Below, in pieces: positions 1-64,000 of a DNA stretch of 64,000 nucleotides. The position numbers were made by a program, and so were the translations under genes. Within the stretch, counting starts at the first letter, position 1, and the number at the start of each line of letters is the position of its first letter. The notes under the pieces were generated by a model that did no database searches, was not told the origin of the DNA, and saw only the letters and a program-made list of their open reading frames with translations. Origin of the DNA: Phaeosaccion multiseriatum. Taxonomy: Eukaryota > Protista > Ochrophyta, other classes. The stretch lies in assembly GCA_965112735.1 (NCBI GenBank), contig OZ218958.1:2976001-3040000 (forward strand), in the 5' to 3' direction.

Positions 1-369
1 GGCCTGCACTTCGATCAGGCTGATTTGGTGCTACCAAGCTCTCTGGAGGAGCTGGAGTTTTCATGGATGTCAGTGCTCAACAGGCCAATCGTTTTCCCTT
101 CTTCGCTGAAGAAGGTCACTTTCGGAGAACACTTCGATCAGGCTGATTTGGTGCTACCAAGCTCTCTGGAGGAGCTGAAGTTTCCATGTTTCTCAGTGTT
201 CAACAGGCCAATCGTTCTTCCCCCCTCGCTGAAGAAGGTCACTTTTGGATCTAGATTCAATCAGCCTGTGGTCCTACCTGCTGGACTGAAGAAGCTTACG
301 GTGGGGAGGAGATGCAGGCTGCCTGCAGATCTACCAGAGGGGCTTCAGGTATACCACCATGCATATTAA
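1..369 (+). CDS. FNIP-repeat protein copy 1 (3' end only; shortened C-cap)
   Basis: FNRPIVLPPSLKKVTFG/FDQADLVLPSSLEEL repeats. The cap jumps from FNQPVVLP to AGLKKLTVG, missing the NGVEE...PSLP block seen in paralogues. Confidence 0.85.
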   Translation, partial: GLHFDQADLVLPSSLEELEFSWMSVLNRPIVFPSSLKKVTFGEHFDQADLVLPSSLEELKFPCFSVFNRPIVLPPSLKKVTFGSRFNQPVVLPAGLKKLTVGRRCRLPADLPEGLQVYHHAY

Positions 370-582
370 TTTTTAAAATGAATAAATATCTTTCAAGCCT
401 ACTAGAATTGTCCCGTGCCGATTTCGACAGTGCACCAACCGCATGGGTACGCGCGGAGGCGAAAGTGAGCCCTGCCATCTTACCCCCCTCCCCCCCACCC
501 CCTCCACTCCTCCCTTCGGCGGCGGTGCGACAACCCAGTGCCTTCTTGGACGATCTTCGTCATCCTCACTGCCTGCCTGCTC

Positions 583-1455
583 TCAGAGTGTCTGCAGGCC
601 CAAGCCTCGACTCGCCCACGCCAAGAGAGAGTCCACGAAGGCTACCACCGTCTGCCGCTGCCGCCACGTGAGGCGCGCCCTCTCTTCCTTGAGCACAAGG
701 GCAATCTCCACGCTCGAAGCTTGACGCTGCTGCTGCTCCACCAACTGTCGCTGCTGGCGCCGGGGCTGACTGTGCTGGAGGCTGTTTGCCGCAGCGGTGC
801 CCTCAGTGGCAGCAGACGGGGCGACGGAGAGGAGCGTCACCAGCAGCAGAATAGGGGCGGCATCGTCCTCGTCTTGCTCGCCGTCCCCGTCCGGGCCTCC
901 CTCAGCCTCGCCATTGCCCGCACCAGCATCAGGGCCACGTGCACCGGCACCATCGTCCCCTCCCGAAGCCGCGGGATGCTCCCCTTCAAACCGCCGCCAT
1001 GGCCCCATGTGCTCCGCCCCTGCCAGACCGCCCGCCCCTACCTCCTCCCCTTGGACCCGGGGCAGCACCAGCAGTTGGTGAGAGCCCACCCTCAGAGCCG
1101 AGTGGGCCGTGCCCCCCTGGGCCACGTGTGTGAACCACGTCCTCCAATCCAGCCCAACGTCGGTGTGCAGGAGCACTTGGAGGCGAGGATCAAGCTTCTC
1201 CAGCAGCACAAGCACGGAGAGAGATTTGAGCAACTCCAGCTCCTGCTGGCTCATGGAGGAGGAGAAGGAGGAGGAGGAGGGGTTGGCGACACCATTGTCC
1301 AGCGTCAAGCCGCCCTCGAAGCCACTGTCACTCCTGGTGCAACTCTCGTCGCTACTGACACTCTTCCAATCTCCTTCTCCTCCCTCCTCCTCCTCCTCCT
1401 TCCTCCTCTCCGTTGGTCCTCTCCACCCCAGCTGGTGTCTGTGCTGCTTCCTCAC
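583..1455 (-). pseudogene. Orphan ORF/exon of unknown function (full copy at 16608-17500; truncated 3' parts follow FNIP copies 2, 4, 5 and 6)
   Basis: Protein-like stretch (ELELLKSLSVLVLLEKLDPRLQVLL...LTWRQRQTVVAFVDSLLAWA) preceded by a pyrimidine tract; no recognisable family. Confidence 0.4.
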
Positions 1456-1830
1456 CTGTCCCCGCTGCTACCCCCTCCCCCCCTCTATCCTCCCCTCTCC
1501 CTCCTCCACCTGGTTCAAATCCGGTCAATTATGCACCAGGCTCTCTCCACCTGTCTCCCTGCCGCGAGGGAGCGGGAAAGAGCGGCAACAGCCAAACACA
1601 AGACCAAACAAATGGACGCACAGCCAACGCGCAACCAACCCGTCAAGTAACGTACCCCCCTGGAGAGAGAGCCTCGACTCTGAGGGGCCACAACAAAGAG
1701 TGCACGAATGAATGAGCTTTACAGCTTTCAGTCTAACCCCCCATCCACTGCCACCCCCCGCCGCCGCTCCTTGCACACACACGCACGCACATACACACAC
1801 TCTCTCACACACACACCTATCTGTATGTAC

Positions 1831-1986
1831 CTTGGGCATCTCCCGCTTGTCGAAGTACACGTATTGGTTGATGATCTCCGTGAAGAGCTGTGCGTGGACT
1901 CCGCTGAGCGCACACGTCGGCGATGTTGAGAGAGCATGGCAAGCACTCCAGCACACGCCGGCAGTCGTGGTAGTCTGAACCGCCAT
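1831..1986 (-). pseudogene. VPS35: Frameshifted VPS35-like C-terminal exon fragment
   Basis: AG/GT-bounded 156-bp exon. One frame reads YHDCRRVLECLPCSLNIADVCA and the adjacent frame reads GVHAQLFTEIINQYVYFDKRE, matching the VPS35 motif GKRVxECLxxxLKIAxxC...QLFxEILNxYxYF. Confidence 0.75.
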
Positions 1987-3273
1987 CTGAGGGGCGGAAG
2001 GGGAGAGGAGGGGGAGAGAGAGGAGAGGAGAGGAGAGGAGAGGAGAGGAGAGGAGATGAGACGAGATGAGAGGAGAGGAGAAGAGACGAGAGGAAAGGAG
2101 AGGAGAGGACAGGTAAGAAGAGGATAGGAGAGGACAGGAGGGGGGAGGAGAGGACGGGAGAGGAGAGGAGGTTAGCGGGGGGGAGGAGAGGAGGTAAGCG
2201 GGGGGGTTGGGGACGGCAGAGGATAGGCGAGGACCGGCGTACAGCAACAGGGAGCAAACAAGAAGAACATTGACCATCGATGGCCGTCAAGAGAGAAGCG
2301 CACACACACACACACACACATACACACAGACAGAGAGGCGCACGCACCTTCTTCTCGATCCGCTCGAGTCCCGCGAGCGTCTTGTCCGCACCTGCCTGCG
2401 TCGGCCTGATCTCGGCGCGCAGCCGGTTGGGCTTAGTGGCGTCTTCCTGCCACCTGAGAAGGTCAGGGGGGGGAGTGAGGGAGTGAGGAAGTGAGTGAGC
2501 TGGCTGCAGCTGGAGCTGGAGGGAGGGCCAGCATGTTCACGCCCTCCGATCCTACTCAACTCCTTCCAACCCCGCCCCCCCCCAACGCACACCCCCACAC
2601 ACACACCAAGCTCTGCTCGCTCTCATTCCCCCTCCTTTACCTGCTCGCCCTCCTCCTCCTTCTACGCACCGAAGACGAGGGGTGACTGATGGTAACTTGG
2701 GCATTGGTCTTCGTTCTACCCCCTCCGAAGTGTCCACCCCTCCCAGCAGCAGCTGTAGCGTGGGCATCCGCGTAGTGAGCTGCTTCTGCCTCTGCCCCAG
2801 CCTACTGACCTCATCATCCGCCGCTGTGCTCCCTCACGCTGCCCAAAGCGCCTGCCTGACCCCTGCCCGGCCTGCCTCCCCTGCACGCCACGGTTGTCGG
2901 GGCATCGAGGTCCTTGGACACTTTGGTGTTCCTGAGGCCGAGGTACAAGGCGGGGAGGAAGCGCTGGTCCGACGACCGCACCACGTCCAAGAGTCGAGGG
3001 CGGTTCCGCTCTGCCGCACTTCGGGGCGTGAAAGGGCCTGTCCATGCTCTCTGTGAGGTGTCCCAGCCGCTCCCGTACAATGAGTGGTGCCCTCCCGAGC
3101 TTTCCGCTGCAGGAGCTCCATGCACGCCTCTCCCCCACAATGAAGTCGATTTGGCGCTGTGTACGGACATGGAAACACAGCACCGACTGCTCCACATTGA
3201 TCGTCCGCCGCTGAGTCCCTCCACCTCGCTCTCCGAGCACGAGAGGCCATACACATACACGTCTTCTGGCTCC

Positions 3274-4728
3274 TCAGTTCTCGCAGTCGCAGGGGTGCCC
3301 ATTGGCATGCACCCACTGCTTGATCTCCTCAAGGACACTGCCCCTGACGTCCCACTGTTCACCAGCTTCCTCCTCCTCTCTCCTGATGACCTCTGGACAG
3401 ACACTCCCATCCCACGGACAGCCCACCTCTTCGGAGCGGAGCCACTGCAGCATTTCCAGGCTCTTGCCTCCTTCAAGTGCCGCTCTGCATACGTCAGGGG
3501 TCCAATCACAGAACTCACGCGCGTTGGCATGCAGCCACCGCAGAGCGTCGAAATGGCCGAGAAGGGCAGCAGTCCGAGCTCCCCTCCTCCAATGGCCGAA
3601 AAGGGCAGCCTTCCGAGCTCCCTTCCTCCACCAACTGCCCTCCTCCGCTCCCTCCAGCTCAGCCCTGACCTTGGGATTGTTCAGCAGCCATGCCAGCGCA
3701 GAGATGTGCCCATAATGAATAGCACAGAGCCACACATACTCATCAAAGGGGGCGTTCACGTCATCCGACAGAAGCCACTCCAGCAGTTGCAAGTCCCCCC
3801 TCCCCGCAGCAACATTGCAGACCTCCACATTCCACGGGCATTTCCCCTCCTTGGTGTCAGCCGAGTCCTCTGAGCGCAGCCACTTGAGCACATGCAGGCT
3901 GTGCCGCTCGTTTCTCGATGCCCCTTCGCACACCTCCTCATCCCAGGGACAGCCCATGTGATGAAGGGCCTTGCACATGCTCACATCTCCATACTGAGCA
4001 GCGGCCCTGAATGTTTCGACTGTAAGCTCGTAGCCGTGCCTCCTAGCCCAGTACACACGATCGATGGAGGCAACTACACTTGCTTGGCTCGTCGTGGCTA
4101 CGTGTTCCACGATGTAGTACCCCCTCCACGCCTTGCACACCGTCGCCACGAAAGCGTACTCCCCCTTTCCCACGAGGTCCATCACCTTTCCATACACTTC
4201 CTCCATACCAAAGGCGCTCGCACAGGCGGCCGAGCCAGGAAGGGGAAGTCGATGAGATGTAGCACGTCCAATGGTTCCACTCTCTCCGCCGGAGGTCGAA
4301 CGTCGCCGCTTGCTTCCCCCCCTCCTCTCTCTCCCTGCCTTCCCCTCCTCCACCTCAGCGTCCGGATTGTGGGGGCCGCGGCTTCTGGGCGCTGCTGAGG
4401 GTTGTACTTCGAGGCGGAGGAGGATCAGTTCCTTCTCTCTCTCCAGCGCCCTCTCTTTTCTCTTCTCGTCTAATAACTTTGCCTCCTTCTCCATCTCGCG
4501 TAACTTCTCGTCCCTCTCGTGAACCTCCATTCTCATTTGCTTCTTCTCCTCTCTCAAAGCTTGGAGGTGCATCAACAGCTCCTTCCTCACCCCCTCCCTC
4601 TCACCATCCGCTGCTGGTGCTGCTCCTCCCAAGCTCAGCGCCAGGTAGCTGCCCTGCGCGCTCAACGCCTGCTCCACTGCCTCCTCCTTCCTACTCACTG
4701 TTGCGATACATGCATGTATGTCCTCCAT
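3274..4728 (-). CDS. Ankyrin-like (CPWD-type) repeat protein, subtype A1, 484 aa, with N-terminal coiled coil and F-box-like motif
   Basis: Intronless ORF from ATG 4728 (MEDIH). Motifs: EYAFVATVCKAWR, GCPWDEEVCEGA, AAGRGDLQLLEWLL, LQWLRSEEVGCPWD. Confidence 0.85.
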   Translation of the reverse strand: MEDIHACIATVSRKEEAVEQALSAQGSYLALSLGGAAPAADGEREGVRKELLMHLQALREEKKQMRMEVHERDEKLREMEKEAKLLDEKRKERALEREKELILLRLEVQPSAAPRSRGPHNPDAEVEEGKAGRERRGGSKRRRSTSGGESGTIGRATSHRLPLPGSAACASAFGMEEVYGKVMDLVGKGEYAFVATVCKAWRGYYIVEHVATTSQASVVASIDRVYWARRHGYELTVETFRAAAQYGDVSMCKALHHMGCPWDEEVCEGASRNERHSLHVLKWLRSEDSADTKEGKCPWNVEVCNVAAGRGDLQLLEWLLSDDVNAPFDEYVWLCAIHYGHISALAWLLNNPKVRAELEGAEEGSWWRKGARKAALFGHWRRGARTAALLGHFDALRWLHANAREFCDWTPDVCRAALEGGKSLEMLQWLRSEEVGCPWDGSVCPEVIRREEEEAGEQWDVRGSVLEEIKQWVHANGHPCDCEN

Positions 4729-4990
4729 GATGGAATCGTAAGACAAAAAGGCCGATTGTTTGTTGCCCCCCCCTCTTGCTTCCAGCCCTCGGAGCTGTGA
4801 GCCCTCTACGAACCTAGCACCAACACGTCAAGTCAAATCAGAAATTTCAAATTTCGAAATTTCGAAATTTCATCAGTCGGTCTACACCACTGATTATAAG
4901 TATCGCAGAGACGCTGGAAAGGGGGAAGGAGAGAGAGAGAGTACATTGAAGGGCCGAAGGAAGGGAAGAAGGGGGGGGGGGGGGAATGTG
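4729..4990. promoter_or_regulatory. Putative bidirectional promoter of the Ank/FNIP pair (type A, tandem GAAATTTC)
   Basis: Divergent ATGs at 4728 and 4991. GAAATTTC-AAATTTC-GAAATTTC-GAAATTTC at 4841-4871. Confidence 0.55.
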
Positions 4991-6622
4991 ATGGAAGAAA
5001 GCCATGAAGAGACTGGTGGAGCGGGGGGAAATTTGCCAGAGCGCACCAGTCTCAGCAGCAGCGGGCCGGCGGCATTGAGGGTGGTTGCTGGCCGTGTTTC
5101 GAACAAGGCTCTGTGGGGCGTATGCAAGGAGGTCGACAAGTTAACCTCCCGCGGATTGGTGATCAACGCCGACATGCCCCAAGCTATCCAGTCGCGTGTG
5201 CTGAGCATGCTGAAGCAGCAGCAGCAGCGGGAGCGCGAGGAGACTCAACGCCTTGCTGCGGCTTCCTCTCCTCCTCCCGCCTCCATGCAGGGAAGACATG
5301 CCGGGGAAGGGCTTCGAAGGTCAGGGAGGATTAGGGCGAGGCAGCCGGACCATGGTATGGCGGGCTCCTTTCGCGTCAAGGCGGTGCGCCTCGGCATCCA
5401 ATATCAAGACGCTGACGAGCTGACTCCTGCTGATGGGGCTCTTGCTGTCAAAGTGTTGGCACTGCTGCCACTCTTGGTCAAGCGTGTGGGGTTTTCGGAG
5501 TTCTTCGATGCGTGCCGCGTTGTTGTACCGAGCGGCGTGGAGGAGGTGGAGTTTGCACGGGACTCAAGGTTCAACAGGCCAATCGTTCTCCCTTCCTCGC
5601 TGAAGAAAGTGAATTTTGGAGAACACTTCAATCAGGCTGATTTGGTGCTACCAAGCTCTCTGGAGGAGGTGGAGTTTTCAAGCCTCTCAAGGTTCAACAG
5701 GCCAGTCGTTCTCCCCCCCTCGCTGAAGAAGGTCACTTTTGGAGAACACTTCGATCAAGCTGATTTGGTGCTACCAAGCTCTCTGGAGGAGCTGGAATTT
5801 GTATGGAACTCATTGTTCAACAGGCCAATCGTTCTTCCCCCCTCGCTGAAGAAGGTCACTTTTGGAAAAGACTTCGATCAGGCTGGTTTGGTGCTACCAA
5901 GCTCTCTGGAGGAGCTGGAGTTTGCATGGAACTCAAACTTCAACAGGCCAATCGCTCTGCCTTCCTCGCTGAAGAAGGTCACTTTTGGAGAACACTTCGA
6001 TCAGGCTGATTTGGTGCTACCAAACTCTCTGGAGGAGCTGGATTTATGGGACTCAAGGTTCAACATGCCAATCGCTCTCCCGTCCTCGCTGAAGAAGGTC
6101 GCTTTTGGAGATTGCTTCGATCATGCTGATTTGGTGCTACCAAGCTCTCTGGAGGTGCTGGAGTTTTCAGAGGAGTCATTGTTCGACAGGCCTATCGTTC
6201 TCCCTTCCTCGCTGAAGAAGGTCACTTTTGGAGAGTTCTTCGATCAGGCTGATTTGGTGCTACCAAGCTCTCTGGAGGTGCTGGAGTTTCCATGGATCTC
6301 AGAGTTCAACAGGCCAATCGTTCTTCCCCCGTCGCTGAAGGAGGTCACTTTTGGAGGTGGATTTAATCAGCATGTGGTCCTTCCCAATGGTGTGGAGGAG
6401 GTGGAAATGGGGCGTGACTTTAACCTCCCCCTGGACCTCCCTCCCTCTCTGCGGGCTCTTACACTGAGTCCTGTATACTCCTGCCCTCTTCCGAGCCTAC
6501 CTGCTGGGCTGAAGAAGCTTACGGTGGGGGTGGGGTACCCGCTGCCTGCAGATCTACCCGAGGGGCTTCAGGTACACGACCATAACTTTGAAGGATTAAT
6601 CACTACTTTTCAAGTCTACTAG
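4991..6622 (+). CDS. FNIP-repeat protein copy 2, 543 aa
   Basis: Intronless ORF with 7 FNRPIxLPxSLKKVxFGxx units alternating with FDQADLVLPSSLEELEFxxxSx units (123-bp period). Confidence 0.9.
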   Translation: MEESHEETGGAGGNLPERTSLSSSGPAALRVVAGRVSNKALWGVCKEVDKLTSRGLVINADMPQAIQSRVLSMLKQQQQREREETQRLAAASSPPPASMQGRHAGEGLRRSGRIRARQPDHGMAGSFRVKAVRLGIQYQDADELTPADGALAVKVLALLPLLVKRVGFSEFFDACRVVVPSGVEEVEFARDSRFNRPIVLPSSLKKVNFGEHFNQADLVLPSSLEEVEFSSLSRFNRPVVLPPSLKKVTFGEHFDQADLVLPSSLEELEFVWNSLFNRPIVLPPSLKKVTFGKDFDQAGLVLPSSLEELEFAWNSNFNRPIALPSSLKKVTFGEHFDQADLVLPNSLEELDLWDSRFNMPIALPSSLKKVAFGDCFDHADLVLPSSLEVLEFSEESLFDRPIVLPSSLKKVTFGEFFDQADLVLPSSLEVLEFPWISEFNRPIVLPPSLKEVTFGGGFNQHVVLPNGVEEVEMGRDFNLPLDLPPSLRALTLSPVYSCPLPSLPAGLKKLTVGVGYPLPADLPEGLQVHDHNFEGLITTFQVY

Positions 6623-7530
6623 AATGTCCCGTGCCGATTTCGACAGTGTACCAACCGCATGGGTCCGCGGGAGCGGAGGCGAAAGTAAGCCCTGCTAACC
6701 TGCCCCACCCACCCCCTCCACTCCTCCCTTCGGCTGCGGTGCGACAACCCAGTGCCTTCTTGGACTATCTCCCTCATCCACACTGCCTGCCTGCTCTCAG
6801 AGTGTCTGCAGTCCCAAGCCTCGACTCGCCCAGGCCAAGAGAGAGTCCACGAAGGCTGCCACCGTCCGCCGCTGCCGCCACGTGAGGCGCGCCCTCTCTT
6901 CCTTGAGCACAAGGGCAATCTCCACGCTCGAAGCTTGACGCCGCTGCTGTACCACCAACTGTCGCTGCTGGCGCCGGAGCTGACTGTGCTGGAGGCTGTT
7001 TGCCGCAGCGGTGCCCTCAGTGGCAGCAGACGGGGCGACGGAGAGGAGTGTCACCAGCAGCAGAATAGGGGCGGCATCGTCCTCGTCTTGCTCGCCGTCC
7101 CCGTCCGGGCCTCCCTCAGCCTCGCCATTGCCCGCACCAGCATCAGGGCCACGCGCACCCGCACCATCGTCCCCTCCTCTCCAAGCCGCCACCGCCGCTG
7201 CTGTTGTACCACCAACTGCTAGTGGTGCTTGAGGCTGCCCAATGTACACACCTGCCACTGTGCCCTTTTCCCAAGCGGGATAGCACGTTGGTGATACAGC
7301 AAATGCTGCGAGCCCACCCTCGACGGTCAGCTCCTCCTCCTCTGACTCTTTGCTCTCTCAGAGGAGCCGCAGCAAACAGTCCTACGGGGCGCTCTCCCTC
7401 CAACACCTACACCCATCCACCGAGCCACATACACATGGACGGTGCGCGGCTCCAAAACATCGTGCGACCACACCCCAAACCGAAAGAGGACGAGACTGAG
7501 TCAAGTACGCCTCCCCCACCCCGCCGGCGC

Positions 7531-7531
<1 letters not shown>

Positions 7532-7561
<30 letters not shown>

Positions 7562-7602
7562 TCAGGATCAGGATCAGGATCAGGAGCAGGATCAGGAGCA
7601 GG
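7532..7602. repeat. CAGGAG/CAGGAT hexamer microsatellite (also ~23570-23650, ~36122-36190, ~47798-47908)
   Basis: Directly visible; length and order differ per copy. Confidence 0.9.
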
Positions 7603-7696
7603 AGGAAGGCTCGCTCCGTCAGAGGCTCGCCTTGCATCTAGCGTCCAACGCTGGAAGCGGCACTGGCTGTAACTGTTTTGAAACTGTTCAAGTCCG

Positions 7697-8442
7697 TCAC
7701 CAGGGGGGGCGAGTCATGGACATGGTGGCTTGTCCGGCGTCCACCGCTCCGACGGCGGCCTTCTTGAGACGCAACCCTCGCCCCACAAAGAGAGACCCGG
7801 CCACAGACAGGGTGGAGTCAGCCTGTGACATCACAGGTATTGCACACAAGAGTAAGTCAAGCGTAGAGCTGTAGAGTGTAGCATGATAGCGTTTAGGTTA
7901 GAGCCATACGCACGTACACACACACACACGCGCGCGCGCGCGCGCTCGCACATTGGTGTGGTACTCAGTCAGCCAGTCAGTTGGTCAAGTCAGTCAGTCA
8001 GTCAGTCAGTCAGTGGCTTCAATGGCTGAGTAATTCAGTTGGTGGCTGAGTCAGTCAGTCAGTCAGTCAGTCAGTCAGTCAGTGGCTGAGTAATTCAGTT
8101 GGTAGCTGAGTCAGTCAGTGCGTCATCAGACAGGGAGGTACACATTTGGACCGGTAGATAGGCCAATGGAGGGAGAGAGAGGTGGGGGGGGGGGGGGGTG
8201 GACTGGCAGGCACAGAACCACACAAGAGGATGTGTACTGGGGAGGCACTCACATAGGCCTGAGGTGTCCACTTGTTAGCCTTCGTAGCGCCACTGCTGGC
8301 AGGGTCGATTGCTCCCTCTGCAAAGGGAGAACCGACAGGGGGTGAGGGGCGTGAGGGGGGTGGGTGGGTGGGTGTACTTGTCACAAGCAGGTTCAGCTCG
8401 GTGCACTTGCACAGAGAATGTGAGAGAGAGAGAGAGAAAGAC

Positions 8443-8489
<47 letters not shown>

Positions 8490-11400
8490 CAGGCCGGGCC
8501 AGGCCAGGCCACCAGATCAAACGAGTGGGAAAGAGGAGTCCGTGAGCGTATTTGGCTTGGCCTCTTGGCCCTCCATGCTCTCTCTCCTCTGCTCTCCCTC
8601 GTGTTTGTTGTTCAACTCATCTCTCCTCGTGCTTGTTGCTGCTTACCTTGGGCAGCGTCCCCAGGGGGGAGGTTGGTCTTGTGCCAGAGGGTGGCGTCGT
8701 AGGGCATCTCTCCCCTGTTGCGGGGGGTGGGCGAGGGGTTGGGTGAGGTATGGCCAGGTGTGGAGCAACGACAGAAACCCAGCGCACACGCACACACGCA
8801 CACACGCACACACGTACACACACAAGCAAGTAGGACCTTCCGTGAAACAAGTTGTGAAGTCCACACACTACAACCTTCCTCCACTCCCCCCCTCTCTCCC
8901 TTCGTCCCTCCCTCCCTCCCTCTCTGGCCCATGTCCCTCTCACTCACCCTCTTCCGCTGTTGATGAACTGCGTCAGAGGCGACGGCGGGCGATTGCCCCA
9001 CTCCATCGTCGCGGAGAAAGTCTCTCCAAGCCCCACCGTCTCCGGAGAGTATCCGGTCTGTTGCAGCCTCCGCCTCAGGTCCTGACGCACCGGAGGGGAG
9101 AGCCGTATTCAGGGAGAGAGAGAGGGAGTGGGCGAGGGGAGGGAGGGAGGGGGGGAGGGAGGGAGGAAGTGAGGGAGGGAGGGAGAGTGGAACGGAGAGA
9201 TACAGGGAGGGAGGGAGGGAGGGAGGGAGGGAGGGAGGGAGGGAGGGAGGGAAAATCTGTCCTTAGACCTCTGTGAGTGCGTGAGCGTCCTCCTTACGTA
9301 AGCATGCGTGTGTACCTGCATGCTTCCCGACGAGGAGGGGGTGCCCCGGGTGGTGACGAGCTTACCCCTGGCTGTCTGTGTGTGTGCGTGCGTGTGCTGC
9401 GTGTGCCCTCCACGCCGAGAGGCTGCATACACACAGAGCAGGGAAGGGTGGAGGGGGGCGTCAGGGCCATGCGCGCACGCCCGTAGGCATTGGGTAAACC
9501 GGCAGGCAAGAAGAGGGCACAATCTTACACCTTGATGTGCTGTAAGAACAGGAGTGTATACAGCATACACATGCTCTGATATGCTCTGCGGCTGAAAGTG
9601 AGGGCCCTCCCCCCCCCCCTCGAATACACAGTCTGCCTGGACAGTTTCAGTTTTCATTTCAGTTTCAGTGTCAGATGATTGGGTACAGTACTCACTTTGC
9701 CTGGAGGAGGCGGCGGTGTAGTCAGACTGCATCCGACGGAGCTCTCTGTGAAGTGCCATCTGTGTAACCGCCTCCTCCGCGATGGTGTCTGGGGAGGGGG
9801 AAGAGGGGGAGGAGGGAGGCAGAACCCAAACCGAGACAAAGCGCACACACACACACACACATATATATTCGAGGAGAGTTGGGGGCATAGAGGTGAGGTG
9901 TACGGGAATAAGACTTTTAATGCTGACCAGTGGGCAACAACAACGGCTACCCACCACCACCACCACCGCCACCACCATTGGTTGCCATCCCACCCCCTCT
10001 CTCACCGTCCTTGGCCACGACGTCTCTCTTGAGCTTGAGCACTCCCTCCTTGGTGAGGACCATCTCCTCGTGCTGCGCATCCATCTCCCCCCTGAGGGCC
10101 GCGTTCACCTTCTTCTGCGCCGTCAGCTCCACGTCCTTCAGCTGGGAGTGAATGAGTGAGTGAGTGCGTGTGTGGGTGCGCGGGTGGGGTGGATGGGTGT
10201 GTGCGTGGGTGCGTGGGTGGGTGGGTGGGTGGGTAGGTGGATGTGTTTCGAAAGGCGTATTTCCCCATTTGGTTGAGTTCATTGTGAGCGAAGGGGCATG
10301 ACGAGAGGAAGGGGGGGAGGTGACAAGAGAGGATTGCCTGCCTTCGGTGGCATGACACATTTCTATGCGAGCATAGGTAAGCTTCCGTCACTACTCAAGT
10401 CAACCCGCGTTGAGATGGCGTGCATGTTATGTCTCCATCCATGCCTCTGCTCCCGTGCTGACAGGGGTGGGTGAGGCCAAAAGGCACACGCAGTCCTCAC
10501 CCTGAGCTTCGCCTCCATGTCCCGTACACGTGCCTCGGCCTCTAACCACTTGGTCTCTGCATCCTGCACAGTTTGATTCTAAAGGAAGGGATAAGAGAGG
10601 AGGAGGAGGAGGAGGAGGAGGAGGAGGAGGAGGAGGAGGAGGAGGAGGAGGAGGAGGACGTGAGAAGAGCTCAATATGTTCGAGCAGAGGGAGGGAGCAA
10701 GCAGGACAGAGAGCGCAGCGCATTAAGTGTTCGAGTCGTTGGGGACACAAACAATGAGCACATGTGCTCCATGAAACGCCTTGCAATACACCAAAGCGTG
10801 TCATCCCCGCTCGTCCCTTCCCCTCTCACACCCTCTCTTTCGGTCCTGTTCCTCTCTCACTCACTCACGCACTCAATCACTCACCGCCTCCCTCCTTCCC
10901 TCCTTCCTTCCCTCCCTCCCTCCCTCCCTCCGTCCGTCCTCTGTCCTGTCCTGCCACCTACCGCCTCCTTGCCCTGAAGCATGAGTTTGTCCGTCCGATG
11001 GAGGTCCTGGAGCCGCATGCTCCTCTCCTGCAGCCACCGCTCCTCACTAAGCTTGGCCTTGCCTTCGAGCTTGGTACGGTGCTCCAGTAGCCCCCCAAGG
11101 TCGTGCTTCAGCGTCGATATCTGTGAGGGCCGGGAGGTCCAGCGGAAGGGAAGGGGGGGGTGGGGTGAATGAGGGCAAGGGAGGCCTTACACAGCCAAGC
11201 TCGTATCGGCCATCTCTCTCGTAAGGGTTGACGACGGAGGATTCTTCACAAAGACAAACAGATCTGGAGGCATATGGTGGGCACACACACAGAGACAGAC
11301 AGACAGATAGAGAGGCACATGCGGAGACGGGCAGACAGGCAGACAGACACAAAACAGATGGGATGGAAAATTGAAGGCATTGGCTAAGCACCCACCTCGT

Positions 11401-12518
11401 GCTCCATGAGGCGCATGCGCTTCTTCTGCCCCTCCCTGGCCACGTTCTCGATCTTCGCGGCCTTGTCGTAGCGAGCCACCTTGGCGAGGGCTTGCACATG
11501 CTGTGGGGAGAGGGGAGGGGGGGGGGGGGTGAGGAGAGAAAAGTTGAGGACGAGAAAAGATAAATACGTGGTGCGGAGAGAAAGAGTGAGAGGGGAGGGA
11601 GGGAGTGAAAATGGGTGCGGGGAAAGAGAGGATGAGAAGAGAGAGAGGATATGGTGACCTGCAGAGAGAGAGTATGAGAGGGGAGTGCAAAGAAGAGTGA
11701 AAAGAAGAGTGTAGCACCCTTGTGCGCGAGCAATGGGATGGATGTACGCGTACCCACCTCAGATTTCAGTACCGATAAACTCTCCTCGAGCGCGTCTGCC
11801 CTCCGAACACTTTGGCTCAGCTTCGCTCGCACGGCCTCCTGCACCGAGCGGGTTGAGAGATGGGTAGACGCAGAAGCAAGCACAGAATGGATGGATGGAT
11901 GGTCGGATAACATCAGAGCGACTGGCTCCTAACCCAAAAGGATGATGAAGCTCGCCCGAATCAGAGTCTGAGGGAGAAAGAGAGCGAGCGCCAGAGCGAG
12001 AGGAGCGCGAGGGGCCCCACTCCACCTTGGTGCTTTTCCGTACCGCTTCTTGATCGAGGTCAGCGTGCCCGCTCCTGTACACCTTGATGTCGCGCTCCTG
12101 AGCTTCGTAATCCTCCTAGAACGAGGAGAGAATGGAGAGGGAAAGGCAAGAAAGGGTTGGGGAGGAGGAGGGAGGGGAGGAGAGGACAATACAAGGGGAC
12201 CAGCCAAGAGAAGAGAGTAGACTGGATGATGAGGCAGGATGGTATAGGGAAGGAGAAGGGGGGTAGTAGGAACCATCCTGATGTGTCTGCTTTGCTCGTG
12301 AACCAAGAAAGAAAGGCTAGACTCCCTGAGCTTCTCCTCCGGCCTTCGGTGCTCGAGCCATCGCCACTCGCGTCTATGCTATGTATATTGATATCGTATA
12401 TTTCTCGCGCCCCTCTTTACTATTTACGACCCACCTGTAAGCGCTTGTACTTTGTCTCCACCTTCTCCAGCTCCTCCAGCCTCTTTCGGAGACGGCCCAG
12501 GTCCGCCTTGGTAGCCAT
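7697..12518 (-). CDS. Multi-exon (about 14 exons) coiled-coil protein, copy 1
   Basis: GT-AG exons join in frame: MATKADLGRLRKRLEELEKVETKYKRLQ / HRREWRW... / EDYEAQERDIK... / EAVRAKLSQS... / HVQALAK... / ISTLKHDL... / DAETKWLE... / LKDVELTAQKK... / ... / ADSTLSVAGSLFVGRGLRLKK...PPW*. Confidence 0.7.
7965..8120. repeat. Intronic (TCAG)n compound microsatellite (present in all four coiled-coil gene copies)
   Basis: Directly visible. Confidence 0.9.
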
Positions 12519-12726
12519 TCCTGCCGCCTGCATATTGCAGCCCCATCACAGACGGGCTCAAGATCGGCTCAATCAAGAAGGGTCACAGTTTCAGGATTCC
12601 CAACTGTGATTGGACAACCACACACTCACTCGATGCCAATGCGGGAGGTTTGATCGTCCGCCGCTGAGTCCCTCCATCTCGCTCTCCGAGCACGAGAGGC
12701 CATACATATACACTGCTTCTGGCTCA

Positions 12727-14277
12727 TCAGTCCTCGCAGTCGCAGGGGTGCCCATTGGCATGCACCCACTGCTTGATCTCCTCAAAGACACTGCCCCTGA
12801 CGTCCCACTGTCCACCTGCGTCCTCATCCTCTCTCCTGATGGCCTCTGGACAGACACTCTCGTCCCACGGACAGCCCACCTCTTCTGAGCGGAGCCACTG
12901 CAGCATTTCCAGGCTCTTGCTATATTTAACTGCACATCTGCAAGCGTCAGGGGTCCAATCACAAAGCTCACTCGCATTGGCATGCAGCCACCGCAGAGCG
13001 TCAAAACGGCCGAAAATGGCAGCAGTCAGAGCTCCCCTCCTCCACGAACTGCCCTCCTCCGCTCCCTCCAGCTCAGCCCTGACCTTGGGACTGTTCAGCA
13101 GCCATGCCAGCACAGAGAGGTGCCCATTCCTAACAGCAGAGATCCAATTCCAGTGCTGAAAGGGCGCATTCACGTCATCCAACAGAAGCCACTCCATCAG
13201 TTGCAAGTCCCCCCTCCGCGCAGCAGCATCGCAGACCCTCCAATCCCACGGGCATATCCCCTCCTTGCTGTCAGCCGAGTCCTCTGAGCGCAGCCACTTG
13301 AGCACACGCAGGCTGTGCCGCTCGTTTCTCGATGCCGATTCGCACACCTCCTTATCCCAGGCACAGCCCATGTGATGGAGGGCCTTGCACATGCCCACAT
13401 CTCCATACTGAGCAGCGGCCCTGAACGTTTTGACGGTAAGCTCGTAGCCGTGCCTCCTGGCCCAGTACACACGATCGATGGAGGCAACTACACTTGCTTG
13501 GCTCGTCGTGGCTGCGTACTCCACCATGTAATACCCCCGCCACTCCTTGCACACCGTCGCCACGAAAGCGTACTCCCCCTTTCCCACGAGCTCCATCACC
13601 TTTGCATACACTTCCTCCATACCAAAGGCGCTGGCACAGGCGCCCGAGCCAGGAAGGGGAAGTCGATGAGAGGCAGCACGTCCGCCATCTCCACCCTTTC
13701 TTCCGGAGGTCGAACGTCGCCGCTTTCCACCCCCCTTCCTGTCTCTCCCTGCCTTCCCCTCCTCCACCTCAGCGTCAGGATTGTGGGGGCCGCGGCTTCT
13801 GGGCGCTGCTGAGGGTTGTACTTCGAGGCGGAGGAGGATCACTTCCTTCTGCCTCTCCAGGGCCCTCTCTTTTGTCCTCTCGTCCAATAACTTTGCCTCC
13901 TTCTCCATCTCGCGTACCTTATCGTCCCTCTCGTGAGCCTTCTCTTTCGCCTTCTCGTCCCTCTCGTGAGCCTTCTCTTTCGCTTTCTCGTCCCTCTCGT
14001 GAGCCTTCTCTATCGCCTTCTCGTCCCTTTTCTGAGACTTCTTCTTCGCCTTCTCGTCCCTCTCTTTCGCCTTCTCCTCTCTCAGTTGCTTCTTCTCCTC
14101 TCTCAAAGCTTGGAGGTGCATCAGCAGCTCCTTCCTCACCCCCTCCCTCTCACCATCCGCTGCTGGTGCTGCTCCTCCCAAACTCAGACCCAGGTAGCTG
14201 CCCTGCGCGCTCAACGCCTGCTCCACTGCCTCCTCCTTCCTGCTCACTGCTGCGATACTTGCATGTATGTCCTCCAT
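12727..14277 (-). CDS. Ankyrin-like repeat protein, subtype B1, 516 aa, with expanded 11-aa coiled-coil repeat
   Basis: Intact ORF paralogous to A1, carrying ERDEKAKEKAH tandem repeats. Confidence 0.85.
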   Translation of the reverse strand: MEDIHASIAAVSRKEEAVEQALSAQGSYLGLSLGGAAPAADGEREGVRKELLMHLQALREEKKQLREEKAKERDEKAKKKSQKRDEKAIEKAHERDEKAKEKAHERDEKAKEKAHERDDKVREMEKEAKLLDERTKERALERQKEVILLRLEVQPSAAPRSRGPHNPDAEVEEGKAGRDRKGGGKRRRSTSGRKGGDGGRAASHRLPLPGSGACASAFGMEEVYAKVMELVGKGEYAFVATVCKEWRGYYMVEYAATTSQASVVASIDRVYWARRHGYELTVKTFRAAAQYGDVGMCKALHHMGCAWDKEVCESASRNERHSLRVLKWLRSEDSADSKEGICPWDWRVCDAAARRGDLQLMEWLLLDDVNAPFQHWNWISAVRNGHLSVLAWLLNSPKVRAELEGAEEGSSWRRGALTAAIFGRFDALRWLHANASELCDWTPDACRCAVKYSKSLEMLQWLRSEEVGCPWDESVCPEAIRREDEDAGGQWDVRGSVFEEIKQWVHANGHPCDCED

Positions 14278-14539
14278 GATGGAATCGTAAGACAAAAAGG
14301 CCGATTGTTTGTTGCCCCCCCCCGTTGCTTCCAGCCCTCGGAGCTGTGAGCCCTCAACGAATCTAGCACCAACACGTCAAGTCAGGTCCTTTGACCATTC
14401 CCCCCCTGATTCCCGATCAGTCTACACCACCCCACCACAGTGAAGTAGCGCAGTGACGCTGGAAAGGGGGAAGGAGAGAGAGAGTACATTGAAGGGCACC
14501 ACGTCGAAGGGAGGTGAAACGAAGGGGGGTGGCATCGTG

Positions 14540-16149
14540 ATGGAAGAAAGTCGTCAAGAGACTGATGGAGCGGGGGGGAATTTGCTAGAGCGCACCAATC
14601 TCAGCAGCAGCGGGCCGGCGGCATTGAGGGTGGTTGCTGGCCGTGTTTCGAACAAGGCTCTGTGGGGCGTATGCAAGGAGGTCGACAAGTTAACCTCCCG
14701 CGCTTTGGTGATCAACGCCGACATGCCCCAAGCTGTCCAGTCGCGTGTGCTGAGTATGCTGAAGCAGCAGCAGCAGCGGGAGCGCGAGGAGACTCAACGC
14801 CTTGCTGCGGCTTCCTCTCCTCGTCCCGCCTCCATGCAGGGAAGACATGCCGGGGAAGGGTTTCGAAGGTCGGGGAGGATTAGGGCGAGGCAGCCGGACC
14901 ATGGTATGGCGGGCTCCTTTCGCGTCAAGGCGGTGCGCCTCGGTATCCAACGTGAAGACGCTGACGAGCTGACTCCTGCTGATGGGGCTCTTGCTCTCAA
15001 AGTGTTGGCACTGCTGCCACTCTTGGTCAAGCGTGTGGGTTTTCGGAGTTCTTCGATGCGTGCCGCGTTGTTGTACCGAGCGGCGTGGAGGAGGTGGAGT
15101 TTGCACGGGACTCAAGGTTCAAGAGGTCAATCGTTCTCCCTTCCTCACTGAAGAAGGTCAGTTTTGGAAAAGCCTTCAATCAGGCTGATTTGGTGCTGCC
15201 AAGCTCTCTGGAGGAGCTGAAGTTTGCGCGGGACTCAAAGTTCAACAGGCCAATCGTTCTCCCTTCCTCACTGAAGAAGGTCGCCATTGGAAGGTATTTT
15301 GATCAGGCTGATTTGGTGTTGCCAAGCTCTCTGGAGGAGCTGGGGTTTTCAGAGTACTCAAGGTTCAACAGGCCAATCGTTCTCCCTTCCTCGCTGAAGA
15401 AGGTCACTTTTGGAGAACTCTTCGATCAGGCTGATTTGGTGCTACCAAGCTCTCTGGAGGTGCTGGAGTTTTCATGGGACTCAGAGTTCAACAGGCCAAT
15501 CGATCTCCCTTCCTCGCTGAAGATGGTCACTTTTGGAGAACTCTTCGATCAGGCTGATTTGGTGCTACCAAGCTGTCTGGAGGGGCTGGAGTTTGCAGCT
15601 GCCTCAGAGTTCAACAGGCCAATCGATCTCCCTTCCTCACTGAAGAAGGTCATTTTTGGATTCCTCTTCGATCAGGCTGATTTGGTGCTACCAAGCTCTC
15701 TGGAGGAGCTGGAGTTTCCATGGACCTCAGAGTTCACCAGGCCAATCGTTCTCCCTTCCTCGCTGAAGAAGGTCACTTTTGGAGAACACTTCGATCAGGC
15801 TGATTTTGTGCTACCAAGCTCTCTGGAGGTGCTCAAGTTTGCACGGGAATCAGCGTTCAACAGGCCAATCGTTCTTCCCCCCTCGCTGAAGAAGGTCGCT
15901 TTTGGAGATGGATTCAATCAGCATGTGGTCCTTCCCAATGGTGTCGAGGAGGTACGCATGGGGCGTGACTTTAACCTCCCCCTGGACCTCCCTCCCTCTC
16001 TGCGGACTCTTACACTGAGTCCTGAATACTCCTGCCCTCTTCCGAGCCTACCTGCTGGGCTGAGGGAGCTTATGGTGGGGATGGGGTTCCCTCTGCCTGC
16101 AGATCGACCCGAGGGGCTTCAGGTACACTACCATGCACATTATTTTTAA
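14540..16149 (+). pseudogene. FNIP-repeat protein copy 3, frameshifted
   Basis: GGG at 15037-15039 where paralogues have four bases splits the gene into ORFs 14453-15151 and 15085-16149. Could be a homopolymer sequencing error. Confidence 0.75.
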
Positions 16150-16412
16150 CACTCGATTTGCGTAAGAATCGCCCAAATCGCCCGTTTTTTAGAAGTCGGG
16201 CGGCATGGGGGAGTGCTCTTGCAGAAATGCTTAAAAACAGTAATTAAGTAAGTGATGAAAGCCGAAAGACTATGTGTCGGTAGGCATCTCAAAGAGCTAT
16301 TTTGCTATTTTGCTATTTACGAAGAGCTATAGCGCTTCTCCCAGCGTCAATTTGCGGACTTCGTGAAAACATTATTGGGGGCGATTTGGGCGATTCTTAC
16401 GCAAATCGAGTG
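16150..16412. mobile_element. 263-bp MITE with perfect 34-bp TIRs and TTAA duplication (piggyBac-like)
   Basis: TTAA|CACTCGATTTGCGTAAGAATCGCCCAAATCGCCC...GGGCGATTTGGGCGATTCTTACGCAAATCGAGTG|TTAA; absent from the other five paralogous sites. Confidence 0.9.
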
Positions 16413-17872
16413 TTAAAAAAAATAAAAAAGAGAGAGATTGACAGTGTACCAACCGCATGGGTCCGCGGGAGCGGAGGCGAAAGTGAGCCCTGCCATCTTA
16501 CCCCCCTCCCCCCTCCCCCCCACCCCCTCCACTCCTCCCTTCGGCAGCGGTGCGACAACCCAGTGCCTTCTTGGACTATCTTTGTCATCCTCACTGCTTG
16601 CCTGCTCTCAGAGTGTCTGCAGGCCCAAGCCTCGACTCGCCCACGCCAAGAGAGAGTCCACGAAGGCTGCCACCGTCTGCCGCTGCGGCCACGTGAGGCG
16701 CGCCCTCTCTTCCTTGAGCACAAGGGCAATCTCCACGCTCGAAGCTTGACGCTGCTGCTGCACCACCAACTGTCGCTGCTGGCGCCGGGGCTGACTGTGC
16801 TGGAGGCTGTTTGCCGCAGCGGTGCCCTCAGTGGCAGCAGACGGGGCGACGGAGAGGAGTGTCACCAGCAGCAGAATAGGGGCGGCATCGTCCTCGTCTT
16901 GCTCGCCGCCCCCGTCCGGGCCTCCCTCAGCCTCGCCATTGCCCGCACCAGCATCAGGTCCACGTGCACCGGCACCATCGTCCCCTCCCGAAGCCGCGGG
17001 ATGCTCCCCTTCAAACCGCCGCCATGGCCCCATGTGCTCCGCCCCTGCCAGACCGCCCGCCCCTACCTCCTCCCCTTGGACCCGGGGCAGCACCAGCAGT
17101 TGGTGAGAGCCCACCCTCAGAGCCGAGTGGGCCGTGCCCCCCTGGGCCACGTGTGTGAACCACGTCCTCCAATCCAGCCCAACGTCGGTGTGCAGGAGCA
17201 CTTGGAGGCGAGGATCAAGCTTCTCCAGCAGCACAAGCACGGAGAGAGACTTGAGCAACTCCAGCTCCTGCTGGCTCATGGAGGAGGAGAAGGAGGAGAA
17301 GGAGGGGTTGGCGACAACATTGTCCAGCGTCAAGCCGCCCTCGAAGCCACTGTCACCACTGGTGCAACTATCGTCGCTACTGACATTCTTCCAATCTCCT
17401 TCTCCTCCCTCCTCCTCCTCCTCCTCCTCCTCCTCTCCGTTGGTCTTCTCCACCCCAGCTGGTGTCTGTGCTGCTTCCTCACCTGTCCCTCTTCCACTGC
17501 TGCTGCTACCCCCTCCCCCCATCCATCATTCCCTCTCCCTCATCCACCTGGTTCAAATCCGGTCAATTCTGCACCATGCTCTCTCCACCTGTCTCCCTGC
17601 CGCGAGGGAGCGGGAAAGAGCGGCAACAGCCAAACACAAGACCAAACAAATGGACGCACAGCCAACGCACAACCAACCCGTCAAGTAACGTACCCCCCTG
17701 GAGAGAGAGCCTCGACTCTGAGGGGCCACAACAAAGAGTGCACGAATGAATGAGCTTTACAGCTTTCAGTCTAACCCCCCATCCACTGCCACCCGCCGCC
17801 GCCGCTCCTTGCACACACACGCACGCACATACACATACACACTCTCTCACACACACACCTATCTGTATGTAC

Positions 17873-18028
17873 CTTGGGCATCTCCCGCTTGTCGAAGTAC
17901 ACGTATTGGTTGATGATCTCCGTAAAGAGCTGCGCGTGGACTCCGCTGAGCGCACACGTCGGCGATGTTGAGAGAGCATGGCAAGCACTCCAGCACACGC
18001 CGGCAGTCGTGGTAGTCTGAACTGCCAT
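17873..18028 (-). pseudogene. VPS35: Second copy of the frameshifted VPS35-like exon
   Basis: Near-identical to 1831-1986. Confidence 0.72.
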
Positions 18029-18307
18029 CTGAGGGGCGGAAGGGGAGAGGAGGGGGAGACAGAGGAGAGGAGAGGAGAAGAGAGGAGAGGAAAGGAGAAG
18101 AGAGGAGAAGAAAGGAGAGGAGAGGACAGGTAAGAAGAGGACAGGAGAGGACAGGACGGGGGAGGAGAGGACGGGAGAGGAGAGAAGGAGGGAGGAGAGG
18201 AGGTTAGCGGGGGGAGGGGACGGCAGAGGATAGGCGAGGACAGGAAGGCAGCAACAGGGAGCAAACAAGAAGAACATTGACCATCGATGGCCGTCAAGAG
18301 AGAAGGG

Positions 18308-18365
<58 letters not shown>

Positions 18366-19324
18366 CACGCACCTTCTTCTCGATCCGCTCGAGCCCCGCG
18401 AGCGTCTTGTCCGCCCCTGCCTGCGTCGGCCTGATCTCGGCGCGCACCCGGTTGGGCTTGGTGGCGTCTTCCTGCCACCTGAGAAGGTCAGGGGGGGGAG
18501 TGAGGGAGTGAGGAAGTGAGTGAGCTGGCTGCAGCTGGAGCTGGAGGGAGGGCCAGCATGTTCACGCCCTCCGATCCTACTCAACTCCTTCCAACCCCGC
18601 CCCCCCCCAACGCACACACACACACACACACACACACACCAAGCTCTGCTCGCTCTCATCCCCCCTCCTTTACCTGCTCGCCCTCCTCCTCATTCTACGC
18701 ACCGAAGACAAGGGGTGACTGATGGTAACTTGGGCATTGGTCTTCGTTCTGCCCCCTCCGAAGTGTCCACCCCTCCCAGCAGCAGCTGCAGCGTGGGCAT
18801 CCGCGTAGTGAGCTGCTTCTGCCTCTGCCCCAGCCTACTGACCTCACCATCCGCCGCTGTGCTCCCACACGCTGCCCAGAGCGCCTCGGAGGCTTCATCT
18901 GCAAGCCTGACCCCTGCCCGGCCTGCCTCCCCTGCACGCCACGGTTGTCGGGGCATCGAGGTCCTTGGACACTTTGGTGTTACTGAGGCCGAGGTACAAG
19001 GCGGGGAGGAAGCGCTGGTCCGACGACCGCACCACGGCCAACAGTCGAGGTCGGTTCCGCTCTGCCGCCCTTCGGGGCGTGGAAGTGTCTGTCCATGCTC
19101 TCTGTGAGGTGTCCCAGCCGCTCCCGTACACTGAGTGGTGCCCTCCCGAGCTTTCCGCGGCAGGAGCTCCATGCACGCCGCTCCCCCACAATGAAGTCGA
19201 TTTGGCGCTGTGTACGGACATGGAAACACAGCACCAACTGCTCCACATTGATCGTCCGCCGCTGCGCCCCTCCACCTCGCTCTCCGACCATGAGAGGCCA
19301 TACACATACACTGCTTCTGGCTCA

Positions 19325-20779
19325 TCAGTCCTCGCAGTCGCAGGGGTGCCCATTGGCATGCACCCACTGCTTGATCTCCTCAAGGACACTGCCCCTGACG
19401 ACCCACTGTTCACCAGCTTCCTCCTCCTCTCTCCTGATGACCTCTGGACAGACACTCCCATCCCACGGACAGCCCACCTCTTCTGAGCGGAGCCACTGCA
19501 GCATTTCCAGGCTCTTGCCTCCTTCAAGTGCCGCTCTGCATACGTCAGGGGTCCAATCACAGAACTCACGCGCGTTGGCATGCAGCCACCGCAGAGCGTC
19601 GAAATGGCCGAGAAGGGCAGCAGTCCGAGCTCCCCTCCTCCAATGGCCGAAAAGGGCAGCCTTCCGAGCTCCCTTCCTCCACCAACTGCCCTCCTCCGCT
19701 CCCTCCAGCTCAGCCCTGACCTTGGGATTGTTCAGCAGACATGCCAGCATAGAGATGTGCCCATAGTCAATAGCACAGAGCCACACATGCTCATCAAAGG
19801 GGGCGTTCACGTCATCCGACAGAAGCCACTCCACCAGTTGCAAGTCCCCCCTCCCCGCAGCAACATTGCAGACCTCCACATTCCACGGGCATTTCCCCTC
19901 CTTGGTGTCAGCCGAGTCCTCTGAGCGCAGCCACTTGAGCACATGCAGGCTGTGCCGCTCGTTTCTCGATGCCCCTTCGCACACCTCCTCATCCCAGGGA
20001 CAGCCCATGTGATGAAGGGCCTTGCACAGGCTCACATCTCCATACTGAGCAGCGGCCCTGAATGTTTCGACTGTAAGCTCGTAGCCGTGCCTCCTAGCCC
20101 AGTACACACGATCGATGGAGGCAACTACACTCTTTTGGCTTGTCTTGGCTGCGTGTTCCACGATGTAGTACCCTCTCCACTCCTTGCACACCGTCGCCAC
20201 GAAAGCGTACTCCCCCTTTCCCACGAGCTCCATCACCTTTCCATACACTTCCTCCATACCAAAGGCGCTCGCACAGGCGGCCGAGCCAGGAAGGGGAAGT
20301 CGATGAGATGTAGCACGTCCAATGGTTCCACTCTCTCCGCCGGAGGTCGAACGTCGCCGCTTGCTTCCCCCCCTCCTCTCTCTCCCTGCCTTCCCGTCCT
20401 CTACCTCAGCGTCCGGATTGTGGGGGCCGCGGCTTCTGGGCGCTGCTGAGGGTTGTACTTCGAGGCGGAGGAGGATCAGTTCCTTCTCTCTCTCCAGCGC
20501 CCTCTCTTTTCTCTTCTCGTCTAATAACTTTGCCTCCTTCTCCATCTCGCGTAACTTCTCGTCCCTCTCGTGAACCTCCATTCTCATTTGCTTCTTCTCC
20601 TCTCTCAAAGCTTGGAGGTGCATCAACAGCTCCTTCCTCACCCCCTCCCTCTCACCATCCGCTGCTGGTGCTGCTCCTCCCAAGCTCAGCGCCAGGTAGC
20701 TGCCCTGCGCGCTCAACGCCTGCTCCACTGCCTCCTCCTTCCTACTCACTGTTGCGATACATGCATGTATGTCCTCCAT
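19325..20779 (-). CDS. Ankyrin-like repeat protein, subtype A2, 484 aa
   Basis: Intact ORF, same length as A1. Confidence 0.85.
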   Translation of the reverse strand: MEDIHACIATVSRKEEAVEQALSAQGSYLALSLGGAAPAADGEREGVRKELLMHLQALREEKKQMRMEVHERDEKLREMEKEAKLLDEKRKERALEREKELILLRLEVQPSAAPRSRGPHNPDAEVEDGKAGRERRGGSKRRRSTSGGESGTIGRATSHRLPLPGSAACASAFGMEEVYGKVMELVGKGEYAFVATVCKEWRGYYIVEHAAKTSQKSVVASIDRVYWARRHGYELTVETFRAAAQYGDVSLCKALHHMGCPWDEEVCEGASRNERHSLHVLKWLRSEDSADTKEGKCPWNVEVCNVAAGRGDLQLVEWLLSDDVNAPFDEHVWLCAIDYGHISMLACLLNNPKVRAELEGAEEGSWWRKGARKAALFGHWRRGARTAALLGHFDALRWLHANAREFCDWTPDVCRAALEGGKSLEMLQWLRSEEVGCPWDGSVCPEVIRREEEEAGEQWVVRGSVLEEIKQWVHANGHPCDCED

Positions 20780-21022
20780 GATGGAATCGTAAGACAAAAA
20801 GGCCGATTGTTTGTTGCCCTCCCCTCTTGCTTCCAGCCCTCGGAGCTGTGAGGCCTCTACGAACCTAGCACCAACACGCACGTCAAGTCAAATCAGAAAT
20901 TTCGAAATTTCATCTTTCATCAGTCGGTCTACACCACTATAGGTATCGCAGAGACGCTGGAAAGGGGGAAGGAGAGAGAGAGTACATTGAAGGGCCGAAG
21001 GAAGGGAAGAAGGGGGGGGGGG

Positions 21023-22657
21023 ATGGAAGAAAGCCATGAAGAGACTGGTGGAGCGGGGGGAAATTTGCCAGAGCGCACCAGTCTCAGCAGCAGCGGGCCT
21101 GCGGCATTGAGGGTGGTTGCTGGCCGTGTTTCGAACAAGGCTCTGTGGGGCGTATGCAAGGAGGTCGACAAGTTAACCTCCCGCGCTTTGGTGATCAACG
21201 CCGACATGCCCCAAGCTGTCCAGTCGCGTGTGCTGAGTATGCTGAAGCAGCAGCAGCAGCGGGAGCGCGAGGAGTCTCAACGCCTTGCTGCGGCTTCCTC
21301 TCCTCGTCCCGCCTCCATGCAGGGAAGACATGCCGGGGAAGGGCTTCGAAGGTCAGGGAGGATTAGGGCGAGGCAGCCAGACCATGGTATGGCGGGCTCC
21401 TTTCGCGTCAAGGCGGTGCGCCTCGGCATCCAACGCCAAGACGCTGACGAGCTGACTCCTGCTGATACGGCTCTTGCTCTCAAAGTGTTGGCACTGCTGC
21501 CACTCTTGGTCAAGCGTGTGTGGTTTTCGGAGTTCTTCGATGCGTGCCGCGTTGCTGTACCGAGCGCCGTGGAGGAGGTGGAGTTTTCAAGCCTCTCAAG
21601 GTTCAACAGGCCAGTCGTTCTCCCCCCCTCGCTGAAGAAGGTCACTTTTGGAAATTATTTCGATCAAGCTGATTTGGTGTTACCAAGCTCTCTGGAGGAG
21701 CTGGAATTTGTATGGAACTCATTGTTCAACAGGCCAATCGTTCTTCCCCCCTCGCTGAAGAAGGTCATTTTTGGAGAAGACTTCGATCAGGCTGGTTTGG
21801 TGCTACCAAGGTCTCTGGAGGAGCTGGAGTTTGCATGGAACTCAAGGTTCAACAGGCCAATCGCTCTCCCTTCCTCCCTGAAGAAGGTCACTTTTGGAGA
21901 ACACTTCGATCAGGCTGATTTGGTGCTACCAAACTCTCTGGAGGTGCTGGAGTTTTCAGAGGAGTCATTGTTCGACAGGCCCATCGTTCTCCCTTCCTCG
22001 CTGAAGAAGGTCACTTTTGGAAGAGACTTCGATCAGGCTGATTTGGTGCTACCAAGCTCTCTGGAGGAGCTGGATTTTGTATGGAACTCATTGTTCAACA
22101 GGCCAATCGTTCTTCCCCCCTCGCTGAAGAAGGTCGCTTTTGGAGAACACTTCGATCATGCTGATTTGGTGCTACCAAGCTCTCTGGAGGTGCTGGAGTT
22201 TTCAGAGGAGTCATTGTTCGACAGGCCTATCGTTCTCCCTTCCTCGCTGAAGAAGGTCACTTTTGGAAGAGACTTCGATCAGGCTGATTTGGTGCTACCA
22301 AGCTCTCTGGAGGTGCTGGAGTTTTCATGGGACTCAAGCTTCAACAGGCCAATCGTTCTTCCCCCGTCGCTGAAGGAGGTCACTTTTGGAGGTGGATTTA
22401 ATCAGCATGTGGTCCTTCCCAATGGTGTGGAGGAGGTGGAAATGGGGCGTGACTTTAACCTCCCCCTGGACCTCCCTCCCTCTCTGCGGGCTCTTACACT
22501 GAGTCCTGTATACTCCTGCCCTCTTCCGAGCCTACCTGCTGGGCTGAAGAAGCTTACGGTGGGGGTGGGGTACCCGCTGCCTGCAGATCTACCCGAGGGG
22601 CTTGAGGTACACCAACATCGCTTTGAAGGATTAATCACTACTTTTCAAGCCTACTAG
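21023..22657 (+). CDS. FNIP-repeat protein copy 4, 544 aa
   Basis: Intact ORF with 7 units and internally duplicated cassettes. Confidence 0.9.
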   Translation: MEESHEETGGAGGNLPERTSLSSSGPAALRVVAGRVSNKALWGVCKEVDKLTSRALVINADMPQAVQSRVLSMLKQQQQREREESQRLAAASSPRPASMQGRHAGEGLRRSGRIRARQPDHGMAGSFRVKAVRLGIQRQDADELTPADTALALKVLALLPLLVKRVWFSEFFDACRVAVPSAVEEVEFSSLSRFNRPVVLPPSLKKVTFGNYFDQADLVLPSSLEELEFVWNSLFNRPIVLPPSLKKVIFGEDFDQAGLVLPRSLEELEFAWNSRFNRPIALPSSLKKVTFGEHFDQADLVLPNSLEVLEFSEESLFDRPIVLPSSLKKVTFGRDFDQADLVLPSSLEELDFVWNSLFNRPIVLPPSLKKVAFGEHFDHADLVLPSSLEVLEFSEESLFDRPIVLPSSLKKVTFGRDFDQADLVLPSSLEVLEFSWDSSFNRPIVLPPSLKEVTFGGGFNQHVVLPNGVEEVEMGRDFNLPLDLPPSLRALTLSPVYSCPLPSLPAGLKKLTVGVGYPLPADLPEGLEVHQHRFEGLITTFQAY

Positions 22658-23740
22658 AATGTCCCGTGCAGATTTCGACAGTGTAGCAACCGCATGGGTC
22701 CGCGGGAGCGGAGGCGAAAGTGAGCCCTGCCATCTTACCCCCCCCCCCCACCCCCTCCACTCCTCCCTTCGGCTGCGGTGCGAGAACCCAGTGCCTTCTT
22801 GGACTATCTCCCTCATCCACACTGCCTGCCTGCTCTCAGAGTGACTGCAGTCCCAAGCCTCGACTCGCCCACGCCAAGAGAGAGTCCACGAAGGCTGCCA
22901 CCGTCTGCCGCTGCCGCCACGTGAGGCGCGCCCTCTCTTCCTTGAGCACAAGGGCAATCTCCACGCTCGAAGCTTGACGCCGCTGCTATACCACCAACTG
23001 TCGCTGCTGGCGCCGGGGCTGACTGTGCTGGAGGCTGTTTGCCGCAGCGGTGCCCTCAGTGGCAGCAGACGGGGCGACGGAGAGGAGCGTCACCAGCAGC
23101 AGAATAGGGGCGGCGTCGTCCTCGTCTTGCTCGCCGTCCCCGTCCGGGCCTCCCTCAGCCTCGCCATTGCCCGCACCAGCATCAGGGCCACGCGCACCCG
23201 CACCATCGTCCCCTCCTCTCCAAGCCGCCACCGCCGCCGTTGTTGTACCACCAACTGCTAGTGGTGCTTGAGGCTGCCCAATGTACACACCTGCCACTGT
23301 GCCCTTTTCCCAAGCGGGATTGCACGTTGGTGATACAGCAAATGGTGCGAGCCCACCCTCGACGGTCAGCTCCTCCTCCTCTGACTCTTTGCTCTCTCAG
23401 AGGAGCCGCAGCAAACAGTGCTACGGGGCGCTCTCCCTCCAACACCTACACCCATCCACCGAGCCACATACACATGGACGGTGCGCGGCTCCAAAACATC
23501 GTGCGACCACACCCCAAACCGAAAGAGGACGAGACTGAGTCAAGCACGCCTCCCCCACCCCGCCGGGCAGCAGGAGTAGAAGCAGGAGCAGGATCAGGAT
23601 CAGGATCAGGATCGGGATCAGGATCAGGAGCAGGATCAGGAACCGGAGCAAGGCTCGCTCCGTCAGAGGCTCGCCTTGCATCTAGCGTCCAACGCTGGAA
23701 GCGGCACTGGCTGTAACTGTTTTGAAACTGTTCAAGTCCG

Positions 23741-24456
23741 TCACCAGGGGGGGCGAGTCATGGACATGGTGGCTTGTCCGGCGTCCACCGCTCCGACGGC
23801 GGCCTTCTTGAGACGCAACCCTCGCCCCACAAAGAGAGACCCGGCCACAGACAGGGTGGAGTCAGCCTGTGACATCACAGGTATTGCACACAAGAGTAAG
23901 TCAAGCGTAGAGCCGTAGAGTGTAGCATGATAGCGTTTAGGTTAGAGCCACACACACGTGCACACACACACACGCGCGCGCGCGCGCTCGCACATTGGTG
24001 TGGTACTCAGTCAGCCAGTCAGTTGGTCAAGTCAGTCAGTCAGTCAGTCAGTCAGTCAGTGGCTGAGTAATTCAGTTGGTGGCTGAGTCAGTCAGTCAGT
24101 CAGTCAGTCAGTCAGTCAGTCAGTCAGTCAGTGGCTGAGTAATTCAGTTGGTAGCTGAGTCAGTCAGTGCGTCACCAGACAGGGAGGTACACATTTGGAC
24201 CGGTAGATAGGCCAATGGAGGGAGAGAGAGGTGGGGGGGGGGGGGGTGGACTGGCAGGCACAGAACCACACAAGAGGATGTGTACTGTGGAGGCACTCAC
24301 ATAGGCCTGAGGTGTCCACTTGTTGGCCTTCGTAGCGCCACTGCTGGCAGGGTCGGTTGCTCCCTCTGCAAAGGGAGAACCGAGGGGCGTGAGGGGGGTG
24401 GGTGGGTGGGTGTACTTGTCACAAGCAGGTTCAGCTCGGTGGACTTGCACAGGGAA

Positions 24457-24495
<39 letters not shown>

Positions 24496-27400
24496 CAGAC
24501 AGAGAGAGAGAGAGAGGACCAGGCCGGGCCAGGCCAGGCCACCAGATCAAACGAGTGGGAAAGAGGAGTCCGTGAGCGTATTTGGCTTGGCCTCTTGGCC
24601 CTCCATGCTCTCCTCTCCTCTCCCTCGTGTTTGTTGTTCTACTCATCTCTCCTCGTGCTTGTTGCTGCTTACCTTGGGCAGCGTCCCCAGGGGGGAGGTT
24701 GGTCTTGTGCCAGAGGGTGGCGTCGTAGGGCATCTCTCCCCTGTTGCGGGGGGTGGGCGAGGGGTTGGGTGAGGTATGGCCAGGTGTGGAGCAACGACAG
24801 AAACCCAGCGCACACGCACACACGCACACACGCACACACGTACACACACAAGCAAGTAGGACCTTCCGTGAAACAAGTTGTGAAGTCCACACACTACAAC
24901 TTCCTCCACTCCCCCCCTCTCTCCCTTCGTCCCTCCCTCCCTCCCTCTCTGGCCCATGTCCCTCTCACTCACCCTCTTCCGCTGTTGATGAACTGCGTCA
25001 GAGGCGACGGCGGGCGATTGCCCCACTCCATCGTCGCGGAGAAAGTCTCTCCGAGCCCCACCGTCTCCGGAGAGTATCCGGTCTGTTGCAGCCTCCGCCT
25101 CAGGTCCTGACGCACCGGAGGGGAGAGCCGTATTCGGGGAGAGAGATAGGGAGTGGGCGAGGGGAGGGAGGGAGGGAGGGAGGGAGGAAGGGAGGGAGGG
25201 AGGAAGGGAGGGAGGGAGGAAGGGAGGGAGGGAGGAAGGGAGGGAGGGAGGAAGGGAGGGAGGGAGGAAGGGAGGGAGGGAGGGAGGGAGGGAGGGAGGG
25301 AGGGAGGGAGGGAAAATCTGTCCTTAGACCTCTGTGAGTGCGTGAGCGTCCTCCTTACGTAAGCATGCGTGTGTACCTGCATGCTTCCCGACGAGGAGGG
25401 GGTGCCCCGGGTGGTGACGAGCTTACCCCTGGCTGTCTGTGTGTGTGCGTGCGTGTGCTGCGTGTGCCCTCCACGCCGAGAGGCTGCATACACACAGAGC
25501 AGGGAAGGGTGGAGGGGGGCGTCAGGGCCACGCGCGCAAGCCCGTAGGCATTGGGTAAGCCGGCAGGCAAGAAGAGGGCACAATCTTACACCTTGATGCG
25601 CTGTAAGAACAGGAGTGTATACAGCATACACATGCTCTGATATGCTCTGCGGCTGAAAGTGAGGGCCCTCTCCCCCCCCTCCTATACACAGTCTGCCTGG
25701 ACAGTTTCAGTTTTCATTTCAGTTTCAGAGTCATATGCTTGGGTACAGTACTCACTTTGCCTGGAGGAGGCGGCGGTGTAGTCAGACTGCATCCGACGGA
25801 GCTCTCTGTGAAGTGCCATCTGTGTAACCGCCTCCTCCGCGATGGTGTCTGGGGAGGGGGAAGAGGGGGAGGAGGGAGGCAGAACCCAAACCAAGACAAA
25901 GCGCACACACACACACACACACATATATTCGAGGAGAGTTGGGGGCATAGAGGTGAGGTGTACGGGAATTAAGACTTTTAATGCTGACCAGTGGGCAACA
26001 ACAACGGCTACCCACCACCACCACCACCACCAACGCCACCATTGGTTGCCATCCCACCCCCTCTCTCACCGTCCTTGGCCACGACGTCTCTCTTGAGCTT
26101 GAGCACTCCCTCCTTGGTGAGGACCATCTCCTCGTGCTGCGCATCCATCTCCCCCCTGAGGGCCGCGTTCACCTTCTTCTGCGCCGTCAGCTCCACGTCC
26201 TTCAGCTGGGAGTGAATGAGTGAGTGAGTGCGTGTGTGGGTGCGCGGGTGGGGTGGATGGGTGTGTGCGTGGGTGCGTGGGTGGGTGGGTGGGTGGGTAG
26301 GTGGATGTGTTTCGAAAGGCGTATTTCCCCATTTGGTTGAGTTCATTGTGAGCGAAGGGGCATGACGAGAGGAAGGGGGGGAGGTGACAAGAGAGGATTG
26401 CCTGCCTTCGGTGGCATGACACATTTCTATGCGAGCATAGGTAAGCTTCCGTCACTACTCAAGTCAACCCGCGTTGAGATGGCGTGCATGGTATGTCTCC
26501 ATCCATGCCTCTGCTCCTGTGCTGACAGGGGTGGGTGAGGCCAAAAGGCACACGCAGTACTTCCCCTGAGCTTCGCCTCCATGTCCCGCACACGTGCCTC
26601 GGCCTCTAACCACTTGGTCTCTGCATCCTGCACAGTTTGATTCTAAAGGAAGGGATAAGAGAGGAGGAGTAGGAGGAGGAGGAGGAGGACGTGAGAAGAG
26701 CTCAATATGTTCGAGCAGAGGGAGGGAGCAAGCAGGACAGAGAGCGCAGCGCATTAAGTGTTCGAGTCGTTGGGGACACAAACAATGAGCGCATGTGCTC
26801 CATGAAACGCCTTGCAATACACCAAAGCGTGTCACCCCCGCTCGTCCCTTCCCCTCTCACACCCTCTCTTTCGGTCCTGTTCCTCTCTCACTCACTCACG
26901 CACTCAATCACTCACCGCCTCCCTCCTTCCCTCCTTCCCTCCCTCCCTCCTTCCCTCCCTCCCTCCGTCCGTCCCCTGTCCTGTCCTGCCACCTACCGCC
27001 TCCTTGCCCTGAAGCATGAGTTGGTCCGTCCGATGGAGGTCCTGCAGCCGCATGCTCCTCTCCTGCAGCCACCGCTCCACACTAAGCTTAGCCTTGCCTT
27101 CGAGCTTGGTGCGGTGCTCCAGCAGCCCCCCAAGGTCGTGCTTCAGCGTCGATATCTGTGAGGGCCGGGAGGTCCAGCGGAAGGGAAGGGGGGGGGGGGT
27201 GAATGAGGACAAGGGAGGCCTTACACAGCCAAGCTCCTATCGGCCATCTCTCTCGTAAGGGTTGACGACGGAGGATTCTTCGCACAGACAAACAGATCTG
27301 GAGGCATATGGGGGGCACACACAGAGAGACAGACAGACAGATAGAGAGGCACATGCGGAGACGGGCAGACAGACAGACAGACACAAAACAGATGGGATGG

Positions 27401-28522
27401 AAAATTGAAGGCATTGGCTAAGCACCCACCTCGTGCTCCATGAGGCGCATGCGCTTCTTCTGCCCCTCCCTGGCCACGTTCTCGATCTTCGCGGCCTTGT
27501 CGTAGCGAGCCACCTTGGCGAGGGCTTGCACATGCTGTGGGGAGAGGGGAGGGGGGGGGGGTTGAGGAGAGACAAGTTGAGGACGAGAAAAGATAAATAC
27601 GTGGTGCGGAGAGAAAGAGTGAGAGGGGAGGGAGGGAGTGAAAATGGGTGCGGGGAAAGAGAGGATGAGAAGAGAGAGAGGATATGGTGACCTGCAGAGA
27701 GAGAGTATGAGAGGGGAGTGCAAAGAAGAGTGAAAAGAAGAGTGTAGCACCCTTGTGCGCGAGCAATGGGATGCATGTACGCGTACCCACCTCAGATTTC
27801 AGTACCGATAGGCTCTCCTCGAGCGCGTCTGCCCTCCGAACACTTTGGCTCAGCTTCGCTCGCACGGCCTCCTGCACCGAGCGGGTTGAGAGATGGGTAG
27901 ACGCAGAAGCAAGCACAGAATGGATGGATGGTCGGATAACATCAGAGTGACTGGCTCCTAACCCAAAAGGATGATGAAGCTCGCCCGAAAGAGAGCGAGC
28001 GCCAGAGCGAGAGGAGCGCGAGGGGCCCCACTCCACCTTGGTGCTTTTCCGTACCGCTTCTTGATCGAGGTCAGCGCTCTTGTACACCTTGATGTCGCGC
28101 TCCTGAGCTTCGTAATCCTCCTAGAAAGAGGAGAGAATGGAGAGGGAAAGGCAAGAAAGGGTTGGGGAGGAGGAGGGAGGGGAGGAGAGGACAATACAAG
28201 GGGACCAGCCAAGAGAAGAGAGTAGACTGGATGATGAGGCAGGATGTATAGGGAAGGAGAAGGGGGGTAGTAGGAACCATCCTGATGTGTCTGCTTTGCC
28301 CGTGAACCAAGAAACAAAGCCCAGTCTCCCTGAGCTTCTCCTTCGGCCTTCGGTGCTCGAGCCATCGCCACTCGCGTCTATGCTATGTATATTGATATCG
28401 TATATTTCTCGCGCCCCTCTTTACTAATTACGACCCACCTGCAAGCGCTTGTACTTTGTCTCCACCTTCTCCAGCTCCTCCAGCCTCTTTCGGAGACGGC
28501 CCAGGTCCGCCTTGGTAGCCAT
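23741..28522 (-). CDS. Multi-exon coiled-coil protein, copy 2 (one donor site altered)
   Basis: Exons match copy 1. The donor after EAKLR reads GGAAGT instead of GTGAGG (~26560). Confidence 0.55.
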
Positions 28523-28730
28523 TCCTGCCGCCTGCCTATTGCAGCCCCATCACAGACGGGCTCAAGATCGGCTCAATCAAGAAGGGTCACAGTTTCAGGA
28601 TTCCCAACTGTGATTGGACAACCACACACTCACTCGATGCCAATGCGGGAGGTTTGATCGTCCGCCGCTGATTCCCTCCATCTCGCTCTCCGAGCACGAG
28701 AGGCCATACACATACACTGCTTCTGGCTCA

Positions 28731-30178
28731 TCAGTCCTCGCAGTCGCAGGGGTGCCCATTGGCATGCACCCACTGCTTGATCTCCTCAAAGACACTGCCC
28801 CTGACGTCCCACTGTCCACCTGCGTCCTCATCCTCTCTCCTGATGGCCTCTGGACAGACACTCTCGTCCCACGGACAGCCCACCTCTTCTGAGCGGAGCC
28901 ACTGCAGCATTTCCAGGCTCTTGCTGTATTTAACTGCATATCTGCAAGCGTCAGGGGTCCAATCACAAAGCTCACTCGCATTGGCATGCAGCCACCGCAG
29001 AGCGTCAAAACGGCCGAAAATGGCAGCAGTCAGAGCTCCCCTCCTCCACGAACTGCCCTCCTCCGCTCCCTCCAGCTCAGCCCTGACCTTGGGACTGTTC
29101 AGCAGCCATGCCAGCGCAGAGAGGTGCCCATTCTTAACAGCAGAGATCCAATTCCAGTGCTGAAAGGGCGCATTCACGTCATCCGACAGAAGCCACTCCA
29201 TCAGTTGCAAGTCCCCCCTCCGCGCAGCAGCATCGCAGACCCTCCAATCCCACGGGCATATCCCCTCCTTGCTGTCAGCCGAGTCCTCTGAGCGCAGCCA
29301 CTTGAGCACACGCAGGCTGTGCTGCTCGTTTCTCGATGCCGATTCGCACACCTCCTCATCCCAGGCACAGCCCATGTGATGGAGGGCCTTGCACATGCCC
29401 ACATCTCCATACTGAGCAGCAGCCCTGAACGTTTCGACTGTAAGCTCGTAGCCGTGCCTCCTGGCCCAGTGCACACGATCGATGGAGGCAACTACACTTG
29501 CTTGGCTCGTCGTGGCTGCGTACTCCACAATGTAGTACCCCCGCCACTCCTTGCACACCGTCGCCACGAAAGCGTACTCCCCCTTTCCCACGAGCTCCAT
29601 CACCTTTGCATACACTTCCTCCATACCAAAGGCGCTTGCACAGGCGCCCGAGCCAGGAAGGGGAAGTCGATGAGAGGTAGCACGTCCGCCATCTCCACTC
29701 TCTCCTCCGGAGGTCGAACGTCGCCGCTTGCTTCCCCCCCTCCTCTCTCTCCCTGCCTTTCCCTCCTCTACCTCAGCGTCCGGATTGTGGGGGCCGCGGC
29801 TTCTGGGCGCTGCTGAGGGTTGTACTTCGAGGCGGAGGAGGATCAGCTCCTTCTCTCTCTCTGTTGTTTCATCTCGCGTACCTTCCTTTTCTGAGACTTC
29901 TTCTTCACCTCGCGTACCCTCTCGTCCCTCTCGTGAGCCTTCTCTTTCGCCTTCTCGTCCCTCTCGTGAGCCTTCTCCTCTCTCAGCTGCTTCTTCTCCT
30001 CTCTCAAAGCTTGGAGGTGCATCAGCAGCTCCTTCCTCACCCCCTCCCTCTCACCATCCGCTGTTGACGTTGCTCCTCCCAAGCTCAGCCCCAGGTAGCT
30101 GCCCTGCGCGCTCAACGCCTGCTCCACTGCCTCCTCCTTCCTGCTCACTGCTGCGAGACTTGCATGTATGTCCTCCAT
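28731..30178 (-). pseudogene. Ankyrin-like repeat protein, subtype B2, frameshifted
   Basis: The frame from ATG 30178 stops at 29843 after a deletion near 29860. The rest (ORF 28731-29624) matches B1. Confidence 0.8.
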
Positions 30179-30277
30179 GTTGGAATCGTAAGAAAAAAGG
30201 CCGATTGTTGTTAATGGCCCTTGCTTCCAGCCCTCCTCGGAGCTGTGAGCCCTCAACGAATCTAGCACCAACACATC

Positions 30278-33200
30278 TGCAGGACGGCCTTGAAATGTGC
30301 TCCACACGGACACCAGACCGGGAGCGGCAGCAGCCCACAGCGAGACCCGCAAGGAGCGACACTACAGGGGCACCTACGACCGAGAGCGTGTTCGCCTCTC
30401 CACCTTCGCCATCGAGACCCACGGTCGACTCGGTGCACAGGCGCAATCGCTCCTACACGCACTCGCCGAGCACGTGGTCTCCCGCACGGGCCGCACTGGC
30501 TCCTCCACCACCAAGGGCCACGTCCTGACCAGACTTCGCCGTCTCATCAGCTACAGCCACCAGATGTGGCTCTCGGAGCGAGAGCGCGCCTTCCTGGGTC
30601 GGCTCAACCGCGGAGCCGGTCCTGCACACTCGCTCTTAGAGGGGGAGAACCGGCCCCTAAGATTCCCCCTAAGGCCTCAAAGCCAAATTTCAGTTTCTTA
30701 GGTGATTCCTATTAAGTCAACAAAGCCGCCGGGCCCTTGTATGTCAATTAACCCCGATAAATGTCAGTAGGACCGAAATTTTTTTGTTATTTTTTTGAAT
30801 CGGCTGGGGCACCTGAAGGAGGAGATGAATACTAGATATACGGACTATCCCAGACGAAGCGCTTGCGGAATCTTGAGGAAAACACAGTGAAATCGGGATT
30901 GGGCAGCTGAGAGCGTGCTCGCAGCAGCTTTGTGGCAAGAACTAGCGGGTGAGCGGCAAAGGTGCGTTTTTCTCCAACCTTGGTTTCGAGAGAGAGAGAG
31001 GACGGAGGGGGGTATACCCATAGAGATAAGCCGTGGGCAAGATAGGATCTCTTCTCCAGGAGTATGCGAAACTTTTCATATGCGTCGTATGCTCTTCCGC
31101 CTCCAGCTCGTCGGCACTTTTGCCCCTGAAGTTAGGGTACTCCACCCTCACAGTTGGATGTCTCTGAGACGTGGACGCTGCTCTATTCTACCGATTTTCA
31201 GGGCCCATCAGGGCGTCATCTCGTCCAAAGGACACGTCTGATGACCCCCGTACCGCCGCTGTCCATGGGCGGAGGGCAAGAGGTCTATCGCAGGTCGTCA
31301 CCCGAGGTGGCCGAAAAGGTGAGGGCGCACGAGAGGGGGAGAGGGCGTGAGATGGAAGGCTTCGCCTGGCAGTTACGAGCGGGGCAAGAGGGATCAACAT
31401 CACTCATATATAGCCTGGCTTGTGACCAAGTTTTAGCTTCAAAGGTCATAATCCCATGTGCACAATCGCATACGTGTACTCCCCTCTCTTTTGCCTTTGA
31501 AGGGCCCTTTTTGTGAGGTCATGAGCGGCCGATCCCACACCCCGTCAGAGCATCGTTCTTGCTTAAGGGGCGCTATACTAACTCCCCTGCCCCCTGTTAT
31601 TGCGGGACGTGGGTGGTGGGGCTATCGAGGGGACTTCGACATCTTCCCCCGATGTCACTGCATAGGTGGGGAAGTATGAGGCTGGAGAGGAAAGGGAATG
31701 GAACCTTCCCGGCGGAGTCAAGGGCGACACAAGGTGTGTTGTGGCATCTAGTGTGTGAGCTGTCAGATGTCGAACTTTCAGCTTCAGCGAGCTTAACAAG
31801 ACATGGGAAATCACCACTATGTTTACCTCCCTTATTTTGGCCCCTGTGGTTAGGTCATCACGAGGGGTATTACCGGGGCAGGAGAACGACTGCGGCAACC
31901 ATCTTGCCTCACTACAGGGAGCTAAAGGGGAAGGAGTAAGGATTTCACGAGCAGCAGTGGCAAGACGAGCGGGGGGATGAGAAACAGGCGTCCAGATAGG
32001 AGTCAAGCTTATCCGCCTCGTCGTCCACCCAGGAGACGCCGTTGCTGCAAGATCATCTGCAGCTCCTCTTGGCTACTGCGGATGAGCGTGCTCGTACTCT
32101 AGCCTCCCAGCCACGAGTGAGAGAAGCTCAATCAAGCGGCAGCTGGGTGCGCCATCGGCAGCCGAGGCGGCCGTGGGAGCTGAGCCGGAGAAGGGGGGGG
32201 AGGTAGCGTGCTGTTGCTGTGGGTGGTGGTGCTCGTCGTGGCACATGGTCGAGAAGCGATTGTGACTCAGGGGCGACAGGGCGATGAGCCGCAAGGCCAT
32301 ACTCAAGTCGCTGACCGCTCTGTATGCAGAGAAAGTGGGGTGGAGGCCGTGGCAGGGGGGTTAGGAGCTGCCAGAGGAGGGCTTGGCGGGCTACAGAGAC
32401 GGATTTCGCAGGTAAGACGGAGCCTCGTGCAGCATCTATAGTAGTAGTAGCCGTAGCAGCACCGATAAGGGGAGGAGGGGCAGTGTGTGTACAGTTGGAG
32501 CTGCCCATCCGTGAAATTGGGTTAAAATGACGAATATACACATAGATAGCGTTGTAAATCGCATCCTCGCCAAGGAGAGCATGTAAAGAGTACCAAATCG
32601 GCGCATGGTCATGAGGTATAGCCTCGCGTTGTATCTGGCCCATATCTATCGTCATACCCTCTCTTCCCCCTCGATCGAGGGTCAGGATGACGACGAAAAG
32701 GGGCCCTTCACACTTGTAAATTCTCTCCCTCACTCTGTAGCTCCTGAAAGGACACTTCGAGTTGCCCAGCACTCAGCAGACTATGTATCCCTCAAGTCTT
32801 CTCAAGGGTTTCATATATCGTGGTCTGCTGGTCGCACACGCTCCTCCCTCTCCTCACCATTTTTGAGGTGAAAACTGCTGCCATAAGTGTTTCCATCTCG
32901 CCTCACCCCTTCTGCTCCACAGCACCTGCAATCGCACTCTTAGCTGCTCAACGTCGACTTCCATATGTGGGTCGCAGTCTGCTCAAAGCTATTCCTCCCT
33001 CATGGGCTCTTGCTCGCACACGCTCTTCCCCCACTCCCCCCTTGTTTGAGGCCCAAATTCCCGCCAAAGCAACGGACATTTCAGCTCCACATGTTAGCCC
33101 ACTATCTCCTAAGACCGCGCTCCCAGCTTCACATCGGCTATTTGACTACATAATCCGTATTCAGCCCGAAGATTATCACCTCTTGTGTGAGCTACGCCTC

Positions 33201-33486
33201 TCTCTTTCTCCCTTGTTCAGGGGCAAAGATCTCGTCAACATAGCAGCACATTTCACCTCCTAAATCGCTCTATACAGACGAAACAATCAGACTTTAAGCT
33301 GCTCAACATCTATAATGCTGTCTTTGCCTCAGATCTCCCGAAGCTCTTCGCCTGTGGTGCTCTGTAGCGTGCGTAATACCTCTTTTCCTGAGCCCACTCA
33401 AAATGTTGAGTCTCCTGATTTTCTACTGACATTTATCGGGGTTAATTGACATACATACAAGGGTTTGGGCCGGCCCGGTGAAACAC
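30278..33486 (+). mobile_element. 5'-truncated CRE-like (RLE) non-LTR retroelement with a nested TIR element
   Basis: Absent from paralogous promoters and flanked by an ACACATC duplication (30271-30277, 33487-33493). ORF 30297-30701 reads GAAAAHSETRKERHY...FAIETHGRLGAQAQSLL, the typical RLE C-terminal pattern. Confidence 0.7.
30752..33441. mobile_element. 2.7-kb non-autonomous TIR element with TTAA flanks (piggyBac-like)
   Basis: TTAA|CCCCGATAAATGTCAGTAG ... CTACTGACATTTATCGGGG|TTAA (perfect 19-bp TIR); no recognisable transposase ORF inside. Confidence 0.8.
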
Positions 33487-33652
33487 ACACATCAACTCAG
33501 GACCCTTCCCCCCAATTCCCATTTCCCGATCAGTCGGTCTACACCACCCCGCCCCTTTTTTCGAAGTGACGCTGGAAAGGGGGAAGAAGAGGGAGAGTAC
33601 AATGAAGGGCACCACGTCGAAGGGAGGTGAAACGAAGGGGGGGGACGGCGTG

Positions 33653-35131
33653 ATGGAAGAAAGTCATCAAGAGACCAATGGAGCGGGGGAAAATTTGCCA
33701 GAGCGCACCAGTCTCAGCAGCAGCGGGCCGGCGGCATTGAGGGTGGTTGCTGGTTGTGTTGGTGTTTCAAACAAGGCTCTGTGGGGCGTATGCAAGGTGG
33801 TCGACAAGGAAACCTCACGCGCTTTGGTGATCAACGCCGACATGCCCCAAGCTATCCAGTCGCGTGTGCTGAGTATGCTGAAGCAGCAGCAGCAGCGGGA
33901 GCGCGAGAAGTCTCAACGCCGTGCTGCGGCTTCCTCTCCTCCTCCCGCCTCCATGCGGGGAAGACACTCCCTGGAAGGGCTTCGAAGGTCGGGGAGGATT
34001 AGGGCGAGGCAGCTGGACCATGGTATGGCGGGCTCCTTTCGCGTCAACGCGGTGCGCCTCGGCATCCAACGTCAAGACGCTAACGAGCTGACTCCTGCTG
34101 ATGGGGCTCTTGCTGTCAAAGTGTTGGCACTGTTGCCACTCTTGGTCAAGCGTGTGGGGTTTTCGGAGTTCTTCAATGCGTGCCGCGTTGTTGTACCGAG
34201 GGGCGTGGAGGAGGTGGAGTTTGCACGGGACTCAAGGTTCAACAGGCCAATCGTTCTCCCTTCCTCGCTGAAGAAGGTCACTTTTGGAAAATTCTTCAAT
34301 CGGGCTGATTTGGTGCTGCCAAGCTCTCTGGAGGAGCTGGAGTTTTCAGATGACTCAAGGTTCAACAGGCCTATCGATCTCCCATCCTCCCTGAAGAAGG
34401 TCACTTTTGGCTGGCCCTTCGATCAGGCTGATTTGGGGCTACCAGGCTCTCTGGAGGAGCTCAACTTTTCAGTGGACTCAAATTTCAACCAGCCAATCGC
34501 TCTCCCTTCCTCGCTGAAGAAGGTCACATTTGGCCGGCACTTCAATCAGGCTGGTTTGGAGCTACCAAGCTCTCTGGAGGAGCTGGAGTTTTCACACAAA
34601 TCACAGTTCAAGAGGCCAATCGGTCTCCCTTCCTCACTGAAGAAGGTCACTTTTGGAGAATGGTTCAATCAGGCTGGTTTGGTGCTACCAAGCTCTCTGG
34701 AGGTGCTGATGTTTCCACGGGACTCAGTGTTCAACAGGCCAATCGTTCTCCCTTCCTCGCTGAAGAAGGTCACTTTTGGTAGAGACTTCGATCAGGCTGG
34801 TTTGAAGCTACCAAGCTCTCTGGAGGTGCTGGATTTATGGGACTCAAGGTTTAACAGGCCAATCGCTCTTCCCCCCTCGCTGAAGAAGGTCACTTTTGGA
34901 TCTAGATTCAATCAGCCTGTGGTCCTTCCCAATGGTGTCGAGAAGGTACACATGGGGCGTGACTTTAACCTCCCCCTGGACCTCCCTCCCTCTCTGTGGT
35001 TTCTTTCACTGAGTTATCGGTACTCCTGCCCTCTCTCGAGCCTACCTGCTGGCCTGAGGAGGCTTAGGGTGGGGGTGGGGTTCCCTCTGCCTGCAGTTCT
35101 ACCCGAGGGGCTTGACGTAACCCGACATTAA
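33653..35131 (+). CDS. FNIP-repeat protein copy 5, 492 aa (alternative in-frame ATG at 33602)
   Basis: Intact ORF with 6 units and mostly private variable residues. Confidence 0.9.
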   Translation: MEESHQETNGAGENLPERTSLSSSGPAALRVVAGCVGVSNKALWGVCKVVDKETSRALVINADMPQAIQSRVLSMLKQQQQREREKSQRRAAASSPPPASMRGRHSLEGLRRSGRIRARQLDHGMAGSFRVNAVRLGIQRQDANELTPADGALAVKVLALLPLLVKRVGFSEFFNACRVVVPRGVEEVEFARDSRFNRPIVLPSSLKKVTFGKFFNRADLVLPSSLEELEFSDDSRFNRPIDLPSSLKKVTFGWPFDQADLGLPGSLEELNFSVDSNFNQPIALPSSLKKVTFGRHFNQAGLELPSSLEELEFSHKSQFKRPIGLPSSLKKVTFGEWFNQAGLVLPSSLEVLMFPRDSVFNRPIVLPSSLKKVTFGRDFDQAGLKLPSSLEVLDLWDSRFNRPIALPPSLKKVTFGSRFNQPVVLPNGVEKVHMGRDFNLPLDLPPSLWFLSLSYRYSCPLSSLPAGLRRLRVGVGFPLPAVLPEGLDVTRH

Positions 35132-36279
35132 TTTTATTTAAAAAAAAACAAAAACAATAATGAATAATTATCGTTCAAGCCCATAGAATGTCCCGTGCAG
35201 ATTTCGACAGTGTAGCAACCGCATGGGTCCGCGGGAGCGGAGGCGAAAGTGAGCCCTGCCATCTTACCCCCCCCCCCCCCCACCCCCTCCACTCCTCCCT
35301 TCGGCAGTGGTGCGACAACCCAGTGCCTTCTTGGACTCTCTTCGTCATCCTCACTGCCTGCCTGCTCTCAGTGTGTCTGCAGGCCCAAGCCTCGACTCGC
35401 CCACGCCAAGAGAGAGTCCACGAAGGCTGCCACCGTCTGCCGCTGCCGCCACGTGAGGCGCGCCCTCTCTTCCTTGAGCACAAGGGCAATCTCCACGCTC
35501 GAAGCTTGACGCCGCTGCTGTACCACCAACTGTCGCTGCTGGCGCCGGGGCTGACTGTGCTGGAGGCTGTTTGCCGCAGCGGTGCCCTCAGTGGCAGCAG
35601 ACGGGGCGACGGAGAGGAGCGTCACCAGCAGCAGAATAGGGGCGGCATCGTCCTCGTCTTGCTCGCCGGCCCCGTCCGGGCCTCCCTCAGCCTCGCCATT
35701 GCCCGCACCAGCATCAGGGCCACACGCACCGGCACCATCGGCCCGTCCCGAAGCTGCAGGACCCTCCTCTCTAAGCCGCCACCGCCGCCGTTGTTGTACC
35801 ACCAACTGCTAGTGGTGCTTGAGGCTGCCCAATGTACACACCTGCCACTGTGCCCTTTTCCCAAGCGGGATTGCACGTTGGTGATACAGCAAATGGTGCG
35901 AGCCCACCCTCGACGGTCAGCTCCTCCTCCTCTGACTCTTTGCTCTCTCAGAGGAGCCGCAGCAAACAGTCCTACGGGGCGCTCTCCCTCCAACACCTAC
36001 ACCCATCCACCGAGCCACATACACATGGACGGTGCGCGGCTCCAAAACATCGTGCGACCACACCCCAAACCGAAAGAGGACGAGACTGAGTCAAGTACGC
36101 CTCCCCCACCCCGCCGGGCAGCAGGAGCAGAAGCAGAAGCAGGATCAGGATCAGGATCAGGATCAGGAGCAGGATCAGGAACGGGAGCAAGGCTCGCTCC
36201 GTCAGAGGCTCGCCTTGCATCTAGCGTCCAACGCTGGAAGCGGCACTGGCTGTAACTGTTTTGAAACTGTTCAAGTCCG

Positions 36280-39200
36280 TCACCAGGGGGTGCGAGTCAT
36301 GGACATGGTGGCTTGTCCGGCGTCCACCGCTCCGACGGCGGCCTTCTTGAGACGCAACCCTCGCCCCACAAAGAGAGACCCGGCCACAGACAGGGTGGAG
36401 TCAGCCTGTGACATCACAGGTATTGCACACAAGAGTAAGTCAAGCGTAGAGCCGTAGAGTGTAGCATGATAGCGTTTAGGTTAGAGCCACACACACGTGC
36501 ACACACACACGCGCGCGCGCGCGCGCGCTCGCACATTGGTGTGGTACTCAGTCAGCCAGTCAGTTGGTCAAGTCAGTCAGTCAGTCAGTCAGTCAGTCAG
36601 TGGCTTCAATGGCTGAGTAATTCAGTTGGTGGCTGAGTCAGTCAGTCAGTCAGTCAGTCAGTCAGTCAGTGGCTGAGTAATTCAGTTGGTAGCTGAGTCA
36701 GTCAGTGCGTCATCAGACAGGGAGGTACACATTTGGACCGGTAGATAGGCCAATGGAGGGAGAGAGAGGTGGGGGGGGGGGGGGTGGACTGGCAGGCACA
36801 GAACCACACAAGAGGATGTGTACTGGGGAGGCACTCACATAGGCCTGAGGTGTCCACTTGTTAGCCTTCGTAGCACCACTGCTGGCAGGGTCGATTGCTC
36901 CCTCTGCAAATGGAGAACCGACAGGGGGTGAGGGGGGTGAGGGGGGTGGGTGGGTGTACTTGTCACAAGCAGGTTCAGCTCGGTGCACTTGCACAGAGAA
37001 TGTGAGAGAGAGAGATATAGACAGAAAGACAGACAGAGAGAGAGAGGGAGGGAGAGAGAGAGAGAGGACCAGGCCGGGCCAGGCCAGGCCACCAGATCAA
37101 ACGAGTGGAAAAGAGGAGTCCGTGAGCCTATTTGGCTTGGCCTCTTGGCCCTCCATGCTCTCCTCTCCTCTCCCTCGTGTTTGTTGCTGCTTACCTTGGG
37201 CAGCGTCCCCAGGGGGGAGGTTGGTCTTGTGCCAGAGGGTGGCGTCGTAGGGCATCTCTCCCCTGTTGCGGGGGGTGGGCGAGGGGTTGGGTGAGGTATG
37301 GCCAGGTGTGGAGCAACGACAGAAACCCAGCGCACACGCACACACGCACACACGCACACACGTACACACACAAGCAAGTAGGACCTTCCGTGAAACAAGT
37401 TGTGAAGTCCACACACTACAACCTTCCTCCACTCCCCCCCTCTCTCCCTTCGTCCCTCCCTCCCTCCCTCTCTGGCCCATGTCCCTCTCACTCACCCTCT
37501 TCCGCTGTTGATGAACTGCGTGAGAGGCGACGGCGGGCGATTGCCCCACTCCATCGTCGCGGAGAAAGTCTCTCCAAGCCCCACCGTCTCCGGAGAGTAT
37601 CCGGTCTGTTGCAGCCTCCGCCTCAGGTCCTGACGCACCGGAGGGGAGAGCCGTATTCAGGGAGAGAGAGAGGGAGTGGGCGAGGGGAGGGAGGGAGGGG
37701 GGGAGGGAGGGAGGAAGTGAGGGAGGGAGGGAGAGTGGAACGGAGAGATACAGGGAGGGAGGGAGGGAGGGAGGGAACATCTGTCCTTAGATCTCTGTGA
37801 GAGCGTGAGCGTCCTCCTTACGTTAGCATGCGTGTGTACCTGCATGCTGCCCGACGAGGAGGGGGTGCCCCGGGTGGTGACGAGCTTACCCCTGGCCGTC
37901 TGTGTGTGTGCGTGCGTGTGCTTCGTGTGCCCTCCACGCCGAGAGGCTGCATACACACAGAGCAGGGAAGGGTGGAGGGGGGCGTCAGCGCCACGCGCGC
38001 AAGCCCGTAGGCATTGGGTAAGCCGGCAGGCAAGAAGAGGGCACAATCTTACACCTTGATGTGCTGTAAGAACAGGAGTGTACAGAGCATACACATGCTC
38101 TGATATGCTCTGCGGCTGAAAGTGAGGGCCCTCCCCCCCCTCCTCTAATACACAAGTCTGCCTGGGCAGTATCAGTTTTCATTTCAGTTTCAGAGTCACA
38201 TGATTGGGTACAGTACTCACTTTGCCTGGAGGAGGCGGCGGTGTAGTCAGACTGCATCCGACGGAGCTCTCTGTGAAGTGCCATCTGTGTAACCGCCTCC
38301 TCCGCGATGGTGTCTGGGGAGGGGGAAGAGGGGGAGGAGGGAGGCAGAACCCAAACCGAGACAAAGCGCACACACACACACACATACATATATTCGAGGA
38401 GAGTTGGGGGCAGAAAGGTGAGGTGTAGGGGAATAAAAGGCTTTTAATGCTGACCAGTGGGCAACAACAACGGCTACCCACCACCACCACCACCGCCACC
38501 ACCATTGGTTGCCATCCCACCCCCTCTCTCACCGTCCTTGGCCACGACGTCTCTCTTGAGCTTGAGCACTCCCTCCTTGGTGAGGACCATCTCCTCGTGC
38601 TGCGCATCCATCTCCCCCCTGAGGGCCGCGTTCACCTTCTTCTGCGCCGTCAGCTCCACGTCCTTCAGCTGGGAGTGAATGAGTGAGTGAGTGCGTGTGT
38701 GGGTGCGCGGGTGGGGTGGATGGGTGTGTGCGTGGGTGCGTGCGTGGGTGGGTGGGTGGGTAGGTGGATGTGTTTCGAAAGGCGTATTTCCCCATTTGGT
38801 TGAGTTCATTGTGAGCGAAGGGGCATGACGAGAGGAAGGGGGGGAGGTGACAAGAGAGGATTGCCTGCCTTCGGTGGCATGACACATTTCTATGCGAGCA
38901 TAGGTAAGCTTCCGTCACTACTCAAGTCAACCCGCGTTGAGATGGCGTGCATGGTATGTCTCCATCCATGCCTCTGCTCCTGTGCTGACAGGGGTGGGTG
39001 AGGCCAAAAGGTACACGCAGTCCTCACCCTGAGCTTCGCCTCCATGTCCCGCACACGTGCCTCAGCCTCTAACCACTTGGTCTCTGCAACCTGCACAGTT
39101 TGATTCTAAAGGAAGGGATAAGAGAGGAGGAGTAGGAGGAAGAGGAGAAAGAGGAGGAGGAGGAGGACGTGAAAAGAGCTCAATATGTTCGAGCAGAGGG

Positions 39201-39797
39201 AGGGAGCCAGCAGGACAGAGAGCGCAGCGCATAAGTGTTCGAGTCGTTGGGGACACAAACAATGAGCACATGTGCTCCATGAAACGCCTTGCAATACACC
39301 AAAGCGTGTCATCCCCGCTCGTCCCTTCCCCTCTCACGCCCTCTCTTTCGGTCCTGTTTCTCTCTCACTCACTCACTCACTCACTCAATCACTCTCCGCC
39401 TCCCTCCTTCCCTCCCTCCTTCCCTCCTTCCTTCCCTCCCTCCCTCCCTCCCTCCGTCCGTCCCCTGTCCTGTCCTGCCACCTACCGCCTCCTTGCCCTG
39501 AAGCATGAGTTTGTCCGTCCGATGGAGATCCTGCAGCCGCATGCTCCTCTCCTGCAGCCACCGCTCCTCACTAAGCTTGGCCTTGCCTTCGAGCTTGGTA
39601 CGGTGCTCCAGCAGCCCCCCAAGGTCGTGCTTCAGAGTCGATATCTGTGAGGGCCGGGAGGTCCAGCGGAAGGGAAGGGGGGGGGGGTGAATGAGGGCAA
39701 GGGAGGCCTTACACAGCCAAGCTCCTATCGGCCATCTCTCTCGTAAGGGTTGACGACGGAGGATTCTTCGCACAGACTAACAGATCCAGAGGCATAT

Positions 39798-39835
<38 letters not shown>

Positions 39836-41062
39836 GACAGACAGACAGACAGATAGAGAGGCACATGCGGAGACGGGCAGACAGACAGACAGACACAAAA
39901 CAGATGGGATGGAAAATTGAAGGCATTGGCTAAGCACCCACCTCGTGCTCCATGAGGCGCATGCGCTTCTTCTGCCCCTCCCTGGCCACGTTCTCGATCT
40001 TCGCGGCCTTGTCGTAGCGAGCCACCTTGGCGAGGGCTTGCACATGCTGTGGAGAGAGAGGAGGGGGGGGGGTTGAGGAGAGACAAGTTGAGGACGAGAA
40101 AAGATAAATACGTGGTGCGGAGAGAAAGAGTGAGAGGGGAGGGAGGGAGTGAAAATGGGCGCGGAGAACAAGAGGATGAGAAGTGAGAGAGAGTGTCATG
40201 GTGACCTGCAGAGAGAGTATGAGAGGGGAGTGCAAAGAAGAGTGAAAAGAAGAGTGTAGCACCCTTGTGCGCGAGCAATGGGATGGATGTACGCGTACCC
40301 ACCTCAGATTTCAGTACCGATAGGCTCTCCTCGAGCGCGTCTGCCCTCCGAACACTTTGGCTCAGCTTCGCTCGCACGGCCTCCTGCACCGAGCGGGTTG
40401 AGAGACGGGGAGACGCAGAAGCAAGCACAGAATGGATGGATGGATGGTCGGATAACATCAGAGTGACTGGCCCCTTTCCCATATGGATGATGAAGCTCGT
40501 CCGAATCAGAGTCTGAGGGAGAAAGAGAAAGCGCGCCAGAGCGAGAGGAGCGCGAGGGCCCCCACTCCACCTTGGTGCTTTTCCGTACCGCTTCTTGATC
40601 GAGGTCAGCGTGCCCGCTCTTGTGCACCTTGATGTCGCGCTCCTGAGCTTCGTAATCCTCCTAGAACGAGGAGAGAATGGAGAGGGAAAGACAAGAGAGG
40701 GTTGGGGAGGAGGAGGGAGGGGAGGAGAGGACAATACAAGGTGACCAGCCAAGAGAAGAGAGTAGACTGGATGATGAGGCAGGATGTATAGGGAAGGAGA
40801 AGGGGGGTAGTAGGAACCATCCTGATGTGTCTGCTTTGCCCGTGAACCAAGAAACAAAGCCCAGTCTCCCTGAGCTTCTCCTCCGGCCTTCGGTGCTCGA
40901 GCCATCGCCACTCGCGTCTATGCTATGTATATTGATATCGTATATTTCTCGCGCCCCTCTTTACTAATTACGACCCACCTGCAAGCGCTTGTACTTTGTC
41001 TCCACCTTCTCCAGCTCCTCCAGCCTCTTTCGGAGACGGCCCAGGTCCGCCTTGGTAGCCAT
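36280..41062 (-). CDS. Multi-exon coiled-coil protein, copy 3
   Basis: Exon set matches copy 1. Confidence 0.55.
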
Positions 41063-41270
41063 TCCTGCCGCCTGCCTATTGCAGCCCCATCACAGACGGG
41101 CTCAAGATCGGCTCAATCAAGAAGGGTCACAGTTTCAGGATTCCCAACTGTGATTGGACAACCACACACTCACTCGATGCCAATGCGGGAGGTTTGATCG
41201 TCCGCCGCTGATTCCCTCCATCTCGCTCTCCGAGCACGAGAGGCCATACACATACACTGCTTCTGGCTCA

Positions 41271-42250
41271 TCAGTCCTCGCAGTCGCAGGGGTGCCCATT
41301 GGCATGCACCCACTGCTTGATCTCCTCAAAGACACTGCCCCTGACGTCCCACTGTCCACCTGCGTCCTCATCCTCTCTCCTGATGGCCTCTGGACAGACA
41401 CTCTCGTCCCACGGACAGCCCATCTCTTCAGAGCGGAGCCACTGCAGCATTGCTAGGCTCTTGCCGTATTTAACTGCATACTGGCATACGTCAGGGGTCC
41501 AATCACAAAGCTCACTCGCATTGGCATGCAGCCACCGCAGAGCGTCAAAACGGCCGAAAATGGCAGCCTTCCAAGCTCCTGCCCTCCACCCACTCCCCTC
41601 CTCCGCTCCGTCCAGCTTAGCCCTGACCTTGGGACTGTTCAGCAGCCATGCCAGCACAGAGAGGTGCCCATAATGAATAGCAGAGATCTAATTCCAGTGC
41701 TGAAAGGGCGCATTCACGTCATCCGACAGAAGCCACTCCAGCAGTTGCAAGTCCCCCCTCCGCGCAGCAGCATCGCAGACCCTCCAATCCCACGGGCATT
41801 TCCCCTCCTTAGCGTCAGCCGAGTCCTCTGAGCGCAGCCACTTGAGCACACGCAGGCTGTGCCGCTCGTTTCTCGATGCCGATTCGCACACCTCCTCATC
41901 CCAGGCACAGCCCATGTGATGGAGTGCCTTGCACATGCTCACATCTCCATACTGAGCAGCGGCCCTGAACGTTTCGACTGTAAGCTCGTAGCCGTGCCTC
42001 CTGGCCCAGTACACACGATCGATGGAGGCAACTACACTTGCTTGGCTCGTCGTGGCTGCGTACTCCACCATGTAGTACCCCTCCACTCCTTGCACACCGT
42101 CGCCACGAAAGCGTACTCCCCCTTTCCCACGAGCTCCATCACCTTTGCATACACTTCCTCCATACCAAAGGCGCTTGCACAGGCGCCCGAGCCAGGAAGG
42201 GGAAGTCGATGAGAGGCAGCACGTCCGCCATCTCCACTCTCTCCTCCGAA
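41271..42250 (-). pseudogene. Ankyrin-like repeat protein, subtype B3, truncated
   Basis: TGG>TAG stop at 41688, 1-nt frameshift near 42080, and 5' end removed at a deletion junction near 42255. Confidence 0.85.
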
Positions 42251-42554
42251 GTCCGTACCTCCATCTGAGGGGCGGAAGCGGAGAGGAGGGGGAGAGAGAG
42301 GAGAGGAGAGGAGAAGAGAGGAGAGGAGAGGAGAGCAGAGCGGAGGGGGGTATGAGAGGAGAGGACAGGTAAGAAGAGGATAGGAGAGGATAGGACGGGA
42401 GATGACAGGACGGGAGAGGAGGTGAAACGAGAGAAGAAGAGAGGAGAGGAGGTTAGCGGGGGGGAGGGGACGGCAGAGGATAGGCGAGGACAGGAGTGCA
42501 GCAACAGAGAGCAAACAAGGAGAAAATCGACCATCGATGGCCGTCAAGAGAGAA

Positions 42555-42610
<56 letters not shown>

Positions 42611-42869
42611 ACAGACAGAGAGGCGCACGCACCTTCTTCTCGATCCGCTCGAGTCCCGCGAGCGTCTTGTCCGCACCTGCCTGCGTCGGCCTGATCTCGG
42701 CGCGCACCCGGTTGGGCTTAGTGGCGTCTTCCTGCCACCTGAGAAGGTCAGGGGGGGGAGTGAGGGAGTGAGGAAGTGAGTGAGCTGGCTGCAGCTGGAG
42801 CTGGAGGGAGGGCCAGCATGTTCACGCCCTCCGATCCTACTCAACTCCTTCCAACCCCGCCCCCCCCCA

Positions 42870-42906
<37 letters not shown>

Positions 42907-43590
42907 AAGCTCTGCTCGCTCTCATCCCCCCTCCTTTACCTGCTCGCCCTCCTCCTCATTCTACGCACCGAAGACAAGGGGTGACTGATGATAACTTGGG
43001 CATTGGTCTTCGTTCTGCCCCCTCCGAAGTGTCCACCCCTCCCAGCAGCAGCTGCAGCGTGGGCATCCGCGTAGTGAGCTGCTTCTGCCTCTGCCCCAGC
43101 CTACTGACCTCACCATCCGCCGCTGTGCTCCCACACGCTGCCCAGAGCGCCTCGGAGGCTTCATCTGCAAGCCTGACCCCTGCCCGGCCTGCCTCCCCTG
43201 CACGCCACGGTTGTCGGGGCATCGAGGTCCTTGGACACTTTGGTGTTCCTCAGGCCGAGGTACAAGGCGTGGAGGAAGCGCTGGTCCGACGACCGCACCA
43301 CGTCCAACAGTCGAGGGCGGTTCCGCTCCGCCGCCCTTCGGGGCGTGAAAGGGCCTGTCCATGCTCTCTGTGAGGTGTCCCAGCCGCTCCCGTACACTGA
43401 GTGGTGCCCTCCCGAGCTTTCCGCTGCAGGAGCTCCATGCACGCCTCTCCCCCACAATGAAGGCGCTTTGGCGCTGTGTACGGACATGGAAACACAGCAC
43501 CAACAGCCCCGCATTGATCGTCCGCCGCTGAGTCCCTCCACCTCGCTCTCCGAGCACGAGAGGCCATACACATACACGTCTTCTGGCTCC

Positions 43591-45045
43591 TCAGTTCTCG
43601 CAGTCGCAGGGGTGCCCATTGGCATGCACCCACTGCTTGATCTCCTCAAGGACACTGCCCCTGACGTCCCACTGTTCACCAGCTTCCTCCTCCTCTCTCC
43701 TGATGACCTCTGGACAGACACTCCCATCCCACGGACAGCCCACCTCTTCTGAGCGGAGCCACAACAGCATTTCCAGGCTCTTGCCTCCTTCAAGTGCCGC
43801 TCTGCATACGTCAGGGGTCCAATCACAGAACTCACGCGCGTTGGCATGCAGCCACCGCAGAGCGTCGAAATGGCCGAGAAGGGCAGCAGTCCGAGCTCCC
43901 CTCCTCCAATGGCCGAAAAGGGCAGCCTTCCGAGCTCCCTTCCTCCACCAACTGCCCTCCTCCGCTCCCTCCAGCTCAGCTCTGACTTTGGGATTGTTCA
44001 GCAGCCATGCCAGCGCAGAGATGTGCCCATAATAAATAGCACAGAGCCACACATACTCATCAAAGGGGGCGTTCACGTCATCCGACAGAAGCCACTCCAG
44101 CAGTTGCAAGTCCCCCCTCCCCGCAGCAACATTGCAGACCTCCACATTCCACGGGCATTTCCCCTCCTTGGTGTCAGCCGAGTCCTCTGAGCGCAGCCAC
44201 TTGAGCACATGCAGGCTGTGCCGCTCGTTTCTCGATGCCCCTTCGCACACCTCCTCATCCCAGGGACAGCCCATGTGATGAAGGGCCTTGCACATGCTCA
44301 CATCTCCATACTGAGCAGCGGCCCTGAACGTTTCGACTGTAAGCTCGTAGCCGTGCCTCCTAGCCCAGTACACACGATCGATGGAGGCAACTACACTCTT
44401 TTGGCTTGTCTTGGCTGCGTGTTCCAGGATGTAGTACCCTCTCCACTCCTTGCACACCGTCGCCACGAAAGCGTACTCCCCCTTTCCCACGAGCTCCATC
44501 ACCTTTGCATACACTTCCTCCATACCAAAGGCGCTCGCACAGGCGGCCGAGCCAGGAAGGGGAAGTCGATGAGATGTAGCACGTCCAATGGTTCCACTCT
44601 CTCCGCCGGAGGTCGAACGTCGCCGCTTGCTTCCCCCCCTCCTCTCTCTCCCTGCCTTCCCGTCCTCTACCTCAGCGTCCGGATTGTGGGGGCCGCGGCT
44701 TCTGGGCGCTGCTGAGGGTTGTACTTCAAGGCGGAGGAGGATCAGTTCCTTCTCTCTCTCCAGCGCCCTCTCTTTTCTCTTCTCGTCTAATAACTTTGCC
44801 TCCTTCTCCATCTCGCGTAACTTCTCGTCCCTCTCGTGAACCTCCATTCTCATTTGCTTCTTCTCCTCTCTCAAAGCTTGGAGGTGCATCAACAGCTCCT
44901 TCCTCACCCCCTCCCTCTCACCATCCGCTGTTGACGTTGCTCCTCCCAAGCTCAGCCCCAGGTAGCTGCCCTGCGCGCTCAACGCCTGCTCCACTGCCTC
45001 CTCCTTCCTGCTCACTGCTGCGATACTCGCACGTATGTCCTCCAT
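43591..45045 (-). CDS. Ankyrin-like repeat protein, subtype A3, 484 aa
   Basis: Intact ORF. Its N-terminal GLSLGGATSTA is shared with B2. Confidence 0.85.
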   Translation of the reverse strand: MEDIRASIAAVSRKEEAVEQALSAQGSYLGLSLGGATSTADGEREGVRKELLMHLQALREEKKQMRMEVHERDEKLREMEKEAKLLDEKRKERALEREKELILLRLEVQPSAAPRSRGPHNPDAEVEDGKAGRERRGGSKRRRSTSGGESGTIGRATSHRLPLPGSAACASAFGMEEVYAKVMELVGKGEYAFVATVCKEWRGYYILEHAAKTSQKSVVASIDRVYWARRHGYELTVETFRAAAQYGDVSMCKALHHMGCPWDEEVCEGASRNERHSLHVLKWLRSEDSADTKEGKCPWNVEVCNVAAGRGDLQLLEWLLSDDVNAPFDEYVWLCAIYYGHISALAWLLNNPKVRAELEGAEEGSWWRKGARKAALFGHWRRGARTAALLGHFDALRWLHANAREFCDWTPDVCRAALEGGKSLEMLLWLRSEEVGCPWDGSVCPEVIRREEEEAGEQWDVRGSVLEEIKQWVHANGHPCDCEN

Positions 45046-45293
45046 GATGGAATCGTAAGACAAAAAGGCCGATTGTTTGGTTGCCCCCCCCTCTTGCTTC
45101 CAGCCCTCGGAGCTGTGAGCCCTCTACGAACCTAGCACCAACACGTCAAGTCAAATCAGAAATTTCGAAATTTCCCGATTCCCGATCAGTCGGTCTACAC
45201 AGTGAAGTATCGCAGAGACGCTGGAAAGGGGGAAGGAGAGAGAGAGTACATTGAAGGGCCGAAGGAAGGGAAGAAGGGGGGGGGGGGAATGTG

Positions 45294-46865
45294 ATGGAAG
45301 AAAGCCATGAAGAGACTGGTGGAGCGGGGGGAAATTTGCCAGAGCGCACCAGTCTCAGCAGCAGCGGGCCGGCGGCATTGAAGGTGGTTGCTGGTCGTGA
45401 TGGTGTTTCAAACAAGGCTCTGTGGGGCGTATGCAAGGTGGTCGACAAGGAAACCTCACGCGCTTTGGTGATCAACGCCGACATGCCCCAAGCTATCCAG
45501 TCGCGTGTGCTGAGTACGCTGAAGCAGCAGCAGCGGGAGCGCGAGAAGTCTCAACACTCCCAGGAAGGGCTTCGAAGGTCGGGAAGGATAAGGGCGAGGC
45601 AGCTGGACCATGGTATGGCGGGCTCCTTTCGCGTCAAGGCGGTGCGCCTCGGCATCCAACGCCAAGACGCTGACGAGCTGACTCCTGCTGATGGGGCTCT
45701 TGCTGTCAAAGTGTTGGCACTGCTGCCACTCTTGGTCAAGCGTGTGGGGTTTTCGGAGTTCTTCGATGCGTGCCGCGTTGTTGTACCGAGCGGCGTGGAG
45801 GAGGTGGAGTTTGCACGGAACTCAAGGTTCAACAGGCCAATCGTTCTCCCTTCCTCACTGAAGAAGGTCACTTTTGGAAAATGGTTCAATCAGGCTGATT
45901 TGGTGCTACCAAGCTCTCTGAAGGTGCTGGACTTTTCAATACTCTCAGATTTCAACAGGCCAGTCGTTCTCCCCCCCTCGCTGAAGAAGGTCACTTTTGG
46001 AAATTACTTCGATCAAGCTGATTTGGTGTTACCAAGCTCTCTGGAGGAGCTGGAATTTGTATGGAACTCAATGTTCAACAGGCCAATCGTTCTTCCCCCC
46101 TCGCTGAAGAAGGTCACTTTTGGAGAAGACTTCGATCAGGCTGGTTTGGTGCTACCAAGCTCTCTGGAGGAGCTAAAGTTTGCATGGAACTCAAACTTCA
46201 ACAGGCCAATCGCTCTCCCTTCCTCGCTGAAGAAGGTCACTTTTGGAGAACACTTCGATCAGGCTGATTTGGTGCTACCAAGCTCTCTGGAGGAGCTGGA
46301 TTTATGGGACTCAAGGTTCAACAGGCCAATCGCTCTCCCGTCCTCGCTGAAGAAGGTCGCTTTTGGAGATTGCTTCGATCATGCTGATTTGGTGCTACCA
46401 AGCTCTCTGGAGGTGCTGGAGTTTTCAGAGCACTCAGAGTTCGACAGTCCAATCGTTCTCCCTTCCTCGCTGAAGAAGGTCACTTTTGGAATAGCCTTCG
46501 ATCAGGCTGATTTGGTGCTACCAAGCTTTCTGGAGGAGCTGCAGTTTTCATGGGACTCAAGCTTCAACAGGCCAATCGTTCTTCCCCCGTCGCTGAAGGA
46601 GGTCACTTTTGGAGGTGGATTTAATCAGCATGTGGTCCTTCCCAATGGTGTGGAGGAGGTGGAAATGGGGCGTGACTTTAACCTCCCCCTGGACCTCCCT
46701 CCCTCTCTGCGGGCTCTTACACTGAGTCCTGTATACTCCTGCCCTCTTCCGAGCCTACCTGCTGGGCTGAAGAAGCTTACGGTGGGGGTGGGGTACCCGC
46801 TGCCTGCAGATCTACCCGAGGGGCTTCAGGTACACCAACATCGCTTTGAAGGATTAATCGATTAA
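45294..46865 (+). CDS. FNIP-repeat protein copy 6, 523 aa
   Basis: Intact ORF with 7 units; a mosaic of copies 2, 4 and 5. Confidence 0.9.
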   Translation: MEESHEETGGAGGNLPERTSLSSSGPAALKVVAGRDGVSNKALWGVCKVVDKETSRALVINADMPQAIQSRVLSTLKQQQREREKSQHSQEGLRRSGRIRARQLDHGMAGSFRVKAVRLGIQRQDADELTPADGALAVKVLALLPLLVKRVGFSEFFDACRVVVPSGVEEVEFARNSRFNRPIVLPSSLKKVTFGKWFNQADLVLPSSLKVLDFSILSDFNRPVVLPPSLKKVTFGNYFDQADLVLPSSLEELEFVWNSMFNRPIVLPPSLKKVTFGEDFDQAGLVLPSSLEELKFAWNSNFNRPIALPSSLKKVTFGEHFDQADLVLPSSLEELDLWDSRFNRPIALPSSLKKVAFGDCFDHADLVLPSSLEVLEFSEHSEFDSPIVLPSSLKKVTFGIAFDQADLVLPSFLEELQFSWDSSFNRPIVLPPSLKEVTFGGGFNQHVVLPNGVEEVEMGRDFNLPLDLPPSLRALTLSPVYSCPLPSLPAGLKKLTVGVGYPLPADLPEGLQVHQHRFEGLID

Positions 46866-47796
46866 TCACTACTTTTCAAGCCTACTAGAATGTCCCGTGC
46901 AGATTTCGACAGTGTACCAACCGCATGGGTCCGCGGGAGCGGAGGCGAAAGTAAGCCCTGCTAACCTGCCCCACCCACCCCCTCCACTCCTCCCTTCGGC
47001 TGCGGTGCGACAACCCAGTGCCTTCTTGGACTATCTCCCTCATCCACACTGCCTGCCTGCTCTCAGAGTGTCTGCAGTCCCAAGCCTCGACTCGCCTACG
47101 CCAAGAGAGAGTCCACGAAGGCTGCCACCGTCTGCCGCTGCCGCCACGGGAGGCGCGCCCTCTCTTCCTTGAGCACAAGGGTAATCTCCACGCTCGAAGC
47201 TTGACGCTGCTGCTGCACCACCAACTGTCGCTGCTGGCGCCGGGGCTGACTGTGCTGGAGGCTGTTTGCCGCAGCGGTGCCCTCAGTGGCAGCAGACGGG
47301 GCGACGGAGAGGAGCGTCACCAGCAGCAGAATAGGGGCGGCATCGTCCTCGTCTTGCTCGCCGTCCCCGTCCGGGCCTCCCTCAGCCTCGCCATTGCCCG
47401 CACCAGCATCAGGGCCACGCGCACCCGCACCATCGTCCCCTCCTCTCCAAGCCGCCACCGCCGCCGTTGTTGTACCACCAACTGCTAGTGGTGCTTGAGG
47501 CTGCCCAATGTACACACCTGCCACTGTGCCCTTTTTCCAAGCGGGATTGCACGTTGGTGATACAGCAAATGGTGCGAGCCCACCCTCGACCGTCAGCTCC
47601 TCCTCCTCTGACTCTTTGCTCTCTCAGAGGAGCCGCAGCAAACAGTCCTACGGGGCGCTCTCCCTCCAACACCTACACCCATCCACCGAGCCACATACAC
47701 ATGGACGGTGCGCGGCTCCAAAACATCGTGCGACCACACCCCAAACCGAAAGAGGACGAGACTGAGTCAAGCACGCCTCCCCCACCCCGCCGGCGC

Positions 47797-47845
<49 letters not shown>

Positions 47846-47998
47846 TCAGGAGCAGGATCAGGATCAGGATCAGGATCATGATCAGGAGCAGGATCAGGAA
47901 CGGGAGCAAGGCTCGCTCCGTCAGAGGCTCGCCTTGCATCTAGCGTCCAACGCTGGAAGCGGCACTGGCTGTAACTGTTTTGAAACTGTTCAAGTCCG

Positions 47999-48734
47999 TC
48001 ACCAGGGGGGGCGAGTCATGGACATGGTGGCTTGTCCGGCGTCCACCGCTCCGACGGCGGCCTTCTTGAGACGCAACCCTCGCCCCACAAAGAGAGACCC
48101 GGCCACAGACAGGGTGGAGTCAGCCTGTGACATCACAGGTATTGCACACAAGAGTAAGTCAAGCGTAGAGCCGTAGAGTGTAGCATGATAGCGTTTAGGT
48201 TAGAGCCACACACACGTGCACGCACACACACACACGCGCGCGCGCGCTCGCACATTGGTGTGGTACTCAGTCAGCCAGTCAGTTGGTCAAGTCAGTCAGT
48301 CAGTCAGACAGTCAGTCAGTGGCTGAGTAATTCAGTTGGTGGCTGAGTCAGTCAGTCAGTCAGTCAGTCAGTCAGTCAGTCAGTGGCTGAGTAATTCAGT
48401 TGGTAGCTGAGTCAGTCAGTGCGTCATCAGACAGGGAGGTACACATTTGGACCGGTAGATAGGCCAATGGAGGGAGAGAGAGGTGGGGGGGGGGGGGGTG
48501 GACTGGCAGGCACAGAACCCCACAAGAGGATGTGTACTGTGGAGGCACTCACATAGGTCTGAGGTGTCCACTTGTTGGCCTTCGTAGCGCCACTGCTGGC
48601 AGGGTCGGTTGCTCCCTCTGCAAAGGGAGAACCGACAGGGGGTGAGGGGCGTGAGGGGGGTGGGTGGGTGGGTGTACTTGTCACAAGCAGGTTCAGCTCG
48701 GTGCACTTGCACAGAGAATGTGAGAGAGAGAGAA

Positions 48735-48779
<45 letters not shown>

Positions 48780-48781
48780 GA

Positions 48782-48819
<38 letters not shown>

Positions 48820-51634
48820 CAGGCCGGGCCAGGCCAGGCCACCAGATCAAACGAGTGGGAAAGAGGAGTCCGTGAGCGTATTTGGCTTGGCCTCTTGGCC
48901 CTCCATGCTCTCCTCTCCTCTCCCTCCATGCTCTCCTCTCCTCTCCCTCGTGTTTGTTGTTCTACTCATTTCTCCTCGTGCTTGTTGCTGCTTACCTTGG
49001 GCAGCGTCCCCAGGGGGGAGGTTGGTCTTGTGCCAGAGGGTGGCGTCGTAGGGCATCTCTCCCCTGTTGCGGGGGGTGGGTGAGGGGTTGGGTGAGGTAT
49101 GGCCAGGTGTGGAGCAACGACAGAAACCCAGCGCACACGCACACACGCACACACGCACATACAAGCAAGTAGGACCTTCCGTGAAACAAGTTGTGAAGTC
49201 CACACACTACAACCTTCCTCCACTCCCCCCCTCTCTCCCTCCCTCCCTCCCTCCCTCCCTCCCTCTCTGGCCCATGTCCCTCTCACTCACCCTCTTCCGC
49301 TGTTGATGAACTGCGTGAGAGGCGACGGCGGGCGATTGCCCCACTCCATCGTCGCGGAGAAAGTCTCTCCAAGCCCCACCGTCTCCGGAGAGTATCCGGT
49401 CTGTTGCAGCCTCCGCCTCAGGTCCTGACGCACCGGAGGGAGAGCCGTATTCAGGGAGAGAGAGAGGGAGTGGGCGAGGGGAGGGAGGGAGGGGGGGAGG
49501 GAGGGAGGAAGTGAGGGAGGGAGGGAGAGTGGAACGGAGAGATACAGGGAGGGAGGGAGGGAGGGAGGGAACATCTGTCCTTAGATCTCTGTGAGAGCGT
49601 GAGCGTCCTCCTTACGTTAGCATGCGTGTGTACCTGCATGCTGCCCGACGAGGAGGGGGTGCCCCGGGTGGTGACGAGCTTACCCCTGGCCGTCTGTGTG
49701 TGTGCGTGCGTGTGCTGCGTGTGCCCTCCACGCCGAGAGGCTGCATACACACAGAGCAGGGAAGGGTGGAGGGGGGCGTCAGCGCCACGCGCGCAAGCCC
49801 GTAGGCATTGGGTAAGCCGGCAGGCAAGAAGAGGGCACAATCTTACACCTTGATGTGCTGTAAGAACAGGAGTGTACAGAGCATACACATGCTCTGATAT
49901 GCTCTGCGGCTGAAAGTGAGGGCCCTCCCCCCCCCCCTCTAATACACAAGTCTGCCTGGGCAGTATCAGTTTTCATTTCAGTTTCAGAGTCACATGATTG
50001 GGTACAGTACTCACTTTGCCTGGAGGAGGCGGCGGTGTAGTCAGACTGCATCCGACGGAGCTCTCTGTGAAGTGCCATCTGTGTAACCGCCTCCTCCGCG
50101 ATGGTGTCTGGGGAGGGGGAAGAGGGGGAGGAGGGAGGCAGAACCCAAACCGAGACAAAGCGCACACACACACACACACATATATTCGAGGAGAGTTGGG
50201 GGCATAGAGGTGAGGTGTAGGGGAATAAAAGGCTTTTAATGCTGACCAGTGGGCAACAACAACGGCTACCCACCACCACCACCACCGCCACCACCATTGG
50301 TTGCCATCCCACCCCCTCTCTCACCGTCCTTGGCCACGACGTCTCTCTTGAGCTTGAGCACTCCCTCCTTGGTGAGGACCATCTCCTCGTGCTGCGCATC
50401 CATCTCCCCCCTGAGGGCCGCGTTCACCTTCTTCTGCGCCGTCAGCTCCACGTCCTTCAGCTGGGAGTGAATGAGTGAGTGAGTGCGTGTGTGGGTGCGC
50501 GGGTGGGGTGGATGGGTGTGTGCGTGGGTGCGTGCGTGGGTGGGTGGGTGGGTAGGTGGATGTGTTTCGAAAGGCGTATTTCCCCATTTGGTTGAGTTCA
50601 TTGTGAGCGAAGGGGCATGACGAGAGGAAGGGGGGGAGGTGACAAGAGAGGATTGCCTGCCTTCGGTGGCATGACACATTTCTATGCGAGCATAGGTAAG
50701 CTTCCGTCACTACTCAAGTCAACCCGCGTTGAGATGGCGTGCATGAAATGTCTCCATCCATGCCTCTGCTCCTGTGCTGACAGGGGTGGGTGAGGCCAAA
50801 AGGCACACGCAGTCCTCACCCTGAGCTTCGCCTCCATGTCCCGTACACGTGCCTCGGCCTCTAACCACTTGGTCTCTGCATCCTGCACAGTTTGATTCTA
50901 AAGGAAGGGATAAGAGAGGAGGAGTAGGAGGAGGAGGAGGAGGAGGAGGAGGAGGAGGAGGAGGAGGAGGAGGAGGAGGAGGAGGAGGAGGAGGAGGAGG
51001 AGGACGTGAGAAGAGCTCAATATGTTCGAGCAGAGGGAGGGAGCAAGCAGGACAGAGAGCGCAGCGCATTAAGTGTTCGAGTCGTTGGGGACACAAACAA
51101 TGAGCACATGTGCTCCATGAAACGCCTTGCAATACACCAAAGCGTGTCACCCCCGCTCGTCCCTTCCCCTCTCACACCCTCTCTTTCGGTCCTGTTCCTC
51201 TCTCACTCACTCACGCACTCAATCACTCACCGCCTCCCTCCTTCCCTCCTTCCTTCCCTCCCTCCCTCCCTCCCTCCCTCCCTCCGTCCGTCCTCTGTCC
51301 TGTCCTGCCACCTACCGCCTCCTTGCCCTGAAGCATGAGTTTGTCCGTCCGATGGAGGTCCTGCAGCCGCATGCTCCTCTCCTGCAGCCACCGCTCCTCA
51401 CTAAGCTTGGCCTTGCCTTCGAGCTTGGTGCGGTGCTCCAGCAGCCCCCCAAGGTCGTGCTTCAGAGTCGATATCTGTGAGGGCCGGGAGGTCCAGCGGA
51501 AGGGAAGGGGGGGGGGGGTGAATGAGGGCAAGGGAGGCCTTACACAGCCAAGCTCCTATCGGCCATCTCTCTCGTAAGGGTTGACGACGGAGGATTCTTC
51601 GCACAGACTAACAGATCCAGAGGCATATGGGGGG

Positions 51635-51702
<68 letters not shown>

Positions 51703-52865
51703 GGCAGACAGACACAACACAGATGGGATGGAAAATTGAAGGCATTGGCTAAGCACCCACCTCGTGCTCCATGAGGCGCATGCGCTTCTTCTGCCCCTCC
51801 CTGGCCACGTTCTCGATCTTCGCGGCCTTGTCGTAGCGAGCCACCTTGGCGAGGGCTTGCACATGCTGTGGAGAGAGGGGAGGGGGGGGGGGGTTGAGGA
51901 GAGACAAGTTGAGGACGAGAAAAGATAAATACGTGGTGCGGAGAGAAAGAGTGAGAGGGGAGGGAGGGGGCGAGAATGGGTGCGGGGAAAGAGAGGATGA
52001 GAAGAGAGAGAGGATATGGTGACCTGCAGAGAGAGAGTATGAGAGGGGAGTGCAAAGAAGAGTGAAAAGAAGAGTGTAGCACCCTTGTGCGCGAGCAATG
52101 GGATGGATGTACGCGTACCCACCTCAGATTTCAGTACCGATAGGCTCTCCTCGAGAGCGTCTGCCCTCCGAACACTTTGGCTCAGCTTCGCTCGCACGGC
52201 CTCCTGCACCGAGCGGGTTGAGAGATGGGGAGACGCAGAAGCAAGCACAGAAGGGATGGATGGATGGTCGGATAACATCAGAGTGACTGGCCCCTAACCC
52301 AAAAGGATGATGAAGCTCGCCCGAATCAGAGTCTGAAGGAGAAAGAGAAAGCGCGCCAGAGCGAGAGGAGCGCGAGGGCCCCCACTCCACCTTGGTGCTT
52401 TTCCGTACCGCTTCTTGATCGAGGTCAGCGTGCCCGCTCTTGTACACCTTGATGTCGCGCTCCTGAGCTTCGTAATCCTCCTAGAACGAGGAGAGAATGG
52501 AGAGGGAAGGACAAGAGAGGGTTGGGGAGGAGGAGGGAGGGGAGGAGAGGACAATACAAGGGGAGCAAGAGAAGAGAGTAGACTCGATGAAGAGGCAGGA
52601 TGGTATAGGGATGAGAAGGGGGGTAGTAGGAACCATCCTGATGTGTCTGCTTTGCTCGTGAACCAAGAAAGAAAGGCTAGACTCCCTGAGCTTCTCCTCC
52701 GGCCTTCGGTGCTCGAGCCATCGCCACTCGCGTCGATGCTATGTATATTTCTCGCGCCCCGCTTTACTATTTACGACTCACCTGCAAGCGCTTGTACTTT
52801 GTCTCCACCTTCTCCAGCTCCTCCAGCCTCTTTCGGAGACGTCCCAGGTCCGCCTTGGTAGCCAT
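47999..52865 (-). CDS. Multi-exon coiled-coil protein, copy 4 (array-terminal, possibly the ancestral position)
   Basis: Exon set matches copy 1, has a consensus GTGAGT first donor, and abuts single-copy DNA. Confidence 0.65.
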
Positions 52866-53004
52866 TCCTGCCGCCTGCCTATTGCAGCCCCATCACAGAC
52901 GGGCTCGAATCAAGAGGGAATACAGTTTCAGGACCCAGCTGTGATTTGGACAACCAACGCCCCCACACTCTGACGGGTTTAGGGATTTAGGTTTTGGAGA
53001 AAAT

Positions 53005-54452
53005 ATGGAAGGGGGAGAAGAGCTTGAGTGCTACAGCCGGTCCGCTGTGCTGACCAACCCTTACATGCTGGAGCACATCATCTCCTTCTTGGAAACGTCT
53101 TACCTCTTCGTGGCTCCCGTACACAGCACGTTTAGAGACTGCTTTGCCGCTCTCTTTGGGCCCAGTGGTAGTGTCTCGAGTGGGGCGGGCTATAGAACCT
53201 CTCTGGCGTCGGCCTGCCACAGCGTCGCTACAGTGCGCTTCGCCAGGTCTGAGGGTTTGCCGTGGGACCTCTTCGCCTGGCTGCGAGAGAACAACGGCCC
53301 TCTGAGCTTGGAATACCAGAAGTTCCACTCCACCTCTTTCCTTAGTAAGGGGCAAGCCGGATACTTCCTGGGACGCTACGGGGGGATTGAGGCCCTGGCC
53401 TTTGCCCTGAGGTACGTTTTTTGTGTGTCTCGGGCGATAGGGTCAGCAGTGGCAGCAGCAGTTGACGCAGTAGCTGCCAGTCGTTTCGCAGGTGGCGGGG
53501 GAGGGGGCTGGGCAGGGGTAGGCAGCACCAGTATGCGGCTACTCCTTCCACGCAGTAGCAGTATGTGGCTACTCCTTCCACGCGTCGAGGTTGTACGAAG
53601 ATGGGACAGCGATAGTCCACAGCTCGCTCTCCATCCTGACTGACATCTGCTGCCCCCCTCGCTCTCCCCCCCCCCCCCCCTGCTTGGATCTTCAGGCATG
53701 GATGCCCACTCCTTGCCTCCGCGTGTGCTGGGGCGGCAGAGGCAGGGGACAAAAAGACTCTCGTGTGGCTGAGGAATCAGAACATTCCGTGGGACAGAGA
53801 CACGGTTGCACTGAGCGCGCGGAACGGACACATCGACGCCATGGCCTATGCATTGGACTCCGGTGAGTTTGATTGTGAATGGGCAGGCCAGCTCTACATT
53901 TTGCTTGTTCGTCCATACTGCTTGCGGTTACAGATACCTGCTCGTGGAGTGTCCTGTCTCTGTGTTGTGTCTGCCTCCCCCTCTCTCTTTCTTCCTCTTC
54001 TCTTCCTCTCGCTCTCTCCCTCTGTACCTCTCCCTCTCGCTCATTCTCCCTCTCCTTCGTCTTCCTGTCTTCCCATCCCTCTCTCTCTCTCGCGCGCGCG
54101 CTCTCTCCCTCTCGCTTCGTCCTTGCTTCCTCTCTCTATCTCTCCCTTCTCTCTTTCTTCCTCTCGCTCTTCTCCTTTGCCTACAACATCATCCTGCCTC
54201 TTTGCCGTTACATTCTCCCTCCCCCCTCCCCCAAGCAAGTCCCCGATGTACACTCCGAATTTGATTTTACTCCTCACTCCTGCCACCCGTCTCGTCCCGC
54301 CGCTCTTGCACACCACAGGGTGCTCGTGGCGGCGGAGAGAGAAACGCAACCCTCGTGAGCCGCCAGACCTCAGTCTCTCTGACATCGCTTCCAAGCCTGG
54401 GAATGGGAAGGTGCTGCGGTGGCTGCTGGAGAATGGGTATCCGGTAGGATGA
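53005..54452 (+). CDS. Three-exon ankyrin-like (CPWD-type) repeat protein: exons 53005-53411, 53696-53862, 54319-54452
   Basis: In-frame GT-AG splicing gives SYLFVAPVHSTFR...ARSEGLPWD...HGCPLLASACAGAAEAG...WLRNQNIPWD...ARNGHIDAMAYAL...VLRWLLENGYP. Confidence 0.8.
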
Positions 54453-55204
54453 TGAGAGAGGGTATTTATTGACTTAATAGGAATCACGTTAGACACTGAA
54501 AGTGTGTGTGGGTGTGCGCGTGTGGGTGTATGTGCGCGAGAGAGAGAGAGAGAAAGAGAGGGTAATCTGGAATGGCGGTCGTGTGCGTGACCGCAAGCAA
54601 GTATCCAGTGGGACGAGAGTGGGTGGTGGGGACTGGCCCGAGTGTGTCCACAGCCGCTCCGTATCAGCTCGGCGGGATGGGCGAGATGTAGCGCTTAAGG
54701 TCATGTGAGAGGGATCAATGGCCCTTCCTTCCTGCCCGTTGCAAAGGGATGGCCTCGCATGGATGATACTCTAAAATTAAAATAATAGGGTTGCCTGCAT
54801 ATAGTTGCGTGCGAGAGAAACACCTCAGTTCTTTCTCTCTCTCACGACTACCCTGCCGGGCAGAACTTTTCGACCTCATCCGTGTTGGGTTGGCTGCTAC
54901 GGCCGAGGTGCTGGGTTGGCAACTGTCCCCCAATCAGTCGTTGAGTTGGAATTTCCGCTTTGTATTAACAGTTATTTACACGCACGCACGCGCACACATA
55001 TACCGAGACACACATACAGAGACACACACATACGCACAGACACTCACACACATTCTCGCCGACACACCTCCCTTTCACACTCATTACCCTCCTACCCTGG
55101 TTGCACCACTGGTTGCACTACCCTCCTCCCTCTGACCCTCTAAAGCGTCCGCTCCTGAAGCCCCCAAAGCCGCTGCTGCTCCTCTTCGATCCGTCTGTCT
55201 AACA

Positions 55205-55455
55205 CTCCTCTGTGAGACCCCCATGCCAATACTGTCGATAGTGGTGGCTCTGGAGATGGCCACGTAGGTGAGGCCAAACGTCTTCTCCTGTGTGCCCGGA
55301 ACGAGCACAACCTTGCCCCTCATGGTCTGACCCTGCGCCTTCCACACCGTCCACGCCCAACTGAGCCGCTCCTGACTCCTGTTGGCCGATTGGCCACCAG
55401 CACTACCTTGCCACTCAGCGACGGCTGGAAAGGTAGGCACCCAATGCTCCCCCCT
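55205..55455 (-). pseudogene. PIF1-family (SF1B) helicase C-terminal fragment, probably transposon-derived
   Basis: WVPTFP...RSQERLSWAWTVWKAQGQT...GLTYVAISRAT matches PIF1 motifs V/VI (LAWAxTxHKxQGxT; YVAxSR). No Walker motifs upstream. Confidence 0.75.
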
Positions 55456-56165
55456 CAAAGAAAGCCTCGCCTGTGTGGGAGGGAATGTCGACGACGACGA
55501 ACTTGGCTCAGCCGCGCTGCGCACAGCCGTGTCGCCCAGAGTAGACCCAGCTGATGCAAGGGTGCACAAAGCCTGAAGGGAGAGCGCGACGGTCGACACG
55601 ACTCCAAACCAAAGCCTTCCAGCAACAGTTTGAACAGCGGCATGCACAGCGCTCGCGGCCCCAGTACAGCCAGCCGAGGCAAGGGCACGAAGAACCCGCG
55701 CAGTAAAGACGACAACCACCAGCACGTGTACAGCGCGAGACCAAAGAAGGTCAGGGCTGAAGCTCTCCCCGTCCTCAGCACCGCCAATCCAGCCTCATCC
55801 CCTGGTCCGCCCTCGGCTGAGGTTGCTGCAAGCGGAGCATGGACGTCTTCTGGTGCTAGTGCTGGTGCTGGCGCTGGGACTGGTGGGCCAACTGCTGGTG
55901 CTGCTGCAAGTGGAAGAGAGTGCTGAGGAAATGCTGTTCCAAAAAATCTGCTATCAACCAGTAATCCTCCTCGTCCTCGTCTCCGCTAGTGTTAGTGTCA
56001 CTCTCAGTAGGGTCGACAGGCTGGATGAGCCACCCCTCCGATGTGCCCTCCTCCTCACAGCAGGCCATACGACAATCCAGGTGCCATGGTCAGTCGTGCC
56101 GGAGGAAGAGCACGGTATGAGAAGAGGTGGAAGTTAGAGACGCGGGAGCAGCAGCAACCGAGAAG

Positions 56166-57530
56166 GATGGAGCCAGACGCACGGGGATCCACAGGATTAG
56201 AGCCTTGGGGATAGCTGTACTCTATTTGCTTCGTGCAAGCTTTGCTCGATACAGTATTTGACGATGTGGGAATTTCAAAAAATTGCTGGATTCCAAACCC
56301 CCTTTCCACTTCTCGTCATCCCTGCTGGCGAATGTGCTGGCCGCGTTGGGGATGGAGTTGTTCAAGTTCGCCGGTGGGCATGACTACACAGCCCCACACC
56401 TCATGGGAACTGGCGGGAAGGACACCGACGCGGACCAGCAGGGGAGGAATGTTGTCTTGCATTTCCTCCTGGACCACAGCGTAGGCAAGCCCCTGGCGGA
56501 AGAAAGGAGTGTAATGATTAGAGATCATGTGAAAAGCTTGGCGCCACAGTTTTTTTCCAATGCGGCGCCGCTTGGGCAGGAGAACGACGGAGGGGGGGGG
56601 GGAGGGAGGAGGACACGGGGCAGCACCGGCAGCAACGCCGTGGCCCCTTTGGGGGGCGGCGCCAACAGGCCACGCAGCGCCCTTGGCGCCGACTGCGGCT
56701 CGAACCTCGGAAGCATCGCGCTCAGCACTGCCAATGGCAAGAGTCGCCACAGCACCGAGAGCAGCAGCAGGAGCTGCGCCGTCCAACCGCCACAGGGTGA
56801 GAGGGGGGCAGTGCTGCCAGAGGGCCCATGGAGTGGCATCGTGGCGTTCGTGACTCCGGCTCCCTCTGCTGGCAGTGGGGGGCAGCCCCACAGAGCCGGA
56901 GGCTCACGTGCTACCCTTCAACTCCTGCTGCTCGCCGACGTCACCGCATGGGCTCAGAGTAAGGGTATAGTAGGGTTCGACATGTCTGTCCGGAGCTTCA
57001 TGACCGTCTTGAAGCACAATTTCGCTCCGTCGGGTGGAAAGGGCGCCCTGTTTACCCTTGCCGACGTGTCTGTGGGCGGTGCTGGCCTCATTGCAGATGG
57101 AGGGTTGGCCCCGGAGCCACCTGCCAAGCAGCCGAAGACGGGTGGTGCGCAGAGGACAGAGACCCCCCTCCCATGCCACGGGATACTGGCTAGCGAGTGC
57201 GGTGTTTCCGTCATCACACGGGCTGGTGAGAGGCTTAGTGTGCTGTCCGATGGGGCCTTGAGGGCACTTGTGAGCCTGGTGCACGCCGTGTCCCCCAAAC
57301 GCGAATTGAAGGGCTTGGTGGACTTCCCAGAGGGCAGCAAGGGCAGCGTGCCTCAGGCCCTTCCCGATTACGTGGCGTATGATTTGGGCGATCCTTCGGC
57401 CACCTGGCGCTGTTACGCCGCCAAGTGCACAGGGCTCATACCGTCTTCAGCGACGAAGCCCTCACTGAAGTGCTCGGCGTGTGGTACGATGAAGAAGAGG
57501 TTGGACAAGCAGAAGGCCAGTGCTGCTCAG
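56166..57530 (+). pseudogene. Hypothetical protein with a C-terminal Cys cluster; 5' end appears disrupted
   Basis: Long ORF 56283-57530 ends at a GTATGT donor and contains PCHG...RCYAAKCTG...CSAC. The frame from the upstream ATG 56166 has a TAG and a frame change. Confidence 0.45.
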
Positions 57531-58533
57531 GTATGTGTGCTGGGTGTGCGTAGGACTTCCTTTTCCCCGTCTCCCGTTGCTGCGAGCCTTCTCCCGTCCC
57601 GTATGCGCACCTTAGACTGCCATGACCGCCCCCTCCAACGCCTTTCCGCTTCGCACTACCGCATTCTCTCACCCGCGTCTGCCCCACACACCCCTCCCGT
57701 ACCCCCACCCCCCCCTACGCTGACCCCTCGCCCCCCTCCCCATCAACACACGCGCACACATACGCACACACACACACCACTCACACGCGCGCACACACAC
57801 GCGCACACACACACGCGGACACACACGCACACGCACAATGCGCACACGCACACACACACAATCACACACACAATCACACGCGCACACACACACGCACGCT
57901 CGCACACACACGCACATACGCACGAACGTAGGCAAGGGCAGTTGCCGCTTCGGGTGAACTTGTCGATTTCGACTGGAGGATGATGGATTTCCTCACTCGC
58001 GATGACTTGGTGGCGCTATGCTCAAGGCATGGACTACTGTAGGGAGATGAAGGCAAAGTCGAGGCCCCAAACTTGGAGCTCGGTGTATCGCTCGGTGGGG
58101 GGCGGGGGGAATTTCAGAAATAGAGGGAAAATGAGAGATAGAAAGCGCTACGCTCGCACGCGATTAAAGTAGGGCCATCCTACAGGGCCGTTGTCGGTAG
58201 CCACAGCGCACCCACCAGCGCCCGCCTGGGAGCATTGCTCAACATTCTAAAACCCGTTGGTGTACAAAGGACCGTTGGTGTACAAAGGAAATTAATATTT
58301 TGGCTTAATAGATTTGGAACTTTCCATCCTTGTTGGTGCTCCGCAAACAAATGACAAACGTTTGGCGCCTCGACCCCGCGAAATCCAAAAGGAAAAAAGC
58401 AAGGAAGAGGATGAAGAAGCAGCCCTTCCGCGCTTTGCGAAAGTTCTACGCATCCCCAGCGTGAGGCCTTGTCGGTGGGCTGGTCACGAGAGCGCCTCGA
58501 GACATGGCCACTGAAGCTTAATTCGGATCAATA

Positions 58534-60419
58534 ATGCAGAACTCAGTCACCGAGGTATTAGTGCAGGCGAACGACGCCTCGCAGTTCGGAGTGTCCGAGC
58601 GAGCCCTGTGGCACCTTTCCAATCTTACTTCGCCGGAGTGCAACCATCAAGGACTATTGCTGGGGCAGAACTTGCGTCTTCTCGATGGCCGGATCAGCAC
58701 CAGGGGGAGCTGGTTGGGACCGGGGTCCGGCTTCTCACAGCGGAGGCAGCAGCAACAGCGGGGAAGAGTGGTTGTGGAGCGCAGCGAGAGAGAGCTCGTC
58801 CTTGTCCCCTCCTCTCAAGTCTGGTTCGCGCATCGAAAGTACCGAGTGGTATTTTGCCTGGACCTTAGCTCGAACATGATGGCACAGAGCAGCAGAGGCA
58901 GGGGTTTGCCCATTGAGAGCTTAGTTGGAGTGGTGATGGAATGTGTCCAAGGTTTAATCGGGATGCCCATGGATGAGAACTGGCGAAGAAGCGGTGGAGG
59001 CAGCACCAGCGCTGGCAGTAGCACCGGGACGGGGGCGGGCGGCGAGCCCAGAGCTCTGGCCTTTGAGCTGTACCTCACTGTCATCGCGTACTCTCCCCAG
59101 CTGGATGAGGTAAGCAGCCGTAGTGCAGCAGTAGTGGGGTACGCAAGTACGGAAGGTTGTGGAATAGGGACTCTTCCCTCTCCCCGCTGCACCTACCGAC
59201 GTTCCTTGACCCATATCTCTCTTCCTTTCTCCCCCCTTCCTTCCCCTCTCTCTTCCTACACTCTGTCTACTGTCCTTCTCTCTCTATTCCCTTCTCTCTC
59301 TCTCCCTCCCTCTCTGTGTGTGTGTATGTGTGCTGCCGACATACGACAGGTCTGGTCCCTTGTGCAGGGCTTCCGGCTCCACCACGACCCCGCCCTCAAA
59401 AGCGATGGCCGGAAAGTCGATGTAAATATCGAGAAGGGAAATGTAAATGTCGAGAGCGCTCCTGCTACCCCTCCGGCCCCGTCAGTAATGATGCAGCAAC
59501 TGCAAGAAATCCTGGAGCAAGCCATACAAGATGTGGAGGGCCGCTTAGAGCTGCTTCTCTGCGAGCAGCAGCAGCAACAGCGACGACAACAGCGACAGGA
59601 GCAGCAGCAGCAACAACAACAGCAACAGCAAGAGCAGCAGCAGCAGCAGGAGCAGCAGCGACAGCAGCGGCAAAGAAGCAGGGGCGATGGCGGCGATGAC
59701 CACACCAGCAGAGGCTTTCGAACCTCCTCCGCAGCAGCTGCGGCGGCGGAATGGGCAGGGACAGGTGGAGAGGGGGGCGGAGGGCCTGGCAGCACGAGCC
59801 GTTACAGCAGCACCAGTTTTAGCGCCAGCACCAGTAGCAACAGCGGAAGCAGCGGGAGCATCTTGCAGCTCGAGGGGATGGTGCAGGCGATTGTGTTCGC
59901 GCTCAAGTTCCTTCCCTTCGACGCGGTGCCCTTGGCCGTGGTGGTGACGGATGGGGTGGGGGAGTACCCCAGCGATGTGGATTACGATAACCTCGTCATG
60001 CAGCTCAGCAGGTGGGTCAGTTGGTGTCAGTTGTTGTCGGCTGTGAGTGGGGGCGTAAATGGGTAGGTGAGTGGGTACATGAGTGGGCGTGTTGTGCGTT
60101 TGTATTGCTGTGAATTGTGTCCGTATCATGCCTCCCTCGAGGACCGACATCTGTGAGACTGGGAGGGGGGAAGGGCTGGAGCATCCTCTGCAGCGTAGGA
60201 AAGCAAGACCTGCCTCGGGTTTGGTTGGGCTAGGCACTCAATTTGTACTCCCGCAGGGCCTTACTATGCCACATTGCACCCTTCCCTCCCTCCCCGCCTT
60301 GGAGAGCAGAAACGATGTGTGCATCCACTGCCTCCACCTGGACGAGAGGTTCTCTCCCTCCTCCTCGTCCTTTCCCTCCATCACCTCAAGCACTACCACT
60401 ACTAGCAGTGCAGGCAGTA

Positions 60420-60460
<41 letters not shown>

Positions 60461-60934
60461 CGAGGGGGGGGGCATAGCCAAGGGAGAGCGGCTCCAGCAT
60501 GGGGAGAAGAGTCTCCCTTCGGCTACTTGCCGGACCTTGAGGGCCTGGCCCACCTCAGTACCGCCACAGGAGGAAGCTTTTTCACAGTTGGCAGTCTCCG
60601 GAGCCTCATGGGCACACCCTGCACGGGCTGGGGAGGACCGGCTCTAAGCGGTGGGGCGGCTCTCAGTGGCCCTTCTACTACTATGAGCAGTTTCGGTCCT
60701 ACTTTGAGCAGTTTCGGTAGCGGCAGCGGCGAGGATCGAGAGAAAGCGTGGCTCTACAAGAGTCCGGTGCAAATGACGACGTTTCAGCAGCAGCTGCTCT
60801 TTCGGGCGTCGCCGTTGAACTGCTGCAAGCCTGTGTTAAAGCTGAGCCCCTCGCCATCCATGCCTTTGACCCAGCAGCAGCAACACCAGCAACCACAGCA
60901 GCAGCAGCAGCAGCAACAACAACAACAGCATTTG

Positions 60935-60982
<48 letters not shown>

Positions 60983-63900
60983 CAACAACAACAGTCTATC
61001 CTGTCCAGCGGTGCAATCGGGGATGGTGGGAGAGGAATCGGGGAGTGGCGTGAGCAGATTCAGGTTTACACACTGTCCCAAATCAGCCTCGAACGACTTG
61101 TGCAGATGCGCTGCTCGGAGGGCTTTCGCGTGTTGGAGCTGAGGGGCGGGAGAGTCACAGATGGTAGAGTTACAGACGGCGATGGAGGAGGAGGAGGAGC
61201 AGGAGCAGCAGCAGCAGGAGTAGGAGGGTTAGGAGGGTTGGGGTATAGCAAGAGCAAGTGGAGGGCGAGCAGCGTGCAGGCGAGGTCGAGGAGTAAGCTT
61301 GACCTGAGCTACGGCCTGCGGGTGCGCTTCGGCCTTCAGTGGCGGCCCGACCTTCGCCTTGACTACCTCTTGGACTTCAGGCCTCGTCACCCTACGTCGC
61401 CAAGTGTGACCCTCGCTGCCGCCGCTGCCGCGGCTGCTGGATCACCAACTGCTGCATCAGGGGCAGGGGGGCGGAAGAGGCCGCTGACGTGGGGCCAGGC
61501 CAACATCCGATTGGAGGTGACCACGGAAGCTCTGTACCCGCCCTCCTCTCTTGTGCAACAGCACCTCAGGTGGGGGAGACCGATGGGCTTAAGGCTGCGG
61601 GACGGTGGTTTCCTCGGGGTGGGTGGTGGGGCATTTGGTGATACGAGGAGGACACATGCGGCGCTTGGGGATGTGGCCAGTGATGCTGTCGGTGATACCG
61701 CGACAGCAGCAGCAGTTGGTGATACTGCCGTGAGTCATGGAGGGGTGCTAGAGAAGCGCGCCTGTGGGCCTCGCACGGGAGCACGCATGCGGCGCTTCCT
61801 CAAGACGCTGAGTGAGGTGGATATGATGCTCTTTTACATTTGCAAAATTAACCCCTCTAGACAAGACGACGTCAGGTGCGTGTGTGCGTGTGTACGTGCG
61901 TGTCCGTGTGTGTGCGTGTCCGTGTGTGTGTGTGTGTCTGTTTGGATGGCCAAACTCGAGTACCCACGTGGATTTCCTCCCTCCCCTCCAAATGACATAC
62001 GCCTGCCGAATCACCACTTGTCGCAGCACGTCCAAGTACCTGGGGCTAGGAAGCTTGAGCACTCTGGACTGGTCCAGATGGTTCACAGTGGACTACATCG
62101 AGGTCCTGTTCAAAGGGAACCTCATCTCTCTCTTAGAGGAGGAGGGGGTGGATGAGGTGGAGGAGGTGGAGGGGGCGGAGGAGGAGAAGGAGGGCCGTGG
62201 GGGGGGCGTAGGTGTGGAGGAGGAAGACGTGGAGGAGAAGGAGGACGAGCACCTCAAGAGCAGCGACGGTAGCAGCAGCGGCAAGGAGCGCGGAGATGGA
62301 CATGCCCATTATGTACAGGAGAGGCAGCCCATGTGGCAGGAACAGAGGAAGGAAGGCGATGAGGGGCAGGAGGAGCAGCAGCAGCAGGAACAGCAGCAGC
62401 AGGAGGAGGAGGAGGAGGAGGGGCGCGAGGGGCGGGGGGGCGAGGAGGAGGGAGGTTATCCGACAGTTTCGTCTTCGATTTGGACTCGAGACGGCGGAAG
62501 AATCGATGGAGAGCTTGCGCTTTCCCCTCTCGCAGAGCAGCGGAAGGCAGAGGAGGAGGAGCAGGAGGAAGAAGGGGAAGGGGGACGTGGCGCCAGGGGA
62601 GAAGAGAGTGTGTTGGATGCGAAGCAGGATAAGGAGGGGGAGTGGGGCGAGGAGGGGGAGGAGGACGACGAAGAGGAGAGGGAGGGGGGTGTCGGGGACG
62701 AGAGTAGGAGGAGCAGCGGTACTTACGGATCCTTTGTGTTGGTGTCCGACGAAGAGGACGAAGAGGTAAGCGTGTGTATTAGAGGACGACCGGCTGGCTG
62801 ACTGACTGACTGACTGACTGAACTGACTGACTGAACTGACCCCCAAGGCGCATCCATGTGGCTAACTGACTGCCTGACTGCCTGACTGCCTGACTGACTG
62901 AACTGACTGACTGACTGACTGGCTGACTGACTGACTGACTGCCTGACTGACTGAACTGACTGACTGGCTGGTTGACTGACTGGCTGCCTGACTGACTGAC
63001 TGACTGACTGCCTGACTGACTGACTGACTGACTGACTGAACTGAAATGACCCCCACGCCGCATCCACCCCCACCTGACCATTGACTTATTGACTTGACCT
63101 TACACAGGACGAGGAGGCAGCCGCGGCGACCGAAGAAGAGGCGGGCATGGCAGCCGCAGCAGAAAGAGAGGAAGAAGCAGCGGCAGCAGCAGCGGCAGCA
63201 GCAGCAGCAGCGGCAAAAGCAGCGGCGGCAGAGAAGGACTCTGGAGGGGGAGGAACAGGCAGAGGGAAGATCCGGGCCGGTATGAGCAAGGAAGCTCTGG
63301 TGTGGGAGGTGTGTCTGGGGTGGACTCAGAGAGCCCTAAGTCAAGGGGTTTTCCTCAAGGTACGGTAGGGAAGGGGGGGGCAGGAGGAGAGGATGGGGAC
63401 TAGTGACCAACTTCCTTCCTCTGAGCCTGACCCTTGCTCTCCTCCTCTTTTCTCTTCTCTCCTCCTCTCTTCTCCCTGCTCCTCTCCTCTTCTCTCCTCT
63501 CCCCCCGCCCTCCCCTCCCCTCCCCTCCTCTCCCCTTCTCTCCTCTCCTCTCTTACCTTATCTCGTCTTCGCTTCTTCTCCTTTCCTCTCCTGTCCTCTC
63601 CTACCCGCTTCTCTCCCTTCCTCTCCCGTCTTTTTCTTCTCATTTGACCTCCCCCTCCTCCCATCTCTGACGTTTCCTCCCGCTCAAAAGGTGGTCCCGA
63701 GATCAGATAGCAACGACAGCAGCCTTGACCCAAGCAGCAGCCTCGGTGACCAGCAAAGCGACGCCTTTTGCCTCCTCAAAGTGATCTGGGAGACTCCAAA
63801 CCTCGCTGTCATCCACATGGGCTTCTTTTGTGTGGGGCCAACGGAGAGGGCGAGGCTCATCTCAGACTTGACTGACCACTTGTGGACGTCGGGAGGGCAC

Positions 63901-64000
63901 GCTACGGCCAAGAGGAACGGTGCTCGTGTGATGCTCGGCGGAGACGGGCAGAAGCAGGGGGAGATGGACCCTTCGAGCGGTACAGTAGGAGCCGAGGACG
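58534..64000 (+). CDS. SZT2: KICSTOR subunit SZT2 homologue, 5' part: exons 58534-59109, 59350-60011, 60310-61875, 62027-62765, 63108-63359, 63691 to beyond 64000
   Basis: Motifs in the SZT2 N-terminal order: LVPSSQVWFAHRKYRVVFCLDLS, LYLTVIAYS, LVQG, ALKFLP...VVVTDGV, FGYLPDLEGLAHLSTATGG, MRCSEGF. Exons join in frame. Confidence 0.88.
62795..63045. repeat. Intronic (CTGA)n compound microsatellite
   Basis: Directly visible. Confidence 0.9.

Follow-up and report, generated by a model that had tools for sequence, protein, structure and literature searches.

The five head-to-head ankyrin/FNIP gene pairs found in the window, a 64,000-nucleotide stretch of the Phaeosaccion multiseriatum genome (contig OZ218958.1 of assembly GCA_965112735.1, positions 2,976,001 to 3,040,000), descend, like all other copies in it, from a single cassette of about 4 kb with sharp common ends. 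We consider it probable that this is a lineage-specific two-gene recognition cassette undergoing birth-and-death evolution by recent segmental tandem duplication and unequal recombination, in which the pairing was inherited by co-duplication.

Organisation and decay of the gene array

Each pair consists of a coiled-coil/ankyrin gene (Ank, protein beginning with MEDI) on the minus strand and a gene for an FGxxFN-type LRR protein (FNIP, beginning with MEES) on the plus strand. The ten start codons lie where the original prediction had placed them: 4728/4991, 14277/14540, 20779/21023, 30178/33653 and 45045/45294. A tblastn survey of the window placed every Ank locus on the minus strand and every FNIP locus on the plus strand. 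Besides the five pairs, the window holds a truncated sixth Ank copy (41194-42248), which is fused at 42248/42261 to P-type sequence, and a FNIP gene cut by the window start (3' end at 1-402, with a 123-bp tandem at 7-249). Neither had been noticed before.

Table 1. Features of the ankyrin/FNIP array (positions in the window).
Feature	Position	Strand	Basis
Further FNIP gene, 3' end, cut by window start	1-402	+	tblastn with FNIP-A1 residues 135-543, 70% identity
Segmental unit I (P, pair A1, Q, pair B1)	426-16440		self-BLAST
Cassette of about 4 kb, copy A1	3197-7177		homology limits between A and B contexts
Ank-A1, 484 aa	3274-4728	-	open ORF; Pfam Ank_4 at 1.7e-8
A1 spacer, 262 bp, divergent, putative bidirectional promoter	4729-4990		alignment of all spacers
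FNIP-A1, 543 aa	4991-6622	+	Pfam FNIP at 1.5e-57
Ank-B1, 516 aa, intact	12727-14277	-	ORF and copy alignment
FNIP-B1, otherwise open, 1-bp deletion in G-run near 15036	14540-16149	+	sequence comparison
Segmental unit II (P, pair A2, Q, pair B2 with insertion)	16440-35199		self-BLAST
Ank-A2, intact, 97% protein identity to A1	19325-20779	-	ORF and alignment
FNIP-A2, intact, unit order shuffled relative to A1	21023-22657	+	ORF and alignment
Ank-B2, frameshifted in coiled-coil part	28731-30178	-	4-bp gap and 99-bp deletion relative to B1
Insertion of about 3.2 kb splitting the B2 spacer	30275-33500		spacer alignment
FNIP-B2, intact, 492 aa, one double unit fewer	33653-35131	+	ORF and alignment
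Ank-B3, truncated (residues 147-484 only), without FNIP partner	41194-42248	-	self-BLAST, tblastn
Ank-A3, intact, 5' end B2-like	43591-45045	-	ORF and alignment
FNIP-A3, intact, 523 aa	45294-46865	+	ORF and alignment

All copies lie within a tandem segmental array with a period of roughly 16 kb, in agreement with the tandem amplification proposed earlier. In self-BLAST, positions 426-10625 match 16440-26689 at 95% identity and 10630-13977 match 26661-29977 at 96%. The intervening regions P and Q yielded no long ORF, Pfam domain, tRNA or Rfam match, and GC content is 0.55-0.62 throughout the window.

The cassette spans both genes and the spacer between them, plus 77 bp 3' of the Ank stop codon and segment X, which is 555 bp long and lies downstream of FNIP. 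When the A and B contexts are compared, homology begins abruptly at TTGATCGTCC and stops at CATCGTCCCCTCC, alike in every copy, so the ends are identical in the two flanking contexts. These two contexts are the only ones visible in the window, and one duplication accounts for them. The head-to-head layout recurs because the cassette was copied as one piece. Since all five pairs trace to one cassette with identical ends, they do not constitute independent evidence of pairing, and the independent recurrence of the arrangement is not borne out.

ORFs are intact in eight of the ten full-length genes. All three A-type pairs are intact and the B-type pairs are decaying: FNIP-B1 carries a 1-bp deletion, Ank-B2 is frameshifted and has a transposon-bearing insertion in its promoter, and Ank-B3 is truncated. 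The broken pairs each retain one intact member. This adjacency of intact A and broken B pairs agrees with the birth-and-death turnover suggested originally. The FNIP-B1 deletion, which like the Ank-B2 frameshift had been overlooked, could reflect a recent frameshift, or else an error in the assembly. Within the B2 insertion lie a transposon-protein-like fragment (30297-30701) and an element (30738-33455) whose 33-nt terminal inverted repeats are perfect.

The ATG-to-ATG spacers are short, 262 (A1), 262 (B1), 243 (A2) and 248 bp (A3), the 3474 bp of B2 being due to the insertion. In the alignment of all copies the outer blocks are conserved and the centre, in A1 an AT-rich tandem of AAATTTCG, is variable; a palindrome is located at 4842-4869 of the A1 spacer. 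Each subtype was originally thought to travel with its own promoter. This holds for the central 50 bp or so, which differ between A and B, but the rest of the spacer is alike, and in A3 the central block, comprising the 5' ends of both genes and the spacer between them, groups with B2 and not with A1/A2. Such a mosaic indicates that this block was exchanged between subtypes as one piece. Because the common spacer is so short, the two genes are likely to be co-regulated, and control of both from it is plausible. DNA-like contigs from sequencing runs span spacers and genes equally and have no splice-like joints.

The two proteins and their divergence

In Ank-A1, a coiled coil (residues 2-108) is followed first by a disordered basic linker (110-172) and then by CPW-type ankyrin repeats (222-480). 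Pfam Ank_4 matches the Ank genes above its cutoff (E 1e-7 to 1e-10), placing them in the ankyrin family. The AlphaFold2 (AF2) model has a mean pLDDT of 73, with helical pairs over 222-480 at pLDDT 80-96; its Foldseek matches to ankyrin proteins are weak (E about 1e-3). Residues 1-225 have no homologue in a word-based search, nor among PDB sequences. In Ank-B1 the coiled coil has 45 extra residues, with a 33-bp tandem at 13917-14076. The Ank protein is best explained as a predicted intracellular binding scaffold made of a coiled coil and ankyrin repeats.

FNIP-A1 has an orphan N-terminal region of about 160 residues followed by an FGxxFN-type LRR solenoid (165-530), which is built of 41-residue (123-bp) double units and corresponds to a tandem repeat at 5538-6356. 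In four genes, Pfam FNIP (PF05725) matches 8-11 stretches with E 1e-55 to 1e-61, which places them in this family. The AF2 model of FNIP-A1 reaches pLDDT 81 overall and above 90 over residues 165-530. Foldseek relates it to CroV588 (6nyr; E 6e-20, TM 0.55, 31% identity) and to 7zal (3e-9), so the solenoid is of the CroV588/CroV539-like type. An exhaustive HMMER search with N-terminal residues 1-200 returned one match, lying in the first repeat, and no PDB sequence matched this region. Inspection of the protein N-termini revealed no signal peptide.

A VCK-type motif picked out by eye as a candidate F-box is a lead only. Candidate segments of both proteins gave no Pfam match to PF00646 or PF12937 even at E <= 10, an HMM derived from the F-boxes in six homologues scored them no better than shuffles, and BLASTP of two candidate segments gave E 2.9. 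In the AF2 models, pLDDT is 46-67 in the candidate segment of Ank and about 30 in that of FNIP.

The two genes diverge at different rates. Ank A copies are 96.5-97% identical at the protein level and the Ank genes match the identity of their flanks (about 97-98%), i.e., they diverge no faster than the flanks. FNIP A copies are 87-92% identical as proteins, and the FNIP repeats, at 87-96% against the 97-98% of flanks and Ank, diverge faster. In the colinear units of A1 and A3, 29 of 90 nucleotides have changed at six codons per double unit versus 16 of 525 elsewhere (Fisher 9e-16), a contrast in which only the FGxxF positions, 12-13 of the unit, were fixed a priori and variable positions 31-35 were chosen from the same data and therefore carry ascertainment bias. 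At the FGxxF positions, pN is 0.46-0.48 compared to a scaffold pS of 0.05-0.08, which supports the view of FNIP as the variable, receptor-like member. Scaffold pN/pS is 0.46, whole-gene omega is about 1, and units are shuffled between A1 and A2. The residues edging the concave face of FNIP, where binding is predicted, evolve very rapidly.

Ank was originally regarded as the conserved partner. Its whole-gene omega is 0.4-0.8 and that of the coiled coil about 0.45. In the ankyrin domain pN about equals pS (about 0.10) between subtypes, so the description is not really apt: the ankyrin groove differs between subtypes and is stable among recent copies.

Weighing the possible explanations

According to the interpretation that we prefer, the cassette provides two uninterrupted ORFs that point away from each other across a spacer of about 250 bp, one for a coiled-coil/ankyrin protein and the other for an FGxxFN (FNIP) LRR solenoid, both presumably acting as binding scaffolds without a catalytic or signalling domain. 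Residues at the edge of the FNIP concave face diversify with the scaffold retained; the cause would be point changes under selection, unit shuffling or short conversion among the many repeats, or a combination of these. Duplication gives rise to new copies, and frameshift, truncation and transposon insertion eliminate them. The likely role would be that of a fast-evolving intracellular recognition repertoire, as in giant viruses and dictyostelids, possibly engaged in host-virus conflict.

The original prediction went further and proposed sensor/effector or sensor/helper logic like that of RRS1/RPS4. An obligate functional pair, in which the coiled-coil ankyrin protein serves as helper or adaptor to a variable FNIP sensor of some ligand (e.g., a viral protein), the two being expressed together from the shared promoter, would fit the fixed divergent layout, the short spacer largely conserved in both subtypes, the exchange of both 5' ends with the spacer as one block, and the variation of both proteins at canonical binding positions. 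Still, we regard it as unlikely: the copies here share one ancestor, and broken pairs keep one member intact. In addition, Pfam recognises only Ank and FNIP models in the two proteins, with no NB-ARC, TIR, kinase, nuclease or other effector, signalling or death domain; the NB-ARC (or NACHT) domain expected in both members of an NLR pair is thus missing from the Pfam matches, and the N-termini have no homologues. The pairing was also sought in other organisms, as had been suggested. Eight loci with distant homologues were inspected, in Tribonema, in Scytosiphon and on six metagenome or assembly contigs, and at none of them do the two families occur within 10 kb of each other. Slightly less likely still is that this stramenopile alga has a genuine two-component module for intracellular recognition, in which a germline-diversified FNIP-LRR sensor and an ankyrin adaptor that dimerises by its coiled coil are co-expressed under one promoter and co-evolve as cognate pairs, e.g., against giant viruses. 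If it did exist, paired immune-receptor logic would have been built without NLR domains.

It is about as improbable as the obligate pair that the cassette is of giant-virus or mobile-element origin and spreads selfishly, its genes serving the element (e.g., by manipulating host proteins) and not the host. The uninterrupted ORFs of both genes, a CroV protein as the closest structure, Nucleocytoviricota among the sequence and feature look-alikes, several homologue loci resembling giant-virus contigs, the sharp ends with a common ATCGTCC heptamer and a word depth suggestive of many copies all speak for such an origin. Against it, beyond this 7-nt ATCGTCC the cassette ends have neither inverted nor direct terminal repeats, and no target-site duplication by which a transposable element could be recognised. 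Pfam searches of the long ORFs in the window found no transposase, integrase or viral hallmark, GC is the same as in the surroundings, and no close relative turned up among the viral or metagenome contigs searched, so the features of an endogenous giant-virus region are likewise lacking. Neutral decay of repeats without present function is very improbable. It could account for a whole-gene omega of about 1 in FNIP and 0.4-0.8 in Ank and for the three broken B-type genes, but not for eight ORFs of about 500 codons that remain open, the reduced pN/pS of the FNIP scaffold with change confined to six codons per unit, or the low omega of the coiled coil. The recognition cassette evolving by birth-and-death thus remains our preferred explanation.

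Relation to known systems and significance

CPW-type ankyrin-repeat families, often of the F-box-Ank kind, occur in green algae, Tribonema, Balamuthia and giant viruses such as Mollivirus. The Ank proteins share with them the consensus AAxxGxLxxLxWLrxxGCPWD (25-34% identity), and in some relatives (P0012, P0061) a coiled coil also precedes the repeats. The Phaeosaccion proteins differ in having no detectable F-box and an N-terminal 225 residues without homologue, while the relatives occur as same-family arrays without FNIP pairing.

FNIP/FGxxFN LRR proteins are known from Cafeteria roenbergensis virus, mavirus, mimiviruses and dictyostelids (Huyton et al., 2022, PMC9525666; PDB 6nyr, 7zal). 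The proteins described here have the same LPxSLxxLxFGxxFNQ motif and, by the Foldseek match to CroV588, the same solenoid fold; in both cases variability peaks at the two residues that separate FG from FN, and the paralogous families are large. Unlike those proteins, the array here alternates two unit types per double unit, the second with a longer FxxxSxF loop, and the gene, which adds an orphan N-terminus of 160 residues, is fixed head-to-head with an ankyrin gene in an alga-like protist host.

The similarity to plant NLR pairs (RRS1/RPS4, RGA4/RGA5) lies in the divergent orientation with a short shared (here putative) promoter, in a single repeat domain that evolves fast, and in tandem clusters with birth-and-death turnover. 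It is a resemblance in gene layout only, as NB-ARC, TIR, CC-NLR and integrated decoy domains are absent here. Variable lymphocyte receptors and other hypervariable LRR repertoires likewise combine a constant LRR scaffold with variability of the ligand-binding face (predicted in our case) and unit shuffling. In contrast to these receptors, the proteins here are intracellular, having no signal peptide in the N-termini inspected, and the cassette genes are complete in the germline, so nothing points to somatic assembly.

Overall, the locus can be considered a good example of birth-and-death evolution in a recognition-type gene cluster, not a demonstrated new immune system. To our knowledge, protist systems of antiviral or non-self recognition are almost unknown, and we know of no function assigned to the FNIP-LRR and CPW-ankyrin families, huge as they are in giant viruses and some protists. 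The FNIP hypervariability is very sharp, with a roughly tenfold excess of change at six codons per unit. With two such families locked in one amplified divergent cassette, the locus gives a specific starting point for finding out what these proteins bind, and it is equally suitable for testing whether the Ank and FNIP families cooperate.

The paired loci and their ancestral cassette

The original prediction of five head-to-head Ank/FNIP gene pairs was borne out to the nucleotide, as all ATG positions match exactly. In the window (GC about 0.58, 0 N), the minus strand carries all six ankyrin-type loci and the plus strand all six FNIP loci; the paired-gene arrangement is genuine and far exceeds what chance would give. 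Self-BLAST of the window revealed a tandem segmental array of three units, within each of which pairs of subtypes A and B alternate, with regions P and Q between them.

Units, gene pairs and unpaired genes of the array (window coordinates; ATGs given as Ank/FNIP)
Feature	Position	Strand	Remarks
Unit I	426-16440		
Unit II	16440-35199		95-96% identical to unit I, plus extra insertion
Unit III	35199 to ~52956		rearranged; lacks first spacer region and A pair at start
Pair A1	ATGs 4728/4991	Ank -, FNIP +	head-to-head
Pair B1	ATGs 14277/14540	Ank -, FNIP +	head-to-head
Pair A2	ATGs 20779/21023	Ank -, FNIP +	head-to-head
Pair B2	ATGs 30178/33653	Ank -, FNIP +	head-to-head
Pair A3	ATGs 45045/45294	Ank -, FNIP +	head-to-head
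Ank-B3 (sixth ankyrin copy)	41194-42248	-	truncated, unpartnered
Sixth FNIP	1-402	+	cut off by window start

The A and B contexts are homologous only within a ~4-kb cassette, which includes the Ank gene, the divergent spacer, the FNIP gene and short flanks. Its start is sharp, 77 bp past the Ank stop codon (TTGATCGTCC...), and its end lies 555 bp past the FNIP stop (...CATCGTCCCCTCC), both ends being identical in every copy. Since the homology is confined to one cassette with identical ends, all pairs in the window can be traced to one ancestral cassette, and the five pairs therefore constitute a single observation of pairing, not five. Judging from contig word depth, the family is probably multi-copy.

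Neither terminal inverted repeats nor target-site duplications were found at the cassette ends. The heptamer ATCGTCC is present at both of them in direct orientation (3197-3210 and 7160-7177 in A1, same ends in other copies); it may have served as microhomology in the founding duplication, or it may be there by chance (roughly 2%). Regions P and Q have no long ORF and no Pfam domain. Region Q, about 5.5 kb long and duplicated along with the cassette (7200-12700, 23200-28650, 35800-41190, 47450-52950), is marked by many microsatellites, proline/serine-like low-complexity ORFs and a strong positive GC skew, and gave no domain, tRNA or Rfam match.

All three A pairs are intact, whereas the B copies are broken in different ways. 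In FNIP-B1 a single G is missing from a G-run near 15036, with the frame otherwise open over ~370 codons; either the frameshift is very recent or the assembly is in error here. Ank-B2, with a 99-bp deletion as well as a 4-bp gap in its coiled-coil part, is frameshifted, the B2 spacer is interrupted by a ~3.2-kb insertion, and Ank-B3, the B-type ankyrin gene of unit III, is cut short at the 42248/42261 junction. The insertion contains a ~2.7-kb element (30738-33455) bounded by perfect 33-nt terminal inverted repeats. This element has no long ORF, is probably a non-autonomous DNA transposon and is adjoined by a transposon-protein-like ORF fragment (30297-30701, plus strand; ..STFAIETHGRLG..). 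This mix of intact A and damaged B copies is birth-and-death turnover, as had been predicted.

Domain composition of the two proteins

In the minus-strand proteins, Ank_4 and related Pfam models match the C-terminal half. The AlphaFold2 model (mean pLDDT 73) begins with a long coiled coil (helices 2-31 and 41-108), followed by a basic linker predicted to be disordered (110-172), a three-helix stretch of low confidence and well predicted ankyrin repeats (222-480); Foldseek matches to ankyrin proteins were weak. The N-terminal 225 residues have no detectable homologue among 5.8 billion proteins. In Ank-B1 the coiled coil is 45 residues longer, the addition being encoded by a 33-bp (11-residue) tandem at 13917-14076. 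The tandem forms a length ladder, with 4.8 copies in Ank-B1, fewer in B2 and none in the A types.

The plus-strand proteins match Pfam FNIP (PF05725, E 1e-55 to 1e-61). The AlphaFold2 model has a pLDDT of 81, rising above 90 at residues 165-530, where an LRR solenoid is predicted. The closest structure is the circular LRR protein CroV588 from Cafeteria roenbergensis virus (6nyr, E 6e-20, 31% identity), followed by 7zal. No homologue of the first ~160 residues was detectable among 1.8 billion proteins.

Pfam detected no enzymatic, signalling or death domain in either protein, and inspection found no obvious signal peptide in either. An F-box, suggested by a VCK-type motif seen by eye, was rejected: there was no Pfam match at E <= 10, a custom HMM built from six homologues with Pfam F-boxes gave scores no higher than those of shuffles, and the candidate segments are of low confidence in AlphaFold2.

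Diversification and exchange between subtypes

The FNIP array consists of 41-residue double units (LPsSLKKVtFGxxFdQAdLv, then LPsSLEeLeFxxxSxFNRPiv) with an invariant scaffold and highly variable positions 12-13 and 31-33/35, of which 12-13 correspond to the xx of FGxxF. In the FNIP proteins described by Huyton et al. (PMC9525666), too, these two residues vary most. Flanks of the A units are ~96-98% identical at the substitution level, as is the ankyrin gene; for the FNIP repeat array the figure is lower, 87-96%. Over whole genes, Ank has a dN/dS of 0.4-0.8 and FNIP one of 1.0-1.2. The variable, receptor-like character ascribed to FNIP is reflected in a pN of 0.46-0.48 at positions 12-13, compared to 0.025-0.05 in the scaffold (pS 0.046-0.08).

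In the colinear units of A1 (5588-6320) and A3 (45846-46560), with flanks ~97% identical, 29 of 90 nt (32%) differ in the six variable codons versus 16 of 525 elsewhere (Fisher 9e-16), although only positions 12-13 were fixed a priori and 31-35 were picked from the same data. Many of these codons are changed at 2-3 nt next to unchanged neighbours, which means either that selection is intense or that other members of the family act as donors in micro-conversion. A1 and A2 differ in part through unit shuffling. Together, the rates and the shuffling point to a constrained FNIP scaffold with a rapidly diversifying predicted binding edge; the diversity could stem from selected point changes, from short conversion events between the numerous repeats, or from both.

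Ank, expected to be the conserved partner, is indeed stable among recent copies, but between subtypes its repeat domain has pN ~ pS ~0.10. Within three consecutive repeats, these changes cluster at the hairpin and in helix 1; in ankyrin repeats such positions form the canonical binding groove, as used in DARPin design.

Each subtype was thought to carry its own promoter and FNIP C-cap. This holds for the C-cap, as subtype signal is clear only there and in the ankyrin repeat domain, but only partly for the promoter: the A and B spacers are strongly conserved except for a ~50-bp central stretch, which in A1 holds an AT-rich AAATTTCG tandem. Moreover, the A3 central block (both 5' ends and spacer, 44850-45600) groups with B2 (30030-30274 and 33500-33980), closer than to A1/A2. 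This grouping indicates exchange between subtypes, which would have occurred by conversion or recombination across the shared putative promoter.

Distant homologues and the nature of the pairing

The best homologues of both proteins share only 25-40% identity with them. Those of Ank come from Raphidocelis, Tribonema, Mollivirus, Balamuthia and metagenome contigs, those of FNIP from dictyostelids, brown algae and giant-virus-like contigs, and no close relatives were found in viral or metagenome contigs. The divergent pairing is absent from all eight fetched loci of distant homologues: none has Ank and FNIP within 10 kb, and the relatives are single genes or same-family arrays. The literature search likewise returned no head-to-head Ank/FNIP pairs. 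On one JGI metagenome contig (L007, 1-21428, GC 0.58), nine same-strand tandem CPW-type ankyrin paralogues form an ankyrin-only array of another organism or virus, next to a gene for a hAT-type transposase.

The proposed sensor/effector analogy with plant NLR pairs is not supported, given the single origin of the arrangement, the unpaired state of the relatives at the eight loci and the lack of an effector domain in the cassette proteins. The two genes are probably co-regulated, from the putative promoter they share, and we consider it quite unlikely that they form a true two-component module. We read Ank/FNIP as a cassette that is specific to its lineage and was amplified recently, encoding two repeat proteins of the recognition type, of which FNIP is sharply diversifying.

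Follow-up and report, generated by a model that had tools for sequence, protein, structure and literature searches.

Mosaic structure of tandem FNIP/FGxxFN LRR genes in the alga Phaeosaccion multiseriatum

A tandem array of FNIP and ankyrin gene pairs

The window (the whole stretch of 64,000 nucleotides analysed here) is a tandem array of a segment of ~16 kb, each segment containing two ankyrin genes, each of them paired head-to-head with an FNIP/FGxxFN LRR gene. Block 1, a full copy (426..16440 by self-BLAST), is composed of ankyrin A, FNIP copy 2, a 6-kb spacer, ankyrin B, and FNIP copy 3. Self-BLAST aligns positions 426-10625 with 16440-26689 at 95.0% identity and 10630-13977 with 26661-29977 at 96.2%; among the blocks identity is 93-96%, as in tandem paralogues with highly similar flanks, and divergence is 4-7% throughout, the longest exact stretch common to two blocks being 341-539 nt. 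With exact sharing limited to 539 nt, a false duplication introduced during assembly is unlikely. The ankyrin partners of FNIP copies 2, 4, and 6 lie on the reverse strand at 3274-4746, 19325-20881, and 43591-45063, respectively. Two other reverse-strand ankyrin partners are broken: ankyrin B2 (28731..30360) is disrupted by a 4-nt deletion and, compared with ankyrin B1, lacks three 33-nt repeats through a 99-nt in-frame deletion, and ankyrin B3 is a remnant (41271..42248) truncated at a rearrangement junction (42248/42261). Pfam searches at E up to 10 retrieved only weak coiled-coil-type matches for the N-terminus of the ankyrin partners. Between ankyrin B2 and FNIP copy 5 lies a dispersed 2.7-kb element (30734..33455) with terminal inverted repeats of ~33 nt, its ends matching each other in reverse; other contigs carry at least 20 copies of it that are near-full-length and 91-99% identical.

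The six FNIP genes are all on the forward strand, and none lacks an N-terminal domain, C-terminal cap, or upstream region of its own. Three are A-type genes with seven units each: copy 2 (4991..6622, units at 5525-6379), copy 4 (21023..22657, units at 21557-22414), and copy 6 (45294..46865, units at 45783-46637). Their unit strings, which the earlier note had listed and which are all present in the translations, are ARDSR-EH, SSLSR-EH, VWNSL-KD, AWNSN-EH, LWDSR-DC, SEESL-EF, PWISE-GG in copy 2; SSLSR-NY, VWNSL-ED, AWNSR-EH, SEESL-RD, VWNSL-EH, SEESL-RD, SWDSS-GG in copy 4; and ARNSR-KW, SILSD-NY, VWNSM-ED, AWNSN-EH, LWDSR-DC, SEHSE-IA, SWDSS-GG in copy 6. Copy 1 (1..400) is the 3' end of a B-type gene with nine units (locus L010), the remainder of which lies upstream of the window. 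Copy 3 (14540..16149, B-type, seven units at 15073-15930) is broken by the loss of 1 nt in a G-run at ~15037, and copy 5 (33653..35131) has a B-type start and six units at 34193-34924.

Pfam identifies the units, which recur every 123 nt, as FNIP repeats (PF05725, E 1e-54 to 1e-60). The proteins score 181-202 bits against a cut-off of 21, with 8-11 stretches per protein above the gathering score; besides the LRR, Pfam recognised no domain in them, and their N-terminal domain of ~190 aa matched no Pfam family at E up to 10; we do not regard this domain as F-box-like. Two repeat types alternate, an a-half F-xxxSx-FN of 21 aa and a b-half FG-xx-F[DN] of 20 aa. The b-half has the motif FG-xx-F[DN]Q and the a-half is a lengthened variant, F-xxxSx-FNRP, with the variable positions forming a loop in both. 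Loop composition is biased (W at position 2, D/N at position 3, and S fixed at position 4). The proteins are homologous to the solved FGxxFN LRR structures Crov588 (6nyr, E 8.9e-69) and Crov539 (7zal, E 3.8e-25), in alignment with which both half-units fit the 22-aa repeat and both loops fall on the FGxxFN ‘xx’, the most variable residues of the solved structures, located on the edge of the concave face (PMC9525666). Across the 67-Mb genome the family yields 309 six-frame matches, the strongest mostly on this contig, and nearly all its members keep open frames. An exact-protein look-up with copy 6 found no matching record, a word-based search of public protein sets gave a best match of 40% identity and no close homologue, and a full-text literature search for FNIP together with ‘gene conversion’ found nothing relevant.

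Exchange tracts in individual genes

Copy 4 carries three distinct changes, all on the forward strand. Compared with copies 2 and 6 it has an exact deletion of one unit (123 nt), and its unit 1 (21557..21679) is a fusion whose initial ~13 nt correspond to unit 1 of copy 2 and the remainder to unit 2, the SSLSR unit, with the junction inside a stretch common to those two units. Its unit 4 (SEESL-RD, 21926..22048) duplicates unit 6 (22172-22294), as had been noticed before; the two differ at 2 of 123 nt, group together as sisters in the unit tree with an SH-aLRT of 89-90, and are accompanied by an additional 369-nt period detected by TRF. Finally, the LWDSR position of unit 5 (22076..22120) is occupied by the VWNSL loop of unit 2, most probably as a patch of intragenic conversion: the a-half is 1 of 63 nt from copy 2 unit 3 and 2 of 63 nt from copy 4 unit 2, and the unit retains the ELD start and the KKVA...FDHA b-half of an LWDSR-DC unit (tree support 92).

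In copy 5 the last (sixth) unit (34808..34924, forward strand) is a chimera. Its a-half (34808-34867), where the one-codon-short LWDSR cassette already reported for this copy was located, is copy-6-like, differing at 2 of 60 nt from the LWDSR a-half in unit 5 of copy 6, with which it has the 3-nt deletion in common. The b-half is copy-1-like, at 1 of 60 nt from the terminal unit 9 of copy 1 and 17 of 60 nt from copy 6 unit 5. The internal units 2-5 of copy 5 have no close relative, the nearest among 196 units being at least 13 of 123 nt different. Taken together, copies 4 and 5 show whole-unit in-frame gain or loss and out-of-register tracts.

Tracts are also found in other copies. In the N-terminal domain of copy 6, ~210 nt (45395..45604, forward strand) contain 15 discriminating sites in a row, among them a 6-nt insertion, that put copy 6 with copy 5, flanked on both sides by sites joining copy 6 to copies 2 and 4. 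The N-terminal string of copy 6 indeed matches copy 5, as had been proposed, and not copies 2, 3, or 4, and several states in the tract occur, of 20 genes, in copies 5 and 6 only. The two copies deviate here from the family consensus at 10 and 11 sites, 6 of them common to both, and the tract may possibly stem from a third donor. Inside the arrays, 8 of 306 nt distinguish copy 1 units 3b-5 (outside the window, at L010:1480-1785) from copy 6 units 2b-4, six of these differences lying in one loop, and the adjoining units differ at 14-26 of 123 nt. Units 4-5 of copy 3 differ at 0 and 2 of 123 nt from units 11-12 of L013, a 13-unit gene located 107 kb away. The N-terminal domains of copies 1 and 3 are 97.5% identical, yet the closest unit shared by the two copies is at least 7 of 123 nt apart.

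A stronger proposal, that copy 6 is a mosaic of copies 4 and 2, did not survive a position-by-position three-way comparison in its strict form. Copy 6 has the seven-unit order of copy 2, mostly by descent, and unit by unit it is the positional homologue of copies 2 and 4, with private patches in each of the three. Plain divergence among three sequences would by itself lead copy 6 to share some states with copy 4 and others with copy 2.

Such mosaics might have been generated by assembly or polishing, with one paralogue corrected with the reads of another or repeats mis-joined. The copies are indeed tandem and 93-98% similar, a situation in which polishing can mix paralogue variants, the frameshift of copy 3 falls within its G-run, and protein searches provided no independent sequence of these genes. 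We nevertheless regard this explanation as unlikely, since a block divergence of 4-7% with no exact shared stretch above 539 nt is easily resolved by long reads, the edges of the tracts are sharp and have private indels (e.g., in copy 6, a deletion of 48 nt besides the 6-nt insertion), a similar pattern is found between loci 107 kb apart and over 25 genes, and the family frames are nearly all open.

Loop sharing across the family and mosaicism beyond the repeats

Loop sharing extends to the whole set of 196 units from 25 genes. Identical 5-residue a-loops occur in 138 pairs against 13 expected, ~10 times chance (maximum of 33 in 500 column shuffles), and 0.35% of 18,200 inter-gene pairs have an a-half distance of at most 2 nt; as unit pairs are non-independent, P-values derived from them are nominal. 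Among inter-gene pairs with identical loops, 49 of 70 occupy different positions, counting from either end, and only 14% of identical-loop pairs also share the neighbouring loop. Silent scaffold differences amount to 0.059 beside shared loops and 0.110 elsewhere. The piece that moves is a half-unit loop of ~60 nt or less rather than the 41-aa cassette pair. We also considered concerted evolution within genes and rejected it, given a silent scaffold divergence of 0.095 within and 0.104 between genes, and units that do not group by gene. In units 6 and 7, copies 2 and 4 show multi-nucleotide loop differences with zero scaffold change and no identified donor, and such donorless differences could be selected point changes.

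Could identical loops have arisen with no exchange at all, by recurrent point mutation and selection for a few favoured motifs, their positions being shifted by whole-unit gain and loss? The compositional bias of the loop residues would favour this, as would the fact that most units of the three A-type copies follow position. The per-unit phylogeny that the earlier note had called for shows no grouping of units by gene (31 changes in the unit tree, 28 when shuffled). Recurrent origin without exchange is, however, very unlikely, as the LWDSR loops have a rare 3-nt deletion in common, linked silent scaffold variants accompany the shared loops, neighbouring loops are not conserved, contrary to what whole-unit indels alone would produce, and single-copy sequence, both N-terminal and non-coding, has incompatible site patterns as well.

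The mosaic signal is indeed present along the entire blocks. Using our own implementations of the runs and PHI tests, we found that odd-one-out site patterns cluster among the three A-type blocks, where 158 runs were counted and 281 expected (z = -12.5; -11.0 after gap filtering and -3.9 after collapsing neighbouring sites), both outside the arrays (124 against 216 expected) and inside them (34 against 57). In the PHI test the N-terminal domain, compared over 20 genes, and the non-coding spacer each gave P < 0.0005, and the six window genes gave P = 0.0005. This mosaic spacer, 3' of copy 6 (46866..52950), has paralogues at 6623-12600, 22658-28600, and 35132-41150, and its 53 two-against-two sites form blocks of alternating grouping. 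Exchange is not peculiar to the repeat scaffold: mosaicism is just as marked in the N-terminal domain, the ankyrin partner, the intergenic region, and the 6-kb spacer. The earlier idea that recombination or conversion through the scaffold reshuffles the loops holds insofar as exchange occurs between and within paralogues with breakpoints in near-identical scaffold, but not in tying the process to that scaffold, as the spacer is mosaic too.

These observations also bear on programmed diversification, in which expressed genes would receive cassettes from silent or broken copies, either somatically or while a clone grows. The models for such systems are lamprey VLR assembly, trypanosome VSG, and chicken immunoglobulin pseudogene conversion. 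The sub-unit scale of loop reassortment through a fixed scaffold, the existence of broken members (one FNIP copy and two ankyrin partners), and the size of the family with its 309 genome matches are compatible with it. It appears extremely improbable, though: an nhmmer search of the 64-kb window found no orphan or promoterless cassettes, all 37 of 37 unit matches being inside six full-length genes with no silent partial cassettes, and mosaicism, far from being confined to the variable genes, equally affects non-coding spacer and ankyrin genes. The suggestion that disrupted copies act as donors finds no support, as only copy 3 is broken among the FNIP genes, by a single homopolymer base, and the near-equal deviation from consensus of copies 5 and 6 in their common tract gives no donor direction. 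Another possibility is high-rate short-patch templated repair during vegetative growth, rewriting FNIP loops from paralogous templates. It would be based on the co-inheritance of loops 60 nt apart in only ~14% of cases and on loop replacements flanked by at least 100 unchanged bases, and would represent a diversity generator at the level of cell lineages in an alga, instead of slow germline evolution; we consider that there is hardly any chance of it.

Probable recombination among paralogues and its meaning for the FNIP family

The likely explanation, on the basis of the sequence, is that a tandem family of FNIP/FGxxFN LRR genes undergoes ectopic gene conversion and unequal crossing-over, much as plant resistance-gene clusters do. 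Block copies diverged by 4-7% would keep trading sequence via non-allelic homologous recombination. Outside the arrays this would result in ordinary conversion tracts; within them, pairing may occur in any register because the 123-nt unit scaffold is near-identical in every unit of every gene, and would yield whole-unit deletions and duplications, unit-to-unit patches within a gene, and half-units moved off-position between genes. Over evolutionary time, and presumably in the germline, the two variable loops of each unit would reassort almost independently. As these loops align to the FGxxFN ‘xx’ at the concave-face edge, the outcome would therefore be new combinations of a probable binding surface.

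Clusters of this kind are known in plants at tomato Cf-4/9 and lettuce RGC2. The NBS-LRR cluster SH3 of coffee (PMC3113787) shares with the alga tandem paralogues, gene conversion, unequal crossing-over, and mosaic genes, as well as changes in LRR unit number and variable solvent-exposed residues on a conserved scaffold. By contrast, the repeats of this stramenopile are FNIP/FGxxFN double units of 41 aa, without NB-ARC or receptor-kinase domain, in genes that are each head-to-head with an ankyrin gene. With the FNIP/FGxxFN LRR proteins of Cafeteria roenbergensis virus, Dictyostelium, and giant viruses (PMC9525666), a structural work that does not treat exchange between paralogues, our genes share homology, the FNIP Pfam family, and variable FG–FN residues, but they differ in their two alternating repeat types and the ~190-aa N-terminal domain without Pfam match. 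The joining of LRR cassettes through short scaffold homology to give combinatorial binding surfaces recalls lamprey VLR. The latter, however, has one incomplete germline gene and hundreds of partial silent cassettes assembled somatically, whereas in the alga the genes are complete throughout, the window contains no orphan cassettes, and the mosaics are probably germline.

The evolution of the large FNIP/FGxxFN family in this alga follows the pattern of classical recognition-gene clusters, with tandem duplication probably followed by conversion and register-shifted recombination. This is no new mechanism or diversity machine but the usual evolution of recognition-type gene families. For annotators, paralogue trees of the FNIP family are expected to be reticulate. 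Judging from these sequence patterns, the FNIP genes may be regarded as a candidate fast-evolving binding repertoire, possibly directed against viruses or other partners.

Arrangement and fate of the duplicated genes

The window spans 2,976,001–3,040,000 of contig 9. Within it, a segment of ~16 kb (426–16440) is tandemly repeated at 93–96% identity, and self-comparison also revealed a third, rearranged copy. Each segment contains two head-to-head gene pairs, in which the minus-strand partner encodes ankyrin repeats and the plus-strand partner an FNIP-repeat protein. According to their flanks, the FNIP genes could be typed as A (copy 2, 4991–6622; copy 4, 21023–22657; copy 6, 45294–46865) or B (copy 1, present at 1–400 by its 3′ end only, the remainder, upstream of the window, being locus L010, and copy 3, 14540–16149), with copy 5 (33653–35131) being B-type at its start and A-type in its downstream spacer. 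The family has 309 matches in the 67-Mb, 22-contig genome, and the 25 genes that we sampled are the nearest part of it.

As judged from sequence, the encoded proteins are FNIP/FGxxFN leucine-rich-repeat (LRR) proteins, matching Pfam PF05725 with 181–202 bits and sharing homology with the solved structures Crov588 (E 9e-69) and Crov539 (E 4e-25); public protein sets contained nothing with more than 40% identity to them. A 123-nt unit is a pair of LRRs: the a-half has 21 residues (L-E-x-L-x-F / xxxSx / FNRP), the b-half 20 (L-K-K-V-T-FG / xx / F[DN]Q). In the alignment to the Crov structures, the a-loop and the b-loop both fall on the ‘xx’ of FGxxFN, the most variable positions, on the concave face's edge (PMC9525666), and have a putative role in ligand binding.

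Among the FNIP genes of the window, copy 3 alone is broken. A run of four Gs at ~15037 has lost one base, and the gene is otherwise intact, so that it is a pseudogene of very recent origin, or the loss could even be a base-calling error. Two of the three B-type ankyrin partners are also broken: ankyrin B2 (28731–30360, minus strand) by a 4-nt deletion, together with the in-frame loss of three 33-nt repeat units, and ankyrin B3 (41271–42248, minus strand) by the absence of its first ~450 nt and further deletions, ending at the rearrangement junction 42248/42261. In ankyrin B1, the 33-nt tandem repeat (13917–14076, 4.8 copies) codes for a coiled-coil-like stretch rich in lysine and glutamate, and its copy number varies among the ankyrin paralogues, which have 490, 518, and 522 aa forms.

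A 2.7-kb dispersed element (30734–33455), bounded by ~33-nt terminal inverted repeats (~30738–30770 and 33423–33455), is placed between the broken ankyrin B2 and FNIP copy 5. Since at least 20 near-full-length copies with 91–99% identity, two of them at 99%, occur on other contigs, it looks like a recently active DNA transposon, probably a non-autonomous one. Just upstream (30273–30658) lies a separate dispersed repeat of ~390 nt with at least seven copies on other contigs (92–93% identity). The internal units 2–5 of copy 5 (34316–34807) carry unusual scaffold substitutions and lack close relatives among the 196 units analyzed (differences at 13 or more of 123 nt). Copy 5 may be under relaxed constraint, given these odd units, the upstream transposon, and its broken partner. 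Past the duplicated region, unique long ORFs (56283–62800) rich in poly-glutamine and simple repeats are without convincing Pfam domain. Microsatellites of the types (TG)n, (GGAGA)n, (GGGA)n, and (CTGA)n are common across the window.

Mosaic units within the repeat arrays

A DNA profile identified 196 complete units among 25 genes on this contig, which we set on a common 41-codon frame. As a background, a-halves from different genes differ at a mean of 12 of 63 nt, and by 2 nt or less in only 0.35% of comparisons. The earlier note had rightly reported a one-codon-short LWDSR cassette (LWDSR being the variable a-loop) in copy 5, where it lies at the end. The last unit of copy 5 has an a-half differing from that of copy 6 unit 5 by 2 of 60 nt, with a 3-nt deletion in common; its b-half differs by 1 of 60 nt from the copy 1 terminal unit and by 17 of 60 nt from copy 6 unit 5. 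In copy 4, units 4 and 6 differ by 2 of 123 nt, unit 5 bears the VWNSL a-loop of unit 2 (1–2 of 63 nt) over a unit retaining the LWDSR-DC start and b-half marks, and unit 1 is an exact fusion of copy 2 units 1 and 2 through a clean 123-nt deletion. Units 3b–5 of copy 1 (306 nt, just beyond the window) differ by 8 nt, six of them within one loop, from copy 6 units 2b–4, compared with 14–26 of 123 nt in the units flanking this tract. Copy 3 units 4–5 differ by 0 and 2 of 123 nt from units 11–12 of a gene that has 13 units and lies at a distance of 107 kb. Copies 1 and 3 have N-terminal domains that are 97.5% identical, yet their closest unit pair differs by at least 7 of 123 nt.

Translations confirmed all the cassette strings quoted in the earlier note, as well as the resemblance of the copy 6 N-terminal string to that of copy 5. 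Its description of copy 6 as a mosaic of copies 4 and 2 needs correction. Copy 6 follows the seven-unit order of copy 2, its units are positional homologues of those of copies 2 and 4, and each of the three has private clustered patches, so that this likeness mostly reflects shared descent.

Across the family, column shuffling predicts 13 unit pairs with identical five-residue a-loops; there are 138. With first units excluded, 49 of the 70 same-loop inter-gene pairs lie at different positions, whichever terminus (N or C) the count starts from. Only 14% of these same-loop pairs have in common the b-loop 62 nt downstream, and 3–4% the neighbouring a-loops; what moves is at most a half-unit loop, rather than the 41-aa cassette pair. 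Among adjacent scaffold codons specifying one and the same residue, 5.9% are different beside shared loops and 11.0% elsewhere (nominal P 4.5e-7, indicative only because unit pairs are not independent), with corresponding b-half values of 7.9% and 11.2%. The shared loops are thus inherited rather than convergent. Convergence of loops accompanied by unit indels only is very improbable, being contradicted by the 3-nt deletion common to LWDSR loops, by the silent variants linked to shared loops, and by neighbouring loops that are not conserved.

A maximum-likelihood tree built from the 43 units of copies 1–6 shows no grouping by gene (31 label changes versus 28 in shuffled data); first units, last units, and the A-type trio cluster by position, the exceptions being the individual cases of array exchange (SH-aLRT 87–92). 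Silent scaffold divergence is 0.095 within genes and 0.104 between genes, near the 0.079 of the single-copy N-terminal domain among paralogues, as expected if continuing exchange keeps scaffolds alike.

Exchange in single-copy and non-coding DNA

Exchange is clearly visible also in the single-copy parts, where alignment is unambiguous. Both upstream and downstream of ~45395–45604, the N-terminal domain of copy 6 sides with copies 2 and 4; within this tract, 15 discriminating sites in succession, a 6-nt insertion among them, place it with copy 5. Several of these copy 5/copy 6 states are found in no other gene among 20 family members; either copy, or a third gene, may have been the donor. The two-codon insertion (~33756 in copy 5, ~45397 in copy 6) is present in five of the 20 members (copies 5 and 6 and loci L007, L011, and L017), which are not otherwise mutual closest relatives, a further sign of reticulate history.

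For the PHI and runs tests we used our own implementations instead of standard packages. PHI gave P < 0.0005 for the N-terminal domain of 20 genes, P 0.0005 for that of the six window genes, and P < 0.0005 for the 6-kb non-coding spacer 3′ of copies 2, 4, 5, and 6, where the 53 two-against-two sites alternate in grouping from block to block. When the A-type blocks are aligned three ways over 10 kb, the patterns of which copy is odd make up 158 runs versus 281 expected (z −12.5), a clustering that holds after dropping gap-adjacent sites (z −11.0) or collapsing neighbouring sites (z −3.9). It is found both outside (124 versus 216 expected) and inside the arrays (34 versus 57 expected); therefore, exchange covers the whole duplicated segment and not the arrays alone. 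The proposed exchange through the scaffold is supported, but as part of a general ectopic recombination between segmental duplicates that also affects non-coding DNA.

Probable recombination among tandem paralogues

The genes are mosaics, and non-allelic homologous recombination is the best explanation, and a probable one, with gene conversion and unequal crossing-over acting among tandem paralogues, presumably in the germline over evolutionary time. Tracts range from ~45 nt to several hundred nt and are younger than the block duplications, since they differ by 0–3% and their flanks by 4–7%. The unit scaffold is ~90% identical in any register, a likeness that would permit out-of-register pairing, which in turn would alter unit number and move loops to new positions. 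The core idea that recombination via the shared scaffold reshuffles variable cassettes is thereby supported. Assembly or polishing chimeras are unlikely: differences between the blocks extend over their whole length, with 539 nt as the longest stretch shared exactly, the tracts have private indels, and the pattern is family-wide.

The structural study of the FNIP/FGxxFN family, of which exchange is not the subject, sets it against the somatic VLR system (PMC9525666). Programmed VLR- or VSG-like diversification is extremely improbable here, as it needs orphan donor cassettes and exchange limited to the variable gene, neither of which is seen in this window. Disrupted copies had been suggested as donors, a role that finds no support: all 37 window units lie inside six full-length genes. 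Our full-text literature search retrieved no paper tying the FNIP/FGxxFN class to gene conversion. Recombination among these paralogues resembles the behaviour of plant LRR resistance-gene clusters (e.g., PMC3113787), here in the FNIP/FGxxFN class.
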